From the IMG/VR virus record IMGVR_UViG_3300025646_005060, positions 9,853-73,852 of that record: DNA of 64,000 nucleotides. The stretch is one strand, 5' to 3'. Both the position numbers and the translations under genes were made by a program. Below, in pieces: positions 1 to 64,000 of the stretch (position 1 is the stretch's first letter; every line of letters starts with the position of its first letter). Under the pieces are notes generated by a model. That model saw nothing but the letters and a program-made list of their open reading frames with translations, did no database searches and had not been told where the DNA came from. This DNA is from a virus.

Positions 1-654
1 TCCAGTTCCATTCTTTATTTCATTATCAAGTCCTATAGAATGTAAAGAAAATTTATCATCTAAATAGTTTTTCAAATCATCCATAAAACATTGCCCATCA
101 TATATTTGATTGATTTTATTTTCAGACAATTGAACTTCCGCAAATATAGAAGAAACGTTATCTAAATTTGTTCCTTTCAGCACTTCAAGTTCTGCTCCTT
201 GAACATCTATACTTAGAAGATCTATATTTTCTTTTATTATATTTTCTAGTTTATCAGATTTTACTTTAATTTTAAATACAGACTTGAAAGAATAACCACT
301 ATTATTATTTTCTATAACTGGATAAATCGAATCAGATCCAGGTGAAGATGTTCTGTAAAAATAAATATCGCCTACGATATTGGATATGGCAATGTTGTGC
401 AGTTCGCATCTTGGATTCGATCCATATTTTTGTTTTATAATGTCAAAAAATTCAGAAACTGGTTCAAAAATATAAATTTTAGCATTTTTATACAATTGCA
501 AATAAATTTCTGCTTCCCAACAATGATATCCACCTACAATTGCTATCACGTTAATATCATCTTTTGATTTGTTGATATATAAATTAAAATTTGATTCGAT
601 ATCTCTTGATATAATATCGTATGCGTTGGATTCGTTGTAAATTATTGTTTTCAT
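1..654 (-). CDS. FkbM-family SAM-dependent methyltransferase (3' end runs off window)
   Basis: Manually translated: MKTIIYNESNAYD...IAIVGGYHCWE...IYIFEPV...LHNIAISN...DLLSIDVQGAELEVLKG. The FEP and IDVQGAE motifs are typical of FkbM. ATG at 654-652 overlaps the stop of the upstream ORF (ATGA). Confidence 0.8.
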   Translation of the reverse strand, partial: MKTIIYNESNAYDIISRDIESNFNLYINKSKDDINVIAIVGGYHCWEAEIYLQLYKNAKIYIFEPVSEFFDIIKQKYGSNPRCELHNIAISNIVGDIYFYRTSSPGSDSIYPVIENNNSGYSFKSVFKIKVKSDKLENIIKENIDLLSIDVQGAELEVLKGTNLDNVSSIFAEVQLSENKINQIYDGQCFMDDLKNYLDDKFSLHSIGLDNEIKNGTG

Positions 655-2186
655 TTTTGAGTCTCAGTTGTATTGGGGTCGAATAGGTAATGATACATTA
701 CTTTGTCTATATTAAAATTGTATTCGGATTTAATAAGTTTAGACTCTAATAATCTATCACAGTAATCTGCATCTTCTGCAAAGTTTTTCTCTGGGAATTT
801 AATTTGCCTAGCAAATTCAGTCCTTACTGGATTTAGATGATTGAGTGGTCTGTGTTGTTTTCCATCTTTCTTAAAATGCCCACCGTTGGCATTTGAATGA
901 TTAAACTCCATAACGGGGTTTCCAGAAACATAATATATTCCCCAAAATCCAACACCATCATATAAATCAGTATCAAGAACATTGAGTATTTCACTTAAAT
1001 ACCATTTTGAAACAATATCATCATCGTCTATAAAGCAAACATATTTTCCTTTTGCTTTATCTAATATTTCATTTCGTTTTGTGCCTACAGATTTTTCTTT
1101 GTTATCTTCGGAAATGACAATTTCTATTCTGTGTGAAAACGTTACAGGACAAGTTTTTTGTAATATGTTTAAAAGATTATTTAATTTTTCTTTTCTCTGT
1201 GGGAGTGTCAATATTCCTATGGTTAATAATATATCTTCTTTATTCATTTTATAATTTCTTTCAGTAGTTATTACTTCTTCTATGCGTCTGAAAAGATCTC
1301 TTCCATATTCTTTTGCTTTTTCATAATTTTTATCAATATATTTTTTCATTTTATCATATGTTTTTTCATTTATAGAATTAACTTTTTCTAAAAAATCTTC
1401 ATATGATTCGAATTGTATGATTCCTCTAATATCAAAAAAATCACCAATATTAGGACATCCCCAGTAAATTGGAACTGTTTTTGTTAATAAACAATCTATT
1501 AATTTTTCTGTAAAATAATTAACTTCAGAACTACTTTCAATTGCAATGCTAAACATTGAATTGTATAAATGAATTTTATCATCATTTGGAAGCAATCCAT
1601 CGTGCAATGTATTTGAAAATTTCCCATCATTTGTGGGGTATCGCGTGCTGCTGTAAAAAACTGTATTGTTTTCTATTAATTCTTTTTTATTCCAAATCAT
1701 ACATCTCAAATTATAACCAGTTTTGCCCAAATGAGAAGTTGTAAGAAATGATATATTATACTGTTTTGTGATATCACTTAATATCGATTCATCAAATACT
1801 CCAAGACTGTCATTATGTCTGGATTTATTTTTATTCAACCACGTTCCACCGTATGGTAAAAATTTAGCATTTGGTAAATTTAATAATACCTCTTCTTCGG
1901 TGCAAATTATTAAATCATATTGATATCCATTAAAAATAATATTTTTATTAGATTCTCTATTATATGATGAACTAGGTTCTGTATTACACACAAAAACTTT
2001 AAAAGAATTTTTATTTTCAAATTCAATAATCTTATCAACAATAGGTCTATGTAAATAATTAGTAACATATTTGTGATCAATGCAGGTTGCAGTGTTCCCA
2101 AATCTGGTGAAATGAATTTCACATGGAAACTCAAATTCCATTGGATCAAATCCAAAATAATCAGCATTATATACAGTTGCTTTCAT
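651..2186 (-). CDS. Two-domain glycosyltransferase: GT10 (fucosyltransferase-like) plus C-terminal GT2
   Basis: FSIAIESS...YFTEKLIDCLLTKTVPIYWG is the GT10 motif. The C-terminus has LTIGILT...KRNEILDKAKGKYVCFIDDDD and EDADY, typical of GT2/GT-A. Confidence 0.8.
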   Translation of the reverse strand: MKATVYNADYFGFDPMEFEFPCEIHFTRFGNTATCIDHKYVTNYLHRPIVDKIIEFENKNSFKVFVCNTEPSSSYNRESNKNIIFNGYQYDLIICTEEEVLLNLPNAKFLPYGGTWLNKNKSRHNDSLGVFDESILSDITKQYNISFLTTSHLGKTGYNLRCMIWNKKELIENNTVFYSSTRYPTNDGKFSNTLHDGLLPNDDKIHLYNSMFSIAIESSSEVNYFTEKLIDCLLTKTVPIYWGCPNIGDFFDIRGIIQFESYEDFLEKVNSINEKTYDKMKKYIDKNYEKAKEYGRDLFRRIEEVITTERNYKMNKEDILLTIGILTLPQRKEKLNNLLNILQKTCPVTFSHRIEIVISEDNKEKSVGTKRNEILDKAKGKYVCFIDDDDIVSKWYLSEILNVLDTDLYDGVGFWGIYYVSGNPVMEFNHSNANGGHFKKDGKQHRPLNHLNPVRTEFARQIKFPEKNFAEDADYCDRLLESKLIKSEYNFNIDKVMYHYLFDPNTTETQK

Positions 2187-2851
2187 TTCTTATTTCCCAC
2201 TAAATTATAATTAACAAGTTCTTCAGTCAGACCCATTTCGCGAAGACTCTTTTCCTTTGACTCTCCATCAGCAACACCAATTGTTATCATTGCCACGGTT
2301 CCATCTGGTGGTAAATTGCCAGGCCATATGGCATAGTTCTGACCAAGCATACCAATACGCATCTTTCCAAGATACTTTGGCATTACATAGTGCATCAAAA
2401 TTTCATGATCAAATACTTTAATTCCTTTTTCGGAATTTTCATGACCTTCGCAAGCATCAACCCATGTTTTCAAGAATTCAATGGCAATTGGTGTGTAGTT
2501 GATATAGATTGGCGATGCCTTCGGTGTGGTGGGTTTCACATGTGGTGGCATTCCATCATAGGCAAATGCCATGTCACATTTATCTTGCAAATCATCAAAT
2601 ACCTTCAACTCGGCATGAATGAGTGAATCTACGTCCAACCAGACGAATGGTTTCTTCTTATGCTCCAATGTCTTGAGAAGAAACTTTGGTTTTGCCAGAC
2701 AATTTAAACGATACTCACCACGCGATTTCATCTTCTTGATGTCGTGGGGTATATTATTCTCATTGCAATTAATACGCAACCGTGCTGCATGATCGCTATA
2801 GTAAGTGCGATTGTCTATGTCGCAATAAAAGGAAACGATTTCAGTCTTCAT
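2183..2851 (-). CDS. Putative nucleotide-diphospho-sugar transferase (GT-A fold, DxD)
   Basis: KPKFL...FVWLDVD (DxD) and later DHEIL. Sits between two GT10 genes. Confidence 0.6.
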   Translation of the reverse strand: MKTEIVSFYCDIDNRTYYSDHAARLRINCNENNIPHDIKKMKSRGEYRLNCLAKPKFLLKTLEHKKKPFVWLDVDSLIHAELKVFDDLQDKCDMAFAYDGMPPHVKPTTPKASPIYINYTPIAIEFLKTWVDACEGHENSEKGIKVFDHEILMHYVMPKYLGKMRIGMLGQNYAIWPGNLPPDGTVAMITIGVADGESKEKSLREMGLTEELVNYNLVGNKK

Positions 2852-3677
2852 AAATTAACCTGTATAATGTGTCGTCTGCGTTCTCTAACCTTTGAACCCT
2901 TTCAAAGTTATCACGAACAGCATCCATTTTAGATTGATAAAGATCTATTGTCAAGTCTTTTGGATTAAATGATGGAGTTAATTCTATAATTCCATCCTTG
3001 TTAAACACATCACCGATGTCTGGTGCTCCCCAGTAAATCGGGATAGTTCCAGTGGCAAAGCAGTCTGTAAGTTTTTCAGTATAGTATGTTTCGTACTTAT
3101 CGTTCTCGACTACAATCTGAAAACGATAGTCGTTCAGTGCCTCTTCCTTATCCCATGTGGTCTTGCCAATACGATTAGACCCATGAGCACCACCGAAGAG
3201 GTCTAAGGAGTCTCTGTAGATACGAGCAACGTTATGCCTTAGATTGTGACCAAAGACAAAGGTCTTGGGCGATGCGACCATTGAAAGAGATCTTGTCTTG
3301 AAGAAGATCTGCTGATTCTTCGTCCATGGAAGATTTGATCCTGCTGGGCAATATCTTACATTTGGGTGCTTGCCCACCCACGATTTCTCAGATGTAAAGA
3401 GCAGATCGTATGAGTCGCAAATATTGTTGAATTGACTTTCCCACACATCCCGTGGACATGACATGACATGAAAAATAGCACGGGATTCGCATACCCATGC
3501 TATTTTCTTTTCTCCAGGTTTCTTATCATAAGGTATACCCGAAAGTATACCACGATCAATGAAAACCTTTACTGGACAATCATCTGTCGTCCATTCAAAT
3601 GTTTTTGGTTTTAAATCAGAGCAAGAGGAGTGCTGTATATCAAAGGGAGCACCAATCGCTTGGAATTTTGGTAACAT
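2841..3677 (-). CDS. GT10-family glycosyltransferase
   Basis: YRFQIVVEN...YYTEKLTDCFATGTIPIYWG motif. SD GGAG upstream. Confidence 0.8.
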   Translation of the reverse strand: MLPKFQAIGAPFDIQHSSCSDLKPKTFEWTTDDCPVKVFIDRGILSGIPYDKKPGEKKIAWVCESRAIFHVMSCPRDVWESQFNNICDSYDLLFTSEKSWVGKHPNVRYCPAGSNLPWTKNQQIFFKTRSLSMVASPKTFVFGHNLRHNVARIYRDSLDLFGGAHGSNRIGKTTWDKEEALNDYRFQIVVENDKYETYYTEKLTDCFATGTIPIYWGAPDIGDVFNKDGIIELTPSFNPKDLTIDLYQSKMDAVRDNFERVQRLENADDTLYRLIYED

Positions 3678-3702
3678 AGTATAGAATCTCCATTACTATG
3701 TA

Positions 3703-4098
3703 TCACTTTCCAATGTGGTACTTTGGAATCAATTGCCAATTCTTTTTGTCTTTGTGAGGAATGATTTTTAGTCTGGCAAGCGACAATTGAGGAGAAGCAT
3801 ATGACTGCGAATCTACTGCTTCAACGAGTCCCCATTCGATGAGAAGTTTGACGATGGTGTTTCTTCTGCCGATGTCGTCGTCAGACATATCCGAATCCAA
3901 CCCATCAAGAATAAACATTTCCTTAAAATGTACGATAGCATAACGACCTCTCTTGTGAAGAATATGACACGATTGATACAGTTTATTTTCAGTCTTTGAT
4001 GATACCCCAATTCGGGTTAACGTTTCTTTGACTTTCAAGAAGTCTTCTTCTTTGTTTAGGCGGACTTCTACACCTACACCTTCAAAAATATCTTCCAT
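3703..4098 (-). CDS. regA: Translational repressor RegA
   Basis: DFLKVKETLTRIGVSS...LYQSCHILHKRGRYAIVHFKE...RRNTIVKLLIEWGL...W.LIPKY.IGK signature. Confidence 0.97.
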   Translation of the reverse strand: MEDIFEGVGVEVRLNKEEDFLKVKETLTRIGVSSKTENKLYQSCHILHKRGRYAIVHFKEMFILDGLDSDMSDDDIGRRNTIVKLLIEWGLVEAVDSQSYASPQLSLARLKIIPHKDKKNWQLIPKYHIGK

Positions 4099-4121
4099 AA
4101 TATCTCCATTATTACGAAAGA

Positions 4122-4129
4122 TATTTATA
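4122..4129 (-). promoter_or_regulatory. T4-type late promoter TATAAATA upstream of regA
   Basis: Exact TATAAATA on the minus strand ~24 nt before the ATG. gp55 and gp33 are encoded in the window. Confidence 0.7.
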
Positions 4130-4132
4130 TTT

Positions 4133-4504
4133 TTAACGTTTTTGACCCCCTCTTTGGGTCATCTGGCGCAGGGTTTCCATAGGAACCAAATCCAATACCT
4201 CTCTTGCGCGTGTGTCTGAATACCCATAGACCTCCTTGATAACCTCTATGTCGGCATTCTCTTCAGATTTAATCCACTTGGAGAATCTCTTTCGCTTGGA
4301 GATGGATTCCCGCAGGTAATCATACTGCATCTTCTTGTCCAGAAACGACACCTCATTCATACGGTTGGCATAAAAGATTGTGTCTGGAAAGTAAGAAAAG
4401 CACTTATTAACTACAAAAGGAACATAATCCTTCTCTAGACGGGGGTCTTTGAGAAGATCTTCCTTGGTCTGATTGATGGAATTAAGTATATCCGAAAGGT
4501 TCAT
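4133..4504 (-). CDS. gp62: Clamp loader small subunit (gp62); start likely at MNLSDILN (4504)
   Basis: LNSINQTK...YVPFVVNKCFSYFPDTIFYANRMN...MQYDY...KRKRFSKW; synteny gp44-gp62-regA. Confidence 0.93.
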   Translation of the reverse strand: MNLSDILNSINQTKEDLLKDPRLEKDYVPFVVNKCFSYFPDTIFYANRMNEVSFLDKKMQYDYLRESISKRKRFSKWIKSEENADIEVIKEVYGYSDTRAREVLDLVPMETLRQMTQRGGQKR

Positions 4505-5445
4505 GAGAATGCACAAGACATCATTAGTTGCACCAGACATGCCACCAGATTGATCTCCTGGTCAGCAACGAACGCCGACTTGTACTGGTAGTCAGCGAGG
4601 ATTAGGATTGCCTCTGGAATGCTCTGCTTCTCCAGATGGTCTGTAAGGGCATCGTAGATTTTACGGTAGATCTCCTGTGGAGATGTCTCTGCATTGATTG
4701 CTGCCCACCGACGAACTGAAGCAAAATCCTTACTGGACAATGCCTTCATCAGACTGTTGATCTCAGCATCCTGAACGGATGAAAGGATACCAATGTCAAT
4801 CTTACCCGACACCGAATACCTCTGAAGTTCATTCAGAATACGACGCATGTCGGGAAAGTGCTTCATGATCAATTGACCAAGCACCTTCTTGTCAAATGTG
4901 ATACCTTCCTTACCCAGAATATAGGAACATCGCTCCATCATCTGAGCAGCAATCTTCGGTTTCTCAGAATTTGGAAGCGAGAAGTCAATACAAGTGCATC
5001 GCGAATGAATCGGTTCAATGATACGAGACTTGTAATTGCATGTTAGAACAAATCTACAGTTGTTTGAGAACTCCTCAATCGCACCACGAAGGGCGGGTTG
5101 AATGCTGTTGGCATTTGAGTAGTCAAACTCGTCTAGGATGACTACCTTCTTCACATCACCCGTCAGAGATACAGTACTGGCAAACTGACGAATCTTGGTT
5201 CGCAGTGTGTCAATGTTTCCTTCCTCTGAGCAGTTGATGATAATCCAATCACAACCCATCTCATTACAGAGTGCCTTGGCAACGGTAGTCTTGCCCACTC
5301 CCGCAGATCCAGAGAATAGAAGGTTTTGTGGTTCTCCCTTAGCAACCATGTCGCTGAAGGTTGACTTCAGCGACACGGGGAGAACACACTCTTCTATGGT
5401 CTGGGGACGATACTTCTCTACCCACAGAAAATTTTCAGGTTTCAT
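4501..5445 (-). CDS. gp44: Clamp loader large subunit (gp44), AAA+ ATPase
   Basis: LWVEKYRP, Walker A GSAGVGKTT, ILDEFD, SRC motif. Confidence 0.97.
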   Translation of the reverse strand: MKPENFLWVEKYRPQTIEECVLPVSLKSTFSDMVAKGEPQNLLFSGSAGVGKTTVAKALCNEMGCDWIIINCSEEGNIDTLRTKIRQFASTVSLTGDVKKVVILDEFDYSNANSIQPALRGAIEEFSNNCRFVLTCNYKSRIIEPIHSRCTCIDFSLPNSEKPKIAAQMMERCSYILGKEGITFDKKVLGQLIMKHFPDMRRILNELQRYSVSGKIDIGILSSVQDAEINSLMKALSSKDFASVRRWAAINAETSPQEIYRKIYDALTDHLEKQSIPEAILILADYQYKSAFVADQEINLVACLVQLMMSCAFS

Positions 5446-6141
5446 TTAACCCCCATAGGTTGAAGTGTTTGCTTCCATGGCAAACCAGTACTTCAGTGAG
5501 ATTGACTTATGAACAAACTCACCGACGATGTTCTTTGCAAAGTTGACTGTGTAATCTCCAGGAAGGATCTTGATGTTGTCCATCTTGAAGTTGAATTCAA
5601 ACGGGGGTGCTTCTTCCGCATCACCAACAACGACCTTGTAACTATTCGTAGTTGGATCTGACAGATCAGAAACCTTGGCAAAGATCTTGCCATTTCGTTC
5701 GCGAACAAACGAAAGGTCTGGAAGTTGCATGACAGATGCTGCCTTCTGGAGTTCAGAGAACTGCTTTTCGGTAAGAGTAATACTCACCGAAATCTCTGGC
5801 ATGATGACATCCTTGGTTGGGAACGACAGCAACTTTGGTTCTGAGTAAAAGTAGTTGACTACAGAATCTCCACCGTTCTTAATGCGGACACTCTTCTCAC
5901 CGAAATCAAAAGTCGGATTATTGAAAAGACTGACTACACCAAGAAACTTGTTAAGATCCCAGATGCCAAATTCAACATCAAATGTTTCATCCACGGTTGC
6001 GACTGCCATTCCTGCCTTTGAAGGCGTAATGGTCTTAATTACATTACCAGGATTGACCAAAAGATTTGAATTTAGGTTTGAAAAGTTTTTTAGGATTGCT
6101 AGGGTATTCTTTGAAAAGGTCACTTGACTCATAATATTCAC
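5446..6141 (-). CDS. gp45: DNA polymerase sliding clamp (gp45); start may be the ATG at 6132
   Basis: TLAILKNFSNLNSNL...FGIWDLNKFL...ILPGDY; synteny with gp44. Confidence 0.95.
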   Translation of the reverse strand: MNIMSQVTFSKNTLAILKNFSNLNSNLLVNPGNVIKTITPSKAGMAVATVDETFDVEFGIWDLNKFLGVVSLFNNPTFDFGEKSVRIKNGGDSVVNYFYSEPKLLSFPTKDVIMPEISVSITLTEKQFSELQKAASVMQLPDLSFVRERNGKIFAKVSDLSDPTTNSYKVVVGDAEEAPPFEFNFKMDNIKILPGDYTVNFAKNIVGEFVHKSISLKYWFAMEANTSTYGG

Positions 6142-6308
6142 CTCATGAATTCATCTTCAAAATCGTCATTCTCAAAACCACTTTGCCAATATTCCTTAAG
6201 TTGGTGCTTGGACTTTACTCTTTCTGAATTTTTCTCCTTCTTGGAGACTGACTTTAAATTCTTTTGTGGTTTTGGTTTCTCGTACTTATGCTTGTCATCG
6301 TTTCTCAT
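6138..6308 (-). CDS. Small hypothetical protein (56 aa, basic N-terminus, acidic C-terminus); not in ORF track
   Basis: Manually read: MRNDDKHKYEKPKPQKNLKSVSKKEKNSERVKSKHQLKEYWQSGFENDDFEDEFMR*. Fills the gap, GGAG upstream, promoter directly in front. Confidence 0.65.
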   Translation of the reverse strand: MRNDDKHKYEKPKPQKNLKSVSKKEKNSERVKSKHQLKEYWQSGFENDDFEDEFMR

Positions 6309-6317
6309 GTTTGCTCC

Positions 6318-6346
6318 ATTGTACCATACTAAAAGTTACAGTTCAA
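6318..6346 (-). promoter_or_regulatory. Sigma70-type early promoter TTGAAC-N17-TACAAT (TGG before -10)
   Basis: Read directly; same architecture as the other early promoters in the window. Confidence 0.6.
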
Positions 6347-6656
6347 CCCAAAAACTATTATTCCCTTCTTTTACAAAAGTATATTCTGCACCGTCTGTGG
6401 GTTTATACCAACGATCTCCAATATCTGTATTTACAGGGGTACGCTCTTGAATATAATACGCACTGTCGCCACCTAAAGAGCGCCAGTAATTATTACCCTC
6501 AATTGTTCCTGGAATTTTATTCTGGGTAGGTTTTATGGCAACATATTTTTCGCCATTATACTCTACGGTATCCCCTATTCTATAAAGAAATGGATTTCCG
6601 TCAACATCATACTGACGATACTTGCCACGAAAATTTACTTTATCAGAAGCATTCAT
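6336..6656 (-). CDS. Hypothetical protein with CBM5/12 (chitin-binding-like) motif
   Basis: YRIGDTVEYNGEKYVA...PG...YW resembles the CBM5/12 pattern; followed by GDRWY. Confidence 0.5.
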   Translation of the reverse strand: MNASDKVNFRGKYRQYDVDGNPFLYRIGDTVEYNGEKYVAIKPTQNKIPGTIEGNNYWRSLGGDSAYYIQERTPVNTDIGDRWYKPTDGAEYTFVKEGNNSFWVEL

Positions 6657-6657
6657 A

Positions 6658-8382
6658 TCAGTTATTTATCATCTTACTGAAATTATTCTTCTTCTCAAAA
6701 TACACAACATTTGAAAATTTATCAACTAATTGATCAGACTTGTGACTGATGACATACACATTGGCATTATTACTGACCATCTTAAGAAGTTTCATCAGTT
6801 CATCCATACCAACACCATCAAGAGACGAATCAAAAACCTCATCTAATATTAGAAGATTACAACTAATACTGTTCTTAAGTCTGGCAATCTCTCTCCATGC
6901 GAGTACTAGTGCCAGATCTATACGCATCTTTTCGCCTTCGCTGAAGTTCATATAACTGAATTCATCGCGATATCTTGACTTGATCTGCTCATTGAATTCT
7001 TCATCTAGATTGAATTGAACAAAGAAATCCATAGCAGAAAGGAACTTGTTGATGTGCTTATTCATATGTGGAAGATAATACTTGATAATCTTGGTCTTAA
7101 CTCCACCATCCTTCAAGAGTTCCGATGCCAACTCATGATACATGATTTCACTTGAAATTTCAGATCTCTCGTCTTCCAACTTCTCAAGTCCACCTTCAAG
7201 GTGTGAGAGTTTATCTTTTTCGGAAGAAATGTCACCAACCAGAGAAGAAGTATTGATTGTTTTTCTTATTCTTTCAATCTCTCTTTGATATGCTTCTGCT
7301 TCGTTTCGCTTGACATTTGCCTCTTGAATATTCTTCCTCAGATGTTCAAGGTTGGTTTCAATATCCCGAATGATATTCTCTACCTCTTCGATGTGCTCAT
7401 TTGCGAAATCGATTCCAGAGTTCATATCGGATATCTCAATGTTTGTAGAGATGATCTTGTTCTTTTTCATCTCCTCTGAAATTGACTGTGAGCATGTAGG
7501 ACAAACTTGATTCTCTCGAAAGAACTTGATGTCTTTTTCCTTTTGTTCTTTTTTGACTTCAAGTTCTGCTTTCTTTCTGTTGTATTCTTTAATCTTGTTT
7601 TTCTTTTCAAGAATATGATTTACAGCAGACTCAAAATTATTCTCATCAATAGATGCTCCCTTTACTACGAGTTCGTGTTCAATGCTTTTTATCTTTTCTT
7701 CAAGTTCTTGAATTCTTGCTTCCTTCTCGGAATTGTCTTCATTGTTCTTTCTTTCAAGATTTTCAATATAACTCTTTTGAACTCCGATCTTTGACTTTTC
7801 AATTTCAAGTTTTGTATTAATATCTTTGTATGTTTCCTTGAAAGAAAGAATCTTTCCCTTAAGAACAACATTCATCGTACTAAAAATATTAATATCAAGA
7901 ATATTTTCAATCACTGATCTGCGGTCAGCAGCACTCAGTTGCATGAATGGAACAAAGGACGAACTTCCAAGTATCACGACTTGCGTGAATGTCTTGTAGT
8001 TCATCTTCAATATTTGATCTTCTAGAACTTGCTGATAATCAAGACTCTTTGCATCTTGGTTGACCAAGTCACCATTTCTATAAATCTCAAAAATTCTTGG
8101 TCCCTGTCCTCTGCGAACCAAGAATTTGTCAGATCCGCGACGAAACTCAATCTCTACAAGGCAACCCTTTTCGTTGATTGAATTGACTAACTGGGGAATG
8201 TTGATCTTACGAAAAGGTTTGCCAAATAGAGCATATGTGATTGAATCAAGAAAAGCAAAAGACTTACCAGATCCATTGTTTCCATGAATCAGAGTAGTGT
8301 TGTTCTTATCCAACACGATCTCTGTCATGTTCTTTCCAAACGAACCAAAGTTTTTAAATCTAACTTTTTCAAAGTAAATCAT
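6658..8382 (-). CDS. gp46: Recombination endonuclease ATPase subunit (gp46, Rad50/SbcC-like)
   Basis: Walker A GNNGSGKS, Zn-hook CPTC, signature FSEGEKMRIDLAL, LILDEVFDSSLD, ISHK. Confidence 0.97.
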   Translation of the reverse strand: MIYFEKVRFKNFGSFGKNMTEIVLDKNNTTLIHGNNGSGKSFAFLDSITYALFGKPFRKINIPQLVNSINEKGCLVEIEFRRGSDKFLVRRGQGPRIFEIYRNGDLVNQDAKSLDYQQVLEDQILKMNYKTFTQVVILGSSSFVPFMQLSAADRRSVIENILDINIFSTMNVVLKGKILSFKETYKDINTKLEIEKSKIGVQKSYIENLERKNNEDNSEKEARIQELEEKIKSIEHELVVKGASIDENNFESAVNHILEKKNKIKEYNRKKAELEVKKEQKEKDIKFFRENQVCPTCSQSISEEMKKNKIISTNIEISDMNSGIDFANEHIEEVENIIRDIETNLEHLRKNIQEANVKRNEAEAYQREIERIRKTINTSSLVGDISSEKDKLSHLEGGLEKLEDERSEISSEIMYHELASELLKDGGVKTKIIKYYLPHMNKHINKFLSAMDFFVQFNLDEEFNEQIKSRYRDEFSYMNFSEGEKMRIDLALVLAWREIARLKNSISCNLLILDEVFDSSLDGVGMDELMKLLKMVSNNANVYVISHKSDQLVDKFSNVVYFEKKNNFSKMINN

Positions 8383-9437
8383 ATTTTAAGACTTTCCATA
8401 TACAAATCACGAATGATTGTCTTGAGTTTTACTTTATCAATATCTCTTTCAATTCCGTCTATTTCGCGAGAAATAATACTCATTGTATCTTCTGTTTCTT
8501 CAAAGTCAACACCTTCGGACTTCTCAAGTTGTTCTTCAATTACTGCCAGACTTTGAATTCCTTTTTCCCAAAGAGCATCAATAAACTTGTCAAAAATCTT
8601 TTGCTTTGTTTTCTTTCTTACGATTAGACGAATAAAGCAGTTCTTTAGTTTTGTTTCAGAGACAAATTCTCCCATATTCTTGAGATCTTCTTTGGTAGAG
8701 TCGTCGTAAACGAAAGCATAAAACATATTGTTTGCGTTTTCAACATAGAGCATTTCGTCCATTTCAGTGTCATATATGTGAAATCCTTTCTTAACATTCA
8801 CGTCTGAAAAATTCAACTGATACTGTGTCCCAAGGTAATGAATATTTCCTTCACTCTGTCTGATGTGAAAATGTCCAGAAAGAACACGATCAAATCTCTT
8901 GAATTCGGAAACATTAAATCCACCATGATGCTTGACACCAGGAATTACCTGAAATCCTACAATCTCAAAATGCCCACCGATCATTCTGCATGGACATGAG
9001 CGAAGATAGTCTACAACCTCCTGCTCGTTTTCCTTGACTACCCAAGGTATGATTCCAAAACAAAAATCACCAAACTTCAAAGAAGTCGGTTTCTCGTATA
9101 TGCTGATTGTAGGATAACTATCGGAAATCAATTCATTCAATGAATTTAAATCATTTGAATTGCGATAATAAGTATCATGATTTCCGATAGTTATGTGAAG
9201 ATTGATCTTCTTTTCCTTGAACACGTTGAGTATTCTTTTTCTTACTTGTGAAAGAGTATTGAAGTTTACATACTTTCTACGATCAAAAAAATCACCCAAG
9301 TGTACAACTTCGGTGATTTTATTCTCTTCTAAGTATGGAAAGAATTGTTGCTCAAAGAATTCAATTGCGTTTTCCAGGAAAAACGGTGAATCATTACGAA
9401 CCCCGAAATGGGTATCACATAAAAATGCTATTTTCAC
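8379..9437 (-). CDS. gp47: Recombination endonuclease nuclease subunit (gp47, Mre11/SbcD-like)
   Basis: DTHFG, HLGDFFDRRK, GNHD and SGHFH metallophosphoesterase motifs. Confidence 0.97.
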   Translation of the reverse strand: MKIAFLCDTHFGVRNDSPFFLENAIEFFEQQFFPYLEENKITEVVHLGDFFDRRKYVNFNTLSQVRKRILNVFKEKKINLHITIGNHDTYYRNSNDLNSLNELISDSYPTISIYEKPTSLKFGDFCFGIIPWVVKENEQEVVDYLRSCPCRMIGGHFEIVGFQVIPGVKHHGGFNVSEFKRFDRVLSGHFHIRQSEGNIHYLGTQYQLNFSDVNVKKGFHIYDTEMDEMLYVENANNMFYAFVYDDSTKEDLKNMGEFVSETKLKNCFIRLIVRKKTKQKIFDKFIDALWEKGIQSLAVIEEQLEKSEGVDFEETEDTMSIISREIDGIERDIDKVKLKTIIRDLYMESLKI

Positions 9438-9994
9438 TTTTTCTTCCTTCTTCGTTTTCTTTTCTTCTTTTCCTTTGGTTCCATCTTCTCAAGATCGCTT
9501 TCTGTTAGAGAAAATGTTTTCTGAATAAATTCAGAGTAACTACCATCTGTATTTTTCTTCAACCAGTTTGTAAATTTGCCATCCATATCTGCCATCTGTA
9601 GACACTTATATTTTATAAATGCCTGTTTCTTTTCTTTTTCAATTCGTCGCAGAAAGGCATAATATATGATCTGCGTAAAATACGAAAACGGATTACTTGA
9701 TTTTGCAGGATCAAAATTATGAGCATAAAGAAGACAATTTTCTACACCGTCTCCAATCATATCCTCCCTAAAGGGATAGTTGATAAAGTTGGGACGATGT
9801 GAAAGATGTTCGGCAATCTTTAAAAAACTCTCAGCAATGTAATTTGTCACTGGTGGTCGTTTTTCACCGACTGCTTCTGCCTTATTGACCTTCTTTTTCC
9901 ATTCGGTCATTGACTTGCAAAACTTTTCATTATCAATGTAATGTCTTAAAGTCTTGACTTCGTCTTCAATTTCTTTTTCGTCGTTTTCATTCAT
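9434..9994 (-). CDS. gp55: Late transcription sigma factor (gp55); probable start MNENDEK at 9994
   Basis: HYIDNEKF...YIAESFLKIAEHLSHRPNFINY..REDMIGDGVENCL..NFDP.KSSNPFSYFTQIIYYAFLRRIEKEKKQ. Confidence 0.96.
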   Translation of the reverse strand: MNENDEKEIEDEVKTLRHYIDNEKFCKSMTEWKKKVNKAEAVGEKRPPVTNYIAESFLKIAEHLSHRPNFINYPFREDMIGDGVENCLLYAHNFDPAKSSNPFSYFTQIIYYAFLRRIEKEKKQAFIKYKCLQMADMDGKFTNWLKKNTDGSYSEFIQKTFSLTESDLEKMEPKEKKKRKRRRKKK

Positions 9995-10001
9995 AGGACA
10001 C

Positions 10002-10029
10002 ATCATATCACTTTGTTCACGAATGTCAA
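10002..10029 (-). promoter_or_regulatory. Sigma70-type promoter TTGACA-N16-TATGAT for gp55
   Basis: Consensus -35, extended -10 (TGn), ATG 7 nt downstream. Confidence 0.65.
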
Positions 10030-10068
10030 GAGATCTTGACATTTTTCAAGTGAAAATGTAATTAGGGC

Positions 10069-10098
10069 TTGACAGGTTCTTGGAAGTATCTGTATAAT
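10069..10098 (+). promoter_or_regulatory. Consensus sigma70 promoter TTGACA-N18-TATAAT, antisense orientation
   Basis: Perfect hexamers in an intergenic region; no plus-strand gene downstream. Confidence 0.55.
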
Positions 10099-10142
10099 CT
10101 TTGTGTGGGAATGAAGAAGATCTAGAGCTATCAAGTACTCTA

Positions 10143-10880
10143 TTACTTATAGTCATCTGAGTTAGGATCTGGATTCCAATCAGTATACTTAGTACCGAAG
10201 TCTTCACGCTTCTTTTCGTCTCCAGTAAAGCGGTTTCGCTTTTTCACTTCATCAACCATATCTAAAAGAGTCTGGGGATCTAACATTCCCGATGTAATCA
10301 TATTCATGATTGCTTCAGCAGGAATATAGAGTTGCATCATAATCATATGACGATCCAATTCTGATTCGTCTACCATGTCAGGTGGAAGATAAGAGGACTT
10401 AGATTTTTTGTTTCTTCTCTTCTTTCTCTTTGGTTTTGGATAATCTTCTTCTGACATTTGTTCTAGTTCTTCCATTTCGGCAGATGCTTTATTGATGTCT
10501 TGAATAAGTTCGTCAATAAATGTACCAAAATCTTCTGCACTTGGTGCTTTCATGCTGATGTCTTCAGTCTCTTTGATTGATACGCTTCTTGAGTTCTCTG
10601 AAAACTCACGATTGCTTTCAATTTTATAAAGTTCAACTGTTGATTTATTTGGTTCACTCATGAGTGCAACGTGATTTGATGGAAGTACTGCTTCTTTATT
10701 ATCTGTATTCATCAACCAATCGTGTAGACTTGTTACATCAACCATGCGTCCCATTGGATCATATGTAGAAGAAGTTTTGAACAGCATTGGTTGAAAAATC
10801 TTGATATTCTCGTTGCCTTCTTCCAGAACTTGACATGCAATTTCTTCACCACTACGAAGTTTAAGAATCTTGATGTTCAT
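10143..10880 (-). CDS. Conserved T4-like hypothetical protein downstream of uvsW (Sm-like N-terminal domain)
   Basis: IKILKLRSGEEIACQV N-terminus; similar to ORF 63500-63811; usual position after uvsW. Confidence 0.6.
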   Translation of the reverse strand: MNIKILKLRSGEEIACQVLEEGNENIKIFQPMLFKTSSTYDPMGRMVDVTSLHDWLMNTDNKEAVLPSNHVALMSEPNKSTVELYKIESNREFSENSRSVSIKETEDISMKAPSAEDFGTFIDELIQDINKASAEMEELEQMSEEDYPKPKRKKRRNKKSKSSYLPPDMVDESELDRHMIMMQLYIPAEAIMNMITSGMLDPQTLLDMVDEVKKRNRFTGDEKKREDFGTKYTDWNPDPNSDDYK

Positions 10881-12336
10881 TCAGCGAATCTCCTAGATTG
10901 ATTTTAGTCTTCTTGAATGTGAACTGCTCATTAGTATATATGGTAGTTCTCTCATCCAGATGACGAAGAGCATGATTACGATAAGACTTCCAACTAAGAT
11001 CATCTCCTATATCAAAAAGAGTTACTTTGTCCTTGGTATCTGACTTACGAAGTCCTCGACCTATTGATTGAAGAACACGCACGACAGACTTTGAAGGTGA
11101 GGCAAATATAATCGCATGAATGTTCTTGATATTGATGCCTGTACTACACGTTCCATAAGATGCGACAAGTACACTGTTATCATGCTTGTCCACGATCTTG
11201 CGTATCTGTTCACGATCTTCCACATCCGTCTTACCAGAAATAAAGAATACTTCTTTCTTTTTGTCTTTTGACAATTGTTGGAAAAGTGGGACTCCGTGCT
11301 TTTCCACAAAATTAAACAAGACAAGGACGTTGCCAGGAATATGGTTAGCAAGATTACATATAAAATTGTTCCTCTTATCATTAAGAACCAACCATTCTAT
11401 TTCTTCTTGATACTTTGCTCTCTTGATCTGCGAGACATCAGATTCAGGATATTTGAGTATCAGACAATTAATATTTAGTTGTGCCAATACTTCACGGTCA
11501 ATTAGTTCTTTGGTGTGTGTGACCCGATAGAGTGTTCCAAATAGTCCTTCGAGAACCAACTGATGAACCTGAGTTCCGTCAAGAGTTCCCGTGGTTCCGA
11601 TACGATATTCACATTGCTTCAATCTTGTCATGATTTTTGTCAATGACTTTGCTTTGAATAAATGGGATTCGTCTCCAATGATCGCATCAAACTGTTCAAA
11701 AAAAGATTCGGGAAGAGTGTGAAGACTTTGCCATGTGGAAATAATGATACGAGCATTTGTCTGCTTTTCCTGACCACCATAGATCAAGTGAATGTTCTTA
11801 GCAAACTTCTTGTCATTTGCGTAGTCTATAAAGTCCGAACACATCTGAGTAACCAGACCTGTCGTTGGTACAACCACCAAAATCTTTTTGTCGGTTCTCT
11901 TCATGAGTTCTAAAATGCAAAAATAGATGATCAAACTCTTACCACTTCCCGTTGGAGAGATCAGGAGAGTTCTACGCTTTGATATGGCGTGCTTTACCGC
12001 GTCTATCTGGTAGTCGTGCGGTTGAATGACCTGACCGTTAGAATGGACTGTAGGGAATTCTACGGGGTCTTCTGAGGGGTGTAGACCGTCTTCGTACTCT
12101 ACCTTATACCCACGGTCCTTGGCAAATGACAGAACATATGGTAAAAGACCAGCATATATCTTATTCGTCAGAATATTAAAAAGACGAATCTTTCCATCCC
12201 ATCGCTTCTTGCGAAACGCAGGATTATATTGAGAGTTCGGAACACGAAATGTGAAGAAGGAACTTAATTCTTTTGCGATTCCTTTTTCACAATCAATCTC
12301 AATGTAGACGGAATCTATGGTCTTTATACGAATCAT
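10861..12336 (-). CDS. uvsW: SF2 DNA helicase UvsW (start likely MIRIKT)
   Basis: WDGKIRLF, SPTGSGKS, DESH, GTTGT, STGINI, LQSIGRGLR. Confidence 0.97.
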   Translation of the reverse strand: MIRIKTIDSVYIEIDCEKGIAKELSSFFTFRVPNSQYNPAFRKKRWDGKIRLFNILTNKIYAGLLPYVLSFAKDRGYKVEYEDGLHPSEDPVEFPTVHSNGQVIQPHDYQIDAVKHAISKRRTLLISPTGSGKSLIIYFCILELMKRTDKKILVVVPTTGLVTQMCSDFIDYANDKKFAKNIHLIYGGQEKQTNARIIISTWQSLHTLPESFFEQFDAIIGDESHLFKAKSLTKIMTRLKQCEYRIGTTGTLDGTQVHQLVLEGLFGTLYRVTHTKELIDREVLAQLNINCLILKYPESDVSQIKRAKYQEEIEWLVLNDKRNNFICNLANHIPGNVLVLFNFVEKHGVPLFQQLSKDKKKEVFFISGKTDVEDREQIRKIVDKHDNSVLVASYGTCSTGINIKNIHAIIFASPSKSVVRVLQSIGRGLRKSDTKDKVTLFDIGDDLSWKSYRNHALRHLDERTTIYTNEQFTFKKTKINLGDSLNEHQDS

Positions 12337-12767
12337 AGTCCTTGAGTGAACTTGATCCATTCAATTGAAGATCTTATATTCCAAATCTTATTGGAAATGA
12401 TCTTGGCAACTGATTCAATATAGTTCACCTTCTCCTTCTGAAGAAATACTTTATTTGAAAGATTGATGACACTTGAGTCACTTTCAATAAAGCGATCAAG
12501 TTCGTTCTTGAGAATTGCCAGATCAAAGGGTTCCCATCCCTTTTCTCTTAATTCTTCTTCTGACATTTTGCCAGAATAGTACAACCACTTGTCGCGACGA
12601 AGAACTTTGAGTTCTGATTCGTATCTTTCAAGAATCAACTTCTCATCCATCAACATACAGAGATATTTGTTGTGAAGTTGAGGAATCTTTGAAGATTCGT
12701 CGTCTAAATGATTGATGTCAATTGCGGTATCAAGTTCTGCTTGTGCTTTAATTTGTTGAATATTCAT
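12333..12767 (-). CDS. uvsY: Recombination mediator UvsY
   Basis: LDDESSKIPQLHNKY...KWLYYSGK...IRSSIEWIKF; adjacent to uvsW. Confidence 0.93.
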   Translation of the reverse strand: MNIQQIKAQAELDTAIDINHLDDESSKIPQLHNKYLCMLMDEKLILERYESELKVLRRDKWLYYSGKMSEEELREKGWEPFDLAILKNELDRFIESDSSVINLSNKVFLQKEKVNYIESVAKIISNKIWNIRSSIEWIKFTQGL

Positions 12768-12774
12768 AATAAAG

Positions 12775-12802
12775 AGTATACCAAATCAGGGGGTGTTTTC
12801 AA
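12775..12802 (-). promoter_or_regulatory. Sigma70-type promoter TTGAAA-N16-TATACT for uvsY
   Basis: TGG-TATACT 7 nt before the ATG; no SD. Confidence 0.6.
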
Positions 12803-13376
12803 ATACTTCTACTTCATAGTGAGTATATGCAAATGTAGAAGTGGCAATCACTGTTTCAGAATCTACTGCCGAAGAGTCAAAATCAATTCCACTCAAAAAT
12901 GTGGGAAATACATTTCTAAATTTAATTGCCATTTGTGGTCTGTAATTGCTATTCATGACAAGAATATACGCACTGGCGACCTTTTGTGGTTCATTGAGAA
13001 CTTCATATGAAGTCTTATATCCGATACCGAGATCCTGCATCCAGTTGTATATTTCCAACCAGTTCTTCATTTCTTCGTCTACGGCAAATCCAATTTGAAG
13101 ATCCTCGTAAACATATGAAGTTCCAGGTCTACGAGAGACAATACCAGTAGGGTTTGAATTTTGAGACACACCAAATGATAGAGAAGGAATGTTTGCTCTT
13201 TGACAGAAGTATGTGACGGTTGGGCATCTTGTTAATACAAATCTAAACTTATTGCCAGTAAGAACATTGTGTGTTGCTGGTTGAAATTCATTCTCAAATA
13301 GAAAATCTCCAGGCATATCGCGAAGAATATTACTTGGCACATTTCCTGAAATAATTTGTTCGCTATTGTTTGGCAT
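12786..13376 (-). CDS. gp3: Tail tube terminator / tail completion protein (gp3)
   Basis: FRFVLTRCPTVTYFCQRANIPSLSFG...FAVDEEMKNWLEIYNWM...FPTFLSGIDF; position after gp23. Confidence 0.9.
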   Translation of the reverse strand: MPNNSEQIISGNVPSNILRDMPGDFLFENEFQPATHNVLTGNKFRFVLTRCPTVTYFCQRANIPSLSFGVSQNSNPTGIVSRRPGTSYVYEDLQIGFAVDEEMKNWLEIYNWMQDLGIGYKTSYEVLNEPQKVASAYILVMNSNYRPQMAIKFRNVFPTFLSGIDFDSSAVDSETVIATSTFAYTHYEVEVFENTP

Positions 13377-13382
13377 ATAGAG

Positions 13383-13390
13383 TATTTATA
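13383..13390 (-). promoter_or_regulatory. Late promoter TATAAATA upstream of gp3
   Basis: Exact motif immediately after the gp23 terminator. Confidence 0.7.
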
Positions 13391-13420
13391 AAGAAAAACC
13401 CACGGGTTTCCCCGTGGGTT
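13391..13420 (-). terminator. Rho-independent terminator after the major capsid gene
   Basis: AACCCACGGG-GAAA-CCCGTGGGTT hairpin followed by TTTCTTT on the minus strand. Confidence 0.9.
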
Positions 13421-13443
13421 CTCTGATGACTATTGTCTACTTA

Positions 13444-14940
13444 TCACCAAGTTACGCCAGCGGCATTGCCGTGGAGGTTCTTGACTGCGAAGAGACGGTA
13501 GTATGCGTTGGTTGATGCCTCAAGACCATCACTGGTGTTGAGGTTGCTGAAGGTTGACTCACGACCACCTGCGAATGGATTGGCGACAAGACCGTAACGA
13601 GTCTTGAAACCAATCTTTGGTTGGAAGGTGTCTTGACCAACTGCACGGACCATTTGTAGAGGAACGTATGGGCAGTAGAAGAATCCTGCGTCGTATGGCG
13701 AGGTTCCCTTGTAACCAACGGTGATGAAGTTGATGTTGTTGGCAACAAATGGGTCAATGTAGACCTTGAACTTGTTGTTGAGAACACCTGCGAATACGTT
13801 ACCAGTGTCGTCAACTTGCATGTCAACGTTGAGTGCTGGCGAGAGGTTAAGGAATCCACCCATTGCGAGAGCACTTGCAACGTCTGCGGAGCAAACGATG
13901 AAGTTACCCTTTCCTCTACGAGTATCCTTAGCAATTTGGTTTGCTTCGCGTTCAATTTGGAACATAAGTCCGCGATAACGTTCTGCTGACCAACGACCGT
14001 CTGAGTCTGCGAGAAGGTCGTAGATACCACCATTGCCTGCTGCTGAGTAACCAGCGAGGTCGCGGTTGACTGCACCAGTCTTAGCAACGTAATACATTGC
14101 GCGAAGAATTTCGCGGTTGATTTCGTTCATGATTTCAACCGAAAGGATGTTGGCGAGTTCTGCCTCTGCGTCAAGACCGTGAACTGCGCGAAGGTCTTGT
14201 GCAAGTTCTGTGGTGTATTCTGCCTTGAGAGCGCGTGATCTTGCTTGTACTGCGACTCTTTCAATGCTGAATGCCATCTCACGGAAGTCACCTGACGATG
14301 AGTTCTTGCCGAGAGTTTCAGCAGTCGAGGTAAGCATACCGCGGAATGAAGTAAAGGTGTCTGGACGCGATTCAAGATATGTTTCACCTTCAGTATAAAG
14401 ACCAGTGAATGTACCAAGAGTGTGACCAGAAAGAAGGTCTGCATACGAAAGAGTTCCGCCTGCGCCACCAAGTCTGGTTGCACCAGAAGCACCAGAAACT
14501 TTTGCCCATGGTTCGTCAAAGAGTGCTTCGTCACCTTGAGTGTAACCATTGTTGTCGTTTCCGTAACGAGCGCGCATTGCAAAGATAAGACCAGTTGGAG
14601 CACTCATTGGTTGAACGCCTGCGATGTCGTATGCTACGACGTTTGGCATTGCGCGACGAACGAGTGAGATAAGAACTGGATCGTAACCAGCAAAGTTACC
14701 TGCTAAACCGACTTGACCAGTGATGAAGTTGCCACCGACACCGATTGGGCCCATGGTATCTTCAAAGAGATTTCCTGCTCTCTCTTCTTTCATTGCCTTG
14801 ACTTGGTTCTCAAGAAGAACTGCGGTTACGCGCTTCTTGTGAAGATCGCCAATGCTTGGAAGATCGCCGTGCTCAAGTACTGGGGACCACTTCTCTACGA
14901 GTGAATCATATGGGGTTGTGTTGTTAAAATCTACTGACAT
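13444..14940 (-). CDS. gp23: Major capsid protein (gp23)
   Basis: LVEKWSPVLEH, LISLVRRAMP, GVQPMSAPTGLIFAMR, SRALKAEYTTELAQDL, FYCPYVPLQM, FQPKIGFKTRYG. Confidence 0.99.
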   Translation of the reverse strand: MSVDFNNTTPYDSLVEKWSPVLEHGDLPSIGDLHKKRVTAVLLENQVKAMKEERAGNLFEDTMGPIGVGGNFITGQVGLAGNFAGYDPVLISLVRRAMPNVVAYDIAGVQPMSAPTGLIFAMRARYGNDNNGYTQGDEALFDEPWAKVSGASGATRLGGAGGTLSYADLLSGHTLGTFTGLYTEGETYLESRPDTFTSFRGMLTSTAETLGKNSSSGDFREMAFSIERVAVQARSRALKAEYTTELAQDLRAVHGLDAEAELANILSVEIMNEINREILRAMYYVAKTGAVNRDLAGYSAAGNGGIYDLLADSDGRWSAERYRGLMFQIEREANQIAKDTRRGKGNFIVCSADVASALAMGGFLNLSPALNVDMQVDDTGNVFAGVLNNKFKVYIDPFVANNINFITVGYKGTSPYDAGFFYCPYVPLQMVRAVGQDTFQPKIGFKTRYGLVANPFAGGRESTFSNLNTSDGLEASTNAYYRLFAVKNLHGNAAGVTW

Positions 14941-14985
14941 GTGTTTTCTCTCCTGTATTCCTTTTTATTTATTAAATTTAATATT

Positions 14986-16059
14986 TCAGATGAAATTGTC
15001 CTTGACAATGTTTGGATTAATTAATGATGCCAATTTTTGATTTTGCTCTGGAACTGCTTTCTGAATCATTGGTTTATTCTTCTGAAGAAGCGAAAGAGTA
15101 TTGACTACAGATTCCATCATTGGATCCGTAGAGTCTGAAGTTCCGACAAACGATCCATCGGTATCTTCGGTGAGCATTGCCTGTCTTGAAGCACCTCTAG
15201 ATTGAGTCTTGCCATTTCCAAAGTATGATTCGCGAAGAAGTGCTACTTTTTCCGAATATTGCTCTGGACTTTCAAACTCAATGCCTTCTGCTAGTTTAGC
15301 AAGTTTCTCGACTTGAGTGTCAGCAAGACCTTGTGCTTGTTGCATGAATGCTTCTGCACAGAGGTGAGCATTTACTTCATTCTTAAGTGCAACATTCTGA
15401 CGAATAAGATCATTTACACTCTCTTGAAGTTCTTCGTTGGCATCATAAAGATCATCAAGAACATCATACTTTTCATGTGGGACATCAATGAATGAAGATT
15501 CAAATAGATCCTTGAGTCCGTGAATGAAGTTTTCTGCGATTTCAGTGCGAAGACCTCTCTCGACGGCAACCTTATTCTCTGTCATCCACTCAGAAATTAC
15601 ATAATTAAGGTAGTTATCAACTTGCTCAATAAGTGCTTCTGAAGTTCCAGCAGTTGATTCAAGAACTACTTCCTTTGCTGCCTGTTGTGATTCTAGAACT
15701 ACTTCCTTTGCTGCTTGTTGCTGTTCTTCAATTATTTCTTTTGCTGCTTCAAGAATATGAGACTCAAGGAAAGTTACTCTTTCGTTGATTGCTGCTTCAA
15801 AGATGGTCTTTGCCTTTTCTTTGAAATCTTCGCTGAGATCTTCTCCATCAAAAAGTGCCTCTAAGTAATCAACTCCTTCTTCTTGGACTTGTTGATTTTT
15901 CTTTGCCTTCTTGAGAAGTTGCGCTGGTGATAATGTTTGCATATTTCCCATAGCAACATTTGGATCAGCAAGAGGAGGATTGATTACAGCACCACGACCT
16001 GTTCCGTCGTCGTAAAGTGCTGGTGACGAATATTCTGCATATGGGTTATTATCTGGCAT
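14986..16059 (-). CDS. gp22: Prohead core scaffold protein (gp22)
   Basis: LSEDFKEKAKTIFEAA, VDNYLNYV..EWM.EN.VAVERGLRTEIAENF, LRESYF. Confidence 0.93.
   Translation of the reverse strand: MPDNNPYAEYSSPALYDDGTGRGAVINPPLADPNVAMGNMQTLSPAQLLKKAKKNQQVQEEGVDYLEALFDGEDLSEDFKEKAKTIFEAAINERVTFLESHILEAAKEIIEEQQQAAKEVVLESQQAAKEVVLESTAGTSEALIEQVDNYLNYVISEWMTENKVAVERGLRTEIAENFIHGLKDLFESSFIDVPHEKYDVLDDLYDANEELQESVNDLIRQNVALKNEVNAHLCAEAFMQQAQGLADTQVEKLAKLAEGIEFESPEQYSEKVALLRESYFGNGKTQSRGASRQAMLTEDTDGSFVGTSDSTDPMMESVVNTLSLLQKNKPMIQKAVPEQNQKLASLINPNIVKDNFI
15655..15750. repeat. 33-bp in-frame tandem repeat in gp22 (QQAAKEVVLES x2 plus a degenerate third copy)
   Basis: TGATTC(A/T)AGAACTACTTCCTTTGCTGC(C/T)TGTTG at 15655-15687 and 15688-15720. 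Confidence 0.85.
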
Positions 16060-16098
16060 TATTTTTCTCCATTTAATGTTCTAAAAACTATTTAGAAT

Positions 16099-16106
16099 TA
16101 TTTATA
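16099..16106 (-). promoter_or_regulatory. Late promoter TATAAATA upstream of gp22
   Basis: Exact motif in the intergenic region. Confidence 0.7.
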
Positions 16107-16113
16107 ATTTCAC

Positions 16114-16872
16114 TTAAATTCTTGGTCTAAGTAGTCCTATTCTGAGTCTATTCAAAAATGAATCTGGATCTCCACCCCGTGCTCTTATAACGTTTCTTCC
16201 TGCTGCTCGGTGTCTTACGACATCGTCTTGCCTGTTTCTGCGAAGAGCATCTGCTGTGGTTTTTGCATCTTTTTCTGTATCTTGTGCCGCTTTATACAAT
16301 CCACCAAGTCCAATTTTTCGTAATCGTATTGGACTACCACTAGCGGTCCAGTTTGGATTTCTTCCTGCTAGTTGTTCACGATTTCTAGCATCTTGTGTCT
16401 TTAATGTAAAAACACTTCTTGCGTAATTTGGATCCTTTGCTCTTTCAGATCTAGTCCTATCATGAAGAGATTTTCCAAGTCTGTATGTTTCCGAATCTGA
16501 TTGGAATTTTGCCACATCCGCACTGCTAGCACCAGGTCCAGGATGTTTTGGGGCCTGACCTCCGAGACGAGCAAAATCATCTCTGACATTTTGCAATTTT
16601 CCAGGATCCATTCCTAATTTTTCGGCAGTTTTGTTAAGTTCCCATCTACCACTAACATGTTGTTGATAAGCAGTTTTTCTCTCAAGAGCTTTCTGGGAAA
16701 GGTTTGCTGCTCCTTGAACTACTCTATTACCAATTTCTTGTGCGAATCTGGCAATTCTACCACCAGTTCCTAATTGTTGCTCACTAATCATCTGAGCAAT
16801 AAATGGAATATTGCTTCTGATGAGAGAAGCAACTTCCGAATTATTTTGAACTGATTCTTTTAGAATATTCAT
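16114..16872 (-). CDS. Hypothetical Arg-rich protein, candidate internal head protein
   Basis: Lies between gp21 and gp22; basic; N-terminal LKE/ISE resemble gp21 cleavage sites. Confidence 0.45.
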   Translation of the reverse strand: MNILKESVQNNSEVASLIRSNIPFIAQMISEQQLGTGGRIARFAQEIGNRVVQGAANLSQKALERKTAYQQHVSGRWELNKTAEKLGMDPGKLQNVRDDFARLGGQAPKHPGPGASSADVAKFQSDSETYRLGKSLHDRTRSERAKDPNYARSVFTLKTQDARNREQLAGRNPNWTASGSPIRLRKIGLGGLYKAAQDTEKDAKTTADALRRNRQDDVVRHRAAGRNVIRARGGDPDSFLNRLRIGLLRPRI

Positions 16873-17513
16873 AGTCTTCCCAAGAAGTCTTTAAATAACT
16901 TTAGAGCATTTTCTTCTAGTTTTCTTTTTGGAGTTCTTTTTAATTGTTTTTCATATGTTGCAATTTGCTTTTCAACTAGAAGTCCATTCTCCCATATCCA
17001 TTCCTTACCCTCAAGAATGCCATTGACAAATGCGTTTGGTGCTGAAGGATCTGCGACTATATCAATTGCTGCAAGAGTAAAGTCTTCTTGTACAATATTT
17101 ACTCCACCTTGAGCTTTCAGTGATCCCATGCCTCTGGAAGAAACTCCAAGTTGTGCTCCTTCGTCAATGAGAGATTTTACAATCTTACCCATTGGAGTAT
17201 CAAGAACCTTTGCCTTTCCTATGATCTGATTGCCACTCTCATTTAGATTTACAACCATATGACAAACGCGATCAAGATTAACAGTAGGACCAGATGGATG
17301 GTTTAATTCGCCAAGTGCTCTATTTTTATTGACATATTCTTTGATATATCTTTGACATTCTTTTTTAAGAATGCTTTCATTATACATTCTCTTATTACGA
17401 TTGACAACACCAGCTTCCATCATGACACCAGTGATGAAGTAATTCTTACCACCAGCTTCATTAGATTCAACGATGGTTTTAACGTCTTCAATTGTTTCTG
17501 TGATTAGTTTCAT
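16869..17513 (-). CDS. gp21: Prohead protease (gp21)
   Basis: NRNKRMY, RALGELNHP, LGVSSRGMGS, DIVADPSAPNAFV. Confidence 0.98.
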   Translation of the reverse strand: MKLITETIEDVKTIVESNEAGGKNYFITGVMMEAGVVNRNKRMYNESILKKECQRYIKEYVNKNRALGELNHPSGPTVNLDRVCHMVVNLNESGNQIIGKAKVLDTPMGKIVKSLIDEGAQLGVSSRGMGSLKAQGGVNIVQEDFTLAAIDIVADPSAPNAFVNGILEGKEWIWENGLLVEKQIATYEKQLKRTPKRKLEENALKLFKDFLGRL

Positions 17514-17529
17514 GATGGTTCCTAAATTA

Positions 17530-17943
17530 TTATTCGTCTTCTGACGTATCTTCTAGAATAGAAAGATATTCTTGGGCAATTTCTTGAATTTCTTCTTCGG
17601 TTAATTCTTCGCCAGTTTCTTCTTGAATCTCTTGAACAATCTGAACAATTTCGTTTTGGAATTCTTCAAGAAGCATGTCATCTGTGATTTCTATGTCTTC
17701 TTTTACTTCCTTTGCTGCCTTTTTCATTGGTTCTTTTTTATTACCATCTTTATCCAAATCTAGAAAATCTGGTTTAGAACCTTTCTTGGATTTGCCTTCG
17801 TTAAAAAGAGAAGGACCATAATCTGCTAATTTGTCTTCAAGAGCATTTCCCAATTTGGAAAAAAGCGATTCGTTAATAAGTTTCTTGGCAGAAACGATGT
17901 CTTCTTGTATAAGTGCGTTTAAAATTTCTCTACTATTTGACAT
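17530..17943 (-). CDS. Prohead core protein (gp67/gp68-like)
   Basis: Acidic protein between portal and protease; contains PDFLDLDKDGNKKEPMKKA. Confidence 0.6.
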   Translation of the reverse strand: MSNSREILNALIQEDIVSAKKLINESLFSKLGNALEDKLADYGPSLFNEGKSKKGSKPDFLDLDKDGNKKEPMKKAAKEVKEDIEITDDMLLEEFQNEIVQIVQEIQEETGEELTEEEIQEIAQEYLSILEDTSEDE

Positions 17944-17971
17944 TTTTATCTCCTAAACTTATATATAAGAT

Positions 17972-19546
17972 TTATTGAGGTGGTTGTCCTTGTTCGTCTA
18001 CCAGACCCAATTGCTGCATTTCTATTTGCTGCTGTATTTGTTTCTGACGATCCACTTCCATTTCTTCATCCATACGAGCAATTTCTTCTTCAGACTGCTT
18101 AAGAATATTCTTTCTCACATACTTGGCAGAGAAGAACATTCCAGTATATTGACCAATCGTGTTAAGCATGTTGATTCGTTCGGCAAGAATCTCGTTCTCT
18201 TTTAGATCGTTGAAATATGAATCTTTGCTATAGACAATCTTCATGTCCTGATAATGATCTTTCCAGTCATCAGGAGTCAAGATTCCTTTTAGAATTGACT
18301 GCTTCTTGAGCATGTCCAGGAACATAAAAGAGAACTTATTCTGAAGTCTTTCAATGAACTTGTAGAACTTCACTTCGTCTCTGGTTATTTCACTGCTTCT
18401 GCCTAGATTGAATCCAGTCTGAACTTCCATTCGTGTAAGTGGAACATTAAGTGCTCTGTATACCTTACGGAGTAAATATTCAACGTCTTCCATTTCGCTG
18501 AGTCCTTGACCACCTGGAAGTGTTTGAATCTCAGTTCCTCTTCCACCCTCTCTACGAGGCAACCAGTAATCTTCAAGCATGGAGAAATGGTTTCTCTGGT
18601 CTTTAATTTCTCCACTTGATGAATCGTATGTGAGTTTATTACGATAACGATTCATGAGTGACTTCATGTATTCTTCTGCTTTGTTCTTTGGAAGATTTCC
18701 AACGTCAACGTAGAATACTCTTCGTTCTGGAGCACGGGCAATGCGGTATACGACCATTGCGTCTTCTGTCTGACGCAACATGTTGAGTGGACGAATTGCC
18801 TTGTGTAAATGTCCTACGACTCTCTTTGTGGTCTGATCAAGATATCCAGAGTGACAATATGTGATTGAGTCTGGAGCAATCTTAACACCAGCAGAACTTG
18901 TGGTTGGTATGTTGCTTGCCTCAAAATCTGTAAAGACAAAGTATTCATCTACTTTACTGACAATAGGAATTGCTGTATTGTTTACACGCTTGACTTGCTT
19001 TTGAACCTTACGAATCTTACGAATCTTAATTGGATCAATTGCCCGAATTTCTTGTATTCCTTTTTCTGGATGATCAGTATCAATAATTAACTGGTAGTAG
19101 ACTCTTCCATCTACATACCAGCGCCTAAAGATATCGTATCCTCTGCTAGAAAAGTCTAGCAATTTAAGAATATTGTTGAATTCGATTTGAAGTTTTGCCT
19201 TAACATTGTCTGAAAGATCAACATTATCAAGATTTAGTTTGACAGCAGAATTCTGATTGTCAAAGCATATTGCCTGAGTAACAATATCTTCAATTGCCAT
19301 GTCAACCTCTGGATAGAGAGACATGCTACGATATTGCTTGATAAGAGAATTTTCATCAAGAAACGATCCACCAAAGTCATAAACGGAGGACATAAATCCT
19401 CCTGATTCTATGACTTGAGTTCCATCATAATTTTCTGGAGCGACAAAGGAAGCATTGGAGGAACTGTCTCCAGTTAATCCTCCAATGAATTCCTTATCGT
19501 CCTTTGCTTTCCCAAAGGAAAACCCAAAATAATCAGTCCACGACAT
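17972..19546 (-). CDS. gp20: Portal protein (gp20)
   Basis: FRRWYVDGR, YRIARAPERRVFYVDVGNLP, EDYWLPRREGGRGTEI. Confidence 0.99.
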   Translation of the reverse strand: MSWTDYFGFSFGKAKDDKEFIGGLTGDSSSNASFVAPENYDGTQVIESGGFMSSVYDFGGSFLDENSLIKQYRSMSLYPEVDMAIEDIVTQAICFDNQNSAVKLNLDNVDLSDNVKAKLQIEFNNILKLLDFSSRGYDIFRRWYVDGRVYYQLIIDTDHPEKGIQEIRAIDPIKIRKIRKVQKQVKRVNNTAIPIVSKVDEYFVFTDFEASNIPTTSSAGVKIAPDSITYCHSGYLDQTTKRVVGHLHKAIRPLNMLRQTEDAMVVYRIARAPERRVFYVDVGNLPKNKAEEYMKSLMNRYRNKLTYDSSSGEIKDQRNHFSMLEDYWLPRREGGRGTEIQTLPGGQGLSEMEDVEYLLRKVYRALNVPLTRMEVQTGFNLGRSSEITRDEVKFYKFIERLQNKFSFMFLDMLKKQSILKGILTPDDWKDHYQDMKIVYSKDSYFNDLKENEILAERINMLNTIGQYTGMFFSAKYVRKNILKQSEEEIARMDEEMEVDRQKQIQQQIEMQQLGLVDEQGQPPQ

Positions 19547-19559
19547 TTATGTTCCTTAC

Positions 19560-20120
19560 TTAGTCTATAAATTCCCAGTAATCGTATGCCATTGTTACTG
19601 TAAATTCTGAAAACGAGTCTGACAAATCATAGTTAAGGGTGACTGATCCAACATCTGTTGGGAAGCAATTCTTAAGTCTGACTGATTTATTGAAATATGC
19701 AGCATCTTGAGATTCGTTAGCTGGTGCGCTGACACTAGTGCCAGGTACAATATCCGACCATCTGACTATCCAATCTTCTGTTAAATTATAATCAATTGTA
19801 TGATCATTTCTTCCATCCATTTCTTCCATCCAACGTTCAAATGCATCTCTTAAATCATCAGCAGGAACATTGGATTCATAGCAATTGATCGCCCAGTCAG
19901 CATACATTCTTTCGCCAGAAAACTTGACAACACGACCCATCCATGCGACTGGAATCGTTCCGATTGTGGATCCTGGAAGATCTGCTGCCTTAATGTAGAT
20001 CCAACTCTTTGAATTATCTGGTGCTGGACTGATTGTGTTAGGAAATGCAGCTTCAACTAAAAATCTGTTTGGTCGTACACCTTTAAAACCATTTCTAAAA
20101 TTATTTAAGGTATTACCCAT
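19560..20120 (-). CDS. gp19: Tail tube protein (gp19)
   Basis: RPNRFLV, KAADLPGSTIG, GR.VKFSGER...W, FPTDVG, EFTVTMAYDYW. Confidence 0.95.
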   Translation of the reverse strand: MGNTLNNFRNGFKGVRPNRFLVEAAFPNTISPAPDNSKSWIYIKAADLPGSTIGTIPVAWMGRVVKFSGERMYADWAINCYESNVPADDLRDAFERWMEEMDGRNDHTIDYNLTEDWIVRWSDIVPGTSVSAPANESQDAAYFNKSVRLKNCFPTDVGSVTLNYDLSDSFSEFTVTMAYDYWEFID

Positions 20121-20145
20121 TTATTTATTCTCCTATTCTTATGTA

Positions 20146-21378
20146 TCAGATGGTATCTGATAGATCCTTATTCGTAAGTGTAATCTTGACATAATTAATA
20201 GAAGTGATTGGTTTGACTAGAATATCTGCTACGAAGTAATTTGCCTCAACAATTTCTGGTGTGTTATTGGTTGAATCGCAAATTACTCTGTATTCGGTAA
20301 TTCCTCTTTGACCAACGATACGATCAAGGAATCCTTCAGCAGCAATCTTAAATCTTGAACGAGTTACAGAATCGTTTTGTTCAAAGAGAATTGAACGAGC
20401 AACTGGTGCGAGTGCCTTCTTGATGTAGTGGAACAGTCTGACAACGTTGATTCTTGAAAGAGTACTCGTTGGAGAACCACTGGTCTTGTCTCCGAAAAGA
20501 ATGGTTCCATCTCCACGGAAAGTTACTACTGGATTGATTCCGTCATCGTAAAGAATGTCTTGTTCTGTTTCATTAAGATTGTCGTTGAGTCTGACTGCGT
20601 TGAGAATTCTTCCTCTTCTTGGTCCTGCTGGTGAGAACCATGGATATGCTTCACGGTCAGTTCTGGCAATGCAACCAGCAACGTCTGCTGCGAGAGGAGT
20701 CGTAATATAGGTTGAACCAGTGAGATCAAGATGAACTTTTTCTCCATACACTGCGGCAATGTTTTCATCTGCTGAAGCTGCTAGGTTGTATCCAATTAAA
20801 TTAGCAACATTTGCTTCTGAAATTGCTTCTGTTGTAGAACCAACATTAAGAATACCAAACACAGGTTCTGATCCTGCTGCGCGATCTGTTACGATACTTG
20901 TGACTGCCGACGCATAGTTAGAACCAGAAACTCCTGCTGTTCCTCCTTGGAATACTACATCGTATCCAAGTAAACTGAAGGTATCAGTGACTGATGACGA
21001 TCCCCATCCAACGTAGCAAGGTGCTCCGTATTGAAGGAAGTTGTTGATTGGCCACCACTCGTCGGCAAATTCTGCCGAAATGCCAGCGCCACTATATGTG
21101 CCATTGACATATGATGCAGCACATGCGCCGACGTTAATTGCTGCCGCTGCTGCTGCTCCTCCTGCGTTGTTAATGACTGCGTTGGTGAGTCTTGCGTACC
21201 AGTCTGATTGATTTGGTACGAAGATATACCCCTGATCTCTTTCAGCAGTGGATCCTGCCAGGACTTTCAAAGCAATTGTTGGATTATAACAACCACCAAT
21301 TGTGGTTGATTCTGCTTCGCCTACTGGAACCACTAAAGATTCGTCTACGACGGTAAATGTTACATTTGGTCTTGCCAT
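20146..21378 (-). CDS. gp18: Tail sheath protein (gp18), compact 410 aa
   Basis: PWFSPAGPRRG, LYDDGINPV, LFGDKT, SRINVVRLF, LFEQND, VICDSTNNTPE. Confidence 0.96.
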   Translation of the reverse strand: MARPNVTFTVVDESLVVPVGEAESTTIGGCYNPTIALKVLAGSTAERDQGYIFVPNQSDWYARLTNAVINNAGGAAAAAAINVGACAASYVNGTYSGAGISAEFADEWWPINNFLQYGAPCYVGWGSSSVTDTFSLLGYDVVFQGGTAGVSGSNYASAVTSIVTDRAAGSEPVFGILNVGSTTEAISEANVANLIGYNLAASADENIAAVYGEKVHLDLTGSTYITTPLAADVAGCIARTDREAYPWFSPAGPRRGRILNAVRLNDNLNETEQDILYDDGINPVVTFRGDGTILFGDKTSGSPTSTLSRINVVRLFHYIKKALAPVARSILFEQNDSVTRSRFKIAAEGFLDRIVGQRGITEYRVICDSTNNTPEIVEANYFVADILVKPITSINYVKITLTNKDLSDTI

Positions 21379-21427
21379 TTATCTCTCCTTGGTATGAATG
21401 CTATGTATATGTATTTTTTTCGATATT

Positions 21428-23173
21428 TTAGAAAAGACCATCATTCCTCATACGAGAAATCCATAGAGGGTTTCTTATATCTTTTTTTTCTTTTATTAAC
21501 CATTTTTCATCAGAACCTTCTGACCATTCGTCCTGCTCTTGTTCTATATCTTCAGAAAACCCATCCGAAAAGTATCCAAATGGTAACATATCGTCTTCAA
21601 TTTTCTCAATCTCGTTTTGATACATTGCCAGACGAACATCCATATCGGTGAGATTTTTAAAGTATTGCTGTCTTGTTGCCCACGCAAACAATACAAGACA
21701 CATAACCAGATCGTCGTTGTGTCCGTCCTCTGCTTCAAAACTTTGCTTCTTTGATATAAAGGTCGTGAATTCAGAAATGGTATCCGCATCCTCTACGATG
21801 AGTTTGTCCTCTTCAATCAGGTTTTTTAGAACCTGACATCCAATCTTCTTAGTCATGACCGATGTCTTGACACCCATCTGTACTTTCTTTACAGGTCCAA
21901 ACCCTTCGGTAATGATCTGACCCTTGCGACCCATCATCGCGGTCTTGACAATATTTTCATATTCAAGATCGGTATGAAGAATATTGGCAACTTCCATTCC
22001 TATGCTATTGACTTCAATCAACACATATGCGTTATTATATTTTTTGGCAACCGTCCTCAATACGGAAGCAAAGAGAAGAGGAGATACCGTATTATTTCTA
22101 TATGTCGCAACGACTCTATATGGAAACTGAGTAACGTCAATCACAGACATTGCGGTGTAGTCCTTGCCCTGCCCTTCCGCAACGTCAGCAGTTATGAAGT
22201 AAATATGATCCTGAGACTTTTCCTCTTCATCATTTTTTCTCTTGGGTTCTTCATAAACGTTCATTCCGTCCTTTGACCGAATCATTGGTTTTGAATATAC
22301 CAGAGTGTGCAGTTTCTCTGCCGATATGAGAGTATTGGAACTGCCCAAGAAGTCACACTCCATCTCCTGAGCAAACTGCTTCTCAGAAGTCTTGGAGATC
22401 ATATCATTCTTCCACTTCTCGTCTCTTAAAGGACCACCTGGATATTGCGGAACCTGACTCCAATGGACCTCGAATGCCTTGTATCCGTTTTGGTTGTTGA
22501 TTGCTCCCTTCCAGTAATAGTAAAACATATTCAACCCGTTTGGAGTTGAAATGATAAACATCTTGGTAGATTGACCCGAGGTAATGGTTGGATATACAGA
22601 GGTGAAGAACTCTTCGGCAATCTGTGTTGGAATGTGAGCAAACTCGTCAAGAAGAATACAGTTGAAGGAGAATCCACGAATCGCAGAAGATGATGTTGCT
22701 GCTGCCAAAACGCGGGATCCATTCTCTAGTATGATTGATCCCTTATTCCATTCAATTATTCCTTGTTGTAACCATTTTGGCAGATATTCATATGCCATCT
22801 TCAATCTTCCTAGAATTTCAATTGCGGTAGATTGTTTGTTTGCCAAAATACCAACGTTCATATTTTGATTGAAAAGAACATAGTGAAGTAGATAAGCACC
22901 TACGGTTGTAGTCTTTCCTACCTGACGTGGAAGTTTACCAATAACGAAGCGATTATCATGTAGTATCTCTATGAGTTCCTTCTGAAAGTCATACATCTCA
23001 AAAGGAACAAGACCTTTATCTACAGCAACGATGCGTACATACTTTTCAACAAAGTAGACAGGATCATTGGCACACTTAATATACTCCTGTACTTGTTCGG
23101 GAGTAAATTGTTGCTGTATGCCTACTGGTTTTAAATTGGGATTACCAAGATATCCATCTTTTTTTGCTGTCAC
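21428..23173 (-). CDS. gp17: Terminase large subunit (gp17)
   Basis: YLGNPNLK, PRQVGKTT, LLDEFAH, STPNG, DVAEG.G.DY, HNDDLVM. Confidence 0.99.
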   Translation of the reverse strand: MTAKKDGYLGNPNLKPVGIQQQFTPEQVQEYIKCANDPVYFVEKYVRIVAVDKGLVPFEMYDFQKELIEILHDNRFVIGKLPRQVGKTTTVGAYLLHYVLFNQNMNVGILANKQSTAIEILGRLKMAYEYLPKWLQQGIIEWNKGSIILENGSRVLAAATSSSAIRGFSFNCILLDEFAHIPTQIAEEFFTSVYPTITSGQSTKMFIISTPNGLNMFYYYWKGAINNQNGYKAFEVHWSQVPQYPGGPLRDEKWKNDMISKTSEKQFAQEMECDFLGSSNTLISAEKLHTLVYSKPMIRSKDGMNVYEEPKRKNDEEEKSQDHIYFITADVAEGQGKDYTAMSVIDVTQFPYRVVATYRNNTVSPLLFASVLRTVAKKYNNAYVLIEVNSIGMEVANILHTDLEYENIVKTAMMGRKGQIITEGFGPVKKVQMGVKTSVMTKKIGCQVLKNLIEEDKLIVEDADTISEFTTFISKKQSFEAEDGHNDDLVMCLVLFAWATRQQYFKNLTDMDVRLAMYQNEIEKIEDDMLPFGYFSDGFSEDIEQEQDEWSEGSDEKWLIKEKKDIRNPLWISRMRNDGLF

Positions 23174-23634
23174 TCTGAATCCTCATGGTCTATAACTTTA
23201 GTTTGACTTCTTGACTGATTGATAATATTTTGTAGATCTTTTGTAGATCCGACAAAAATAGAATTATTTGTGGTCTTCTGGACGACCTTATTAGTTCCTA
23301 GTGCGTCAGCAGTAGTCTTGTGCATATTCATCAGATCCGTATTAAGTTCACTCACGGTCTTGATGAGTATGGATGCAACTTCGTAAGCACGGGGAGAGTC
23401 TCCTGCTTCGGCAACACGCATGATCCCATCAAGTGCTTCAAATCCACTTGATATCAGATCTTTCATATTCTTACGAGCAGAATCAAAGTCCTGACGAACT
23501 TGATCTCTTCTCTTGATCTTTACTTTCTTGACAGTATCTTCTGCTTTGACAATTTCAATTGGTTCTTTTTTTGAAACTTCAATATCAAGAATTTCGGAAA
23601 GTTTTTCATCGGAATTTTTCATGATGGGGGCCAA
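23170..23634 (-). CDS. gp16: Terminase small subunit (gp16)
   Basis: DFDSARKN, SPRAYEVA, TNNSIFVGSTKDLQ. Confidence 0.93.
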   Translation of the reverse strand: MAPIMKNSDEKLSEILDIEVSKKEPIEIVKAEDTVKKVKIKRRDQVRQDFDSARKNMKDLISSGFEALDGIMRVAEAGDSPRAYEVASILIKTVSELNTDLMNMHKTTADALGTNKVVQKTTNNSIFVGSTKDLQNIINQSRSQTKVIDHEDSE

Positions 23635-24383
23635 TCTCCTAAGACTTCGGTAATATCACCAGTTATAACATCTCCAGTATATCCAACATCGTCTACATAA
23701 TAACCATATTCAACAGAACCCGTAGTCCCGTATCCATAGAAATTAACATCGGATCTTTCAATAATGCCACCAGAAGATCCGCAAATTTGTGGGTATATAA
23801 ATGTCTTGGCAGTAAAGTCAAAAGTAGAAATTAGAGTTCTACGATTGTCAAATGTTCCTTCGTAATTCTCTGCCAAGTTGACATTGTTCAGAATGAAAGG
23901 TACATCCACTGATTGATGAAGATCATTCATTTTCATCGTGACCGTGTACTCTGGTGTAAAGTAAGGTACGATCTGCTCAATGATCTGAAGCATATCGTCC
24001 ATATTGCGCGTAAAGGCGAATAGAGAAAAATTAATATTATATGGTGCTTCGGAATGTGCCGATTTGTATACACCGTCTACGACCTGTGATCTTTCAACAA
24101 GACGATTAATTTTTCTTGTGGGATCGTACATCATTGTGGTGATCTCAAATCCCATCTTTGGAAGCACGATTTGAACTCTTGAATTCTTTGAAAGACTGTT
24201 CTCTTGAGTCAGTCTGAGTGCGAATTTTTCCTTACTGCCATATGCCAATGGTACACGAATCTTTTCCTTTTCGCTTCCATCTGCTTCATAACGAGTGACA
24301 TATACAGAATCAAAAAGAGATCCGAAGGCAATGACAATTTTTCGTATGGACTGATTGTAAAATGATTTATTTACGTTAAACAT
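23619..24383 (-). CDS. gp15: Tail sheath stabilizer / terminator (gp15)
   Basis: FYNQSIRKIVIAFGSLF, VPLAYG.KEKF, LQIIEQIVPYFTP. Confidence 0.95.
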   Translation of the reverse strand: MFNVNKSFYNQSIRKIVIAFGSLFDSVYVTRYEADGSEKEKIRVPLAYGSKEKFALRLTQENSLSKNSRVQIVLPKMGFEITTMMYDPTRKINRLVERSQVVDGVYKSAHSEAPYNINFSLFAFTRNMDDMLQIIEQIVPYFTPEYTVTMKMNDLHQSVDVPFILNNVNLAENYEGTFDNRRTLISTFDFTAKTFIYPQICGSSGGIIERSDVNFYGYGTTGSVEYGYYVDDVGYTGDVITGDITEVLGDWPPS

Positions 24384-25306
24384 TAGTCACATGCCTCCGA
24401 GAATGGATTATCTGCGCTAAAATTAAGTTCACTGTCTGCCTTCTCCGCGTAGTAATCATTCTCAATTTCGCTGACACCAGATATTGGATCAATTGAGAGA
24501 TTGATATTTGTTTCTTGGTAGTCGAGAAGGTAGTATTCTGCTCCACTCTCGACAGACTTGATGGATTCTGTTCCAGATGGACCAGTAACAAAGGTTCCAG
24601 AGACTCCCTTGATATATGTGGTGTTTCCAGTATATTCAACAATGACACCTTCGGCAGTGGAATCTCCGTATATTGCACCAGCACCCGTGACTCCAGAAAC
24701 CTGGAATACGGTATCTCCTCTTTTGAGAATATTCAATCCAGTGATAGGAGCACCAGAAAGAGAAAGAGAAATCATGTTGTATTTTCTCTTGGTCTGAATT
24801 TCGTCAATGTCACTGACTCCAGTTTCAATATCTTCAAACGAATATGTGAAGAGTTCGCATGTTAGTGTATATGTGTTGAGTGTTCCAAACTGGAAGAATG
24901 GAATCTTATCTTCAACATAGTTTATCTCAAACATGTTCTTATTCAATGGAAAGTAAAGCAAATCGCCTTCTCTTGGAGTTCGAATTGCTGGTTGCTTTCT
25001 TGATACTTCTTCTTCAAATCTTGTCTTTGAAACCTTAAGTGTAACTCTGTCGGTAATGTTGATACCGAACTTATTTACGATATTCATCTGACCACCGAAC
25101 TCAAGTATGTTCTCAATATACATTTCAATCGTATATGCGTACTTGAATTCTGAAATTGGATCCTCACCAAAGATAATATCCCTGTTCAGGTATTCTCTGG
25201 GAATATAGATCATATCACGACCCATAGTCTTGATTGTTTCTATGGTGAGATCATTCAATAGATCTTGTTCACCTTTATAATCTTTGAAATATGGGTTTAC
25301 TGCCAT
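24383..25306 (-). CDS. gp14: Neck protein (gp14)
   Basis: NPYF, ETIK.MG.DM.YIPR, KFGI, PREGDLLYFP, L.CELF.YS.E, DNPF. Confidence 0.95.
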   Translation of the reverse strand: MAVNPYFKDYKGEQDLLNDLTIETIKTMGRDMIYIPREYLNRDIIFGEDPISEFKYAYTIEMYIENILEFGGQMNIVNKFGINITDRVTLKVSKTRFEEEVSRKQPAIRTPREGDLLYFPLNKNMFEINYVEDKIPFFQFGTLNTYTLTCELFTYSFEDIETGVSDIDEIQTKRKYNMISLSLSGAPITGLNILKRGDTVFQVSGVTGAGAIYGDSTAEGVIVEYTGNTTYIKGVSGTFVTGPSGTESIKSVESGAEYYLLDYQETNINLSIDPISGVSEIENDYYAEKADSELNFSADNPFSEACD

Positions 25307-25309
25307 TTG

Positions 25310-26113
25310 TTATCCTATCATGAAATCAATTGGCAACTCGTATGCCATTGAAAGTTCCTGCTCTACCAGTTGTATTTCTTGTACTGCCTGATCGTAGATC
25401 TGTTGACCCTTGAATGTGATACCACCTGGAAGTTGAACTCCGTCATACTTGAGCATGTTTGCTCCCCATTGTCTCTTGATGAGAGCGGTGAGATACTTCT
25501 TCAATAGACGGTCATTGTAGATCTTGGTATATACATCTGGATCAAGCATTGCGTATGCTTCAATTACTAGATAATATCCTGCTGGAATATCTTGATCCAA
25601 TGCGTCAACGTAGATTCTGTCAGTTACTTTGCTAAAACGAACCGACTTCTCTGGACTGAAGAATTGCTCAAGAAGACTGATATACTGCATGGTTACTTCA
25701 TAACCAGCAACGGGTGTGCTTTGACTTCCGTTAAGACCTCTGTTGATTCCGAAATAATCGGTGAGTGCCAACTGGTAGCGAACATCAAACATATTGACAC
25801 CAGTCAACGTACCGAATCTGAATACTTTGACAACCGACAATATATCCTTACCAGATGGGGAATCGTTAAGATCTCCAGTTGGTGGATCAATATCATTTAT
25901 ATCAATATATCCACGATCAATATCAGTCTGAGTCAACAGATACTTGAAATATACCTTCTGAACACCGTCAAAATGTCTTTCGGCAAAATATTGAAGTGCT
26001 TCATCAAGACGATCTTCACATTGCTCATAATCAACATTGACTTGAACCACAGGATGTCCCAGGTTGCGAAGACAAAGTTCTATGAGTGATCTTCTTGAGT
26101 CTGGTGTTGCCAT
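25310..26113 (-). CDS. gp13: Neck protein (gp13)
   Basis: CLRNLG.PVVQVNV...Q.EDR.DEALQYF..HFDG, ALIKRQWGAN..KY.GVQLPGG. Confidence 0.96.
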   Translation of the reverse strand: MATPDSRRSLIELCLRNLGHPVVQVNVDYEQCEDRLDEALQYFAERHFDGVQKVYFKYLLTQTDIDRGYIDINDIDPPTGDLNDSPSGKDILSVVKVFRFGTLTGVNMFDVRYQLALTDYFGINRGLNGSQSTPVAGYEVTMQYISLLEQFFSPEKSVRFSKVTDRIYVDALDQDIPAGYYLVIEAYAMLDPDVYTKIYNDRLLKKYLTALIKRQWGANMLKYDGVQLPGGITFKGQQIYDQAVQEIQLVEQELSMAYELPIDFMIG

Positions 26114-26115
26114 AT

Positions 26116-26152
26116 AAAAACTCTCCTTACTTTATTTATAAGGAGAGTTTTT
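26116..26152 (-). promoter_or_regulatory. 14-bp hairpin sequestering the gp13 SD, with late promoter TATAAATA (26133-26140) at the loop; may also terminate
   Basis: Minus strand: AAAAACTCTCCTTA-TAAATAAAG-TAAGGAGAGTTTTT-AT-ATG. Confidence 0.75.
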
Positions 26153-26156
26153 TATA

Positions 26157-26729
26157 TTATTTGGAATCCGTATTTTCTGCTGGTTTCTCTGGTTGAATTG
26201 GAGGTTCGTGCGTTGTCACTTTGATCTTCTCCATTTCCTTATACGGCATTTGTTCAATATAATATCTACGAGTAATTGGTGGTTCTGCTTCGTCTGGTTT
26301 GGACTTTTCGTAGTTGGTAAACCCTGGCATCTTCAACGGACATGCCAGACGAGGGTAATCCAACTTGCTATATTCTTCACCATCTGCGAGCAACCAGGTT
26401 CCTTTACGGTCGCCACATCCACAACCCCCACAAAAGAATTTACCTGGGGTTGAAGATTGTTTCAGATGTTCGCATGGAGGAAGAACTCCACCCTTGTCTT
26501 GATTTCCGAAACAAGAAAGAACGCGAAGTTGTTTGATTGGTTTTGTGACCTTTTCATTATTAAAACCACGCGAAGAAATGGCAGATGCAAAACTTTGCAT
26601 CATGGTCATCTTTTCCTTGATCGCGCCTTCTTTCTTGATTGGTTCTGCCTTACGAAACTCTACTGATTGATTTTCGTTCTTTGGTTGTTCATTATTTTTA
26701 TTCTTGTTTTTATTACATCCACATCCCAT
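26157..26729 (-). CDS. Cys-rich hypothetical protein, putative metal-binding
   Basis: N-terminal MGCGC; C...PCEH...CGGCGCG...K...CPL pattern. Confidence 0.5.
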   Translation of the reverse strand: MGCGCNKNKNKNNEQPKNENQSVEFRKAEPIKKEGAIKEKMTMMQSFASAISSRGFNNEKVTKPIKQLRVLSCFGNQDKGGVLPPCEHLKQSSTPGKFFCGGCGCGDRKGTWLLADGEEYSKLDYPRLACPLKMPGFTNYEKSKPDEAEPPITRRYYIEQMPYKEMEKIKVTTHEPPIQPEKPAENTDSK

Positions 26730-26739
26730 AGCAAAATCC

Positions 26740-28242
26740 TTATGTTAAAATAATACGACGGAAGAAGTAAACTGTTTCTTTATTTCTCTTATTGAAGAGT
26801 GCTGTCTTGTAGTTGACGGCATATTCTGAATTGATCAACTGACCATAGACATGTCCACTATTATATATCTTGGATTTAGAAGTCGATGGGTTGATGTATT
26901 TGCTGTTATATACAGAAGATGAAATTAAATTCCCTCTAGTCGTTACTCCTTTATTATAGAGGTACGCAGAGTAGAAGTAAAGTTCATATATGGATGGAAG
27001 ATAATAATCTATAAATCCTTTTCTATTTCTATATCTGACAGTATTTGTAAGTGCTGTCTGTATACCGAGGAATGTAGTATTATTTCCATAGGTATTGTAG
27101 TAACCATCCCAGAGGGAGGTGTTGAAATAATCGTCTGTTTCCTTTTCCAACAAGAAAGGAACGGAATAAGCAGTTTCATCCACGATCAATGCCCATTGCT
27201 TGTCTGTTCCACCGATGGAATCGGCAGTAAATCTTCCAAGTTTTGGTTCACCGAAATTTAAATTTCCATATACGTCACTGCTACGAGAATTGAGAGGTGA
27301 TGGTTTGAATATTCCAATGTATATACCACCTTGGAATTCGTCACCTGTTGTGACTCCAAGAGCATTGAAACTGGCAAGTGACATTCGTTGAACATCATAT
27401 GCTCCGTTCAATGAAACTGGATCTGATGGTTGGTGAGTAGAAGTACAATATGGATTTTCCTGATCAAGTTCCTTTACCCAATATCCATCGCAAAGTGCCT
27501 TTGGAGAAAGCGCGCACTCATACTCAAGAACTCCATCGTTATCTTCAAGTGTATAGCAAGAACCAATATCAAATCCTTCGTAGAGTTCTGTTTTTGTTGC
27601 CAGAATGGACATTGTCAAATGTTGAGCACATGAAGTATCTGTACATTTTTCTCCCACACCACCAAAAATTGAAGGGTATGCGTCAGTGCTTAACAATGAA
27701 CAATCGTATGCGGTACACACATCAGAGCAAGTTAACCCAACTGGCCAACCAGTATCGGAATCATATCCTAGATGGCAGCATCTTCTTGGAGTACGAACGT
27801 CTACATTTGTTCCTTCTATAGTTCTTAGACACAGATTTTGCCAATTGTCAGATGTCAAATCTGGACAAGCACCAGCAGTCCATTTGCCACCTTTTCTTTC
27901 ACACTCGCAACGAGAAACATTTGATCTCACTCCAGATGCCAAGTATGGATAATTTGGATTACCAGTGTCATTATAATTGGGAACAGAAGATAATTCTCCT
28001 GGAGTAACATACGCACATGAACAACAGCATCCCAATTCGGAATCTATGATAGGGCAAGGAGTGGCATTATCTGGAATTGTATTTGGATCTATTGGAAGAA
28101 AATGACCACCTTCATTGAAGCATTCTATGAATACTTTATTGCTATATGTTCCGTCATCACTACAACATACACCAAAATCATTTAACTTTGGTGTATAGTT
28201 GATTGCTGGTTTAATTCTTGATCTGAATTGAATTGATGACAT
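26740..28242 (-). CDS. Cys-rich virion protein with C-terminal DUF1566/Lcl-like domain
   Basis: GVCC and GCCC repeats; GDEFQGGIYIG...WALIV...DGYYNT...DYYLPSIYEL. Confidence 0.55.
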   Translation of the reverse strand: MSSIQFRSRIKPAINYTPKLNDFGVCCSDDGTYSNKVFIECFNEGGHFLPIDPNTIPDNATPCPIIDSELGCCCSCAYVTPGELSSVPNYNDTGNPNYPYLASGVRSNVSRCECERKGGKWTAGACPDLTSDNWQNLCLRTIEGTNVDVRTPRRCCHLGYDSDTGWPVGLTCSDVCTAYDCSLLSTDAYPSIFGGVGEKCTDTSCAQHLTMSILATKTELYEGFDIGSCYTLEDNDGVLEYECALSPKALCDGYWVKELDQENPYCTSTHQPSDPVSLNGAYDVQRMSLASFNALGVTTGDEFQGGIYIGIFKPSPLNSRSSDVYGNLNFGEPKLGRFTADSIGGTDKQWALIVDETAYSVPFLLEKETDDYFNTSLWDGYYNTYGNNTTFLGIQTALTNTVRYRNRKGFIDYYLPSIYELYFYSAYLYNKGVTTRGNLISSSVYNSKYINPSTSKSKIYNSGHVYGQLINSEYAVNYKTALFNKRNKETVYFFRRIILT

Positions 28243-31200
28243 TTATGACTCTTCGCAAAGTTCGTATTCATCGCAACCAGTATCACAGAGAATAGGAATA
28301 CACACTTCCTCATTATTTAGGACAATTTTAACGTTAAGCAATGTTTGATTCGTGGATTCGTCTGGTAAGAAGTTAGAAATTCCGCAACCTATGACTTTAA
28401 ACGATGGGCATATTTCTGCGGGTATGCCAAGTTGTTGACACTCATTCCATATACAAGGATCACTAAATCCAACACAAGATTCCTTACATGGATCGTATTG
28501 TTCTATTGAACATACAGATTCTCCTTGAGAATTTGTTATACATGAACCATAATCAATTACAAATCCACCACCACCAGATCCATATCCAGGTGGTTGTTCT
28601 CCAGAAGATACGCAATTATCTGGATTATTGTCTGCTGCGTCTGTTCCTGTGCCTTCAACGGCACATGAATTTAATTGACACAATGATTGTTGATCGCATG
28701 GACAGCATGAATTAAAAGTAACATCACTTAATGGATAACAAGTATGAGTTCTTAAGTATGAATTGAATACATTATCGTCTATGTTTGCACAAAGTTGATT
28801 AAATTGATCTTGACCTCCTGGTAGTTTTGATATCACATCGGCACAATCTAGACATGTACATGGATACAGTGACTGAGAACATCCTCCACTTTGTTGTTGT
28901 CTCTGTCTATAACAACAAACTGCTAAATTGTAGATATCAGTTGCTCTTAATTTATTTGATCCCTCGGTATTATTACACACGTTGAATGTGCTACAACTTA
29001 CTGGAGGTTTTCCAGATACTGTACATATTCCTCTTTTTACAGTATTTTGGGACAACTGATTATTGCTAGGATTGTAACGACACCAATTATATTCAACGCA
29101 GCAGCAATTCTGCGTAAAATCTGTACATGGTTCCTCACCACCACCGCCGCCGCCTCCACCTCCGCCACCACCGCCGTCATCATCATCGTCACCGTCAGTA
29201 CCGCCACCGCCACCGCCACCGCCACCGCCGCCATCGCCATCGCATCCTGGTGGTGGATTTGGACCATTACATGGATCTTCTTCGCATCCTGGTGGTGGAT
29301 TTGGACAAGAGCAAGGATCTCCTTCACATGGTGTACACCAGTCTGGTGGATTGTCAGCTGCACAAAGGCAGGATCTTGGATCTTCTCTACATGCATCACA
29401 ATCAGTTCCTCCACCTGGACAGCAATCATCTACGCAACACCATTCTGGAGGATTTGGTAAATCACATGGTCCTGGACGTGGACATACTGGACAACCTGGA
29501 CCAGCATTACATTGATTGCATGGTGGAGAACGATCACAAGGAGCATTTGTTGCAACCCAATTGCAATTCTTTCCAGGATAAAACAATCCATAAACACAGT
29601 CGGTAGCAAAAATGTTATCTACGCAACGATCATTCAAATAATCGCAACACGCTCCGATTGGATTTTCAGCACATACACAACCACAACTTACTTCTTCACA
29701 CACACTTCCTGGTCCCATGAATGCAGTTTTTAAATTTGTGTATTGGTTATTAGTATAATTTTTACATTCGGTTGGTGTTAAATTGGGTAGACAGAATGTG
29801 GTAACAAGTTGTCCCTGACTGTCTTCAGCGCATACACAACAAGCACCTTTTACTTCTGTCAATTCACAACAGTTAAAGTCTTCACATGATGCTGCATTTA
29901 TTGATTTTCCACCAAGAACCAATTCACATTGAACTCTTGTATAGTTTCCAAGACATACTCCATCTTTACAACAAATGGCATAGTCTCCTTCTGCGTGACA
30001 ATGATCATAACAGAATCTTCCATCTGCCTTTAGTTGTTCCTCTGTAAGAACTTCACCCTGTGGATCTGCAACGTAGTTCGTTCCTGTGGGATTGTAATCT
30101 CCACAATCAACATTAGACCAGAACTTGCCACCAAATTGCTGACAGAGTGTCACCGAAACACCAGCAACACAGTCTCCATTCGCGCAACAAATTGAATTGG
30201 CATCTCCGCATGAAGATTCACAAGTAGTCGCTGGTCTGAATGTTCCAAAGAGAAGATCACAAGTTCTTGAATCTGTATAGTCTAAACAATTCAAAGTTCC
30301 ATCGGTACTTGTGTAGCAACAAGATCCAAGAGCAAACCCAGGAATACATTGTCTTTTTGTGTTGTTAATTCCTTGACCACGATGAGAAGGAACTGCCAAC
30401 CATGTATTTCCAGCATCATATGAAATGATACCGATTATATTGTTACCACACGAAAGATAATTTTCACTTGATTCAAAGTAGATATTCTGTGGAAACTTCC
30501 AGACATTATCTGAATCTATCTTGAGAGTCAGTGCAACAATTTCGCCTTGCTTAAACGTTCCCGTGATTCCAGCAATTCCAATTGGTGTCTTTATGTCAAA
30601 CAGACCACCAGCATTTGAATCAAGATAGATTCCACTTGTGGTTCCTACACCACCAATTGCTGGTGTTCCTGTATACCCGACAAAATCTCCCTGACGAACT
30701 GGACCGACCGTGAGAATTCTTGCTCCAGCATTCAAATGACGAATGATCTCATCGCTGAAGAAATCAAAAGCACCACAGTATCCATTTGAACCATTCTCAG
30801 TTGATTGTTCTAGATTTGCTCCTTCTACCAGATCTGGATTTGCCAGATATAGAGCTTCATTTGTAGAAATTTCAAGAGGATCGTAATCGCCTAATACATC
30901 AGATCCCCAATAGATCGTATCAATTGAAATATATTCATTGTCGTCTCCAGCATAGGAAACACGAAGAGAACCATAGGCACAGATTCCACGAATGTTGAAT
31001 GTTCCACCAACAATATTGTAGAGAAGTGCGGATCCAGAATACCCTGGAGTATTTGCTCCTGTGACTGCTCCTGCTGTCTTGTCTGCGGTGGTTGCTCCCT
31101 TGAAAGTTCCTTGAATGTCAAAGGTAGTTCCATCCGAAAGAGTAATCAGAATGTTATTTCCAGATGCTTCGTAATTCGCGTAGTAAACACCAAGTGGACC

Positions 31201-31317
31201 GATTGCTCCTGTGTTTCCAGTTTCTCCTGGATTGCCAGTTTCACCTGAATTTCCAGTAGGACCAATAGGACCAGATGGTCCCTCTACTACGAATTTGATT
31301 ATAGCACTGCTACTCAT
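28243..31317 (-). CDS. Collagen-like, Cys-rich putative tail fibre / structural protein
   Basis: N-terminal Gly-X-Y repeats, several GACC/ICC modules, CxxPNPP repeats and poly-Gly/Asp tract; lies in the fibre region between gp8 and gp13. Confidence 0.6.
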   Translation of the reverse strand: MSSSAIIKFVVEGPSGPIGPTGNSGETGNPGETGNTGAIGPLGVYYANYEASGNNILITLSDGTTFDIQGTFKGATTADKTAGAVTGANTPGYSGSALLYNIVGGTFNIRGICAYGSLRVSYAGDDNEYISIDTIYWGSDVLGDYDPLEISTNEALYLANPDLVEGANLEQSTENGSNGYCGAFDFFSDEIIRHLNAGARILTVGPVRQGDFVGYTGTPAIGGVGTTSGIYLDSNAGGLFDIKTPIGIAGITGTFKQGEIVALTLKIDSDNVWKFPQNIYFESSENYLSCGNNIIGIISYDAGNTWLAVPSHRGQGINNTKRQCIPGFALGSCCYTSTDGTLNCLDYTDSRTCDLLFGTFRPATTCESSCGDANSICCANGDCVAGVSVTLCQQFGGKFWSNVDCGDYNPTGTNYVADPQGEVLTEEQLKADGRFCYDHCHAEGDYAICCKDGVCLGNYTRVQCELVLGGKSINAASCEDFNCCELTEVKGACCVCAEDSQGQLVTTFCLPNLTPTECKNYTNNQYTNLKTAFMGPGSVCEEVSCGCVCAENPIGACCDYLNDRCVDNIFATDCVYGLFYPGKNCNWVATNAPCDRSPPCNQCNAGPGCPVCPRPGPCDLPNPPEWCCVDDCCPGGGTDCDACREDPRSCLCAADNPPDWCTPCEGDPCSCPNPPPGCEEDPCNGPNPPPGCDGDGGGGGGGGGGGTDGDDDDDGGGGGGGGGGGGGEEPCTDFTQNCCCVEYNWCRYNPSNNQLSQNTVKRGICTVSGKPPVSCSTFNVCNNTEGSNKLRATDIYNLAVCCYRQRQQQSGGCSQSLYPCTCLDCADVISKLPGGQDQFNQLCANIDDNVFNSYLRTHTCYPLSDVTFNSCCPCDQQSLCQLNSCAVEGTGTDAADNNPDNCVSSGEQPPGYGSGGGGFVIDYGSCITNSQGESVCSIEQYDPCKESCVGFSDPCIWNECQQLGIPAEICPSFKVIGCGISNFLPDESTNQTLLNVKIVLNNEEVCIPILCDTGCDEYELCEES
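29131..29245. repeat. GC-rich low-complexity CCA/CCG tract encoding poly-Gly / poly-Asp / poly-Gly
   Basis: ccaccgccgccgcc runs; protein DGDGGGGGGGGGGGTDGDDDDDGGGGGGGGGGGGGEE. Confidence 0.9.
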
Positions 31318-34300
31318 TCACACATTCCTTCTTCTACATCAAGACATGCTGGACAACCAGTTGCTCCACCAGTCCAATAGTTATTTAGAATATTTTCGTT
31401 CCATCGGAAGTTAGAACATGTGACTACAATTGGAATTCTTCTCACTGGTCTAAAGTTTGCGACTCTGGCATTTCTGTTTCTGCTTTGCATTCTTCCCAAA
31501 ATGATGGGTGCATTATTTTCGTCTTCCCAGTTGAAAGTCTGAGTCAGCATGTTTTGACCATTGGCAACTGCCATTGTGAACTTATAAGCATCATCTTCGT
31601 CAAGACCGAATGAATTGTCACTTGTCAATCTTGTAGATGCCAAGTATGGTTCTACTGTAGAATCAATTGCTTCCAGTTGATACTTGTCCTTATTTAGAGG
31701 ATCAAATTGGTCCCAACCAGTAAGTCTAGTAACACTGGTAGAACTCCAGTATTCTTCCCCTGCCATGATTTGAGCATCATCGGCAAATAATCTACCATTA
31801 AGTTCATCCTTGACATTGTATATGTAATTCAATTCCGTGATGCTTGGAACATACCAGTCGTTGTGACCATATGATCCAGTTTCATTGAGAATAGAAACCT
31901 GACGAATTACAGAGTCGAGTGGATTGTGGTCATTCCACATATCTGTGTATGCTTGCTTAAATGCGTTCTTATTATTATTGATCACATCTGGATCTACAGA
32001 TGAATCCCATGCTGGACCATTTCCAAAAGAGAAACGCATGTATGCCTTTGGATCTGAATTCGTTCCTCTAAACCAGAGTTCTGGTTTTTGCTTTGAAGAC
32101 GAATCATGTAGACGAGTGGTGAGTAATCCATCAACTGGATATGTGGCAACGCCTTCAACATTTACTTCAGTTGGAACTCCATTGTCATCTGGAATATGAG
32201 TACCCTGCATCATGCCCCAACTCAACTTGCGATTTGATGTGGCATCAAATGTTGTGTCTCCAGATGTGATGAGTGGTTCTACTTCAACATCCTCTGGAGC
32301 AACAATCAATGCCCACATGATGTGAATATCGTTCGCACCATATACTTGCTCTGCGAGGTAACGATAAGTACCCTGACCAGATCCTACAAAGTATTCAACC
32401 GACAATCCAGATCCAACTAGACTATATGCGAATGTTCCTCTGAAAGTAGAATAGTTGACTCCACCTTCGAACATCGTATCCGAAGGCCATTCAATTCCTT
32501 TATATTCGAGCAACTGCTGTACAAACGGAACACCTGCTTTGAGCAGACATCTTGAATCCTTGGAGTTCTTTGGAAGAATACGAGGGTATGTTCTTGAGAA
32601 ATATTCAACGCACGAATTGTTGGAATTTGGAACATGCGATCTACATGTTTTTAGATACCAATTTGGAACATTGTATATTTCACCTCTTGGGAAAATTCTA
32701 CACTCAAGAGGTTGTCCATATGCGGTATTTGGTTCATTGAACGAGTCGCATGGATTTGGAGATCCAATGAATCCAATGAAGTATCCTCCACCGATCTTAG
32801 TTCCGACTGGAAGACACGAATATGTTTGTGTTTCCGTGGTCTTACATGAATTGGCAAACTGCCCTCTAAAGTAATCGTCACTGTATGCCGAACCAGAACC
32901 ACAGCATGAAACTTCGGTACAAGTTGTTCCGACTCCTTGGAATATACCATTGTTATTTGTGCATTGTACAGGAGTTACGTTGTCTACACATGTTCCATTT
33001 TGGCAACAAGCACCTACACGATCAACTCCAATTAAACAGCATATAGAGTCGGATGTTTCGGACTCGCATGTACCACCAGCAACAAATGTAGAGTTCGCAA
33101 TGGAAGCACAGTCTGCTCTTGAAAGACTAAAGCATCTTCCTTGAACACAACATCTTCCCAGTTCTGCGGAACCTACATTACACAGATTCGTTGGACATTC
33201 AAATATCAATCCATTATTCCAGACATTGTTACACGACTTTCCTAGATTGAAAATTCCAGAGAACTGAGCACATCTTTCTTCTGTGGTGTTGATACACTTC
33301 GTCTGTTGTGTATCAGAGTCATAGACGCAGCAAGCACCCTCTGTGAAGCAGTCTGAACTGGTAGAACGGTTCACACACGATTGATTGCTGAACGACCCTG
33401 ATATTGCTTCACAGAATTCACGCGAGGTGTAGTCAAGGCATATATTCTGTCCTTGAGAAATTGCGTTACAATAGCAGCAAGATCCTATATTTGTTCTTGA
33501 GAAGTTCTGAGGATTGAAAGTATTTGTATAAGACAATCCAGAACTTTGAATGAATGAAATATATTCAAGATTCTCTGCTGTGTATCCAAGTATGATCTTT
33601 GAATTGTATGCTATATCTCCTGGTCTTTGAAGATATGTTGAATCATTTGAATTGAAGATTATATCTGGAGACAGAACATTTTGTACAAATGAAGTTCCAT
33701 ATGTGGCACTTGTAACACCACCATAATCATTGAATGCTACTGGATTGAATGTAGTTTCAAATGTTTGAGTACTTTCATATGTCCAGTTTTTATTATTTAC
33801 AATTGCTTCTCTTGATATGTTCTGATCAATTATGAGTTGCTTCTCGTCTGGAACCCATTTGGTGTTTGGTGCTGCTCCTGCTTTGAGATTTCCAATGCCA
33901 AACCCTGCATTTCCACTGACATATAGAAGTTCTCCAGTATTTCCATATACCGTGTTTTCGTCCTCGACAGTAGCACCGTATATGTAAAGAGTATTGAGAT
34001 CATAACTGATACCGACAAATGGTCCATTGGTAACTGGAACTGGAGTCTGTCCAGCAATTGTGAGTGCCTTGAATGTTACTCCTTGTCCATATGCAATTTC
34101 ATTGACTTGTGTGTTTTGCTGAACTATGTTCGTGGAACGAAGCGTTGCCTCGGTTGCCAGACCTTGAATTCTATATCTTTCGGTTCCAGAAGAAGCACCA
34201 GCATCTCCTTGAAGATTATCAAATGTAAATGCCGTAGATCCTTCAATTATAAATTCAATGTAAGTGGTGGTTCCAGTGACACCAGTAACACTTGCTCCAG

Positions 34301-34445
34301 TTGGTCCAGTAGATCCATCGTTTCCAGTAGAACCAGTGGCGCCAGTCGGACCTGTATTTCCAGTAAAACCAGTTGGTCCCTGTGTTGCTCCAGGGACATT
34401 CTGATTTTTAATGAACTGTTGTATTCTTGATGAACCGTATATCAT
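31314..34445 (-). CDS. Collagen-like, Cys-rich putative tail fibre with C-terminal DUF1566/Lcl-like domain
   Basis: GPTGFTGNTGPTG N-terminus; four G[AS R]CC modules; GGGYFIG...WALIV...DWYVPSITEL...YWSST...RPVRR. Confidence 0.6.
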   Translation of the reverse strand: MIYGSSRIQQFIKNQNVPGATQGPTGFTGNTGPTGATGSTGNDGSTGPTGASVTGVTGTTTYIEFIIEGSTAFTFDNLQGDAGASSGTERYRIQGLATEATLRSTNIVQQNTQVNEIAYGQGVTFKALTIAGQTPVPVTNGPFVGISYDLNTLYIYGATVEDENTVYGNTGELLYVSGNAGFGIGNLKAGAAPNTKWVPDEKQLIIDQNISREAIVNNKNWTYESTQTFETTFNPVAFNDYGGVTSATYGTSFVQNVLSPDIIFNSNDSTYLQRPGDIAYNSKIILGYTAENLEYISFIQSSGLSYTNTFNPQNFSRTNIGSCCYCNAISQGQNICLDYTSREFCEAISGSFSNQSCVNRSTSSDCFTEGACCVYDSDTQQTKCINTTEERCAQFSGIFNLGKSCNNVWNNGLIFECPTNLCNVGSAELGRCCVQGRCFSLSRADCASIANSTFVAGGTCESETSDSICCLIGVDRVGACCQNGTCVDNVTPVQCTNNNGIFQGVGTTCTEVSCCGSGSAYSDDYFRGQFANSCKTTETQTYSCLPVGTKIGGGYFIGFIGSPNPCDSFNEPNTAYGQPLECRIFPRGEIYNVPNWYLKTCRSHVPNSNNSCVEYFSRTYPRILPKNSKDSRCLLKAGVPFVQQLLEYKGIEWPSDTMFEGGVNYSTFRGTFAYSLVGSGLSVEYFVGSGQGTYRYLAEQVYGANDIHIMWALIVAPEDVEVEPLITSGDTTFDATSNRKLSWGMMQGTHIPDDNGVPTEVNVEGVATYPVDGLLTTRLHDSSSKQKPELWFRGTNSDPKAYMRFSFGNGPAWDSSVDPDVINNNKNAFKQAYTDMWNDHNPLDSVIRQVSILNETGSYGHNDWYVPSITELNYIYNVKDELNGRLFADDAQIMAGEEYWSSTSVTRLTGWDQFDPLNKDKYQLEAIDSTVEPYLASTRLTSDNSFGLDEDDAYKFTMAVANGQNMLTQTFNWEDENNAPIILGRMQSRNRNARVANFRPVRRIPIVVTCSNFRWNENILNNYWTGGATGCPACLDVEEGMCE

Positions 34446-37400
34446 AACATTGGATTATCTGTTGGGTTATAATTTTTGTAAATATCACTCTCGGGATCGG
34501 GAGAATTGTTGTACAATTCTTGTGTATTTATTTTATTAGGAAGAGTTCCAGATTTTGTACTAGTTGTTCCGCTCGTAATTAAAGCATCGCTGAATCTTGG
34601 AACAAACCAAGTGGCATTTCTAATTAAATCTGGATCTGCATTTTTATAAAATTGTTCATCACAACGAATTATACGAATTGGTCTTAATTCTGCTTCAAAT
34701 GTAAAGTTATCCTTTTTAGCAATTTTAACATTCGTTGCTAGACTATTTGGATTCATATTAATTGCCCATGCCTTTGTCATTCTGTCAGTGACACCATTTG
34801 AATTTGATGGATTTTGAGTTTCATCTGTTATTGGAGCACCAGTTCCATCCTGTAAATATTGATTTTCATCTATGATTGTAGAAAAAGGTACAGCTCCAAA
34901 TGCAGCAGTCGAAGACCATACCCAAGAATTAGAACCACCACCAGATGCTGCTCCAATCGCCAATCCACCTGTTTCTGTGATACGAGTATTTAATGGAGTT
35001 TCTCCTGGTGGTGCATTTCTAGTTTTGTATGCTATATACGCCAATTCGTCAATTGAAGGAATAAACCATCTACTCACCTGATAAAAACCAGTAGCACCTT
35101 CAACTTGGGTTGAAATATTTCCGTACCAATCCTGATATGTTCCATCTGGGTCATTTCCTTGAAGATTGAATTGGGGTCCAAGTGGAAGAGAATATGTAAA
35201 TCCTCCTTGAACTAAGGTTTGACTGTCTCCTGAGAAATTTCTTCTAGTTTTATAATTACCAGGATAGCAAGCTCCCAATTTATCTACTGGATAATAATAA
35301 TTATTAAATACAGACAGTCCTTCTGCTAAACATGTTTTCATTATTGTTTGAGATTGATCGATTGTTGCACTAATTTCATTAGTTAAAGGATAGTCATAAT
35401 AAGTTTGAGGATCCCCTCCGTCGTTTGGTCCATATTGTTGATATAAATTAGAATAATAACTAGAATATGGTGAACTTGTAGTTACTGTATTTGATCCACC
35501 AGATGCTATTGGTCCAAGGAAACTTTCTATTGCAAATCCTGCTCCCAGTCTGCAAGAATTCATAAGACCATTGTTCAATGACCATCTTCCTGATGCTCTA
35601 AGATATTTAAATCCATTTGAAATTAATCTACCAAGCGGAGAAGATTCACAATCTTCTGTGCATAAAATACTTTCTCCCGAAGGACAACTGATAAATGTAT
35701 TGTTTATTCCTGCATCATACTTTGTAGTTTGATTTCCAAATGCGCCGTCACTGTAAAGATAATTACCAAAACTTGCCAATATTGGAGTAGTTGAAGTACA
35801 GTTGTCAGGTGAAACCGCATCGAAGGCAACGTTTAGATTGTCGGGTAAGTAAGGAGCAAATGAAGCAGTTGCTCCATGACCCCATATAAATGTTTTTACA
35901 TAATTATATTTAAATAATGTATTTATACTGTCGTCTGTAAGTGAAATAAAGTTATAATAATCATTTCTCCATCCAACATTGTCGTATGGTATTATACCAG
36001 TTATATAATCCGCAGTCATTACAGTTGCTGGATTTTTGGTGATTAAGTCGATTTGACTTCTTTGTTTGCCAAATCGTTTAGTGCCTGCTGAATTTATATC
36101 AGCATCAATTGTATCAGTATCGTAATTTTGACGCATGAATACTTTTTGTCTAAACATTACTGGATATTTTGACACGATGATTATGTATTTGTCTTGATCT
36201 TGATTTTGAGAATATGGTGCTACTACTGGGAATCCATATCCCTGTGGATCAAATGATGAATTATAAATTTCACAACTAGCACCATTTGTGCTGTTTACGG
36301 CAGTTATTTCAGGATAAACATTATCAATGTATCCATTTGCATTTGGATTTGGATTTGGAAAAAAGACAGAAGTAGTTGATGTGACTTTTCCACCCAGCAA
36401 GGCTGCCGCTTTCAATTCTTGAGCATTGACATTGGGAAAAGCGGATTCTAAGCCATTTACAGTATTGCTAAAAATTTCAAATTGTTTAGCACCATGATAT
36501 GGATATCCAAAGCAAGTAGCACCATTTGGATTGAAAACTCCAACAACAATTCCACCAGCAAATTCGGAACCATACGTCAAAGGAAGTTGAGATCCATATG
36601 GCACTTCTGGATTTTCAAAATTACCGTATCTGTTGACATACCATGGGCCAACATCGTCGTTTGATTTACATATGTTTGGAAGAAGAGCATCGATGGTTTC
36701 GTCTGTACATGTGTAAACATTTTCATTACACACAACACCGCATCCATAAAACTTTTTCAAAGAACCATTACAATTGCCATATGTTTGATCAGTACATGTG
36801 CCATCATCATTGTTACAGCATCCACCAGTTCCAGTTGTGCATATGTCTACTGTAGTAGATCCATCCGAATACGAGCAAACAGATCCTAGTCCTTGCCAAT
36901 ATCCAGTACATTGAGATTGTTGTAGATTTTCTGTGCAAACTCCAGTACCGTTGCAACATGCTCCTCTGTTACCAAACGCCGCATTACAGTTAATAGAATT
37001 TACATTCTTTCGGCAATCTGTAATTTCTGTCCATATGAACCTGCTGTTAATATCTTCTACTAGTTCGGAACAATCACAGAGTTTCAGAGGAACTTGCCAT
37101 TTTTGCACAACGTTTTCAGAATCCAAGTAGCAACACACACCTAACGATGCGTCTTGATCTGTAGAGCATAACGGAGATCCAAGAGTTCCACCTTCAATGA
37201 AAACACCATCTGTGCAATTTCCTTGCATACCTTCAAAAGATCCACCATCAAGACATGCTCTACAGCAAAGACCAGGAACCGAATTCCAGTTTTCTTGACA
37301 ATCCTCACAAGTCAATTCAGATTGACCACTACATTGTGATGCTTTAATTTGTGGTACACACACTCCAGTAGAAGTATCACAACAATCAATGATAGGATCT

Positions 37401-38800
37401 GTAATAACACAGTCAGATTTGTTTTGAACAATTGTTCTTGGATCTAAACACTGGGATTGTGGAATTGTAGTTACACCATAGGTATCGTCACAGCAATACA
37501 CAAATGGATCTATTTCTGATTGATCACACTCGTCACATGAATTGATACTTGAGCCTTTTAGGGTAATACATTGACTTTGTAGAATATTTGGAGTGCAAAT
37601 ATTTACAAAAACTCCACTTGGATCTGGTGAACAACATGTCACGATTGGATCTGGTTCGGGTCCATTTGGATTATATGGAGGATCGTTTGGATTTGTAACA
37701 CAGTTGAAATATTCAGAATCCCAGTTTACCTGATCCTCTCCATTTCCCAATATGCCGAAGTTGGCATACCAAAGACCATTGATGTAGAGCATATTGATTA
37801 CATCAATATTATCTGTAAAACAAGGAGGGTATGTCAAAGGCCATGATATGTTATGCCTTCCGTCTCCAAGTGTATATCCAGCAGCAAGATCTTCCGTTGT
37901 AACAAATCTTGTAAGAATACGAATATCAGAAGTTGCTGGATCATATCCACTTGTGACTCCTGGTGGAATGATAAGTGTCAGAGACTTGGCAAACTCTGAA
38001 TTTGGAGGGTTCTCAATGTTAATGACTTGGGCAATTGTTGTTCTGCCTTCGCCTGGTTGACCAGATGCCAATTGATCTGTATACGAATTGAGAATGAAAG
38101 TGTTTGCTTCTTCCCAGTCAATATTCCAGACAAAATATTGAGATTCTGTTGAATTTCCATCTAATCTATAGAAGTCTTTTCTTTCTGGTCTTACAAATTG
38201 AACTCGTTCACCATAGTTTACGATCTGAGCATCTACGGTTCGTTTGACGACATCATAATATGTACCAGTGAGTCCACGGAATTGAGTGGAAGACGAAGCA
38301 ACCACAAGTTGTCCAGTGGATCCACCAGAGAGTCCAAGATATGGAAGACCAGTAAGACTGTATGTAATTCCAATCAGTCCTGAATTTGCCTGACTATTGA
38401 TTGTGATGAATTTCAGATCATCGTTCTGAGAACCAGTAGTGAATCCACGGAATCTTACAGTATGTTGAAGGTTGCCATCACCGATGTCATTGATCGTGAC
38501 TCCCTCTACAAGTGATAACTGAGTTCCGAGAGAATTCGCATCGGCAAAGATGTAGTAATTTCCATCCTCTCCTTTTATTTCTGGAGAGAATTGTGAACTG
38601 CCATCTGAATATTCGGTTTTGATTTCACCATTGATGAGAGTCATTCCAACAATGCCAGGACCAGTTTCGCCAGTGTTTCCCGTATTGCCAAGTAATCCAT
38701 CATTTCCAGTTGGACCAGTAGGACCAGTGGATCCAGTTGGTCCAGTGATTCCTACAATTACTCTGTTGATATAAGGACTACTTCCATATGGATTTGGCAT
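34442..38800 (-). CDS. Collagen-like, Cys-rich putative tail fibre with C-terminal DUF1566/Lcl-like domain
   Basis: GPTGSTGPTG N-terminus; CC modules; GSEFAGGIVVG...WFIPSIDEL...WVWSST...AWA...LRPIR. Confidence 0.6.
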   Translation of the reverse strand: MPNPYGSSPYINRVIVGITGPTGSTGPTGPTGNDGLLGNTGNTGETGPGIVGMTLINGEIKTEYSDGSSQFSPEIKGEDGNYYIFADANSLGTQLSLVEGVTINDIGDGNLQHTVRFRGFTTGSQNDDLKFITINSQANSGLIGITYSLTGLPYLGLSGGSTGQLVVASSSTQFRGLTGTYYDVVKRTVDAQIVNYGERVQFVRPERKDFYRLDGNSTESQYFVWNIDWEEANTFILNSYTDQLASGQPGEGRTTIAQVINIENPPNSEFAKSLTLIIPPGVTSGYDPATSDIRILTRFVTTEDLAAGYTLGDGRHNISWPLTYPPCFTDNIDVINMLYINGLWYANFGILGNGEDQVNWDSEYFNCVTNPNDPPYNPNGPEPDPIVTCCSPDPSGVFVNICTPNILQSQCITLKGSSINSCDECDQSEIDPFVYCCDDTYGVTTIPQSQCLDPRTIVQNKSDCVITDPIIDCCDTSTGVCVPQIKASQCSGQSELTCEDCQENWNSVPGLCCRACLDGGSFEGMQGNCTDGVFIEGGTLGSPLCSTDQDASLGVCCYLDSENVVQKWQVPLKLCDCSELVEDINSRFIWTEITDCRKNVNSINCNAAFGNRGACCNGTGVCTENLQQSQCTGYWQGLGSVCSYSDGSTTVDICTTGTGGCCNNDDGTCTDQTYGNCNGSLKKFYGCGVVCNENVYTCTDETIDALLPNICKSNDDVGPWYVNRYGNFENPEVPYGSQLPLTYGSEFAGGIVVGVFNPNGATCFGYPYHGAKQFEIFSNTVNGLESAFPNVNAQELKAAALLGGKVTSTTSVFFPNPNPNANGYIDNVYPEITAVNSTNGASCEIYNSSFDPQGYGFPVVAPYSQNQDQDKYIIIVSKYPVMFRQKVFMRQNYDTDTIDADINSAGTKRFGKQRSQIDLITKNPATVMTADYITGIIPYDNVGWRNDYYNFISLTDDSINTLFKYNYVKTFIWGHGATASFAPYLPDNLNVAFDAVSPDNCTSTTPILASFGNYLYSDGAFGNQTTKYDAGINNTFISCPSGESILCTEDCESSPLGRLISNGFKYLRASGRWSLNNGLMNSCRLGAGFAIESFLGPIASGGSNTVTTSSPYSSYYSNLYQQYGPNDGGDPQTYYDYPLTNEISATIDQSQTIMKTCLAEGLSVFNNYYYPVDKLGACYPGNYKTRRNFSGDSQTLVQGGFTYSLPLGPQFNLQGNDPDGTYQDWYGNISTQVEGATGFYQVSRWFIPSIDELAYIAYKTRNAPPGETPLNTRITETGGLAIGAASGGGSNSWVWSSTAAFGAVPFSTIIDENQYLQDGTGAPITDETQNPSNSNGVTDRMTKAWAINMNPNSLATNVKIAKKDNFTFEAELRPIRIIRCDEQFYKNADPDLIRNATWFVPRFSDALITSGTTSTKSGTLPNKINTQELYNNSPDPESDIYKNYNPTDNPML

Positions 38801-38801
38801 A

Positions 38802-39917
38802 TTACATTCTCAATCTTGTTTCAATGGCAGCAATTCTGCTCTCAAAATTATTTAGGGTTGATTCTACATTCACTTCGCTAGTACCAACATACATTTCGGT
38901 TGCCGTAATGCTGTTGATTGAAGCATTGGTAGGAACCGAAACTCTGGTTCCAGTTGGACTGACTTTGAGTCCTACCTTAATTGTCTGTGGAACCGTGATT
39001 GATGCTCCACTCTTTCCTGTAATTCTGACAGGTTGAGTCAATGATACGATTGGAGTGTTTACTGCGTAAATTGAAGTAGCAGTAATCGTACTCTTTGTAT
39101 TTCCACTCGTTGTCGTGAAAGAAGCAAGTTTATTAGTTGATGCGAGAGATGTATTTGGTGCTCTGAACACATAAACATATTTGTTTGCGTAGTCAACAGA
39201 AACAACAGTTCCGTCGTAGGTTGAAGTTGTTTGAGATACTTTATTATTTGGAGCAATTGCTCCAGAAACAGAATCAAGAGTCAGTCTTTCAACATATCCA
39301 TATTGTGTTCCGTACTTCGCATAGAAATCTGGATAATCCCCAATTGGAAGTTCATGCGAAACAGAAGCATCAACATATCCCTCGTCAAATGTTCCAGAAC
39401 CGATCAAGAATGTAAAGTTTCCAACTGAGTCGTCGGCAAACGATGCTTCAATGTCACCACCGATCTTGTATCCCAAGTAATTGATCACAACACCAGTGAA
39501 TGCTCCGTGTGGTGCTACTTGATATACGGGTTTGACAATATGATCAAGATCTGTTGGAGCAAGATTTTGAAGAACACCAGCAGTCTCTCCACTGAGGAAG
39601 TAAATGTCGTTTCCACCCGATCCGCCACCAGAACCCATATCGGCAAATTTGGTAGAATCAAGATTTACAGATCCGTAAATGACTACGCCGAATGTAGATG
39701 ATGTGGCACTTTCAATCACTCCAAAAACTTCTGAAGTATCGGCAGCATTTGCGATTGCGGCAGTATATCCAGATGTCGCAATATCGTAACGAATTACATC
39801 TCCAAGTGTCAGTCCACTGACAAATGGAATACTGACGAAGAGTCGTGAACCACCTTGTGAGACACTTATGGTGTTGAGTGATGCTTGGATATTTGAACTG
39901 CTGCTACAACTTGGCAT
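38802..39917 (-). CDS. Putative virion structural / fibre-associated protein
   Basis: Shares the G.T.G.V.R....YT.AIAN....EV.GV...YFL....G module with the neighbouring 781-aa ORF; C-terminal coiled coil RIAAIE. Confidence 0.5.
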   Translation of the reverse strand: MPSCSSSSNIQASLNTISVSQGGSRLFVSIPFVSGLTLGDVIRYDIATSGYTAAIANAADTSEVFGVIESATSSTFGVVIYGSVNLDSTKFADMGSGGGSGGNDIYFLSGETAGVLQNLAPTDLDHIVKPVYQVAPHGAFTGVVINYLGYKIGGDIEASFADDSVGNFTFLIGSGTFDEGYVDASVSHELPIGDYPDFYAKYGTQYGYVERLTLDSVSGAIAPNNKVSQTTSTYDGTVVSVDYANKYVYVFRAPNTSLASTNKLASFTTTSGNTKSTITATSIYAVNTPIVSLTQPVRITGKSGASITVPQTIKVGLKVSPTGTRVSVPTNASINSITATEMYVGTSEVNVESTLNNFESRIAAIETRLRM

Positions 39918-39928
39918 GGGTTACTCTC

Positions 39929-42274
39929 TTAGATTGGATAACTGGCATCTGCTACGATATGACAATTCAATACATCATAGGGAACACTACCCGACGAAAT
40001 ATTTATTTTAACCGAGGTTTCATCTGACGAAGTATTCACTGTTGGAGTTCCAAGTTTAGAAACTCTGTTTTGACTGGCATATCCAATAGTTCCACTTGTA
40101 TTCTTGAGATCTCTTCCTGCGGTGTAGTTGTAGACTTCATTGACAACACCAGTAAGTGGAGAATAAAGAGCAACCGTGGGTTCGCTTCTCATTCGCGTTG
40201 GAAGTTGGAAAACACCAAATGGTGCGGTTGGTAATTGACTAAATCCAAAAGTATTCAATGATGGATTTGTGGAAGACAACATGGTCTTTGATCCAATCAA
40301 TTGATTTTCCTTATAGGTTGAGAAGTAGAATCTCTGTGCTTTTCTGAGTTTATCGGGATACTTCTCAAACTGATGTGGTGGGTTTGCGTATGTTCCGACA
40401 TAGACACACATAGAAGCAAAACTGACATACAATCCAGTTCCCGTGGCAACCGAAGAATCAAACGCAGTCTCTACTAAAGGAATTAGATCCAAACCAATTT
40501 CAACATAATCGTCTGTGTATGATGATGCTGGAAGAGAGTCAACATCGTAATTTATTACATGCTTATTCCATGAAGTCTGGAGTGAGATTGTTCCAATCGT
40601 AGTCTTGCTTACTTGCGATCCACCAGAGTAACGAGCGAAATATACATTCGCGGTATATGATGGAAGACTGCACTTGGCATAGAAACTGACGGTGATTGAA
40701 GATCCGTTGAATGTCTCAATATCTTCAATGACATGACCTACTGAATACACACCACCCGCAGGATCTGCTCCACCAGGATCGGCAACACACTTGAGATCTA
40801 TGTAATATTCTGGATTTCCTTCAACATCAGTGCTTGTGACTGCGAAAGATTGTCTCTGAATGTATTGAGCACTTCCAGCAGCAATTCCAGATTGACGACG
40901 AATCCAGTTATCGGCAAAGTAGATATCACCAGAGGTGGAGTATTGTGACTTGCCAGTATTTCTTTGCCATACAGAGAAGTCACCATTGAACGCATTGTTC
41001 AGCAATCCACTACTGAAAGTTGTGGCAGAACTCGTTGAACGTAGACTGTTGGTTATCTCTAGTTGTTCTGTTGGTTTTGGATTGACATACCAATAAGTAG
41101 GTGAAGAATCAAAGACAAAACCAAGTTGATATGAAACCCTGTCTATTGTGCTATATAGTGGTTGTGGAACCATCTGCTGAGTGATGCCAGAAGCATTAAC
41201 CTCATATGTAAACCCATTAAGATTCCAGGATCCTCTCTTTTCTCCAGTATATTGAGAAATACTTTCTGGAATTATAGTACTTGTTCCCTTGATGATAATC
41301 TGATAAAGATTTTCATTTGAGGTCGGAGTATCTGGAGTCACAGATTCAATCATACCGACAATGAAATTTTCTTCATGGGCATAGTCCTGAATGGCAGATG
41401 TATCGTCTGTGTTTATATCATAAGCATAGAATTTACTTCCAGACAAGAACCATCCATCTATAGCAGTTCTTCCTGTATTTGTCAGAACCTGATTGAAGAA
41501 TGTATTTCCTGCCAGAATTCCAGGAGCATATGATATGAAATTTCCTGCCGAGAATCCATGATCGCTTGGATTTGTTGGATTGTTTGATATGGCAACATAA
41601 ACACGATTTGCTCCAGATTCACCACCACCAGCAACTGACGAGTTTAAGTAATTTCCACGATATGGAACAATGACTCCTGAAGTTTCACTCAAACCAAGAA
41701 TTACTGGTTTGGAAACTTGTCCAAGAGTAGAAGGTTCAGTGACTGTAATCTGTCCGTGATTGCTTGGATCTAGGAAGTAAACACATCCTGGAGATAAGGT
41801 TCCACCAGCAACATCAGAAAAGTCTCCATCAATCTTTCCAGAGATCGTCACGATTGAGTATGAATCCTCAATGGAAGAAAGAACACCTACCACTTCTGCG
41901 GCATCTGGGTCATTGGCAATTGCGAATGTATATCCATCTGTGGTGATTCTGACCACCGTGCCGAAAGTAAATCCAGAAGTACCTGTGGTAATTCCTGAAA
42001 TTCTATAGGAAAGGTTTGGAAGATTTACATTTCCACTGAAGACGATATCTCCAGCAAAAGTCAATCCAGTTGCGATTGTGCCAGATGTTCCACCGATACT
42101 AAGAGTGACAAGTCCGCTTGTGGCATTTAATGACGCAAGAATACCATCACCACCAGTAACACTAGATACTTGTGCTAGGTTTAACTTGGAAATGATTTCA
42201 TCATTTTCTTTTATGAACCAATCATAAAATGTTGAATTTCCAGTTAATTGTGAAATTGAATCATTGAACGCCAT
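39929..42274 (-). CDS. Putative tail fibre / structural protein with C-terminal carbohydrate-binding-like domain
   Basis: N-terminal STFYDW; NGDFSVWQR...ADNW...ITVSFYAK...LRKAQRFY pattern seen in phage fibre tips. Confidence 0.55.
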   Translation of the reverse strand: MAFNDSISQLTGNSTFYDWFIKENDEIISKLNLAQVSSVTGGDGILASLNATSGLVTLSIGGTSGTIATGLTFAGDIVFSGNVNLPNLSYRISGITTGTSGFTFGTVVRITTDGYTFAIANDPDAAEVVGVLSSIEDSYSIVTISGKIDGDFSDVAGGTLSPGCVYFLDPSNHGQITVTEPSTLGQVSKPVILGLSETSGVIVPYRGNYLNSSVAGGGESGANRVYVAISNNPTNPSDHGFSAGNFISYAPGILAGNTFFNQVLTNTGRTAIDGWFLSGSKFYAYDINTDDTSAIQDYAHEENFIVGMIESVTPDTPTSNENLYQIIIKGTSTIIPESISQYTGEKRGSWNLNGFTYEVNASGITQQMVPQPLYSTIDRVSYQLGFVFDSSPTYWYVNPKPTEQLEITNSLRSTSSATTFSSGLLNNAFNGDFSVWQRNTGKSQYSTSGDIYFADNWIRRQSGIAAGSAQYIQRQSFAVTSTDVEGNPEYYIDLKCVADPGGADPAGGVYSVGHVIEDIETFNGSSITVSFYAKCSLPSYTANVYFARYSGGSQVSKTTIGTISLQTSWNKHVINYDVDSLPASSYTDDYVEIGLDLIPLVETAFDSSVATGTGLYVSFASMCVYVGTYANPPHQFEKYPDKLRKAQRFYFSTYKENQLIGSKTMLSSTNPSLNTFGFSQLPTAPFGVFQLPTRMRSEPTVALYSPLTGVVNEVYNYTAGRDLKNTSGTIGYASQNRVSKLGTPTVNTSSDETSVKINISSGSVPYDVLNCHIVADASYPI

Positions 42275-42285
42275 TTATAATCCTC

Positions 42286-43035
42286 TTATTGTGCGGTTAA
42301 ATCTGTTGCTGGGACTGTTATTGATTGCCCATCTATGAATGTGGCAGTTCCATTCGAATTATATTGTAGAAGTGGCAGGAATGTTGTACTATATGTGCCA
42401 GTAATTCTTACTTGTACTTCGGTGAATGACATCTTAAAGCGTGAAGCACCACATGTATTTTCAGTCACTGTGTTTCCCTGTGAATTGTCTCTGAGTTCAT
42501 CGTCTTGAATAGTAGGCGCATTTTCATCTGAATTTGTACAATCTCCTGCCGCACAGCACGATACGACTTGAGGAAGAACTTCAAATCCAATAATGGCATT
42601 TGCGTTTACCTGCTGTGCTGTAAATTCTTCTTGAGATGTAAATGCCTGGTCATTGTAAATCCAGAAACTCAACTTGCTAGTAAAATCGGTCCAAAGATAC
42701 CACCCCTCGTTTACTGTAATATTGATGGTCAATGTGCTTCCGCTAAAAGATATTGGAGCATTGATTGTGATATAATTTGGATCAAGAGGAATTGCTCCCT
42801 CCCAGAAAGGAATATTAAACCCCTCTCTCATCCAATTGGCATTCATTCTTTGAGTAAGACTTTGATTGATAAAAAATAATTCCTGAATTTCGTTCAATTC
42901 AGATGCCTGAAGAGCATATCCAGGATTAAATGGAAGCAAGTAAAAATTCTCAGATGGATCTAAATTTAATTTAGTCTGATATCTGCTATTGTAAGGAGCA
43001 ATTGATAAAGGTAGAGTTCCAAACGGTGATGGCAT
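42286..43035 (-). CDS. DUF4815-like baseplate-associated protein (short form)
   Basis: APYNSRY...FYLLPFNPGYALQASELNEIQ resembles the DUF4815 N-terminus; directly downstream of gp8. Confidence 0.55.
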   Translation of the reverse strand: MPSPFGTLPLSIAPYNSRYQTKLNLDPSENFYLLPFNPGYALQASELNEIQELFFINQSLTQRMNANWMREGFNIPFWEGAIPLDPNYITINAPISFSGSTLTINITVNEGWYLWTDFTSKLSFWIYNDQAFTSQEEFTAQQVNANAIIGFEVLPQVVSCCAAGDCTNSDENAPTIQDDELRDNSQGNTVTENTCGASRFKMSFTEVQVRITGTYSTTFLPLLQYNSNGTATFIDGQSITVPATDLTAQ

Positions 43036-43038
43036 TTA

Positions 43039-44775
43039 TTACATTCCTTTTACCATATTTATACGAATAATTACAGAATCAATATCGGATATGGGTAGAT
43101 TTGTAGTTAGTTTTGTAGTTGACAATACAGAACCAGTGTATTGTTGAAATACTGGTTTTGAAACAATCGTAGTGATATTGGCATCCTTTGAGGTTGAAGT
43201 CAATTCTCCATCAACCATATCATCAGCATCAGAATATAAAATATTCTTCAACTCCACAAGTTCTGTTGTGGCAGAAGTTGCCGAAACTCCTCCGACCTTA
43301 CCATCGGTTATGGTCTTGTCAGTGGAACCCTTGGTATATGTTATTATATACTTTTCGTCTGTTTCTGGAAGTCCACCTCTGGTGTACTGTATGGTTGCCT
43401 TTACTGTGGTTCTAAAGATATAATCAAGTTTCTTGTTCAGATCAGATCCAGTAGTGACTGAAGTGGAAGTTGAGATTCCCGTTGGATTCTCTACAAGTCC
43501 GAAGAAATTAACACTTTCTGGTAATAGAATTCCAGCACTCTCTATATCTTGCTTTTTCAAACGAGCATCAATCATTACATGCTGAGATCCGAGAACATTC
43601 ACAGGATCAAATCCGAGTCCGTCTATTGTATCAAGATTTACATCAATTGCCGCCACCAGAACACTTTCAATCCAAGAAGCGCCACTTAATATTCCATTTG
43701 CGAGAGAAACTGTAATGTCTCTGTATCCAGATCCTACAGAAATTATCTCAATTCCATCTACGACATAATTATTTTCAAGAATTGAGGTCAGAAGACGAAT
43801 TCTTCCACCAGAACCAGTATTGCTGGTGATCGTCAATTCAGGATTTGCGGTGGTAACAGTGAGTTGCTTTTTGGTAAAGGCACTCAGATCAATTGCCACA
43901 GATACGATAGATCCTTCTTCTAGATTGTCGTTAATATTGCACTGATACAAATACCAATATGGAGAAGAAGTGGTCAACTGATTGTTTGCTATTAAATTGC
44001 CAATTTCAGTAAACTTATCATTGATTGTAATTGAAGTTGGAATGGTATCTCCATCTTCATAGAAAACAGAAACAAAGTTTTCATTGTTTCTCATTAAGTA
44101 ATAGCAATCGGAGCATGTGATATTTTCTGCCGTTGTGAAAAGATCTCCAATTTGGTATTCTATGGTATCTTCGTCGTTGTCTGTGTTTAGTGCTTTTTTC
44201 GCATATATCGCGCAATTGCCAGTGAGAGTGGTGAAACCAACACCGCAACGATCTTGTGCTTGTTGAAGTTGTGTCTTTTGATCTCCACTGTCAAATGTAT
44301 CCAAGGATACCACAGGAATCCACTGTGCGGATACAAATCTTTCCAATCCAGATGTCACTCTGTACATCGGACGCCATGCGTATCCATCGGAGTAGCGAAC
44401 AATGCCAGCAGTGTGTGTTGGTCGTATAGTAGAGACTATATCCTGTACATCTTTTCTATTTTTTGCGTTATTGGAAACGCAAAGATAAACATATCCGTTC
44501 TCGGAATTGTATGCATAAAAATTATCAGTATTGACCGAAACCGCAGACCATGGTCTGTAATAGTTTGATCGTGACCAACGAACGTTTGGAATAACTGCCG
44601 AAAGACTGTTTTGACCAACTCTTACTGAAAAATCAGATTGTCTCCATACATCAATTCCACTCTGAGTAGAGTTTGAAGAAGTAGATGCTTCATCTGAACC
44701 AACAAAGACAAATAATTGACTTTTGGTTCCAGCATCTGCTATAAATTTTTTAACATTATTGCTTTTTATACTCAT
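43039..44775 (-). CDS. gp8: Baseplate wedge subunit (gp8)
   Basis: VIPNVRW, FYAYN....VYLCVSN, STIRPTH, DGYAWRPMY, QWIPV. Confidence 0.85.
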   Translation of the reverse strand: MSIKSNNVKKFIADAGTKSQLFVFVGSDEASTSSNSTQSGIDVWRQSDFSVRVGQNSLSAVIPNVRWSRSNYYRPWSAVSVNTDNFYAYNSENGYVYLCVSNNAKNRKDVQDIVSTIRPTHTAGIVRYSDGYAWRPMYRVTSGLERFVSAQWIPVVSLDTFDSGDQKTQLQQAQDRCGVGFTTLTGNCAIYAKKALNTDNDEDTIEYQIGDLFTTAENITCSDCYYLMRNNENFVSVFYEDGDTIPTSITINDKFTEIGNLIANNQLTTSSPYWYLYQCNINDNLEEGSIVSVAIDLSAFTKKQLTVTTANPELTITSNTGSGGRIRLLTSILENNYVVDGIEIISVGSGYRDITVSLANGILSGASWIESVLVAAIDVNLDTIDGLGFDPVNVLGSQHVMIDARLKKQDIESAGILLPESVNFFGLVENPTGISTSTSVTTGSDLNKKLDYIFRTTVKATIQYTRGGLPETDEKYIITYTKGSTDKTITDGKVGGVSATSATTELVELKNILYSDADDMVDGELTSTSKDANITTIVSKPVFQQYTGSVLSTTKLTTNLPISDIDSVIIRINMVKGM

Positions 44776-44785
44776 TTGTAGTCTC

Positions 44786-45949
44786 TTATGGTGGCAATAT
44801 TATTGTACATTCGGATCCACTGTTTGGAGATCCCAACTCTGCGGGATAACACATTTCAATTAAAGTACTAATATTTATGTCAAACAATGTATTTGTGGTA
44901 TATTGTCCATTCCAATTTGGGAATAGATGAGTAGGACCAGAAAATCCAGTATTACCGTTTACGCAATATGCCTGATAATTCAATCCGATAAAAGTAAACC
45001 CTTGCGCTGCTGCTTCAGCAGTCCACCCATCGGCAATGTAAAGATTGCTGGTAGATGAAGAATAATCGTTTCCTATGACATATCCAGAATAATTTCTCAG
45101 TATGGGAAGTTCACATACTGTTGGATTATCTTCGTCAAACAATGGTCCTTGGTAATCCGAAAGAAGATGCTCATATACGATCTTAAGACCAGCAGGATGC
45201 ATTATGTCTTTATAGATTTGCTTATATGAATTTACATCCACTCCAGTCTTGATGAGATATGACCAATCCTGAATCCAGTTTCCATCCTGCATTCTGGATC
45301 CATTCAAGTGACTTCCACTCAAATCATTGGTGATGTCGTAATCTCCAGTTCTACCTATTGGAAATGAATAGACCGAATCTGGAAAGCGACCACCGTTCAG
45401 ACGTAAAATGTTTTTCTTTGGAACATCAATTCCTATATTTTCCTCAGATACACCAAATAATTTTATGAAAAAGTAACGAATTGCGTCTTCTGTTGTTTTC
45501 TTCTGATGAATTGCTCTTCGTATTCCGTTGAGAAACTTTCTAAGATTTTCTTCGGAAACAGCACCACCATTAGATTTCAGTGCCTCTGGAACGAATCCAT
45601 TGGCATAAGTATCTGCCAGTCTCTCTAAAAACTGACTTCTGGTTCTGTCTATGTCAATCAGATCTAAAAAGTCTTGACTCAATTCATATTGAGCACCGCT
45701 TTCATTGTCACAGTACAACCAGTCATAATACTTCTGTAGAAAGTCAAATACGTTGACACCAGACAATCCATCTTCTTCTCTTGATTTCTTTTCCTGAACG
45801 ATCCAAAGAGGTATTTGACTTGTTATGTCATAATTTGTAGGACAAGATCTTCCAAATAACAAAGAAGTCAATTCATCAATAGTAGTGCTTAACTCTGCTA
45901 ATTGATTTCTTGGTGTTTCTGTTTGAGTGTTGACTACGGAAGGTATCAT
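44786..45949 (-). CDS. gp7: Baseplate wedge initiator (gp7-like, short)
   Basis: FLQKYYDWL, KKTTEDAIRYFF..LFG, MQDG..IQDWSY.IK, MHPAGLK; lies between gp6 and gp8. Confidence 0.7.
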   Translation of the reverse strand: MIPSVVNTQTETPRNQLAELSTTIDELTSLLFGRSCPTNYDITSQIPLWIVQEKKSREEDGLSGVNVFDFLQKYYDWLYCDNESGAQYELSQDFLDLIDIDRTRSQFLERLADTYANGFVPEALKSNGGAVSEENLRKFLNGIRRAIHQKKTTEDAIRYFFIKLFGVSEENIGIDVPKKNILRLNGGRFPDSVYSFPIGRTGDYDITNDLSGSHLNGSRMQDGNWIQDWSYLIKTGVDVNSYKQIYKDIMHPAGLKIVYEHLLSDYQGPLFDEDNPTVCELPILRNYSGYVIGNDYSSSTSNLYIADGWTAEAAAQGFTFIGLNYQAYCVNGNTGFSGPTHLFPNWNGQYTTNTLFDINISTLIEMCYPAELGSPNSGSECTIILPP

Positions 45950-47694
45950 TATAGTAGTGTTATGTTATTTGCGTTGAATGACGTTAAATTATTCAGTCCA
46001 CTGCGGAATGTCTTGTATCTGAAATAGATTTTCAATCTGGCACTGGTTCCTGGAGAAATGATTCCAGATTTAATATTCAACACACCCTTAGATGCTATGA
46101 AATAACCAAAGTCTCCAGTCAACTGCTGTTCAGTTCCTGTCGTTTCGTTTTGGGTCCAAAGTTGAAGAGCAATTCTTGTATTCTTTGCTGATGTTGTCTG
46201 TGCGTATATCTTGAATACACCCTTGGTTCCTGCTGGTTGTGCTCCAAATGTATTCACGTCAAGATCAAATGGTTCTGAGATATCGGTAGGAGTAAATAGT
46301 GGAAGATAGAATTCATTTTCAAGATTGAATGTGTATTCTCTTCCAGCATTGATATCTTCCTGTAGATATATCTCAAAGTCATCTGTGGATATTATGAGTT
46401 CATTTTCATATTCCTCTTGTGCTCGCGTAATGAAATCTGAAGCACTGAAGAAAATATTGTATGAGTTTTGTACTGCAAATTCGCTATTGAATAGTGAGCG
46501 AATTCCACTCAACACCGAAGAACGATTCGAAGTAGTCGAAGATATCTTGAAGTTGAAATCAGTATAAATGTTTATTGAATTTGATTCAATGTATTCTGGA
46601 AGTACGGTAATGACACTTCTTTCTTTCAAGAAGTTTATCATTTCCGCTATTTCTTCTTCGGTCAAACTTTCATTTGAAGCAATGAACACTCTTCCAAATC
46701 TGGATGGAGATAGATCTTGACCTCCGAACACATTGAATTTTGTCTCGTCTGTGAAGAACCCTGCTTCAAGTAGAAGTGCTTTGTAGTCGTTGGGAGTTAC
46801 TGCTCTCTCCTGAGCGGAGAACCATTTGGGTGCTAGAAAACGAACACTGTCAAGATCTGGATTATTTTTTCCACCACTTGCCTGTGAAACGGTAATCACT
46901 ATTGCTCCTGGAAGAGTGAAATTGATCAAACCATTTCCAGATACACCATTTGTTTCCAAATAACGAACCCTGATACTTGATGTGTCTTCTCCGATTGCCT
47001 TTCCTAGAGAATTCACGGAACCAAAAACGACTGCGAATCCATTTGGTGTTCTTTCTATGAAGTAGATTCTTTCATCTACTTGTGAAGCATATCCGATGGA
47101 ATCCACCTTTGTCCAGACATACTCAATCTCATCCTCAACGGTGATTACACGAATCGTGCTCAAATCAAAAGAATCAGTGACAAATACAATCTTTTGATTA
47201 TCAAAGTCAAAGTCTGGAAACACTTCGGCATCAATGTATGCAGAAGCTTCGTATATATTGAAAGAAGAAGCAGATCCATCAATTACTGGAATATCTTCAA
47301 GTGTGAATAGAGAAAACTGTACACCATCAGAGTTTTTAGAAGTAAACTGAGTTCCTTCTGCCAATGATGTTATGGAAGCACCAAGTCCAGCAACACTGAC
47401 CGTAGCAATCGCGGCAGTTCTTGCGGGAACGGTATACCCTAATGGTTTAACCAATGAAATGACCGAAGATTCTCTCTGTGCGCTGTCAAGAAATGCTTCG
47501 GCATTGATTATATTCGCATAGTAGGCATAAAAGTAAGTGTTATATGCCATGAGATCAATCATGGTCCGTAGAGCACTTCCTTCAAAGTTATATCCAGAAA
47601 ATATTGACTGATTTCTTAAATAATCAGTCAGACTCTTTTTGATATCTGTGAACTCTAAATTGCCTAAAGTTGTTGGTGTTCTGGATACTGCCAT
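45949..47694 (-). CDS. gp6: Baseplate wedge subunit (gp6)
   Basis: LEFTDIK.SL..YL..Q..FSGYNFEGS, LMAYNTY, EAFLDSAQ.ESSV, LGY.P, QERAVT.NDY. Confidence 0.95.
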   Translation of the reverse strand: MAVSRTPTTLGNLEFTDIKKSLTDYLRNQSIFSGYNFEGSALRTMIDLMAYNTYFYAYYANIINAEAFLDSAQRESSVISLVKPLGYTVPARTAAIATVSVAGLGASITSLAEGTQFTSKNSDGVQFSLFTLEDIPVIDGSASSFNIYEASAYIDAEVFPDFDFDNQKIVFVTDSFDLSTIRVITVEDEIEYVWTKVDSIGYASQVDERIYFIERTPNGFAVVFGSVNSLGKAIGEDTSSIRVRYLETNGVSGNGLINFTLPGAIVITVSQASGGKNNPDLDSVRFLAPKWFSAQERAVTPNDYKALLLEAGFFTDETKFNVFGGQDLSPSRFGRVFIASNESLTEEEIAEMINFLKERSVITVLPEYIESNSINIYTDFNFKISSTTSNRSSVLSGIRSLFNSEFAVQNSYNIFFSASDFITRAQEEYENELIISTDDFEIYLQEDINAGREYTFNLENEFYLPLFTPTDISEPFDLDVNTFGAQPAGTKGVFKIYAQTTSAKNTRIALQLWTQNETTGTEQQLTGDFGYFIASKGVLNIKSGIISPGTSARLKIYFRYKTFRSGLNNLTSFNANNITLL

Positions 47695-48089
47695 TATCTG
47701 TTCCTTGATATTTGAATATTTATTTCATCTTGAACATTTCCTTCTTCCAAGAGATAACTAAAATATAAAGTTATAGTATTTGGCAAGTCTGGGTCAAATT
47801 CAAACCGAATGTCCCGAATTGAAATTCTTGGTTCATATCCAGCAAATGCACTTTGAATTCTTGCTTGCATCTCTATGTGCATTTCCGATGTGTTGTTTTC
47901 AAACAACGAATTGAATAGATTACATCCAAATCCATAATCAAATGGTCTTTCTCCGACATTTGACAACAGAATGTTCTTAATTGATTGACGAACCGCACTT
48001 AAATTACGAGAAATGTTCAAATCACCAGTAAACGTATTGCTACTGATAAAGAACGGAATGTCTGCGTAATTGTTGGTAAATGCTTTCAT
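47694..48089 (-). CDS. gp25: Baseplate wedge subunit / sheath initiator (gp25)
   Basis: AVRQSIKNILL.N.GERPF..GFG..L...LFE, YEPRI. Confidence 0.95.
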   Translation of the reverse strand: MKAFTNNYADIPFFISSNTFTGDLNISRNLSAVRQSIKNILLSNVGERPFDYGFGCNLFNSLFENNTSEMHIEMQARIQSAFAGYEPRISIRDIRFEFDPDLPNTITLYFSYLLEEGNVQDEINIQISRNR

Positions 48090-48097
48090 ATAATTAT

Positions 48098-51000
48098 TTA
48101 GGTTAAAACAAATGGTTTGACTGGAGATGTTATATCGTTTGGATCAAAATAATTAGAGTCTCTTACTAGGGTGAGAATCATGTAATATGTTCTCGGAGTC
48201 GCGAACATGTGTTGGATTCCCGAAACCATCCAAGTTCCAGAAATTGCCTTATATTGATCTTGCGTATATAAAGGAGCATCATTTTCATTGATGACCGATA
48301 CCAAAGATCCAACATTGACAACCGAATTTGAAGTGACTTTAATTCTGATTTGCTGAGAACTCAACTGAGCAGAATGGGCATTTCTCATGAGTGGAACTTC
48401 ATAAGGTGTTTCCCAGAAAGTCGCATATGTTCTGGTATATGCCAGATATTCATTGAACTTCTCTCCCCACTCTGGACAATTACAACTACATGTAGATTCT
48501 GGATCAGAATACTCACAACCAAGATATTCCTCCCCAAGAACTTCTTCAATCATCGCACATTCATTGATTTCCTTTTCCAGTCTGTACAGTTCCAAATATG
48601 TTGGTTCTGTTTCTGTTGGTTTTACGTTCTGTGCTGGACAGTTACAGTAGTAGTTCGTATTTGGACAACCATCGGAATTTACAATAACTTGATTTGGATT
48701 TGCACAGGAAAGACCTAAATCGTTACATGTACGAAGTCTTGACTTGGCAAATACCACAAATTGTGCTGCAAAGTTACGATCAAAGAATTCGTACTCTGTA
48801 TCCACTGGTGGAGTGATCAATCCATATTCAGTCTCACCACTGAGATCATATTTCCAGAGATCTGTCGCAACCAATCCTGGTCTGTAAAGATTGTAATTTC
48901 CAGCGATATAATTCATCAGAGATTCGTGGAAATAACCTTGTAAGTCGGTTGTGTACGGAGAAATGGAATCTCCATCTTTGCCTTCAATAAAGAATGTAAG
49001 GTCTGGAGCACTGTTTTCCATCAATGCCTTTGTTGTTGGATTGTTGTCCAAGGTCAACCAGGTTTCAAATTCACTTCCATACCAAGTTCTCCAGTAATTT
49101 GGATTGATTGTGAATATTGCCTTGCCACCAAACAAGTCTCTTGCCTTGGTATTTGGAGTCTTGAACATATTCGCAAAACGAATTGGTATGAATAGATTTC
49201 TTGGCACAAACAACGACCACCACGAACGGTGTGGTTTTAACTTACGATAACTGTTTGGAAGAATATAAGATCCTACAACTGACGTTCTATAAAGTGGATC
49301 AAATTGCTTGCCAGAAGAAACCCCGTAGTGGTATAGAGATTCCATCCAGTCTTGAGACTCATTCTCAAAGTAGTATCCACCACCCATGTGGAAATCTAGA
49401 TCATACCCTCCACCATGAAGATCTTCTTGTGCTGGATCGTATGCGTAATATGGATAATCAGTTTCAAATCCAGGTTCAGGCCAAAGATCCATGCCATTGT
49501 AATCTGGTGTTAGATAATCTGCCTTTGACAAAACAGATCCAGTATCGTGATTCCACCAGTTGTAATAATTGCCCTTGTTAATGCCTTGTAATTTGCGATT
49601 GCTTGGAAGATCATCCTTGATCTTCTTTACGGCAACATCAAATCCGTAAGGATCCATTCCAATGACGGCAATATTGTACTTGACACCTTGTCTTCCGAAT
49701 GGACCAGGAGTTACATTCACAAGATATGGCAAGAAGTATTCAATACCAGCATCACGGATGAACGCATTTGGGAAATCCTTAATTGTATCAAGACCGATGG
49801 GCGTATTGAATTCAATTCTGACATAAGAAGAGATTTCTTCCTTCTTGACATTTGCTGGTTTCCTTCCAGTCACATCATAGAAGTTGTAAGTGTCTTTAAA
49901 ATCAGTAAGAGTTCCAGAAAGATCCGATTGTGCCTGTCCATACGAACTATTCAGCAATCTGCTTGCTGGAACTATGTTGTTTGGATTGTGAGAATACAAA
50001 TCAATATGAGCAACACCAGGAACTACTGCTTCATTTCCAGAATACGATGGATAATAATTTCCAGCATTTGCCGTAAATGAAGTATTATCAATAAAGAATG
50101 TAAAGTCATCTGTTCCATCTGCGTCAGTTCTTCCGAACCAAACATGAGGAGATCTTGATGTCACAAATGGTTGAGAATTATACCCCTGATCGTAGTATGG
50201 ATGTGCTGTAGAACCAGCATCTCCTCCGAAGAATATTTCATACAACCACTCTCCCGCAGAAGCACCAGTGATTCCTACCTTGTTTGATAAGAGTTCGTAT
50301 CTACTTCCACGAATTTCTTTTCTTGTTATTTTCTTTACATTCTGAAGAGAAAGAGGTGAATTTATACCAGAAACACCTGTTTGTTCGTTTCTGAATATCG
50401 AAGCACCTGGATTCTTCGAGAAGAAGAAAGCATTTCTCTGATACCACTCTTGATAAGAAGTGTTCCAAGAATTGATAAATTTGCTTGCTATTTCTGATTT
50501 GAGTTTTTCTGTTAATTCAAACTCTACAAGCAACAATTGTTTTTCAACTACTACTGTTCTTCTTAGAGTTTCCAGAGAAACGGGACTGAGACATGTCGTG
50601 TTGTAGCATTGTACATTTTCTAAACATTCTTTGGTCGTGTTTCTAATTTCTTCGTCGGTGATTGCTGGTATCAATCCAGATTCTGATCCATAATCAAAGA
50701 ACGACCAATCCTTGACACCATCATCCCAAAGATATGGAGCAGCGTAATCATATATAGGAGAATACTCAGATGCTGCTTGTCGGTTGATGTGTTTGATGTA
50801 TCCACGAACAACTGGATCGTTTGAGCATTGTGCCAGTAGATTGGGATTTACATAAACCACATCTTCGTCTGTTGGCAATCCAGATGGTCCTGTGGGTCCA
50901 GTTGGTCCTGTGGGTCCAGTTGGTCCAGTTGGACCAGGAGTTCCAGGAACGATTATAACGGTTACGTCGTCATCTACTATACACTCTGAACAATTTTCAA

Positions 51001-53884
51001 CTACAGATCCTAGGAAATCTTGAGTTCCACAAAATCCATTTGGAAGAGGAACACAAACACTCACACCAAATGCCGCAACACTTAAGCAGCAATTTTCAAC
51101 TCCGTCGTCTGGAGTTCCTGGATCGTATGTACATTGTTCTGGATCTTCAATGCTATAACCACGAGCTGGATTTTCTGCTGCCAATGCCGCACATTCTGGA
51201 ATTGGAATAAATGCTGGATAGCTTGGATCTCCTGCTTGTGCTCCACGAATACAACACCATGTACAGTTTTCTGGGTTGGTGTCACAATCGTAACTTTCAC
51301 ATGTCAGGAATCCATTATCATCAATACAAGATGTTCCTGGTCCTTGCCATTGTCCACCAGAACATCCTGCTTCTATTTCTATGCTGCAATTTCCAAAATT
51401 ACCAAATGTACCTTCGCGACAACATGCTCCACCCGCACATGCGTCTTCTGACCATGCTTGTGCGATACTCGCACCTGGTCCAAATGAATAATATCCCTGA
51501 CATCCATACGAATTGTTAGCCCAGTCTGGTGGGTATTGTGGAAGATCATTATATGGTAAATTTCCATTAACTATAGCACCATAATAAGAACATGAACCTT
51601 CTAATATATACGATTCATTCGGATTACCTGTACAATATTGACAACATCCCTCACCGCCTGCAAAATTGGAAAATCTATAGGTGAGTTGATTTCCATTTGG
51701 ATCTTCTCCAAAAACAACAACACCCAATCCTTTGTTTATAGGAATGGCAGTATATGGGACAAGACCGTATTCTTGTTCAGATATAGGCCACTGTCTGGTT
51801 TCGCTTCCAATGAATGGTCCTAGATTTTCTCCTGGGAAAGAATCTCCGACATATCTAAATCCTTGAGAAAGATCAACTGGTCTATAAGAATCCGACTGTT
51901 TGTCAATAGTTGCTTTATCTAGGATCTGTATGGCATTGAATTTATATTGATTTACATTTCCCAAAAATAGATCAATATCATTAATTCTTTTGCTGATCTT
52001 TTGAAGGAGTATATTATAGAGATTTAAAGATCTTTGTAGTGCGTATTTTTTATATGCTGCTGGTGCTTCTGGTCCAACTATATTGAAGAACTGACCAATT
52101 GTTTCATTGTATGGTGCTTTTGTAAGATCATACGAGTATGTTAGACCATACTGATTTGCAGTATTGCCTGGATCGTAGTTGATTAGATCTGTGAAAGATC
52201 CAGCAGCAACGATCTTATATTCGTCTTCTTTGATTGATCCATAGATGCCAGTTGCTCCAAAGAGTGCCTGATATGTAATGCCATCAATTGGTCCTGGGTT
52301 TTCCAGAATTTCTAAATCTTCCTTGGAACCAAGAGGTCCATCGGCATGACAGCAGACGGTACATCTATACGTTTCCCATTTTCGTTTGATGTCTTTTTTC
52401 TCTGCGTATTCTTGTCTTTTCGCTTTAAGTGGAACACGAATCTCTTTGTGTATCTTTTCAAATGTAGAGAATGTAAGGTCTGTCAAATCAAATTGAGGTT
52501 GCCATGCCTTCCTCGACCAAGGAGAACTTGCTCTGTGGTTATATACTTCCCACTTGACTGGATGTGGATTGTTGAGTACTTTTTCGCTAAAGTATCCATA
52601 TATCTCATCATCTACTTTTGAATTCTGTTTGGCAGTTGTGAGTTCGTTGAATGGTGAAGTATCAATATCATCCGAAACTAGTTTATTCTTCTCAATATGC
52701 TCTATTCTGGAGTAATCTCTATGATAATCATAGGTTACGGTTTTCTTGATAAAGCAATCATCGCTACTTGTGAAGTCAATGTAAGGATTAGTATAGTCTG
52801 GATCAATTCTCTCATAATAAGAAAACAAACCACCAGAATCATACAACCACTGAATATTATTTTGACTCAACACTTCGTAGTTGTGAATTCTCTTTGGATT
52901 GTTTTGATCAATCGTAATTAAGAATGTATCGTCAAGTTCTGAATTCTTTTCCTTTAAGATCTTGGAAAGAGATCTGAAGTTCCATCCGTTTCTATCGTGC
53001 CAGCAGTAATAATCTGCATACAGAGTAGGAGCATACAAGTCAAGAACATCAACAAATGACAATACTCCAAGAGGATGTCCATTTGTTCCAGTGCCATCCC
53101 AGGCATACTTTGAGATATAATTGAGCATTTGAGTGATTCTCATTTGCCCTTTTCTCTTCATCCAGGGGTAAGAGACATGATCGTGCTTCAACCATATGCC
53201 ATTCTTGGCAGAGTCAATCTTTCCAATTGGCAATTTATAATATTCAAAAAGAACATTTATAAGTCCAACTTCAGATTCGCCAAACACAAACTCACTTATA
53301 CTTTGTATTGCTGTAGAAATTAATCCCTGATTTCCTTCTTGATCTGTTGCTATTTTTCCAACAAAGTCTTCATTGTCATTGAGAAATGATGTTGTATAGT
53401 TTGGAAGAAATATTTCAGAACTAATGAGATCCAACTTCCAAAGACTATATCTCTCATCCAATGTGGTATAGTCAGTTTGCTTTGCTTCGTTTGTTATATT
53501 TTTTGCAGCATGGATATGAAATCTAAATTCGGTGACATCTTCCGAATCACCAATTTTTACCTTTAAGACTAAAGTGTCTTTTCCATTTAATTTAATTTCA
53601 TTAGTCCAGTTTCTAACATCATACAACACTACAGAACCAGTCATCGGTCCAACAAACAAAGATTCCTCAAATGTCATGGAAACTAAAGGAGAATCTGTAT
53701 ATACTTCAGATTCCCAAGGAATTATTGTGAAGGATGTGTTAAAAAAGAATGAAGATCCAGATTCAATGTATAGTTCTTGAATTCTTGATTCTGCTGGACT
53801 GATTGGATTTGGCAAATCTGGTGTAGGAGTGAAATAATCAGAAATTGCCTGTCCAAGTAATGATGCTAAAGAAAATATAGACAT
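48098..53884 (-). CDS. Giant baseplate hub protein (gp27-like ends) with internal Cys-rich and collagen insertions
   Basis: N-terminal FEESLF..PMTGSVVL.D and FRSLSKI; C-terminal ISGTWMVSGIQH.F.....MILTLVRDS typical of T4-like hub proteins; lies between gp53 and gp25. Confidence 0.6.
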   Translation of the reverse strand: MSIFSLASLLGQAISDYFTPTPDLPNPISPAESRIQELYIESGSSFFFNTSFTIIPWESEVYTDSPLVSMTFEESLFVGPMTGSVVLYDVRNWTNEIKLNGKDTLVLKVKIGDSEDVTEFRFHIHAAKNITNEAKQTDYTTLDERYSLWKLDLISSEIFLPNYTTSFLNDNEDFVGKIATDQEGNQGLISTAIQSISEFVFGESEVGLINVLFEYYKLPIGKIDSAKNGIWLKHDHVSYPWMKRKGQMRITQMLNYISKYAWDGTGTNGHPLGVLSFVDVLDLYAPTLYADYYCWHDRNGWNFRSLSKILKEKNSELDDTFLITIDQNNPKRIHNYEVLSQNNIQWLYDSGGLFSYYERIDPDYTNPYIDFTSSDDCFIKKTVTYDYHRDYSRIEHIEKNKLVSDDIDTSPFNELTTAKQNSKVDDEIYGYFSEKVLNNPHPVKWEVYNHRASSPWSRKAWQPQFDLTDLTFSTFEKIHKEIRVPLKAKRQEYAEKKDIKRKWETYRCTVCCHADGPLGSKEDLEILENPGPIDGITYQALFGATGIYGSIKEDEYKIVAAGSFTDLINYDPGNTANQYGLTYSYDLTKAPYNETIGQFFNIVGPEAPAAYKKYALQRSLNLYNILLQKISKRINDIDLFLGNVNQYKFNAIQILDKATIDKQSDSYRPVDLSQGFRYVGDSFPGENLGPFIGSETRQWPISEQEYGLVPYTAIPINKGLGVVVFGEDPNGNQLTYRFSNFAGGEGCCQYCTGNPNESYILEGSCSYYGAIVNGNLPYNDLPQYPPDWANNSYGCQGYYSFGPGASIAQAWSEDACAGGACCREGTFGNFGNCSIEIEAGCSGGQWQGPGTSCIDDNGFLTCESYDCDTNPENCTWCCIRGAQAGDPSYPAFIPIPECAALAAENPARGYSIEDPEQCTYDPGTPDDGVENCCLSVAAFGVSVCVPLPNGFCGTQDFLGSVVENCSECIVDDDVTVIIVPGTPGPTGPTGPTGPTGPTGPSGLPTDEDVVYVNPNLLAQCSNDPVVRGYIKHINRQAASEYSPIYDYAAPYLWDDGVKDWSFFDYGSESGLIPAITDEEIRNTTKECLENVQCYNTTCLSPVSLETLRRTVVVEKQLLLVEFELTEKLKSEIASKFINSWNTSYQEWYQRNAFFFSKNPGASIFRNEQTGVSGINSPLSLQNVKKITRKEIRGSRYELLSNKVGITGASAGEWLYEIFFGGDAGSTAHPYYDQGYNSQPFVTSRSPHVWFGRTDADGTDDFTFFIDNTSFTANAGNYYPSYSGNEAVVPGVAHIDLYSHNPNNIVPASRLLNSSYGQAQSDLSGTLTDFKDTYNFYDVTGRKPANVKKEEISSYVRIEFNTPIGLDTIKDFPNAFIRDAGIEYFLPYLVNVTPGPFGRQGVKYNIAVIGMDPYGFDVAVKKIKDDLPSNRKLQGINKGNYYNWWNHDTGSVLSKADYLTPDYNGMDLWPEPGFETDYPYYAYDPAQEDLHGGGYDLDFHMGGGYYFENESQDWMESLYHYGVSSGKQFDPLYRTSVVGSYILPNSYRKLKPHRSWWSLFVPRNLFIPIRFANMFKTPNTKARDLFGGKAIFTINPNYWRTWYGSEFETWLTLDNNPTTKALMENSAPDLTFFIEGKDGDSISPYTTDLQGYFHESLMNYIAGNYNLYRPGLVATDLWKYDLSGETEYGLITPPVDTEYEFFDRNFAAQFVVFAKSRLRTCNDLGLSCANPNQVIVNSDGCPNTNYYCNCPAQNVKPTETEPTYLELYRLEKEINECAMIEEVLGEEYLGCEYSDPESTCSCNCPEWGEKFNEYLAYTRTYATFWETPYEVPLMRNAHSAQLSSQQIRIKVTSNSVVNVGSLVSVINENDAPLYTQDQYKAISGTWMVSGIQHMFATPRTYYMILTLVRDSNYFDPNDITSPVKPFVLT
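50881..50948. repeat. Collagen-like (GPT)n repeat inside the giant hub gene
   Basis: ggtcctgtgggtccagtt tandem units; protein PGTPGPTGPTGPTGPTGPTGPSG. Confidence 0.9.
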
Positions 53885-53886
53885 AA

Positions 53887-54852
53887 TTAAACTAGTACCT
53901 TAAATGATCTACCTATCTGATTTGTTTCCAATGCCGTCTGAATAGTCGCCATTACACTATTTAGATAATCTGCCTTGAGTACTTTGATCTTTTGACTTTC
54001 AAATCTGGAAACGACTAATTCTTCGCTTAGATATTTGTATCGTATATTTGTCGTAGTTGGCGATCCATCATTTGTCACATAATCATAAAGAACAGTATCC
54101 GAGAAGTTGGAGGTAACTGCATCAGTTGGATCTGTATATGTTTCAGATGGATCTAAAGAGTTTATAGTCAGTGTACTCAATGATACGATTCTGTACGGAG
54201 ACACTTCAATTTTACCAGCATCTGTTCCCGCAGTAGAAATATAAAAATAAGAAAGACTATTGAGATATGTTTCAGTGTGAAGCACTTCCGCGTAATCTGT
54301 GTCCTGTGGTGTCGATCCAGTGCTTCCGAATGTAATTGGTGTTATCTCTCCGTTAGGAAGTTTTCTGGCAAATGCCACAAGATCTCCAGTACTGATTTCT
54401 CCAGCACCAGATATTCCTCTTATTTTTCTTAAATTCTTATCAAAACTGACAATTTGACGATAATGATCAACATCAACACTGGTAGTAGTCAGATCACTTG
54501 TACCATCTACCTTTATGATGATATCTCCTTCTTGTATGTCTGGCAGATTAGCAATATAGTACGCATCTCCTCCATAATCTCTCTGAAGAGATGCTTCGTA
54601 TTTCTGAGCAGTTGGATACCATTCATTATTGATATCCGCAAAGTTATTACACATCATGACCAACCATGAAAACCCAGGAACACCATAAAACTTAAAAGAA
54701 ACCGATTCTGGTGTCTCTCCCTCTTGTACAAAATAGTCTTCAAACGCATTTCCAGAAACATCTTGAATGGAAATATTTCTAAAAATATCCAATATGGTAA
54801 CTTGTTTACCATTAAGATTGTAAGGAATTGTTTCTAAATTGCTGAATAGCAT
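53887..54852 (-). CDS. gp53: Baseplate wedge subunit (gp53, LysM-like)
   Basis: DIFRN, Y.VQEGETPESVS.KFYG....WLVMMCN...N.EWY, KIKVLK. Confidence 0.88.
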   Translation of the reverse strand: MLFSNLETIPYNLNGKQVTILDIFRNISIQDVSGNAFEDYFVQEGETPESVSFKFYGVPGFSWLVMMCNNFADINNEWYPTAQKYEASLQRDYGGDAYYIANLPDIQEGDIIIKVDGTSDLTTTSVDVDHYRQIVSFDKNLRKIRGISGAGEISTGDLVAFARKLPNGEITPITFGSTGSTPQDTDYAEVLHTETYLNSLSYFYISTAGTDAGKIEVSPYRIVSLSTLTINSLDPSETYTDPTDAVTSNFSDTVLYDYVTNDGSPTTTNIRYKYLSEELVVSRFESQKIKVLKADYLNSVMATIQTALETNQIGRSFKVLV

Positions 54853-55736
54853 TATCGTAATCCTAGTGTTTGAGATCTGCCAGCAGCAATAAGTCCAGAT
54901 CTGCTAGTGATTTGAGAACCACGAAGACGAACAGATGGTTCAAGTTCTGTGAATGCGAGTGATATCGAATATACCATTGGATCTATATCGTTACCAACAC
55001 CTACCACACTGCTGCTTTCTAGTGGTATTCTCTTGGTCTTCACAACGGTTAATACAGAAAGTTGAGGTTGACCCGTCCATGCCTTATTGATCTGCGTGCT
55101 ATTCAGAGAAACGCTGTTTCCAAACGACCAAAGAGGTGGGTGATAAAATTTGGTGTTCGCTATATTTCCCCAAGAAGTTCCTGTTGGAAGCGAATATGCT
55201 TCAAATGCATTTGCTATATCTGCTGCCATTTTTGAATCACTTGATGTAAAACAGGGTAGATTTACCGTCACGTTAAAAGATCTTGATGGACCACCACCAG
55301 CAAATGTCAAATCATACATATCTGGTTCTGGCATAGAAGAACCATATCCCATCTCTTCACTAATAATTTCTCCTTTTTCTTGAATATAAGATCCTATATT
55401 TCCTATAAAATCATCAAAACTTTGTTTAATTCCTCCTAATCCAAACAAAGAAGGAGTAGATGTCACGGCATCTGTAAATTTTTTCTTAAACTCTGGAGCA
55501 GTGGTACTTATGAATGATATTTGTGCTGGGACGACAATATTCAAAAGCATGTTACTCAGGGTTGGTATGTTGAATTCACCAGCACCTCGTTTGGATGCCT
55601 CGAATCTATTCAGAGCATTTTGTGTGTAGGAAAACGCATAAAATCTCATCCATAGTGGAATTTTTGATTTTAGACTTTCTAGGGTTGGAAACAAAAATGA
55701 TTGAGTTGATTCCGTGAATTCAAAGGGGGATGCCAT
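54852..55736 (-). CDS. gp48: Baseplate tail tube cap (gp48-like)
   Basis: F.G...RSFN, P.....I.L.FTELE tube-fold pattern; synteny gp53-gp48-gp4. Confidence 0.65.
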   Translation of the reverse strand: MASPFEFTESTQSFLFPTLESLKSKIPLWMRFYAFSYTQNALNRFEASKRGAGEFNIPTLSNMLLNIVVPAQISFISTTAPEFKKKFTDAVTSTPSLFGLGGIKQSFDDFIGNIGSYIQEKGEIISEEMGYGSSMPEPDMYDLTFAGGGPSRSFNVTVNLPCFTSSDSKMAADIANAFEAYSLPTGTSWGNIANTKFYHPPLWSFGNSVSLNSTQINKAWTGQPQLSVLTVVKTKRIPLESSSVVGVGNDIDPMVYSISLAFTELEPSVRLRGSQITSRSGLIAAGRSQTLGLR

Positions 55737-55759
55737 TTTCTCTCCTAGATATTATTAGC

Positions 55760-56209
55760 ATGGCATATAAGACTCGTTTTTTACCAACTAACACTACAAA
55801 ATATATAGGTGATTGTAATAAGATAATATGTCGTTCTCTCTGGGAACGTAAATTTTGTAAGTTCCTGGACGAAAACGTAAATGTCATTCGTTGGTCATTT
55901 GAAACTCTAAAAATACCATATATTTCTCCAGTTGACAGACAACCACATTTCTACATACCAGATTTTATCGTAGAGAAGAAGAACAAAAAGGGAGAAATTG
56001 AAACACTATTGGTTGAGATCAAACCTTTCAAGCAGACACAAAAACCAAAGACTGGAAAAAGAAAAAGCAAAAAATCAATGATCAATGAAAATATTACATT
56101 TGAGATAAATAAAAGTAAGTGGGAAGCAGCAAAAGAGTTTTGCGAAAAACATTCATGGAAATTTGTCATTCTAACAGAGAAAGAGTTATTCAATGCCTCG
56201 GACAAATAA
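55760..56209 (+). CDS. gp4: Head completion nuclease (gp4, TnsA-like); start at MAYKTRF
   Basis: KYIGD...IICRSLWERKFC, IPYISPVD...H.YIPDF, VEIKP..QT, N.SKWEAA..FC....WKF.ILTEKEL. Confidence 0.95.
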   Translation: MAYKTRFLPTNTTKYIGDCNKIICRSLWERKFCKFLDENVNVIRWSFETLKIPYISPVDRQPHFYIPDFIVEKKNKKGEIETLLVEIKPFKQTQKPKTGKRKSKKSMINENITFEINKSKWEAAKEFCEKHSWKFVILTEKELFNASDK

Positions 56210-56780
56210 TTTAGGTATCGCAAAAACACTCAACGAGTTTAGACAAACTGTAGTCCAAAGAAAAGGACCACAAATTGCTGGCAAGTACGAGGTGGTAATG
56301 GTCACTGGATATGGCGAATCTATATCCTGCTATCCATTGAATGTTGTTCTTCCTGGTAGAACCTACAAATTCTATGAACATGATATCTGGGGACCAAATA
56401 GAAAAATACCAATCAAGAGAGTATATTCTGACTGTAGCATGACATTCATAATATACCAGGACTGGGGTGAAAGATCGTTTCTAGAAAAATGGATGAACCA
56501 TGTGATCAAAAACCAAGACAATACTTCTGTGGGAAGTACCAATCAATCGGATAACCAGTATAATGATTATTTAAAATATGAAAATGTCGGTACTATACAA
56601 GTCAGATTTCTAGCAAGCGATGATCATAATATCACAAATACAAGTGTGGTTCTCAAAGAAGCATATCCTTCCAGTTTAAGTCAAATTACTGTGGGTGCTG
56701 ACGGTTCTTCTTATCCCACATTTAATGTAACGTTTGAATACAACACATATGAATATGACAATTTTAGTTCTACAGTATAA
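56193..56780 (+). CDS. gp54: Baseplate tail tube initiator (gp54-like, tube fold)
   Basis: LPGR, G..RKIP..R.Y....MTF, FLEKWM, L.EAYP, FNVTF.Y. Confidence 0.65.
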   Translation: MPRTNNLGIAKTLNEFRQTVVQRKGPQIAGKYEVVMVTGYGESISCYPLNVVLPGRTYKFYEHDIWGPNRKIPIKRVYSDCSMTFIIYQDWGERSFLEKWMNHVIKNQDNTSVGSTNQSDNQYNDYLKYENVGTIQVRFLASDDHNITNTSVVLKEAYPSSLSQITVGADGSSYPTFNVTFEYNTYEYDNFSSTV

Positions 56781-56791
56781 ATGAGGTTAAT

Positions 56792-57511
56792 ATGAATAAA
56801 TTATTGAAACAATTGCAAAGTGCCTTGCCAAAGTATTCCGTCTCTCTTCCTTCCACGAAGAAAAAACTTAAATTCAGACCATTCACTGTGAAGGAAGAGA
56901 AAGTACTTTTGATCGCAAATTCTACAGCATCGTATGAGGAAATGTTGAACACACTGACAAACGTGATTGACTCTTGCTTTGACTTGGACAGACCGTCATC
57001 AGAATATCCATTCTTTGATATAGAATACTTGTTCTTAAAACTAAGATCAAAATCAGTAAATGAGACAGTAGAACTTACTTTCATATGTCCAGAAACTAAA
57101 GAAAAGATAACAAAAGAAATAAATCTTGATGATATAGAACCAGTATATTCAAAAGACCATAAATGTGAAATTCTTATTGACCCTACAATTAAAGTCAAAA
57201 TGAGATACCCATCATTGGATGACATCATAGATAACGAAAATTTAGATTACTACAACTTACTATTGACGTGTATTGAAAGTATAGAGACGAAAGATGAACT
57301 CATCATTGCCAAGGATTATTCAAAAGAAAATCTAACAGAAATAGTAGACAGTCTCACAAAAACACAATTCAATAAGTTGATTGAATTTTTCAAGACTATG
57401 CCAAGAATTGAAACCGAAGTAGAGTATCAAACATCGGATGAAGTTTCTAGAAAAATTAAATTAAAGGGAATTCGTGATTTTTTTCAGTCTGCCTCAGCCA
57501 CACAAATCTGA
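56792..57511 (+). CDS. gp26: Baseplate hub assembly protein (gp26)
   Basis: LPSTKKKLKFRPFTVKEEKVLL, FDIEYLFLKLRSKSV.E, MRYPS, FFKTMP, L.GI.DFF. Confidence 0.93.
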   Translation: MNKLLKQLQSALPKYSVSLPSTKKKLKFRPFTVKEEKVLLIANSTASYEEMLNTLTNVIDSCFDLDRPSSEYPFFDIEYLFLKLRSKSVNETVELTFICPETKEKITKEINLDDIEPVYSKDHKCEILIDPTIKVKMRYPSLDDIIDNENLDYYNLLLTCIESIETKDELIIAKDYSKENLTEIVDSLTKTQFNKLIEFFKTMPRIETEVEYQTSDEVSRKIKLKGIRDFFQSASATQI

Positions 57512-57693
57512 ACATAGTTCTTAAAATGAACTTTGATCTTGGGTATGTACACAATCAATCTTTGGAATATATTGAAAATATGATACCCTGGGAAAGAGAT
57601 TTGTATGTGGATCAACTGAGGCAGTATGTAGAAGAGCAGAATTTAAAATCACAGCAAGCTGCTGTAGAAAGTAGAAGTTATGGCAGAAGATAA
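57478..57693 (+). CDS. gp51: Baseplate hub assembly catalyst (gp51); first ATG at 57526, open frame begins at the slippery T7 (57478); not in ORF track
   Basis: Manually read: (FFSVCLSHTNLNIVLK)MNFDLGYVHNQSLEYIENMIPWERDLYVDQLRQYVEEQN...GRR*. The ENM.PWER..Y signature is present. Confidence 0.85.
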   Translation, partial: FFSVCLSHTNLNIVLKMNFDLGYVHNQSLEYIENMIPWERDLYVDQLRQYVEEQNLKSQQAAVESRSYGRR

Positions 57694-58972
57694 CAAGACA
57701 ATGGCAAATGAAGAACTAGGATCTCTTTTCAGTTCCAACATGATGTCCATTGCTCCTAACGTTATAACTTCATTATCCGCCGATACTTCTCCAATACCAT
57801 CCATAGAAAACGTCACGGATGCTACTCAGTCGGTCATCAATAATAATGTAAATTTAAGTTTAAACATTGCTAATGCGGGTCAGGGTGTAAGTAAGAACTA
57901 CAATAACATAGGAAAGGAAATTAATAATTTCTTAAATACCGAAAAGATTACAGATCCATTGGATTTAAAAAAAAATTATCAATCAAACTTAAAAATAGAA
58001 AATACTAATTTAATATCAAATAATTCATACAGTCCAAGTGAAAATATATCAATAAATTCTTCTTCAGTCTCTGCTCCAGTGACAAATATTACTAATTCTA
58101 ATATTACTAATTTTAATTCAAATTTATCTCAAACACCACCATCAATGAGTTCATTTGAAAATAATGTCATAAATGGAAATGAAAGTTCAACTACTATAAT
58201 AACCAATCCTAAAATTGAAAATATCTCAAATCAACAGATACCACAACTGTCTTCTGATAATGTTAACATTCAATCCAACAGCAGCGAAAACATTACAAAT
58301 AATAGCAATATAACAAATCTGACAAATCAATCAGATTCATCAATTATACAATCAACAAATAACAACTCTTATCAATCTATTGGAGATGGCAATTCTTTTG
58401 AAAATCAATCAGATTCATCAATTATACAATCAACAAATAACAACTCTTATCAATCTATTGGAGATGGCAATTCCTCAGTATCCAATTTCACAAATTCTTA
58501 CAATTATACAAATAATCAAAATCAAAATAATATGACAAATGTGGCATCAATGTCCACAAATTCTCAACAACAATTTGTGGGAAACTATTCAACGGTGGTG
58601 GTGGAAAACAGGGCATCATACAAACCCCTAGAAAGAATGGATGCAAATCCAAATCCACAATTTTCCAATGGACAACGAGATATAATTAATACTTCTCCGA
58701 GCGAGAAGGTGCAGTCAATTGAAACTCGTTTGATGGAATTGGAACGAATTGAAGGAGAAAATAGAGATTTAAATAATGAAAAAACAAATTCAATTCAAAA
58801 CTATAGCACAATGGATGCTGTATTTGATACTCCGATGTTTGAAAAAATTTCAGACAACACATCACCTCATAAAACATCCAATATCAATAAAAGTTCCATG
58901 AGTGCCAACACAATTGGTATACTCATTAATAAAATGAACAGTCCCCCAATATGGAGGACTGTTCTAGGGTAA
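57680..58972 (+). CDS. Asn/Ser-rich low-complexity protein, candidate tape measure (gp29 position)
   Basis: Directly follows gp26/gp51; low complexity; no catalytic motifs. Function inferred from synteny only. Confidence 0.4.
   Translation: MAEDNKTMANEELGSLFSSNMMSIAPNVITSLSADTSPIPSIENVTDATQSVINNNVNLSLNIANAGQGVSKNYNNIGKEINNFLNTEKITDPLDLKKNYQSNLKIENTNLISNNSYSPSENISINSSSVSAPVTNITNSNITNFNSNLSQTPPSMSSFENNVINGNESSTTIITNPKIENISNQQIPQLSSDNVNIQSNSSENITNNSNITNLTNQSDSSIIQSTNNNSYQSIGDGNSFENQSDSSIIQSTNNNSYQSIGDGNSSVSNFTNSYNYTNNQNQNNMTNVASMSTNSQQQFVGNYSTVVVENRASYKPLERMDANPNPQFSNGQRDIINTSPSEKVQSIETRLMELERIEGENRDLNNEKTNSIQNYSTMDAVFDTPMFEKISDNTSPHKTSNINKSSMSANTIGILINKMNSPPIWRTVLG
58324..58473. repeat. Perfect 72-bp direct repeat, period 78 bp (26 aa)
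   Basis: 58324-58395 equals 58402-58473; encodes NQSDSSIIQSTNNNSYQSIGDGNS twice. Confidence 0.92.
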
Positions 58973-58991
58973 AGGAGAGAAAGTTTGTTAA

Positions 58992-59882
58992 TCAGTCTTC
59001 AGCAAGTCGCTGAAAGTAACTGAGTGCATCGGATTCATCTTCAACATCATCTTCAACTGGTTTCTTTTGCTTGAGAGTAGGCTTCTTTTCCACCAGTTCT
59101 TCTGCGATGTCTTCAGCAGTCTTCTGATTTGTAGGAGCACCACCACGAATATCTCCACCAAGAACCTCTTGCATTCTTGCCTTCAGTTCTTCATACGACT
59201 TGAAGTTTGAAGAATCAAGGAATGGAAGAAGAGCATGTTGCGACTTCCAGATTCGTTCGAGTTGAGCATCATCTCCAGAGAGAGGAGTCATTGAATCAAA
59301 CTTTGATGCGTCGTAGTTGGTGTAACCACCAACCTTGCGAATCTTGATGCGGAAGTTAGCACCCTTCCAGAAATCAAACGGATTGACTGGTTCCTCGTCT
59401 TGGAACTCAGGCTTCATGACCTCCTGAATCTTCTCAAAGATCTTGGTTCCGTATTTATAGAGAAAGACCTTACCTTCGTTTTGAGGATTCGCAGGATCCG
59501 AAACAACGTAGATGTTAGAGATGTAAGTGAGTTTACGCTTACGAACACGGGCAAGATCCTTATCTGACTCTAGACCTGAATTCCAGAGCATGTTATTGAG
59601 TTCACCAACTGGATCCTTCTGACCAAGAGTCGTGAGAGAATTCTCAATGTACCAACCACCTGGTCCCTGAAACGCATGATTGTATACCTTTACCCAAGGT
59701 ACGTCTTCCCCGTCAACTGGAGGAAGAAAACGAATGATCGCAAATCCGTTTCCTGACTTATCCTGCTCTGGACGCCAGAAACGATCATCCTTGTAGTCCT
59801 TTGCCTTTGTCTGATCATCCATCTTCTTGATGAGATCTTCAATTCCTGCTTTGGACTTCTTCTTAAGATCGCTAAAACCCAT
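58992..59882 (-). CDS. gp32: Single-stranded DNA-binding protein (gp32); start MGFSDLKK at 59882
   Basis: DDRFWRP..DKSGNG.AIIRFLP, HAFQGPGGWYIENSLTTLG..DPV, KRKL.Y.SNI, GKVFLYKYG.KI, acidic tail. Confidence 0.98.
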   Translation of the reverse strand: MGFSDLKKKSKAGIEDLIKKMDDQTKAKDYKDDRFWRPEQDKSGNGFAIIRFLPPVDGEDVPWVKVYNHAFQGPGGWYIENSLTTLGQKDPVGELNNMLWNSGLESDKDLARVRKRKLTYISNIYVVSDPANPQNEGKVFLYKYGTKIFEKIQEVMKPEFQDEEPVNPFDFWKGANFRIKIRKVGGYTNYDASKFDSMTPLSGDDAQLERIWKSQHALLPFLDSSNFKSYEELKARMQEVLGGDIRGGAPTNQKTAEDIAEELVEKKPTLKQKKPVEDDVEDESDALSYFQRLAED

Positions 59883-59896
59883 ACTGCCTACTTTCC

Positions 59897-59943
59897 CCAA
59901 GGATCTCCCTTGGACTTTTACTTGACGGTGGGAACTCCCCACC
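59897..59943 (-). promoter_or_regulatory. Twin stem-loops in the gp32 5' leader (candidate translational operator)
   Basis: GGTGGG-GAGTT-CCCACC and CCAAGG-GAGAT-CCTTGG. Confidence 0.6.
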
Positions 59944-59948
59944 CCTGA

Positions 59949-59977
59949 AGTATACCATGTGTAATATTGCCTGTCAA
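59949..59977 (-). promoter_or_regulatory. Sigma70-type promoter TTGACA-N17-TATACT for gp32
   Basis: Near-consensus with TGG extended -10. Confidence 0.8.
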
Positions 59978-60201
59978 CCCAGAGGCAATTTGTTCTTAAT
60001 TCTTGGTAAAAGATTTAAATCTCTACCCTCTTGCTCAATCTTTTCAAGCAGTGGTCTGGTTAAAAGTTTTGGGGCAAGAGAAAAATCATACGAATACTCT
60101 TCAAAATAATAAATAACAGCGTCCATGTATGATGAATTCTTGTCTCTCACATAATTTTCAATTCTCTTAGAGAATTCTTCTCGGGTAATGTTGAATATCA
60201 T
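59974..60201 (-). CDS. gp33: Late transcription co-activator (gp33)
   Basis: FS.RIE..V......YMDAV..Y.E......APKLL..PL.EKIE.E...LNLL pattern; adjacent to gp32. Confidence 0.85.
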   Translation of the reverse strand: MIFNITREEFSKRIENYVRDKNSSYMDAVIYYFEEYSYDFSLAPKLLTRPLLEKIEQEGRDLNLLPRIKNKLPLG

Positions 60202-60207
60202 AAACTC

Positions 60208-60235
60208 ATTATACCATGGTTATAAACACTGTCAA
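60208..60235 (-). promoter_or_regulatory. Sigma70-type promoter TTGACA-N16-TATAAT for gp33 (leaderless)
   Basis: Consensus hexamers; ATG 6 nt downstream of the -10. Confidence 0.75.
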
Positions 60236-60271
60236 TCTCTACACTATATATAAGAATAAAGGGAATAATAT

Positions 60272-61516
60272 ATGCCATATACTGCCGACAACATTGAAAT
60301 CACAATAGCATCTGGAACTGCTATTCTTGCCACTGATTATGGTACAAGTGGAACTGGATTTAGTCTTGCTCATGCTCAGATCGCAAAGGTTTCTTGGGGT
60401 GACGATAGCACCACATATAGAGCAAGTGAGACATATCCATTCCCTGTAAAGATATACGGCATCACTGGCACTACGATTCCCATCAGTGGAACGATTTCTG
60501 GTACTGGTGATTTCTATGTTCGCACAAATCCAACCATTCCTTTGATCGTAAAGGGTTCTACTTTCTCTACAGATGCTCCTGTTGGAATTACTGGATCAAT
60601 TCAAGGCATCTCTGGTGGTCAGGCCGTCGCAGTCTCTGGATCAGTTTCTGTCACCAATAATGTAGGCGTCTATGGAATCAGTGGAGCAACCGCAATTGCT
60701 ATTACTGGTGGAAGACATTTAGATTCGTCCACCGATAGTGTTTATGTTTATGGTGACGTAGGAATTAGTGGTGGATTCCAATTAGTTGCTGCTGATGATT
60801 CTGTTTCTGTATATGGTCCTGGTGGATCAACGTACATTGAAGCGAATCTTAATGTAGCAGGAACTCCTCTTGGAATATCTGGAGACGCACTCAAGGTAGC
60901 AGTCACAAATGCTGGATTTACTTTCTCGGTTTCACTTTCATCAACAGTTGGAGTGACCAACGACGCAGCAGATAATGCTCTAAGGGTTCAAGGTCTTTCT
61001 GGTGGAACACCAGTCACTATTCAAGGAAGTCTCGCAGGAGGTGCTGTAGAAATTGGAGCATATACTGCGGTTCCCGTTGGTGTCTCTGGAACAGTTTCAA
61101 TTGATGATACGGATATCATTGATGAGATTGAATCACTCAAGACCAACATCGGAACTGTTGCGACAAATGCAGGATATGCGCTTGATATTCTTAACCTCAT
61201 CAACACAGGTGGTGATGGAGCAAGAGTAATTGTAAATTCTATCGCAAGAGCAAATAGAATTTCACATTCTCAAGTCACAGTCACTTCAAATACTTCCATT
61301 CTTGGAAATCAAACAGGTCTGAAATCTGGTGTTACAATCAAATCATTGGCAACAAACACGACTGACATTTACGTCGGAAATTCACTCGCATTGACAACGA
61401 CCAATGGTTATGTCTTGAGTCCTGGCGAAACTCTATTCCTTGAAGTCAGTACTCTTGGATCTATATTTGTTAGAACATCTGCGGGATCAGCAACTCTAGC
61501 ATATATCGCAACATGA
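60272..61516 (+). CDS. Gly/Ser/Thr-rich putative virion fibre or decoration protein
   Basis: Repeated V.V.G.[TS]G beta-type motifs, short coiled coil, C-terminal GVTIK....N...IYVG......GY.L.PGE domain; TATATATA late-like motif upstream. Confidence 0.55.
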   Translation: MPYTADNIEITIASGTAILATDYGTSGTGFSLAHAQIAKVSWGDDSTTYRASETYPFPVKIYGITGTTIPISGTISGTGDFYVRTNPTIPLIVKGSTFSTDAPVGITGSIQGISGGQAVAVSGSVSVTNNVGVYGISGATAIAITGGRHLDSSTDSVYVYGDVGISGGFQLVAADDSVSVYGPGGSTYIEANLNVAGTPLGISGDALKVAVTNAGFTFSVSLSSTVGVTNDAADNALRVQGLSGGTPVTIQGSLAGGAVEIGAYTAVPVGVSGTVSIDDTDIIDEIESLKTNIGTVATNAGYALDILNLINTGGDGARVIVNSIARANRISHSQVTVTSNTSILGNQTGLKSGVTIKSLATNTTDIYVGNSLALTTTNGYVLSPGETLFLEVSTLGSIFVRTSAGSATLAYIAT

Positions 61517-62529
61517 TAAGAAATAAAACGACATCCTCTCTTAAACAAACAGAAAAAGAAAAACTGGTATTGGTTAGATATTCTTTGCTGTATGGAATCA
61601 GCATAGAAAGAGCAAAACCAGAAACACTAAGTCTAAAGAGAGGCATCGTTGCTACACCTACATTTTTATTTCACACTAACAACACCAAGTGCCTAATAGA
61701 CTACAGCAATCAGACAAATTCTGATGCCGAAAAAGCAACAAAGGAATTCTTTGATCAAATTACAACTGGTACGACACTTACAATAACAAATGGTTATTAT
61801 AAGGATCCAAATTTTGATTTTTCAGCAGATGTGTCTGGAACATATGTGTATAGAAGTTATTTCAATGGAGTCATACAGGCGGATGTCACCACAGTTGAAA
61901 GTCTGTACAGTGGTATCACGAAGTACAACAAATTAAACTTTGAACAGATTCCATATCTAAGTGTTCCTTCGCTTAAGACACCAGACGAAAACAAAACTCT
62001 AATTAAAAACAAATTAGGAAAGAACACAAAGAATTCATTCAACTATCTTGGAGTGAAGGTGGGGGACTATATTAGAATAAGTTCTGATACTGTTCCTCTG
62101 AAGGTCTTGAAACTAGAAGTTGATTCTGAAGGAAACGAGTTTATAGAGATTCAGGGAGTATTGGAAGAAGTAGATTATACAAATCAAAAAATCAAGATTG
62201 AAGTATATGTTTCAGTTGTTGATAAGTACACAACTACTCCCAACACAGAAGAAAGAGATGTTGGTGCTTGTATAGAATACTCTGGTGGAGTGATTGTTTC
62301 ATGTAATAACAACCACACACTCTCACAGTGTAGAGCAAGATCTAGCACCGTAAAAGGTGTAACTACAGAACTTACTCTAGGCACATTCTGCTCCACACCA
62401 GAGACAAGTACTGCTGTGCAGACTACCACAACTGATAATCTGGTTCAAATCACCAACACCTTGGCAGATGCCGTGGTGAATATCAACAACACGATCAGTA
62501 GAACTAAATTCTACGGCAGAAATTTTTAA
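61513..62529 (+). CDS. Hypothetical protein
   Basis: 338-aa ORF coupled by ATGA overlap to the upstream gene; contains one VGAC...C...C...C module. Confidence 0.6.
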   Translation: MIRNKTTSSLKQTEKEKLVLVRYSLLYGISIERAKPETLSLKRGIVATPTFLFHTNNTKCLIDYSNQTNSDAEKATKEFFDQITTGTTLTITNGYYKDPNFDFSADVSGTYVYRSYFNGVIQADVTTVESLYSGITKYNKLNFEQIPYLSVPSLKTPDENKTLIKNKLGKNTKNSFNYLGVKVGDYIRISSDTVPLKVLKLEVDSEGNEFIEIQGVLEEVDYTNQKIKIEVYVSVVDKYTTTPNTEERDVGACIEYSGGVIVSCNNNHTLSQCRARSSTVKGVTTELTLGTFCSTPETSTAVQTTTTDNLVQITNTLADAVVNINNTISRTKFYGRNF

Positions 62530-62711
62530 GCAGCTTCCAATCTAGGATCTGAAGCACTGACATCAGTGATTTGAATTTCCTGACTAGTGGAGAATGCTTT
62601 TCTATTTTGTATCAATTCGTTTGCTCTAGAGGTTGCCTCATTTTCGTCATTTGCTAGAATATTGATGGTGTGGAAAATGACTTGCTCTGCCTTGACTTTA
62701 AATAACTTCAT
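62526..62711 (-). CDS. Hypothetical protein (61 aa)
   Basis: Strong SD GGAGGA upstream; packs between neighbours. Confidence 0.6.
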   Translation of the reverse strand: MKLFKVKAEQVIFHTINILANDENEATSRANELIQNRKAFSTSQEIQITDVSASDPRLEAA

Positions 62712-62720
62712 GGCGTCCTC

Positions 62721-62939
62721 CTAAACAAACTTGACATCTTGAGGAACGATACCGAATCGGTCCTGAAGACTTTTGTTTATGACATTAAATGCTTGGGTAT
62801 TCTCATACCAAACAGAAAGGGTTACGGCATCTGTTGAGACACCGTAACCCCGTATTTTACATTCAGGTTTTGATTCTAAAAATCTTTTAGGTTTGCCACT
62901 AAACTCAATAAAAGAGTAGAGGTATGTGACTTGAATCAT
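62721..62939 (-). CDS. Hypothetical protein (72 aa)
   Basis: SD AGGTG upstream; compact arrangement. Confidence 0.6.
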   Translation of the reverse strand: MIQVTYLYSFIEFSGKPKRFLESKPECKIRGYGVSTDAVTLSVWYENTQAFNVINKSLQDRFGIVPQDVKFV

Positions 62940-62961
62940 TCACCTTTATGTATATTATTTC

Positions 62962-63369
62962 TCACTTTCGTGAGTTCTTCACATTGCAGCACTGAGACAC
63001 ATGATTTAGTCTCTCTACATCATCACGAACTTCTCGTAGACCATCATCAATGTAACGATAGCAAGCATCCCACTCACGATAGAGATCGTCACGCTCACGC
63101 TTGAATTCTGCTTCGGTCTTGCTGAGTGCGATATAAACAAGCACACCGACTCCGAAGCAGAGAGAACCAAACAGTTCAAACATATCTCCAGTGCGAGGAG
63201 CAAGATTCTTGCCAGCGAAAAACACAAAGACATGAGTAAGAACGCCAACCCACCCTAGAACATTAACGAATAAATTTGTAATCTTTGACATATTTTTTCC
63301 TTTCATTCTTCTGAGAAACGGGGGACTAACACGAATTGTATTAAACACATTATATGTTTTGATTGACAT
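62962..63369 (-). CDS. Small membrane protein (two hydrophobic segments plus C-terminal coiled coil)
   Basis: LFVNVLGWVGVLTHVFVFFA and LFGSLCFGVGVLVYIAL; SD GGAGG before 63369 and AAGGA before 63291. Confidence 0.6.
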   Translation of the reverse strand: MSIKTYNVFNTIRVSPPFLRRMKGKNMSKITNLFVNVLGWVGVLTHVFVFFAGKNLAPRTGDMFELFGSLCFGVGVLVYIALSKTEAEFKRERDDLYREWDACYRYIDDGLREVRDDVERLNHVSQCCNVKNSRK

Positions 63370-63383
63370 TGTAAACCTCCAAG

Positions 63384-63457
63384 CATCCCTGAGAGGGCTC
63401 GAACCTCTGACCCACAGCTTAGAAGGCTGTTGCTCTATCCAACTGAGCTACAGGGAT
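63384..63457 (-). tRNA. tRNA-Arg (anticodon TCT), CCA not encoded
   Basis: Acceptor ATCCCTG/CAGGGAT, D-arm GCTCAGTTGGATAGAGC, anticodon arm ACAGC-CTTCTAA-GCTGT, T-arm AGAGG-TTCGAGC-CCTCT. Confidence 0.95.
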
Positions 63458-63465
63458 ATATACCC

Positions 63466-63494
63466 ATTGTACCACAAATGGGTATCCATGTCAA
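63466..63494 (-). promoter_or_regulatory. Sigma70-type promoter TTGACA-N17-TACAAT for the tRNA
   Basis: Consensus -35, TGG-TACAAT, 8 nt upstream of the tRNA 5' end. Confidence 0.75.
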
Positions 63495-63499
63495 GCCTG

Positions 63500-63811
63500 T
63501 CAGACTGACAACTTAAGGTTTGCTGAAGGATCAATTACCTTTTTACCAGGAATTACCAGATTATTTACAACAACATTTGTGTAATGGTCTTCAAGATCCT
63601 TTTGTGCGTCAACCATGAACACTACATGGGACTTTAATAGATCAATTCCATCCTCAACATTAGCGTATGGCAACCATTTTGCCAAGAGCAACTTTCCTTC
63701 GGGGGATGGAATTAGAACCGAAGGATCTTTAAGAGTCACTGAGGTTTTAGTTTCCTCAATGCTTGCGATAATCTCTTCACCACTCATTAGACGAACAATT
63801 TTCACTGCCAT
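63500..63811 (-). CDS. Conserved T4-like small hypothetical protein (Sm-like)
   Basis: VKIVRLMSGEEIIA...L.DP.....W.PY; SD AAGGAG. Confidence 0.7.
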   Translation of the reverse strand: MAVKIVRLMSGEEIIASIEETKTSVTLKDPSVLIPSPEGKLLLAKWLPYANVEDGIDLLKSHVVFMVDAQKDLEDHYTNVVVNNLVIPGKKVIDPSANLKLSV

Positions 63812-63816
63812 AATAA

Positions 63817-64000
63817 TTACTCCTTATCTTCTGGACACTTAAACATTATACGATCCCAAAACTTACACTTTGGGGGTTTATCAATAGGCCAACATGTACA
63901 ACAGTCGGATGGAATTTTGTCTGCATTTTTTGAATCTTCTGCTCTGGCAACTGCTTTTTCAATTTCTTTCATCGTAAGAAGCATGTCAATGCAGCGATCA
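63817..64000 (-). CDS. Hypothetical protein, 5' end outside window
   Basis: Open frame ...DRCIDMLLTMKEIEKAVARAEDSKNADKIPSDCCTCWPIDKPPKCKFWDRIMFKCPEDKE*. Confidence 0.55.
   Translation of the reverse strand, partial: DRCIDMLLTMKEIEKAVARAEDSKNADKIPSDCCTCWPIDKPPKCKFWDRIMFKCPEDKE

Follow-up and report, generated by a model that had tools for sequence, protein, structure and literature searches.

A candidate protein O-glycosylation system of the SgtA–BclA3 kind beside collagen-like fibre genes in an uncultured T4-like myovirus

The 64-kb stretch of DNA analysed here, hereafter the window, was cut from a 73.9-kb contig of an uncultured T4-like myovirus, and gene identities were assigned via PHROGs and Pfam. 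A ~12-kb island of soluble sugar genes lies between regA and the gene for a GT2-TPR glycosyltransferase located upstream of the window. The enzyme genes and landmarks in this region and beyond it are as follows.

Contig G000:C1 1814–3046, minus strand: GT2+TPR glycosyltransferase, 410 aa, 6.8 kb upstream of the window
1–654 (ORF start 23 nt before the window), minus strand: FkbM-family methyltransferase (Pfam PF05050, E 4e-12, 47 bits, cut-off 22.7)
651–2186, minus strand: 511-aa GT10-like and GT2 fusion (two Pfam domains)
2183–2851, minus strand: 222-aa island protein with a positional homologue in L003 (68% identity)
2841–3677, minus strand: 278-aa GT10-like glycosyltransferase (Pfam PF00852, 30 bits, cut-off 23.9)
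4122–4129, minus strand: exact T4-type late-promoter motif TATAAATA, 23 nt upstream of regA
58992–59942: gp32 (PHROGs/Pfam)

The island contains genes for a nucleotidyltransferase, a HAD phosphatase, an SDR epimerase/reductase (top NCBIfam match, GDP-fucose synthase) and WavE, as well as two GT10-like domains, a GT2 domain and FkbM/CmcI-like methyltransferases. A preliminary description of the window had listed two GT10 domains, a GT2 and an FkbM methyltransferase, all of which are confirmed by Pfam; in the 511-aa fusion, PF00852 scores 26.1 bits (cut-off 23.9) at aa 209–272 and PF00535 36.8 bits at aa 339–442. The 222-aa protein, which it had called a DxD transferase, has no family match in Pfam or NCBIfam. 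No TM segment was found in the FkbM-family methyltransferase, and the 278-aa protein has 34–41% homologues in S-SM2, S-T4, Sf-CH8, S-SSM7 and others. Of two late-promoter-like motifs proposed earlier, the one at 4122 is an exact match and the one at 3697 has no late-promoter match. The sugar genes lie downstream of the regA promoter motif on the same strand, and no terminator-like site was found between regA and the GT genes. The motif TATAAATA also precedes gp3, gp22 and gp13, and it occurs both 94 nt upstream of the GT2-TPR gene and just ahead of the next ORF; in nine relatives, NATAAATA is found 30–78 nt upstream of the enzyme gene.

In the GT2-TPR enzyme, a GT-A/GT2 catalytic domain bearing a DxD motif occupies the N-terminal part and a TPR domain the C-terminal part (Pfam GT2 match at E 2.5e-13, plus TPR matches), and a search for TM segments found none, indicating a soluble protein. 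A profile built from 32 homologues matches GmaR (6e-26), SunS (2e-22) and ThuS (3e-17), with the next-ranked glycosyltransferase at 7e-7. When an AF2 model (pLDDT 93.5) was searched with Foldseek, SunS and ThuS were the full-length top matches (E 3e-16), and D38/D43 and D92-A93-D94 are conserved. These nearest solved relatives all modify proteins or peptides, GmaR being the O-GlcNAc transferase of Listeria flagellin and SunS and ThuS glycosin S-/O-glycosyltransferases; all three are close in the catalytic domain, and SunS and ThuS match over the whole fold. However, they share only 13–17% identity with the phage enzyme in structure alignments, and their acceptors are flagellin Ser/Thr or peptide-loop Cys rather than collagen repeats. 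A GT2-TPR homologue was found in 9 of 50,697 cultured-phage records.

Collagen-like runs and repeat proteins are present in the window at the following positions.

31183–31281, minus strand: 11-triplet collagen-like run (GPSGPIGPTGNSGETGNPGETGNTG...) at the N-terminus of a 1024-aa fibre (28243–31317)
34290–34379, minus strand: 10-triplet collagen-like run (GPTGFTGNTGPTGATGSTGNDGSTGPTGAS) at the N-terminus of a 1043-aa fibre (31314–34445)
38654–38752, minus strand: 11-triplet collagen-like run at the N-terminus of a 1452-aa fibre (34442–38800)
50873–50944, minus strand: (GPT)n run of 8 triplets, aa 981–1004 of a 1928-aa tail/baseplate protein (48098–53884)
60272–61516, plus strand: ORF60272, a repeat protein of 414 aa rich in Gly, Ser and Thr, in which G-[IVL]-[ST]-G recurs every ~20–30 aa

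PHROG tail-fibre matches cover aa 19–85 of the 1043-aa fibre, and the C-terminus of the 1928-aa protein matches phrog_350, a tail protein. ORF60272 gave no match in a family search but is probably a fibre-like protein; it has 10 G-x-[ST]-[GA] motifs against 3.1 expected, a density that can be attributed to its sequence repeat.

One ORF away from the GT2-TPR enzyme lies a (GPT)n collagen-repeat gene that is cut by the contig end. This linkage recurs: in phages, giant viruses and bacteria alike, GT2-TPR genes adjoin collagen-like genes with Thr-rich (G-x-T)n repeats. For example, the ORFs directly after the enzyme in the phage's own subclade hold 28–136 triplets in which the Y position is 53–84% Thr/Ser, two giant-virus contigs pair a homologue with G-x-T arrays, and a collagen-like run is adjacent at 26 of 49 bacterial or archaeal homologue loci, reaching 177 triplets and 99% Thr/Ser. 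In three genomes of 5.6–7.5 Mb, essentially all of the (GxT)5 matches listed adjoin a homologue gene (24 of 25 in one genome). When viral stretches were picked solely for a (GxT)6 array, 5 of 80 had a homologue within a few kb, in contrast to the rarity of homologues among the cultured-phage records counted above. Of 8 T4-like contigs with the enzyme, 6 have (GxT)4 arrays, versus 1 of 11 complete enzyme-less phages (Fisher p 0.006). Counting against the explanation favoured below, a 408-aa ORF separates the enzyme from the collagen gene, one enzyme-bearing jumbo contig (88% complete) has no (GxT)4 array, and in a second T4-like subclade the enzyme directly follows regA and no collagen gene lies less than 10 kb away.

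The closest known parallel comes from Clostridioides difficile, where SgtA, a GT-A domain followed by TPRs, O-GlcNAcylates Thr in the GPT repeats of BclA3, an exosporium collagen-like glycoprotein encoded directly downstream of sgtA (PMC7157674). The likeness, which rests on the published description of SgtA, extends to domain order, to size (358 aa for SgtA, 410 aa for the phage enzyme) and to the proximity of a Thr-rich GPT collagen-like gene; the G-x-T-G acceptor context is also shared, as predicted for the phage, and in both systems the first sugar is capped by further sugars, as we propose for the phage. The systems differ in that the phage has an aquatic host and is not a spore former, its enzyme is presumed to act on virion fibres, one ORF intervenes between enzyme and collagen gene, and a 12-kb sugar cassette is attached. 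Both the TPR domain and the link to collagen-like genes suggest that the substrate is a protein. Since an enzyme of a type that acts on Gly-x-Thr collagen repeats is encoded beside Thr-rich collagen-like fibre genes, a sugar coat on the fibres is probable.

It is plausible that the phage encodes its own protein-glycosylation system, and we give about even credence to its being of the SgtA–BclA3 kind. The mechanism that we infer, as to acceptor, sugar, timing and benefit, builds on the enzyme family, gene linkage and motif statistics observed directly. Late in infection, the cytoplasmic GT2-TPR enzyme would add a first sugar to Thr in G-x-T-G contexts, Gly-x-Thr being the likely acceptor context. 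It would act chiefly on the Thr-rich collagen-like stretches of the fibre proteins, whose O-glycosylation by the phage system is likely, and the island would supply activated sugars and then extend and methylate the glycan. Isolated G-x-T-G sites in exposed capsid, sheath, neck and baseplate proteins and in fibre shafts could be secondary acceptors; other exposed particle proteins are perhaps sugar-coated besides the fibres, and a virion-wide sequon is possible. The coat might serve fibre stability, masking or adhesion. Giant viruses and chloroviruses have glycosylated fibrils and capsids, and Freeman et al. in 2023, as cited in PMC12801897, reportedly described virion glycosylation in mycobacteriophages. 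As we understand these cases, the viruses decorate their own particle proteins with their own enzymes, as proposed for this phage, but the enzymes and acceptor sites are unrelated to those described here, and we know of no report of a collagen G-x-T context in mycobacteriophage virion glycosylation.

Isolated four-residue sites in the window include the following.

24683–24694, minus strand: GVTG in the C-terminal extension of neck protein gp14 (24383–25306)
23673–23729, minus strand: GTTG and GYTG in the C-terminal tail of gp15 (23619–24383)
19469–19480, minus strand: GLTG near the N-terminus of portal protein gp20 (17972–19546)
20935–21255, minus strand: GSTA (aa 42) and GGTA (aa 145), both within the variable N-terminal region of gp18, the short sheath protein (20146–21378)
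44945–45355, minus strand: GRTG and GNTG(FSG) in a gp7-like baseplate protein (ORF 44786–45949)
54316–54327, minus strand: GSTG in gp53 (53887–54852)

The preliminary description had remarked that the triplet often reads G-x-T-G/A, and this holds: the virion proteins of the window have 28 G-x-T-[GA] against 11.3 expected and 17 G-x-T-G against 6.5 (2.6-fold), excesses that persist under a 15-residue local shuffle, with reversed and shifted motif controls at ~1.0. Counts in the window alone are small (four G-x-T-G in eight core proteins). Across eight virion proteins of the eight enzyme-bearing contigs, 43 G-x-T-G were found against 9.2 (global shuffle) or 13.8 (local shuffle), a directional, Thr-specific excess of 3–4.7-fold, with reverse and shifted controls at ~1 and non-structural proteins at background; the ten enzyme-less T4-like phages have 22 against 14.2 (global) or 21.7 (local). 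The G-x-T-G excess in exposed virion proteins is limited to the enzyme-bearing clade. The association between enzyme and excess has a Mann-Whitney p of 1.6e-4 that ignores phylogeny and, because the enzyme-bearing T4-like contigs form one clade, it depends on a single origin together with turnover inside the clade. Close relatives differ in which sites they have, and 21 singleton alignment columns, none of them in the inner tube proteins gp3 and gp19, indicate repeated G-x-T-G gains. Five of the eight contigs share G-x-T-G in the gp14 GVTG column, and five of eight have the gp15 GYTG column, which is present in none of the ten comparators.

It is possible, though on the whole doubtful, that the enzyme modifies just the collagen-like G-x-T repeats and that the G-x-T-G excess in the capsid, sheath and neck proteins has nothing to do with glycosylation, being a structural habit of this clade such as turn motifs in the variable outer domains. 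The linked genes are collagen-like and not capsid genes, each phage has only 6–13 G-x-T-[GA] in the eight proteins, several enzyme-less phages (Melnitz, S-PRM1, syn9) reach a G-x-T-[GA] ratio of 2–2.9, and the x residue is frequently V, I, Y or F, which resembles beta-strand/turn motifs; the motif in ORF60272 likewise belongs to a repeat. A structural habit fits less well with the specificity, direction and shuffle-robustness of the excess, with the turnover of sites, or with gp23, where the GPTG conserved in 9 of 10 enzyme-less phages is A/SPTG in 8 of 8 enzyme-bearing contigs.

The island could instead, with or without the GT2-TPR enzyme, alter the host's LPS, capsule or a surface protein while the infection proceeds, for instance to block superinfection, leaving virion G-x-[ST] as composition plus collagen periodicity. 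This is the standard interpretation of the LPS/cell-wall "auxiliary" islands of marine cyano- and pelagimyophages (PMC7029224, PMC12801897), which likewise combine NDP-sugar enzymes, glycosyltransferases and methyltransferases in cassettes that vary among T4-like phages, with GT10 homologues in common in S-SM2, S-T4 and S-SSM7; the island of S-SM2 is comparable and distant from structural genes. Those phages differ in having neither the GT2-TPR enzyme nor (GxT)n arrays. WavE and GT10-like genes are typical of LPS/capsule pathways, which counts against protein O-glycosylation, the SDR epimerase and nucleotidyltransferase are also LPS-type enzymes, and the triplet motif is near composition. We nevertheless consider host-surface remodelling unlikely. 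Screening of the island found no exporter, ABC exporter, flippase, polymerase, priming transferase or membrane protein. The conserved enzyme's protein- and peptide-modifying relatives, its tie to collagen-like genes across life and the late-promoter motifs ahead of it and of the fibre-like ORF all argue against this interpretation, and the clade-specific G-x-T-G excess would be left unexplained.

Much less probable still is the broad form of the earlier proposal, in which the products of the window's GT10, GT2 and FkbM genes would treat any G-x-[ST] on any virion protein as a sequon for O-glycosylation. Those genes are genuine, and the quoted peptides are all found in the translations: SGASGAT, GGTL, SGHTLGT and AGVTW in gp23; AGSTA, AGISA and GGTAGVSG in gp18; SGVTG and KGVSG in gp14; YGTTG and VGYTG in gp15; GGLTG in gp20; FGSTG in gp53; and GNTGFSG in the gp7-like protein. 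The motif had been described as dense in the fibre proteins, the hub and ORF60272 and rare in gp44/45/46/47/55/32, and densities do differ (per 100 aa, 1.36 in core virion proteins, 2.4 in fibres and 5.1 in ORF60272, against 0.5–0.7 in replication and sugar enzymes), but the gap is mostly Gly/Ser/Thr composition, and collagen-like (G-x-y)n runs are the source of much of the fibre density. Per-protein composition shuffles put G-x-[ST] no higher than the null (gp23, 9 vs 6.7; gp18, 8 vs 5.9), enrichment is significant in no single conserved protein, and an unbiased scan of 850 residue pairs ranked GxS 35th and GxT 109th. Pooling 25 virion proteins with collagen runs masked gave 205 against 162.8, only 1.26-fold (non-virion, 50 vs 46.4), and motifs without a following G or A are as frequent as expected (142 vs 146). 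The numbers in gp23, gp18 and gp14 match those of relatives, T4 included, and G-x-S-G is equally enriched in enzyme-less phages and in their non-structural proteins. Nor do the GT10 genes track the motif: GT10-bearing S-SSM7, S-T4 and S-SM2 have no G-x-T arrays, and the first two show no G-x-T-[GA] excess in virion proteins.

Glycosylation of phage DNA in the manner of the T4 glucosyltransferases, as suggested for cyanophage glycosyltransferases (PMC12801897), is barely credible here, as no similarity to the T4 alpha- or beta-glucosyltransferases was seen, the contig has no hydroxymethylase, and a protein substrate is favoured by the TPR domain and the linkage to collagen-like genes.

The window runs from base 9853 to base 73852 of a viral contig 73,852 bp long, and its gene content by PHROGs and Pfam is that of a T4-like myovirus. 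Its gp23 has only ~55% identity to any cultured phage and is equidistant from cyanophages, pelagiphages and Methylophilales phages. The gp18 sheath protein (20146-21378) is only 410 aa long here and ~403 aa in the related contig G004, compared with 600-800 aa in other T4-like phages, and for this reason its outer domains seem to be missing. The genes that may matter for glycosylation lie partly in the window and partly upstream of it, on the same contig, as listed below.

Genes and features (window coordinates unless the contig is named)
Contig 3-575, left end: collagen-repeat protein (Pfam Collagen, E 1.2e-18)
Contig 1814-3046, minus strand, outside the window: GT2+TPR protein, 410 aa
Sugar island, upstream of the window: FkbM-like protein (weak)
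Sugar island, upstream of the window: SDR epimerase/reductase (best NCBIfam match GDP-fucose synthase, 118 bits against a cut-off of 500)
Sugar island, upstream of the window: CmcI-like methyltransferase (weak match)
Sugar island, upstream of the window: DUF7796 protein; DUF6165 protein
Sugar island, upstream of the window: sugar-1-phosphate nucleotidyltransferase; HAD phosphatase; WavE
To 654: FkbM (Pfam)
651-2186: GT10-like + GT2 fusion (Pfam)
2841-3677: GT10-like protein (Pfam)
Replication, regulation and recombination (PHROGs/Pfam): regA, gp62, gp44, gp45, gp46, gp47, gp55, UvsW, UvsY
Head, tail and packaging (PHROGs/Pfam): gp3, gp23, gp22, gp21, gp20, gp19, gp18, gp17, gp16, gp15, gp14, gp13
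Baseplate and tail (PHROGs/Pfam): gp8-, gp7-, gp6-, gp25- and gp53-like proteins; a 1928-aa tail protein with a collagen-like run at aa 981-1004
Fibres (PHROGs/Pfam): three giant fibre-like proteins, each with collagen-like runs at the N-terminus
Others (PHROGs/Pfam): gp4, a tube-like protein, gp26, gp32

Much of the G-x-[ST] density in the fibres comes from collagen-like (G-x-y)n sequence, mostly GPT or GxT, in uninterrupted runs of 8-32 triplets with Thr dominant at y. The collagen gene at the left end is truncated by the contig end, and a single ORF separates it from the gene of the GT2+TPR protein (the enzyme). The latter carries an N-terminal GT2 domain (Pfam PF00535, E 2.5e-13) and TPR family matches at aa 184-240, each under its own cut-off. 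An AF2 model (pLDDT 93.5) predicts a Rossmann-like GT-A fold over residues 1-170, followed by ten helices at 179-384. Across 32 homologues, in an alignment from which the one at locus L138 was excluded for its stop codon, D38, T39, G40, S41, D43, D92 and A93 are invariant, with conservation of D94 at 90% or more; the DxD and nucleotide-binding aspartates are kept. The best PDB matches by sequence are GmaR, SunS and ThuS, all of which act on protein or peptide acceptors. A profile of the 32 homologues finds the same three (6e-26, 2e-22 and 3e-17, respectively), with the next glycosyltransferase at 7e-7, and also matches TPR proteins and the TPR domain of OGT. Full-length Foldseek searches place SunS and ThuS on top.

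Metagenomes contain thousands of homologues of the enzyme, at identities of up to 91%, and none was found in cultured cyano- or pelagiphages. In IMG/VR, the gene marks a T4-like clade with the order gp46 - small ORF - gp45 - gp44 - gp62 - regA - enzyme. Within the subclade of this phage, collagen-like ORFs of 28-136 triplets, with 53-84% Thr/Ser at Y, directly follow the enzyme. A Thr-rich collagen-like gene is its immediate neighbour in the related loci L003, L006-L012, L028 and L051 and in contig G027, where the arrays begin ~1 kb past the enzyme gene. The pairing extends to cells: a collagen-like run lies within 6 kb of the homologue in 26 of 49 bacterial and archaeal loci, several of these at 90-99% Thr/Ser and one with a run of 177 triplets. 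Three genomes of 5.6-7.5 Mb have essentially all of their listed (GxT)5 matches beside the gene (24 of 25 in one of them). Searching in the opposite direction, among the matches listed for viral stretches chosen solely for a (GxT)6 array, 5 of 80 have a full-length homologue nearby, two of the five being giant-virus contigs. Among T4-like contigs with the enzyme, 6 of 8 have (GxT)4 arrays, versus 1 of 11 complete phages lacking it (Fisher p 0.006).

A precedent for such a pair is found in Clostridioides difficile, where SgtA (CD3350) combines a GT-A domain with TPRs, is encoded directly upstream of bclA3 and modifies the Thr of GPT repeats with O-GlcNAc (PMC7157674). The likeness, established by architecture and gene context, lies in the GT-A + TPR layout and in the neighbouring collagen-like gene. 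The most probable reading, at about even odds, is that the phage encodes an SgtA-BclA3-like system that would O-glycosylate the Thr-rich collagen-like segments of its fibres, using sugars that the island would supply and tailor. No published description of an enzyme-collagen system in T4-like phages was found in the searchable literature.

A broader proposal had been made in the preliminary description, namely that G-x-[ST] may serve as an O-glycosylation sequon throughout the virion. The peptide strings it quoted are all present in the translations, and the density of G-x-[ST] in virion proteins is two- to fourfold that in enzymes, a gap that is mostly composition. Per-protein composition shuffles leave no conserved virion protein significant (for example, 9 observed versus 6.7 expected in gp23 and 8 versus 5.9 in gp18). 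With collagen masked, the pooled count over 25 virion proteins is 205 versus 162.8 expected, and that of non-virion proteins is 50 versus 46.4. An unbiased scan of 850 residue pairs ranks GxS 35th and GxT 109th, both unremarkable. What does stand out against a shuffled null is the four-residue form: the window's virion proteins contain 28 G-x-T-[GA] (11.3 expected) and 17 G-x-T-G (6.5 expected). This excess lies in that form and persists when residues are shuffled locally over 15 residues; the motif, when reversed or shifted, falls at expectation.

The same motif can be compared between phages with and without the enzyme. Eight virion proteins (gp23, gp18, gp14, gp15, gp20, gp13, gp3 and gp19) were scored in eight enzyme-bearing contigs and in ten phages lacking the enzyme (S-T4, S-SSM7, P-HM2, syn9, Mosig, T4, Melnitz, S-PRM1, S-BM3 and S-SKS1). 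Searching for more contigs with a single gp20 protein gave 12 loci; an alignment-based gp20 search added only G026 and G027, as most of the contigs it gave were not long enough to be scored for the enzyme. G-x-T-G was observed 43 times in the enzyme-bearing set versus 9.2 expected by global and 13.8 by local shuffle, and 22 times in the other set versus 14.2 and 21.7. In the enzyme-bearing set, the reversed and shifted controls come to ~1; non-structural proteins stay at background level in both sets. Phage by phage, the G-x-T-[GA] ratio is 2.6-6.6 with the enzyme versus 0-2.9 without it; counts per phage are small, and the sets overlap at syn9, Melnitz and S-PRM1. All of the phages with the enzyme belong to a single clade, and the association therefore goes back to essentially one origin. 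Serine fares differently as a candidate acceptor residue: G-x-S-G reaches ~1.8-2x in both clades alike, and in non-structural proteins as well, which marks it as generic and removes Ser from the proposed sequon.

The G-x-T-G sites occupy 28 alignment columns, of which 21 are singletons, and cluster in two places, gp23 columns 174-227 and gp18's variable part; gp3 and gp19 have none. At gp23 alignment column 134, nine of the ten enzyme-lacking phages have GPTG and all eight enzyme-bearing ones, including this phage (gp23 at 13444-14940), have APTG or SPTG, a substitution that may mean the motif is being avoided at a site under constraint. Extending modification from the fibres to isolated G-x-T-G on capsid, sheath and neck is possible, and we put it well short of even. 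The fullest version, a virion-wide Thr sequon in which an SgtA-like enzyme writes O-glycans on exposed G-x-T-G, the motif is under selection and the sugar cassettes can be swapped, is likewise tentative and on balance doubtful. Its acceptors would be collagen fibres, capsid insertion loops, sheath outer domains, neck and baseplate. Selection would sow the motif on outer surfaces and strip it from a conserved buried site, the gp23 change from GPTG to A/SPTG, and exchangeable cassettes between regA and the enzyme would give serotype-like glycan coats.

An alternative for the island's other enzymes is that they modify the host surface, the standard reading of such islands (PMC7029224, PMC12801897). 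The sugar genes in the window form one end of a larger island extending upstream, and its NDP-sugar enzymes and glycosyltransferases lie in a variable cassette, as in the host-envelope (LPS/O-antigen) islands of T4-like marine phages. All 15 island proteins lack a membrane segment, and the island has no exporter, flippase, polymerase or priming transferase, functions for which host machinery could stand in. We judge host-surface modification unlikely. Of the sugar enzymes first described, the FkbM, the GT10-like + GT2 fusion and the GT10-like protein are confirmed, but the 'DxD transferase' (2183-2851) matches no family. Both GT10 matches are barely over the Pfam cut-off (26.1 and 30.0 versus 23.9) and span profile positions 34-125 of 182; the contig has no Gmd gene. 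A link between motif enrichment and GT10 genes is rejected: S-SSM7, S-T4 and S-SM2 carry GT10 homologues yet no G-x-T arrays, and the G-x-T-[GA] excess is absent from S-SSM7 and S-T4.

Both this contig and L003 carry the cassette as an insertion between regA and the enzyme, and its content varies between relatives. Among the IMG/VR loci L003-L056, this slot ranges from empty to >10 kb of differing sugar genes, and it behaves as swappable. As for possible late expression, an exact TATAAATA is found at 4122-4129 ahead of regA, as had been suggested, but the second proposed promoter, at 3697, has no late-promoter match and is discarded. TATAAATA also precedes gp3, gp22 and gp13, and no terminator-like site was found between regA and the sugar genes. 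TATAAATA recurs 94 nt upstream of the gene for the enzyme, and 8 nt ahead of the next ORF. Nine island-bearing relatives have NATAAATA at 30-78 nt upstream of the enzyme, with exact matches at about five times the background rate. The TATAAATA copies at gp3 (13383-13390) and at a 408-aa ORF (1806-1813 of L001, the contig's DNA upstream of the window) are only 6-8 nt ahead of the called starts, which have either very short leaders or miscalled positions.

If the SgtA-like reading is true, widespread uncultured aquatic T4-like phages would glycosylate the fibres they make, and perhaps the entire virion, by means of one short, defined acceptor motif and sugar cassettes that can be exchanged. Such glycans, carried by collagen-like fibres, could then influence adsorption, stability, grazing or particle recognition. 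The 'LPS-type auxiliary genes' of phage genomes would be read differently, SgtA-BclA3 chemistry would reach from spores to viruses, and the enzyme and motif would make a simple, testable pair.

Several other proteins deserve mention. Pfam at E up to 0.5 gives nothing for a 222-aa island ORF, the 408-aa ORF beside the enzyme or ORF60272 (60272-61516), a repeat protein rich in Gly, Ser and Thr that has G-[IVL]-S-G every ~20-30 residues. The 1024-aa fibre (28243-31317) has poly-glycine runs, GCDGDGGGGGGGGGGGTDGDD and GGGGGGGGGGGGGEE, mid-protein (29131-29247). Between gp13 and the fibres lies a 190-aa ORF (26157-26729, start MGCGCNKNKNKN) with no family match, whose homologues are found between gp46 and gp45 in ~27 related viral contigs. 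ORFs at 10143-10880 (MNIKILKLRSGEEI...) and 63500-63811 (MAVKIVRLMSGEEI...) are alike at the N-terminus; the former matches DUF6561, and ten related contigs have homologues of the latter 6-7 kb downstream of the GT2-TPR gene.

Follow-up and report, generated by a model that had tools for sequence, protein, structure and literature searches.

In bacteriophage P2, which has a contractile tail, the locus lying directly between the tube and tape-measure genes encodes the small proteins gpE and gpE+E′, the latter carrying a −1 extension, and the slip site is reportedly TTTTTTG. The −1 frameshift of the E. coli dnaX gene takes place at the heptamer A_AAA_AAG, which is accompanied by an upstream Shine–Dalgarno (SD) sequence and a downstream hairpin. 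Among the tail assembly chaperones of long-tailed phages, a −1 frameshift of the kind described for lambda gpG/gpGT is conserved (Levin 1993; Xu, Hendrix & Duda 2004; review PMC5009743). In T4, gp26 and gp51 have been described as hub assembly chaperones, gp51 being absent from the particle (Leiman et al. 2010, PMC3004832), and Sullivan et al. (2010, PMC3037559) observed that cyanophage and marine vibriophage gp51 reaches only some 20% of the T4 length. According to two papers that cite their work (PMC10885494, PMC12846349), Vladimirov, Gautam & Davidson (Virology 2022;566:9-15, PMID 34826709) described gp26/gp51 as the tail assembly chaperones of T4-like phages. These citing papers mention poly-T slip signals and two forms, one short and the other long and fused; for the T4-like chaperones, PMC12846349 locates the poly-T signal where the short-form gene ends. 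The study of Vladimirov et al. (2022) is also cited in the reference list of the PRFect paper. Direct literature searching for gp26 and gp51 together with frameshifting returned nothing relevant. As far as these citing accounts convey it, the concept was published in 2022 by Vladimirov et al., and the idea followed here is not new.

The locus analyzed here belongs to an uncultured, freshwater, T4-like phage and lies within a window of 64,000 nucleotides, i.e., the whole stretch of DNA under study. Its features are as follows.

56193–56780, + strand: upstream gene with a tail-tube fold (gp54/gp19-like), 195 aa, matching phrog_45 'tail tube' (E 5.5e-22)
56792–57511, + strand: gp26 gene, putative short chaperone form (TAC-N), 239 aa, matching PF12322 and phrog_150
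56792–57693, + strand: predicted long form (TAC-NC, the gp26-51 fusion), 300 aa, with one −1 step at 57484
57465–57469, + strand: SD-like AGGGA, 8 nt upstream of the heptamer
57478–57484, + strand: slippery heptamer T_TTT_TTT, in register with the gp26 frame
57484–57693, + strand: −1 frame extension, 69 codons plus TAA, encoding the gp51 C-terminal domain and reached only via the shift
57526–57693, + strand: 55-aa ORF, the 'short gp51' of gene callers, without an SD
57680–58972, + strand: downstream Asn/Ser-rich ORF, 430 aa, a tape measure by position only

Judging from the sequence and its relatives, this phage very probably makes tail/baseplate-hub assembly chaperones of 239 and 300 aa from one gene via a −1 slip. 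The reading that we prefer, with a probability of roughly 0.7, is that the gp26 gene encodes a chaperone for tail/baseplate-hub assembly and undergoes programmed −1 ribosomal frameshifting. The PF12322 (T4_baseplate) domain, which aligns over residues 13–231 of gp26 with profile positions 2–218 of 219 (E 2.4e-56), covers the whole short form, and phrog_150 matches the same protein with E 2e-58. The zero-frame codons at the slip site are GAT (57476–57478), TTT (57479–57481) and TTT (57482–57484); therefore, the seven T's at 57478–57484 form an X_XXY_YYZ heptamer, and the codon register agrees with that proposed in an earlier note on this DNA. The same note had gp26 ending at the CAG codon behind the heptamer, which is incorrect, as the zero frame continues for eight codons more to the TGA at 57509–57511. 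Its account of the −1 frame stands, with a TGA at 57475–57477 followed by an open frame from 57478 to the TAA at 57691–57693. Entered at 57484, the −1 frame reads SVCLSHTNLNIVLK and then the ATG at 57526, and the computed long product amounts to 231 + 69 = 300 aa. This −1 stretch is matched from its residue 2 by phrog_634 'baseplate hub assembly catalyst' (E 1.2e-15). Runs of the form T6Y are approximately three-fold depleted in the window (28 observed versus 81 ± 15 expected), and the heptamer exceeds chance.

Alignment of the gp26–gp51 junctions across relatives, the check that had been proposed for this site, revealed conservation of the heptamer, of its −1 phase and of the coding character of the region upstream of the gp51 ATG. 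All 88 related loci with the gp26/−1 gene arrangement (72 distinct contexts; 31–58% gp26 identity), which include Kyanoviridae, pelagiphage HTVC008M, a KVP40-like vibriophage and a Rhizobium phage, carry an in-register T_TTT_TTY, and the −1 phase and the open −1 frame are kept in each of them (88/88). Xanthomonas phage BUDD has the same heptamer, −1 phase and open −1 frame. Across the 72 contexts, protein conservation changes to the −1 frame exactly at the heptamer, and the columns that stay invariant past it (+10, +16 and +22) correspond to the second base of −1-frame codons. All 72 distinct contexts have T at position X, although the amino acid of that codon varies, and all 72 have TTT as the first Phe codon; at Z, 58 contexts have T and 14 have C. 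Such an asymmetry, in which X and the first Phe codon are invariant and Z is free to be T or C, is exactly what X_XXY_YYZ predicts.

These comparisons also bear on the possibility that an error in sequencing or assembling the homopolymer, or else a genuine indel, divides one continuous gp26-51 gene. Homopolymers are error-prone, and the contigs of run X12 break within the T run; furthermore, the Stenotrophomonas IME-SM1 record has five T's and the gp51 domain in the +1 frame, which looks like a one-base undercall. However, 72 distinct contexts, obtained in many studies and on many platforms, share the same frame relation, and the T7 run is identical in contigs of the freshwater runs X9 (a different study) and X7 (possibly the same source). 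A single fused gene would, moreover, leave no short form, yet T4 keeps both, and we regard an artefact or decay as very improbable.

The comparison with T4 extends to the architecture of the products. Residues 1–201 of T4 gp51 constitute a PF12322 domain (E 3.9e-52), and phrog_634 matches over residues 147–246. A profile of 76 computed fusions aligned with residues 15–242 of T4 gp51 as a single domain, ungapped across the junction, and the same profile aligned with residues 4–207 of T4 gp26, ending just past Phe-Phe. By these profile alignments, T4 gp51 is a gp26-like domain plus a C-terminal extension, i.e., exactly the architecture of the fusion. T4 gp26/gp51 thus share with the present locus the PF12322 family, the gp51 C-terminal extension and the short and long forms; however, the two forms of T4 are separate, divergently transcribed paralogous genes, whereas this phage has one gene with a −1 extension. 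Copy number follows the same division, since the complete frameshift-type genomes compared (the window record, S-H38, ACG-2014f, HTVC008M and PC-Liy1) have one PF12322 gene each and T4 has two. Seven Straboviridae lineages whose gene 26 is of the T4 type, including five with an annotated divergent gp51-type neighbour of ~250 aa, all lack an in-register heptamer. Most of these seven controls retain Gly-Leu-Lys-Glu-Phe-Phe, but through codons such as GAG TTC TTT. The T4-type controls are GenBank records, and an IMG/VR search for T4-type gp26 gave only seven near-T4 loci.

Without recoding, gp26 would end at the TGA at 57511, and a separate 55-aa gp51 would start at ATG 57526 or be produced by coupling or reinitiation. 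The window does have this ATG, and short gp51 ORFs are annotated in the GenBank records of relatives. In Vibrio K471 and Pseudomonas Cygsa01, moreover, there is no heptamer and an ATG overlaps the stop (TAATG), which is why a free short gp51 may be viable. However, no purine-rich SD precedes ATG 57526, as had been pointed out in the earlier note, and the equivalent codon among close relatives is Met in only one locus (L010) and Ile or Leu in most. The 14 codons ahead of this ATG, for which that note had suggested a resemblance to gp51, are indeed conserved as protein and lie within the phrog_634 match. An ATG occurs within two codons of the slip in only 14/72 contexts, 46 of the 72 lack any ATG, GTG or TTG in the first five codons after it, and S-H38 has no start codon for about 31 conserved codons; a usable start is absent in most relatives. 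The −1 ORF overlaps the end of gp26 and has no conserved start of its own, a trait of the lambda G/GT type. Separate initiation would also leave unexplained both the invariant heptamer with its synonymous-site constraint and the presence of a gp26-like domain before the same extension in T4 gp51. We therefore consider a locus without recoding improbable, and the 55-aa ORF at 57526–57693 is probably not a separate gene.

The elements that might stimulate a ribosomal shift were sought on both sides of the heptamer. The fold of 57478–57580 (103 nt) gave z +0.26, i.e., no downstream RNA structure, and 18 distinct sequences of the clade of the window had a mean z of −0.6 and no consensus pair in RNAalifold; on these values, a downstream stimulatory stem-loop or pseudoknot was rejected for this clade. 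Upstream, the SD-like AGGGA does lie 8 nt from the heptamer, as the earlier note had it, but the dnaX-type stimulator role assigned to it was not supported. The motif RARGG is found 9–14 nt upstream of the heptamer in 70/72 contexts and is equally present in non-frameshifting T4-type gp26 genes, and the AGGGA probably represents just conserved Lys/Glu-Gly codons. Because Lys/Glu-Gly also occurs in these non-frameshifting T4-type controls, the AGGGA does not appear to be a specific dnaX-like stimulator. The site therefore resembles that of dnaX in its in-register heptamer and in the purine-rich GG element ~8–10 nt upstream; unlike in dnaX, the SD-like element is probably explained by conserved residues that non-shifting homologues also have, and no downstream hairpin is found.

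The same 300-aa fusion would also result from transcriptional slippage, in which the host RNA polymerase with phage late factors adds an extra U on the T7 run and ribosomes read the minority U-insertion mRNA in the standard way. In line with such a mechanism, the T run is a pure homopolymer of 6–8 T in all 72 contexts, and neither an RNA structure nor a specific SD stimulator for a ribosomal shift was found in the searches above. A few per cent of the long form suffices in lambda-type systems, in which the ratio is 30:1 (PMC5009743). The title of Vladimirov et al. (2022) likewise points to a non-translational route, whereas a ribosomal slip is preferred here. Several properties of the run nevertheless argue against the polymerase. 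In 14/72 contexts it holds just six T's (TTTTTTC), and, to our knowledge, runs of six T's, and generally of 6–8 T's, are shorter than the productive bacterial slippage sites that lack a helper hairpin. Furthermore, the length of the run is not maximized; its 3′ position freely accepts T or C, while the invariant 5′ position is the one that re-pairing of the P-site tRNA needs. The run also keeps the X_XXY_YYZ register in every case, a point that is confounded by the conserved Phe-Phe. The sole RNA run (X20) spans only 57621–57720, and contigs cannot reveal rare U insertions. Overall, transcriptional slippage seems to us unlikely; if slippage on 6–8 T's with no hairpin did occur, the fidelity of RNA polymerase, rather than the ribosome, would set a tail-chaperone pair here for the first time.

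Returning to the programmed −1 ribosomal frameshift, we infer both the production of the fusion and the ribosomal nature of the slip. Most ribosomes would pass T_TTT_TTT in frame and stop at the TGA at 57509–57511, generating the 239-aa short form. A minority, with two tRNA-Phe on UUU UUU, would slip back by one base, where both tRNAs could re-pair perfectly with UUU UUU one base upstream. The slipped ribosomes would then read the −1 frame from 57484 to the TAA ending at 57693, generating the 300-aa long form, which would bear the gp51 C-terminal domain in the architecture of T4 gp51. The slip is probably a few per cent efficient, given the lack of a stimulatory structure. Pairs of the lambda G/GT type, whose gene is placed between those for the tail tube and the tape measure, have their two forms at a fixed low ratio; both are needed for tail assembly, and the extension binds the tube protein. 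If the chaperone mechanism is taken over from lambda gpG/gpGT, the shared part may coat a tape-measure or hub protein and the extension may recruit a tube or hub partner, and neither form would stay in the virion.

The proposal that gp26 and the gp26-51 fusion are the equivalents of G and GT is strongly supported by the conserved heptamer and phase, the architecture of T4 gp51, the copy number, the controls and the fold. As in lambda G/GT, two products would share one start, the −1 shift lies near the 3′ end at an X_XXY_YYZ heptamer, the gene follows one with a tube fold, and the N-terminal domain resembles the HK97 chaperone (Z 7.2). However, gp26 is much larger, with 239 aa and an extra domain over residues ~100–230; the heptamer is T_TTT_TTT rather than the G_GGA_AAG of lambda; and, unlike in lambda, the next gene is no recognizable tape measure and the T4 homologues act in hub assembly. 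The contractile-tail phage P2 offers a parallel in its poly-T slippery heptamer and −1 extension.

The AF2 model of gp26 (pLDDT 91.4) was compared with solved structures. In a wide search with VIA-align, the top four matches all fell on residues ~1–98 of gp26: 3fgx (Z 7.5), the HK97 tail assembly chaperone 2ob9 (Z 7.2; rmsd 4.9 over 87 aa), YqbN 3klu (Z 6.8) and 5ir0 (Z 5.2), the next-ranked match having a Z of 4.9. Because the Z values lie below the caution line of 8 set for the tool, the support from the fold is moderate. Foldseek against the PDB returned nothing at E <= 0.001 for the gp26 model, with 2ob9 at rank 15 as the sole match of high probability (0.77), and the gp26 sequence searched against solved structures gave chance-level BPTF matches only (E > 0.1). 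The models thus suggest, with moderate confidence, a tail-assembly-chaperone-like fold for the N-terminal domain of gp26.

The earlier note had remarked that such a fusion is not standard annotation for T4-like phages, and this was the case in all of the frameshift-type GenBank records examined: 11/11 were without a join, and their gp51 was short, start-less or missed. Since 767 phage records of the searched collection contain a match to this gp26 gene, many records probably need correction. The 200 residues missing from short gp51 would be gp26 itself, supplied by the frameshift, which would resolve the old oddity of its length. In the same way, T4-type phages would fit the rule that phages with long tails generally produce their tail assembly chaperone in a short and a long version, and T4 would be the derived case, in which recoding was replaced by gene duplication. 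What the present window contributes is a further member, together with some controls, rather than a new principle.

The genes flanking the locus were also compared with known families. The upstream gene, which represents the 'tube' side of the chaperone locus, has a weak match to PF06841 (T4 gp19; E 0.014) in addition to phrog_45. The order put forward for this region, tube, gp26/gp51 and tape measure, stands with regard to the tube (phrog_45), but the identity of the tape measure is left without a family match: the ORF at 57680–58972 matches no Pfam or PHROG family. With tblastn against all loci, most close relatives match only the C-terminal end of this ORF, the weakest matches covering its last ~20 residues. 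Its equivalents in HTVC008M and ACG-2014f match tape-measure PHROGs.

The gp26 homologue of the window carries, close to its 3' end, an in-register heptamer of the X_XXY_YYZ type.

56792-57511, + strand: gp26 homologue, 239 aa; PF12322 (T4_baseplate) E 2.4e-56; phrog_150 E 2e-58

The zero-frame codons GAT TTT TTT place seven T's at 57478-57484, beyond which the zero frame continues for 8 codons to TGA 57509-57511; an earlier note had wrongly ended gp26 at a CAG codon, although all of its other coordinates proved right on re-reading. The -1 frame has a TGA at 57475-57477 and is thereafter open until TAA 57691-57693. The match to phrog_634, the family of the gp51 C-terminal domain, begins at residue 2 of this -1 stretch, 13 codons ahead of its sole ATG (57526), which, as the earlier note held, has no Shine-Dalgarno sequence. 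The predicted shifted product comprises 300 aa (231 + 69).

Junctions were inspected by eye in Synechococcus phages S-H38 and ACG-2014f and pelagiphage HTVC008M, while a scripted check covered 80 IMG/VR loci with a gp26 31-58% identical to that of the window, together with S-RIM8, S-P4, B23, the KVP40-like vibriophage PC-Liy1, and Rhizobium phage IC12. The earlier note had proposed comparing relatives for a conserved heptamer, the -1 phase, and coding upstream of the gp51 ATG, and all 88 loci containing the gp26 3' end (72 distinct contexts) agree: each has an in-register T_TTT_TTY, beyond which the -1 frame reads without a stop into a gp51 domain (55-70 residues). The distance from the heptamer start to the gp26 stop is 7-31 nt, and exactly 10 nt in 58 of the 72 contexts; the same heptamer and -1 arrangement occurs in Xanthomonas phage BUDD. 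Position X falls at the third base of a codon that may encode Asp, Ser, Thr, Ala, or Asn, yet it is T in every context, and TTT is likewise always used for the first Phe, whereas position Z is T in 58 contexts and C in 14, where six T's suffice. The invariant columns 3' of the heptamer (+10, +16, and +22) each coincide with the middle base of a -1-frame codon. The feature is real and strongly conserved, and the junction very probably functions as a recoding site. That it is a sequencing artefact is hardly credible, being excluded by the breadth of conservation.

We favor, at a probability of roughly 70%, a ribosomal -1 shift on bare U_UUU_UUY that makes a gp26-51 fusion, in which both tRNA-Phe would re-pair perfectly after slipping one base backward; the heptamer rule fits both the register and the asymmetry between an invariant X and a free Z. 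Transcriptional slippage, whereby one extra U on the T run would yield the same protein, is an unlikely though serious alternative; the one RNA run located covers 57621-57720, away from the T run, and contigs do not reveal rare variants. Separate initiation of a 55-aa gp51 is considerably more doubtful, since starts are missing or unconserved and conservation switches frame. An ATG lies within two codons of the slip in only 14 of the 72 contexts, the first five codons after it contain no ATG, GTG, or TTG in 46, and the first ATG is most often found at codon 19, well inside the conserved domain; the codon matching ATG 57526 in close relatives of the window is Ile or Leu, with Met in a single locus (L010). 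An independent gp51 start is usually unavailable in the relatives. In Vibrio phage K471 and Pseudomonas phage Cygsa01, however, the heptamer is absent and the stop overlaps an ATG (TAATG), so a free short form may work in some lineages.

A natural control is provided by seven Straboviridae lineages with a T4-type gene 26: T4, Moonvirus KM16, Dhakavirus Bp7, an Acinetobacter phage, RB49-like PHB13, Aeromonas avDM14, and IMG/VR locus L099. A divergent gp51-type neighbor of ~250 aa is annotated in five of these (KM16 and L099 carry no annotation), and the -1 ORF after gp26 is gp25. The in-register heptamer is present in none of the seven, yet most retain the motif Gly-Leu-Lys-Glu-Phe-Phe, with Glu-Phe-Phe spelled GAG TTC TTT, GAA TTC TTT, or GAG TTT TTT; the conserved Phe-Phe therefore does not account for the T run, which is retained only where the shift is required. 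The same controls undercut the upstream Shine-Dalgarno-like stimulator suggested in the earlier note: 70 of the 72 contexts have a purine-rich RARGG 9-14 nt upstream of the heptamer, but this element represents the codons of a conserved Lys/Glu-Gly and is found equally in the non-shifting T4-type genes. No downstream stimulatory RNA structure was found by folding 57478-57580 of the window (z +0.26) or 18 distinct sequences of its clade (mean z -0.6; no alifold consensus). Without a stimulator, low shift efficiency is expected, in keeping with the requirement of a G/GT-type ratio.

In T4, genes 26 and 51 are divergent neighbors, so no fusion is possible, and there are two PF12322 genes; the window, by contrast, has one gp26 gene with a -1 extension, and the complete frameshift-type genomes S-H38, ACG-2014f, HTVC008M, and PC-Liy1 each have one PF12322 gene. 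T4 gp51 (249 aa) matches PF12322 over residues 1-201 (E 3.9e-52), followed by the phrog_634 extension, while T4 gp26 (208 aa) consists of PF12322 only. An HMM built from 76 distinct computed fusion products aligns with T4 gp51 over residues 15-242 as one domain, straight over the junction, and with T4 gp26 over residues 4-207, ending just past that protein's own Phe-Phe. The shifted product of the window thus matches T4 gp51 in architecture, and its unshifted counterpart matches T4 gp26. This explains the remark in Sullivan et al. 2010 (PMC3037559) that gp51 of cyanophages and marine vibriophages is only ~20% of the length of T4 gp51: the 200 absent residues correspond to gp26, which the proposed frameshift would supply.

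An AlphaFold2 model of the window's gp26 from a 40-sequence alignment is confident (pLDDT 91.4, pTM 0.85) and was compared with 48,161 PDB representatives by a method other than Foldseek.

Top structure matches of the gp26 model, all on residues ~1-98; every Z value is below the tool's caution line of 8
3fgx: uncharacterised Bacillus protein; Z 7.5
2ob9: HK97 tail assembly chaperone; Z 7.2, rmsd 4.9, 87 residues
3klu: B. subtilis YqbN; Z 6.8
5ir0: Z 5.2

From the fifth match onward, Z is at most 4.9, and Foldseek independently gave 2ob9 as its sole high probability (0.77). The model supports, with moderate confidence, a resemblance of the N-terminal part of gp26 to the HK97 chaperone fold. T4 gp26 and gp51 are listed as hub assembly chaperones, with gp51 not in the particle, in Leiman et al. 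2010 (PMC3004832); the account of lambda in PMC5009743 gives gpG:gpGT as ~30:1, with the tape measure as binding partner of the G part and the tube protein as that of the T part. The order tube-chaperone-tape measure, claimed earlier, stands on the tube side, where the gene upstream of gp26 has a tube fold (phrog_45, E 5.5e-22), but the downstream ORF 57680-58972 (430 aa, Asn/Ser-rich) has no family match. Its C-terminal end alone matches most close relatives, and its equivalents in HTVC008M and ACG-2014f match tape-measure PHROGs. This ORF occupies the place of tape-measure-like genes in relatives and has an internal direct repeat of ~25 residues, with the segment DSSIIQSTNNNSYQSIGDGNS twice. 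A gp4-type head completion gene at 55730-56209 (phrog_218, E 2.6e-52) has a further match, to the TnsA-like endonuclease N-terminal domain of Pfam (E 6.3e-20).

Heptamer, -1 frame, T4 architecture, fold, and Straboviridae controls all agree with the earlier reading of a G/GT-like -1 frameshift. Direct literature searches on a gp26/gp51 frameshift found nothing; however, the central idea of a T4-like G/GT pair is already published, as reflected in two citing papers. The PRFect paper (PMC10885494), citing Vladimirov, Gautam & Davidson 2022, states that some T4-like phages have one short and one longer fused gene rather than frameshifting, and the phage Adele paper (PMC12846349) refers to the same work for poly-T signals of -1 slippage in 'TAC-N genes of T4-like phages'. 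The window adds a member to this known kind, and the value remaining lies in corrected annotation, the natural control, and the question of a ribosomal versus a transcriptional mechanism. None of the 11 frameshift-type GenBank records examined annotates a join, which bears out the earlier remark that this is not standard annotation.

The source record (73.9 kb in IMG/VR) is ~41% complete, and its DNA recurs in freshwater metagenomes from several studies, 2017 to 2025. The T7 run is the same in contigs of sequencing runs X9 and X7, the latter flagged as a possible source of the window DNA. In X12, an independent 2023 freshwater run, two low-depth contigs stop at 57480 and 57484, which is an assembly break at a homopolymer and not a sequence difference. 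At 57570-57610, short contigs from other organisms accumulate in X7 and X12 (depth up to ~95 versus 12), and their flanks differ. No part of the gp51 domain is more conserved than this stretch (the Met-Ile-Pro-Trp-Glu-Arg-Asp region), which related phages in the same samples share at the DNA level. T6Y runs are ~3-fold depleted in the window (28 versus 81 +/- 15 expected from dinucleotide-preserving shuffles, every one of which had at least 28), and there seems to be a general avoidance of long T runs across the genome.

Several junctions are atypical. Salmonella phage bering (Ackermannviridae, MT074472.1) has an unannotated 61-codon gp51-like ORF in the -1 frame of its gp26-like gene, from ~22 nt before to 161 nt after the stop at locus 2314-2316, with no Met ahead of the conserved Met-Pro-Trp-His. 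Its junction contains no X_XXY_YYZ heptamer and reads GAG ATT TTC ATT TAA, suggestive of a shift on T_TTC, a shorter motif. The NTT TTC motif is common to this phage, K471 (CTT TTC AAG TAA), and Cygsa01 (ATT TTC ACC TAA), although in the latter two the ATG overlaps the stop. Stenotrophomonas phage IME-SM1 (KR560069.1) reads GAT TTT TCG at locus ~2190-2200, i.e., five T's, so its 'gp26' ORF extends for ~40 unrelated residues and the gp51 domain falls in the +1 frame. Six T's would give Phe-Phe-Gly-stop with the gp51 domain in -1, like every other phage, and the probable cause of the five-T run is that the record undercalls the homopolymer.
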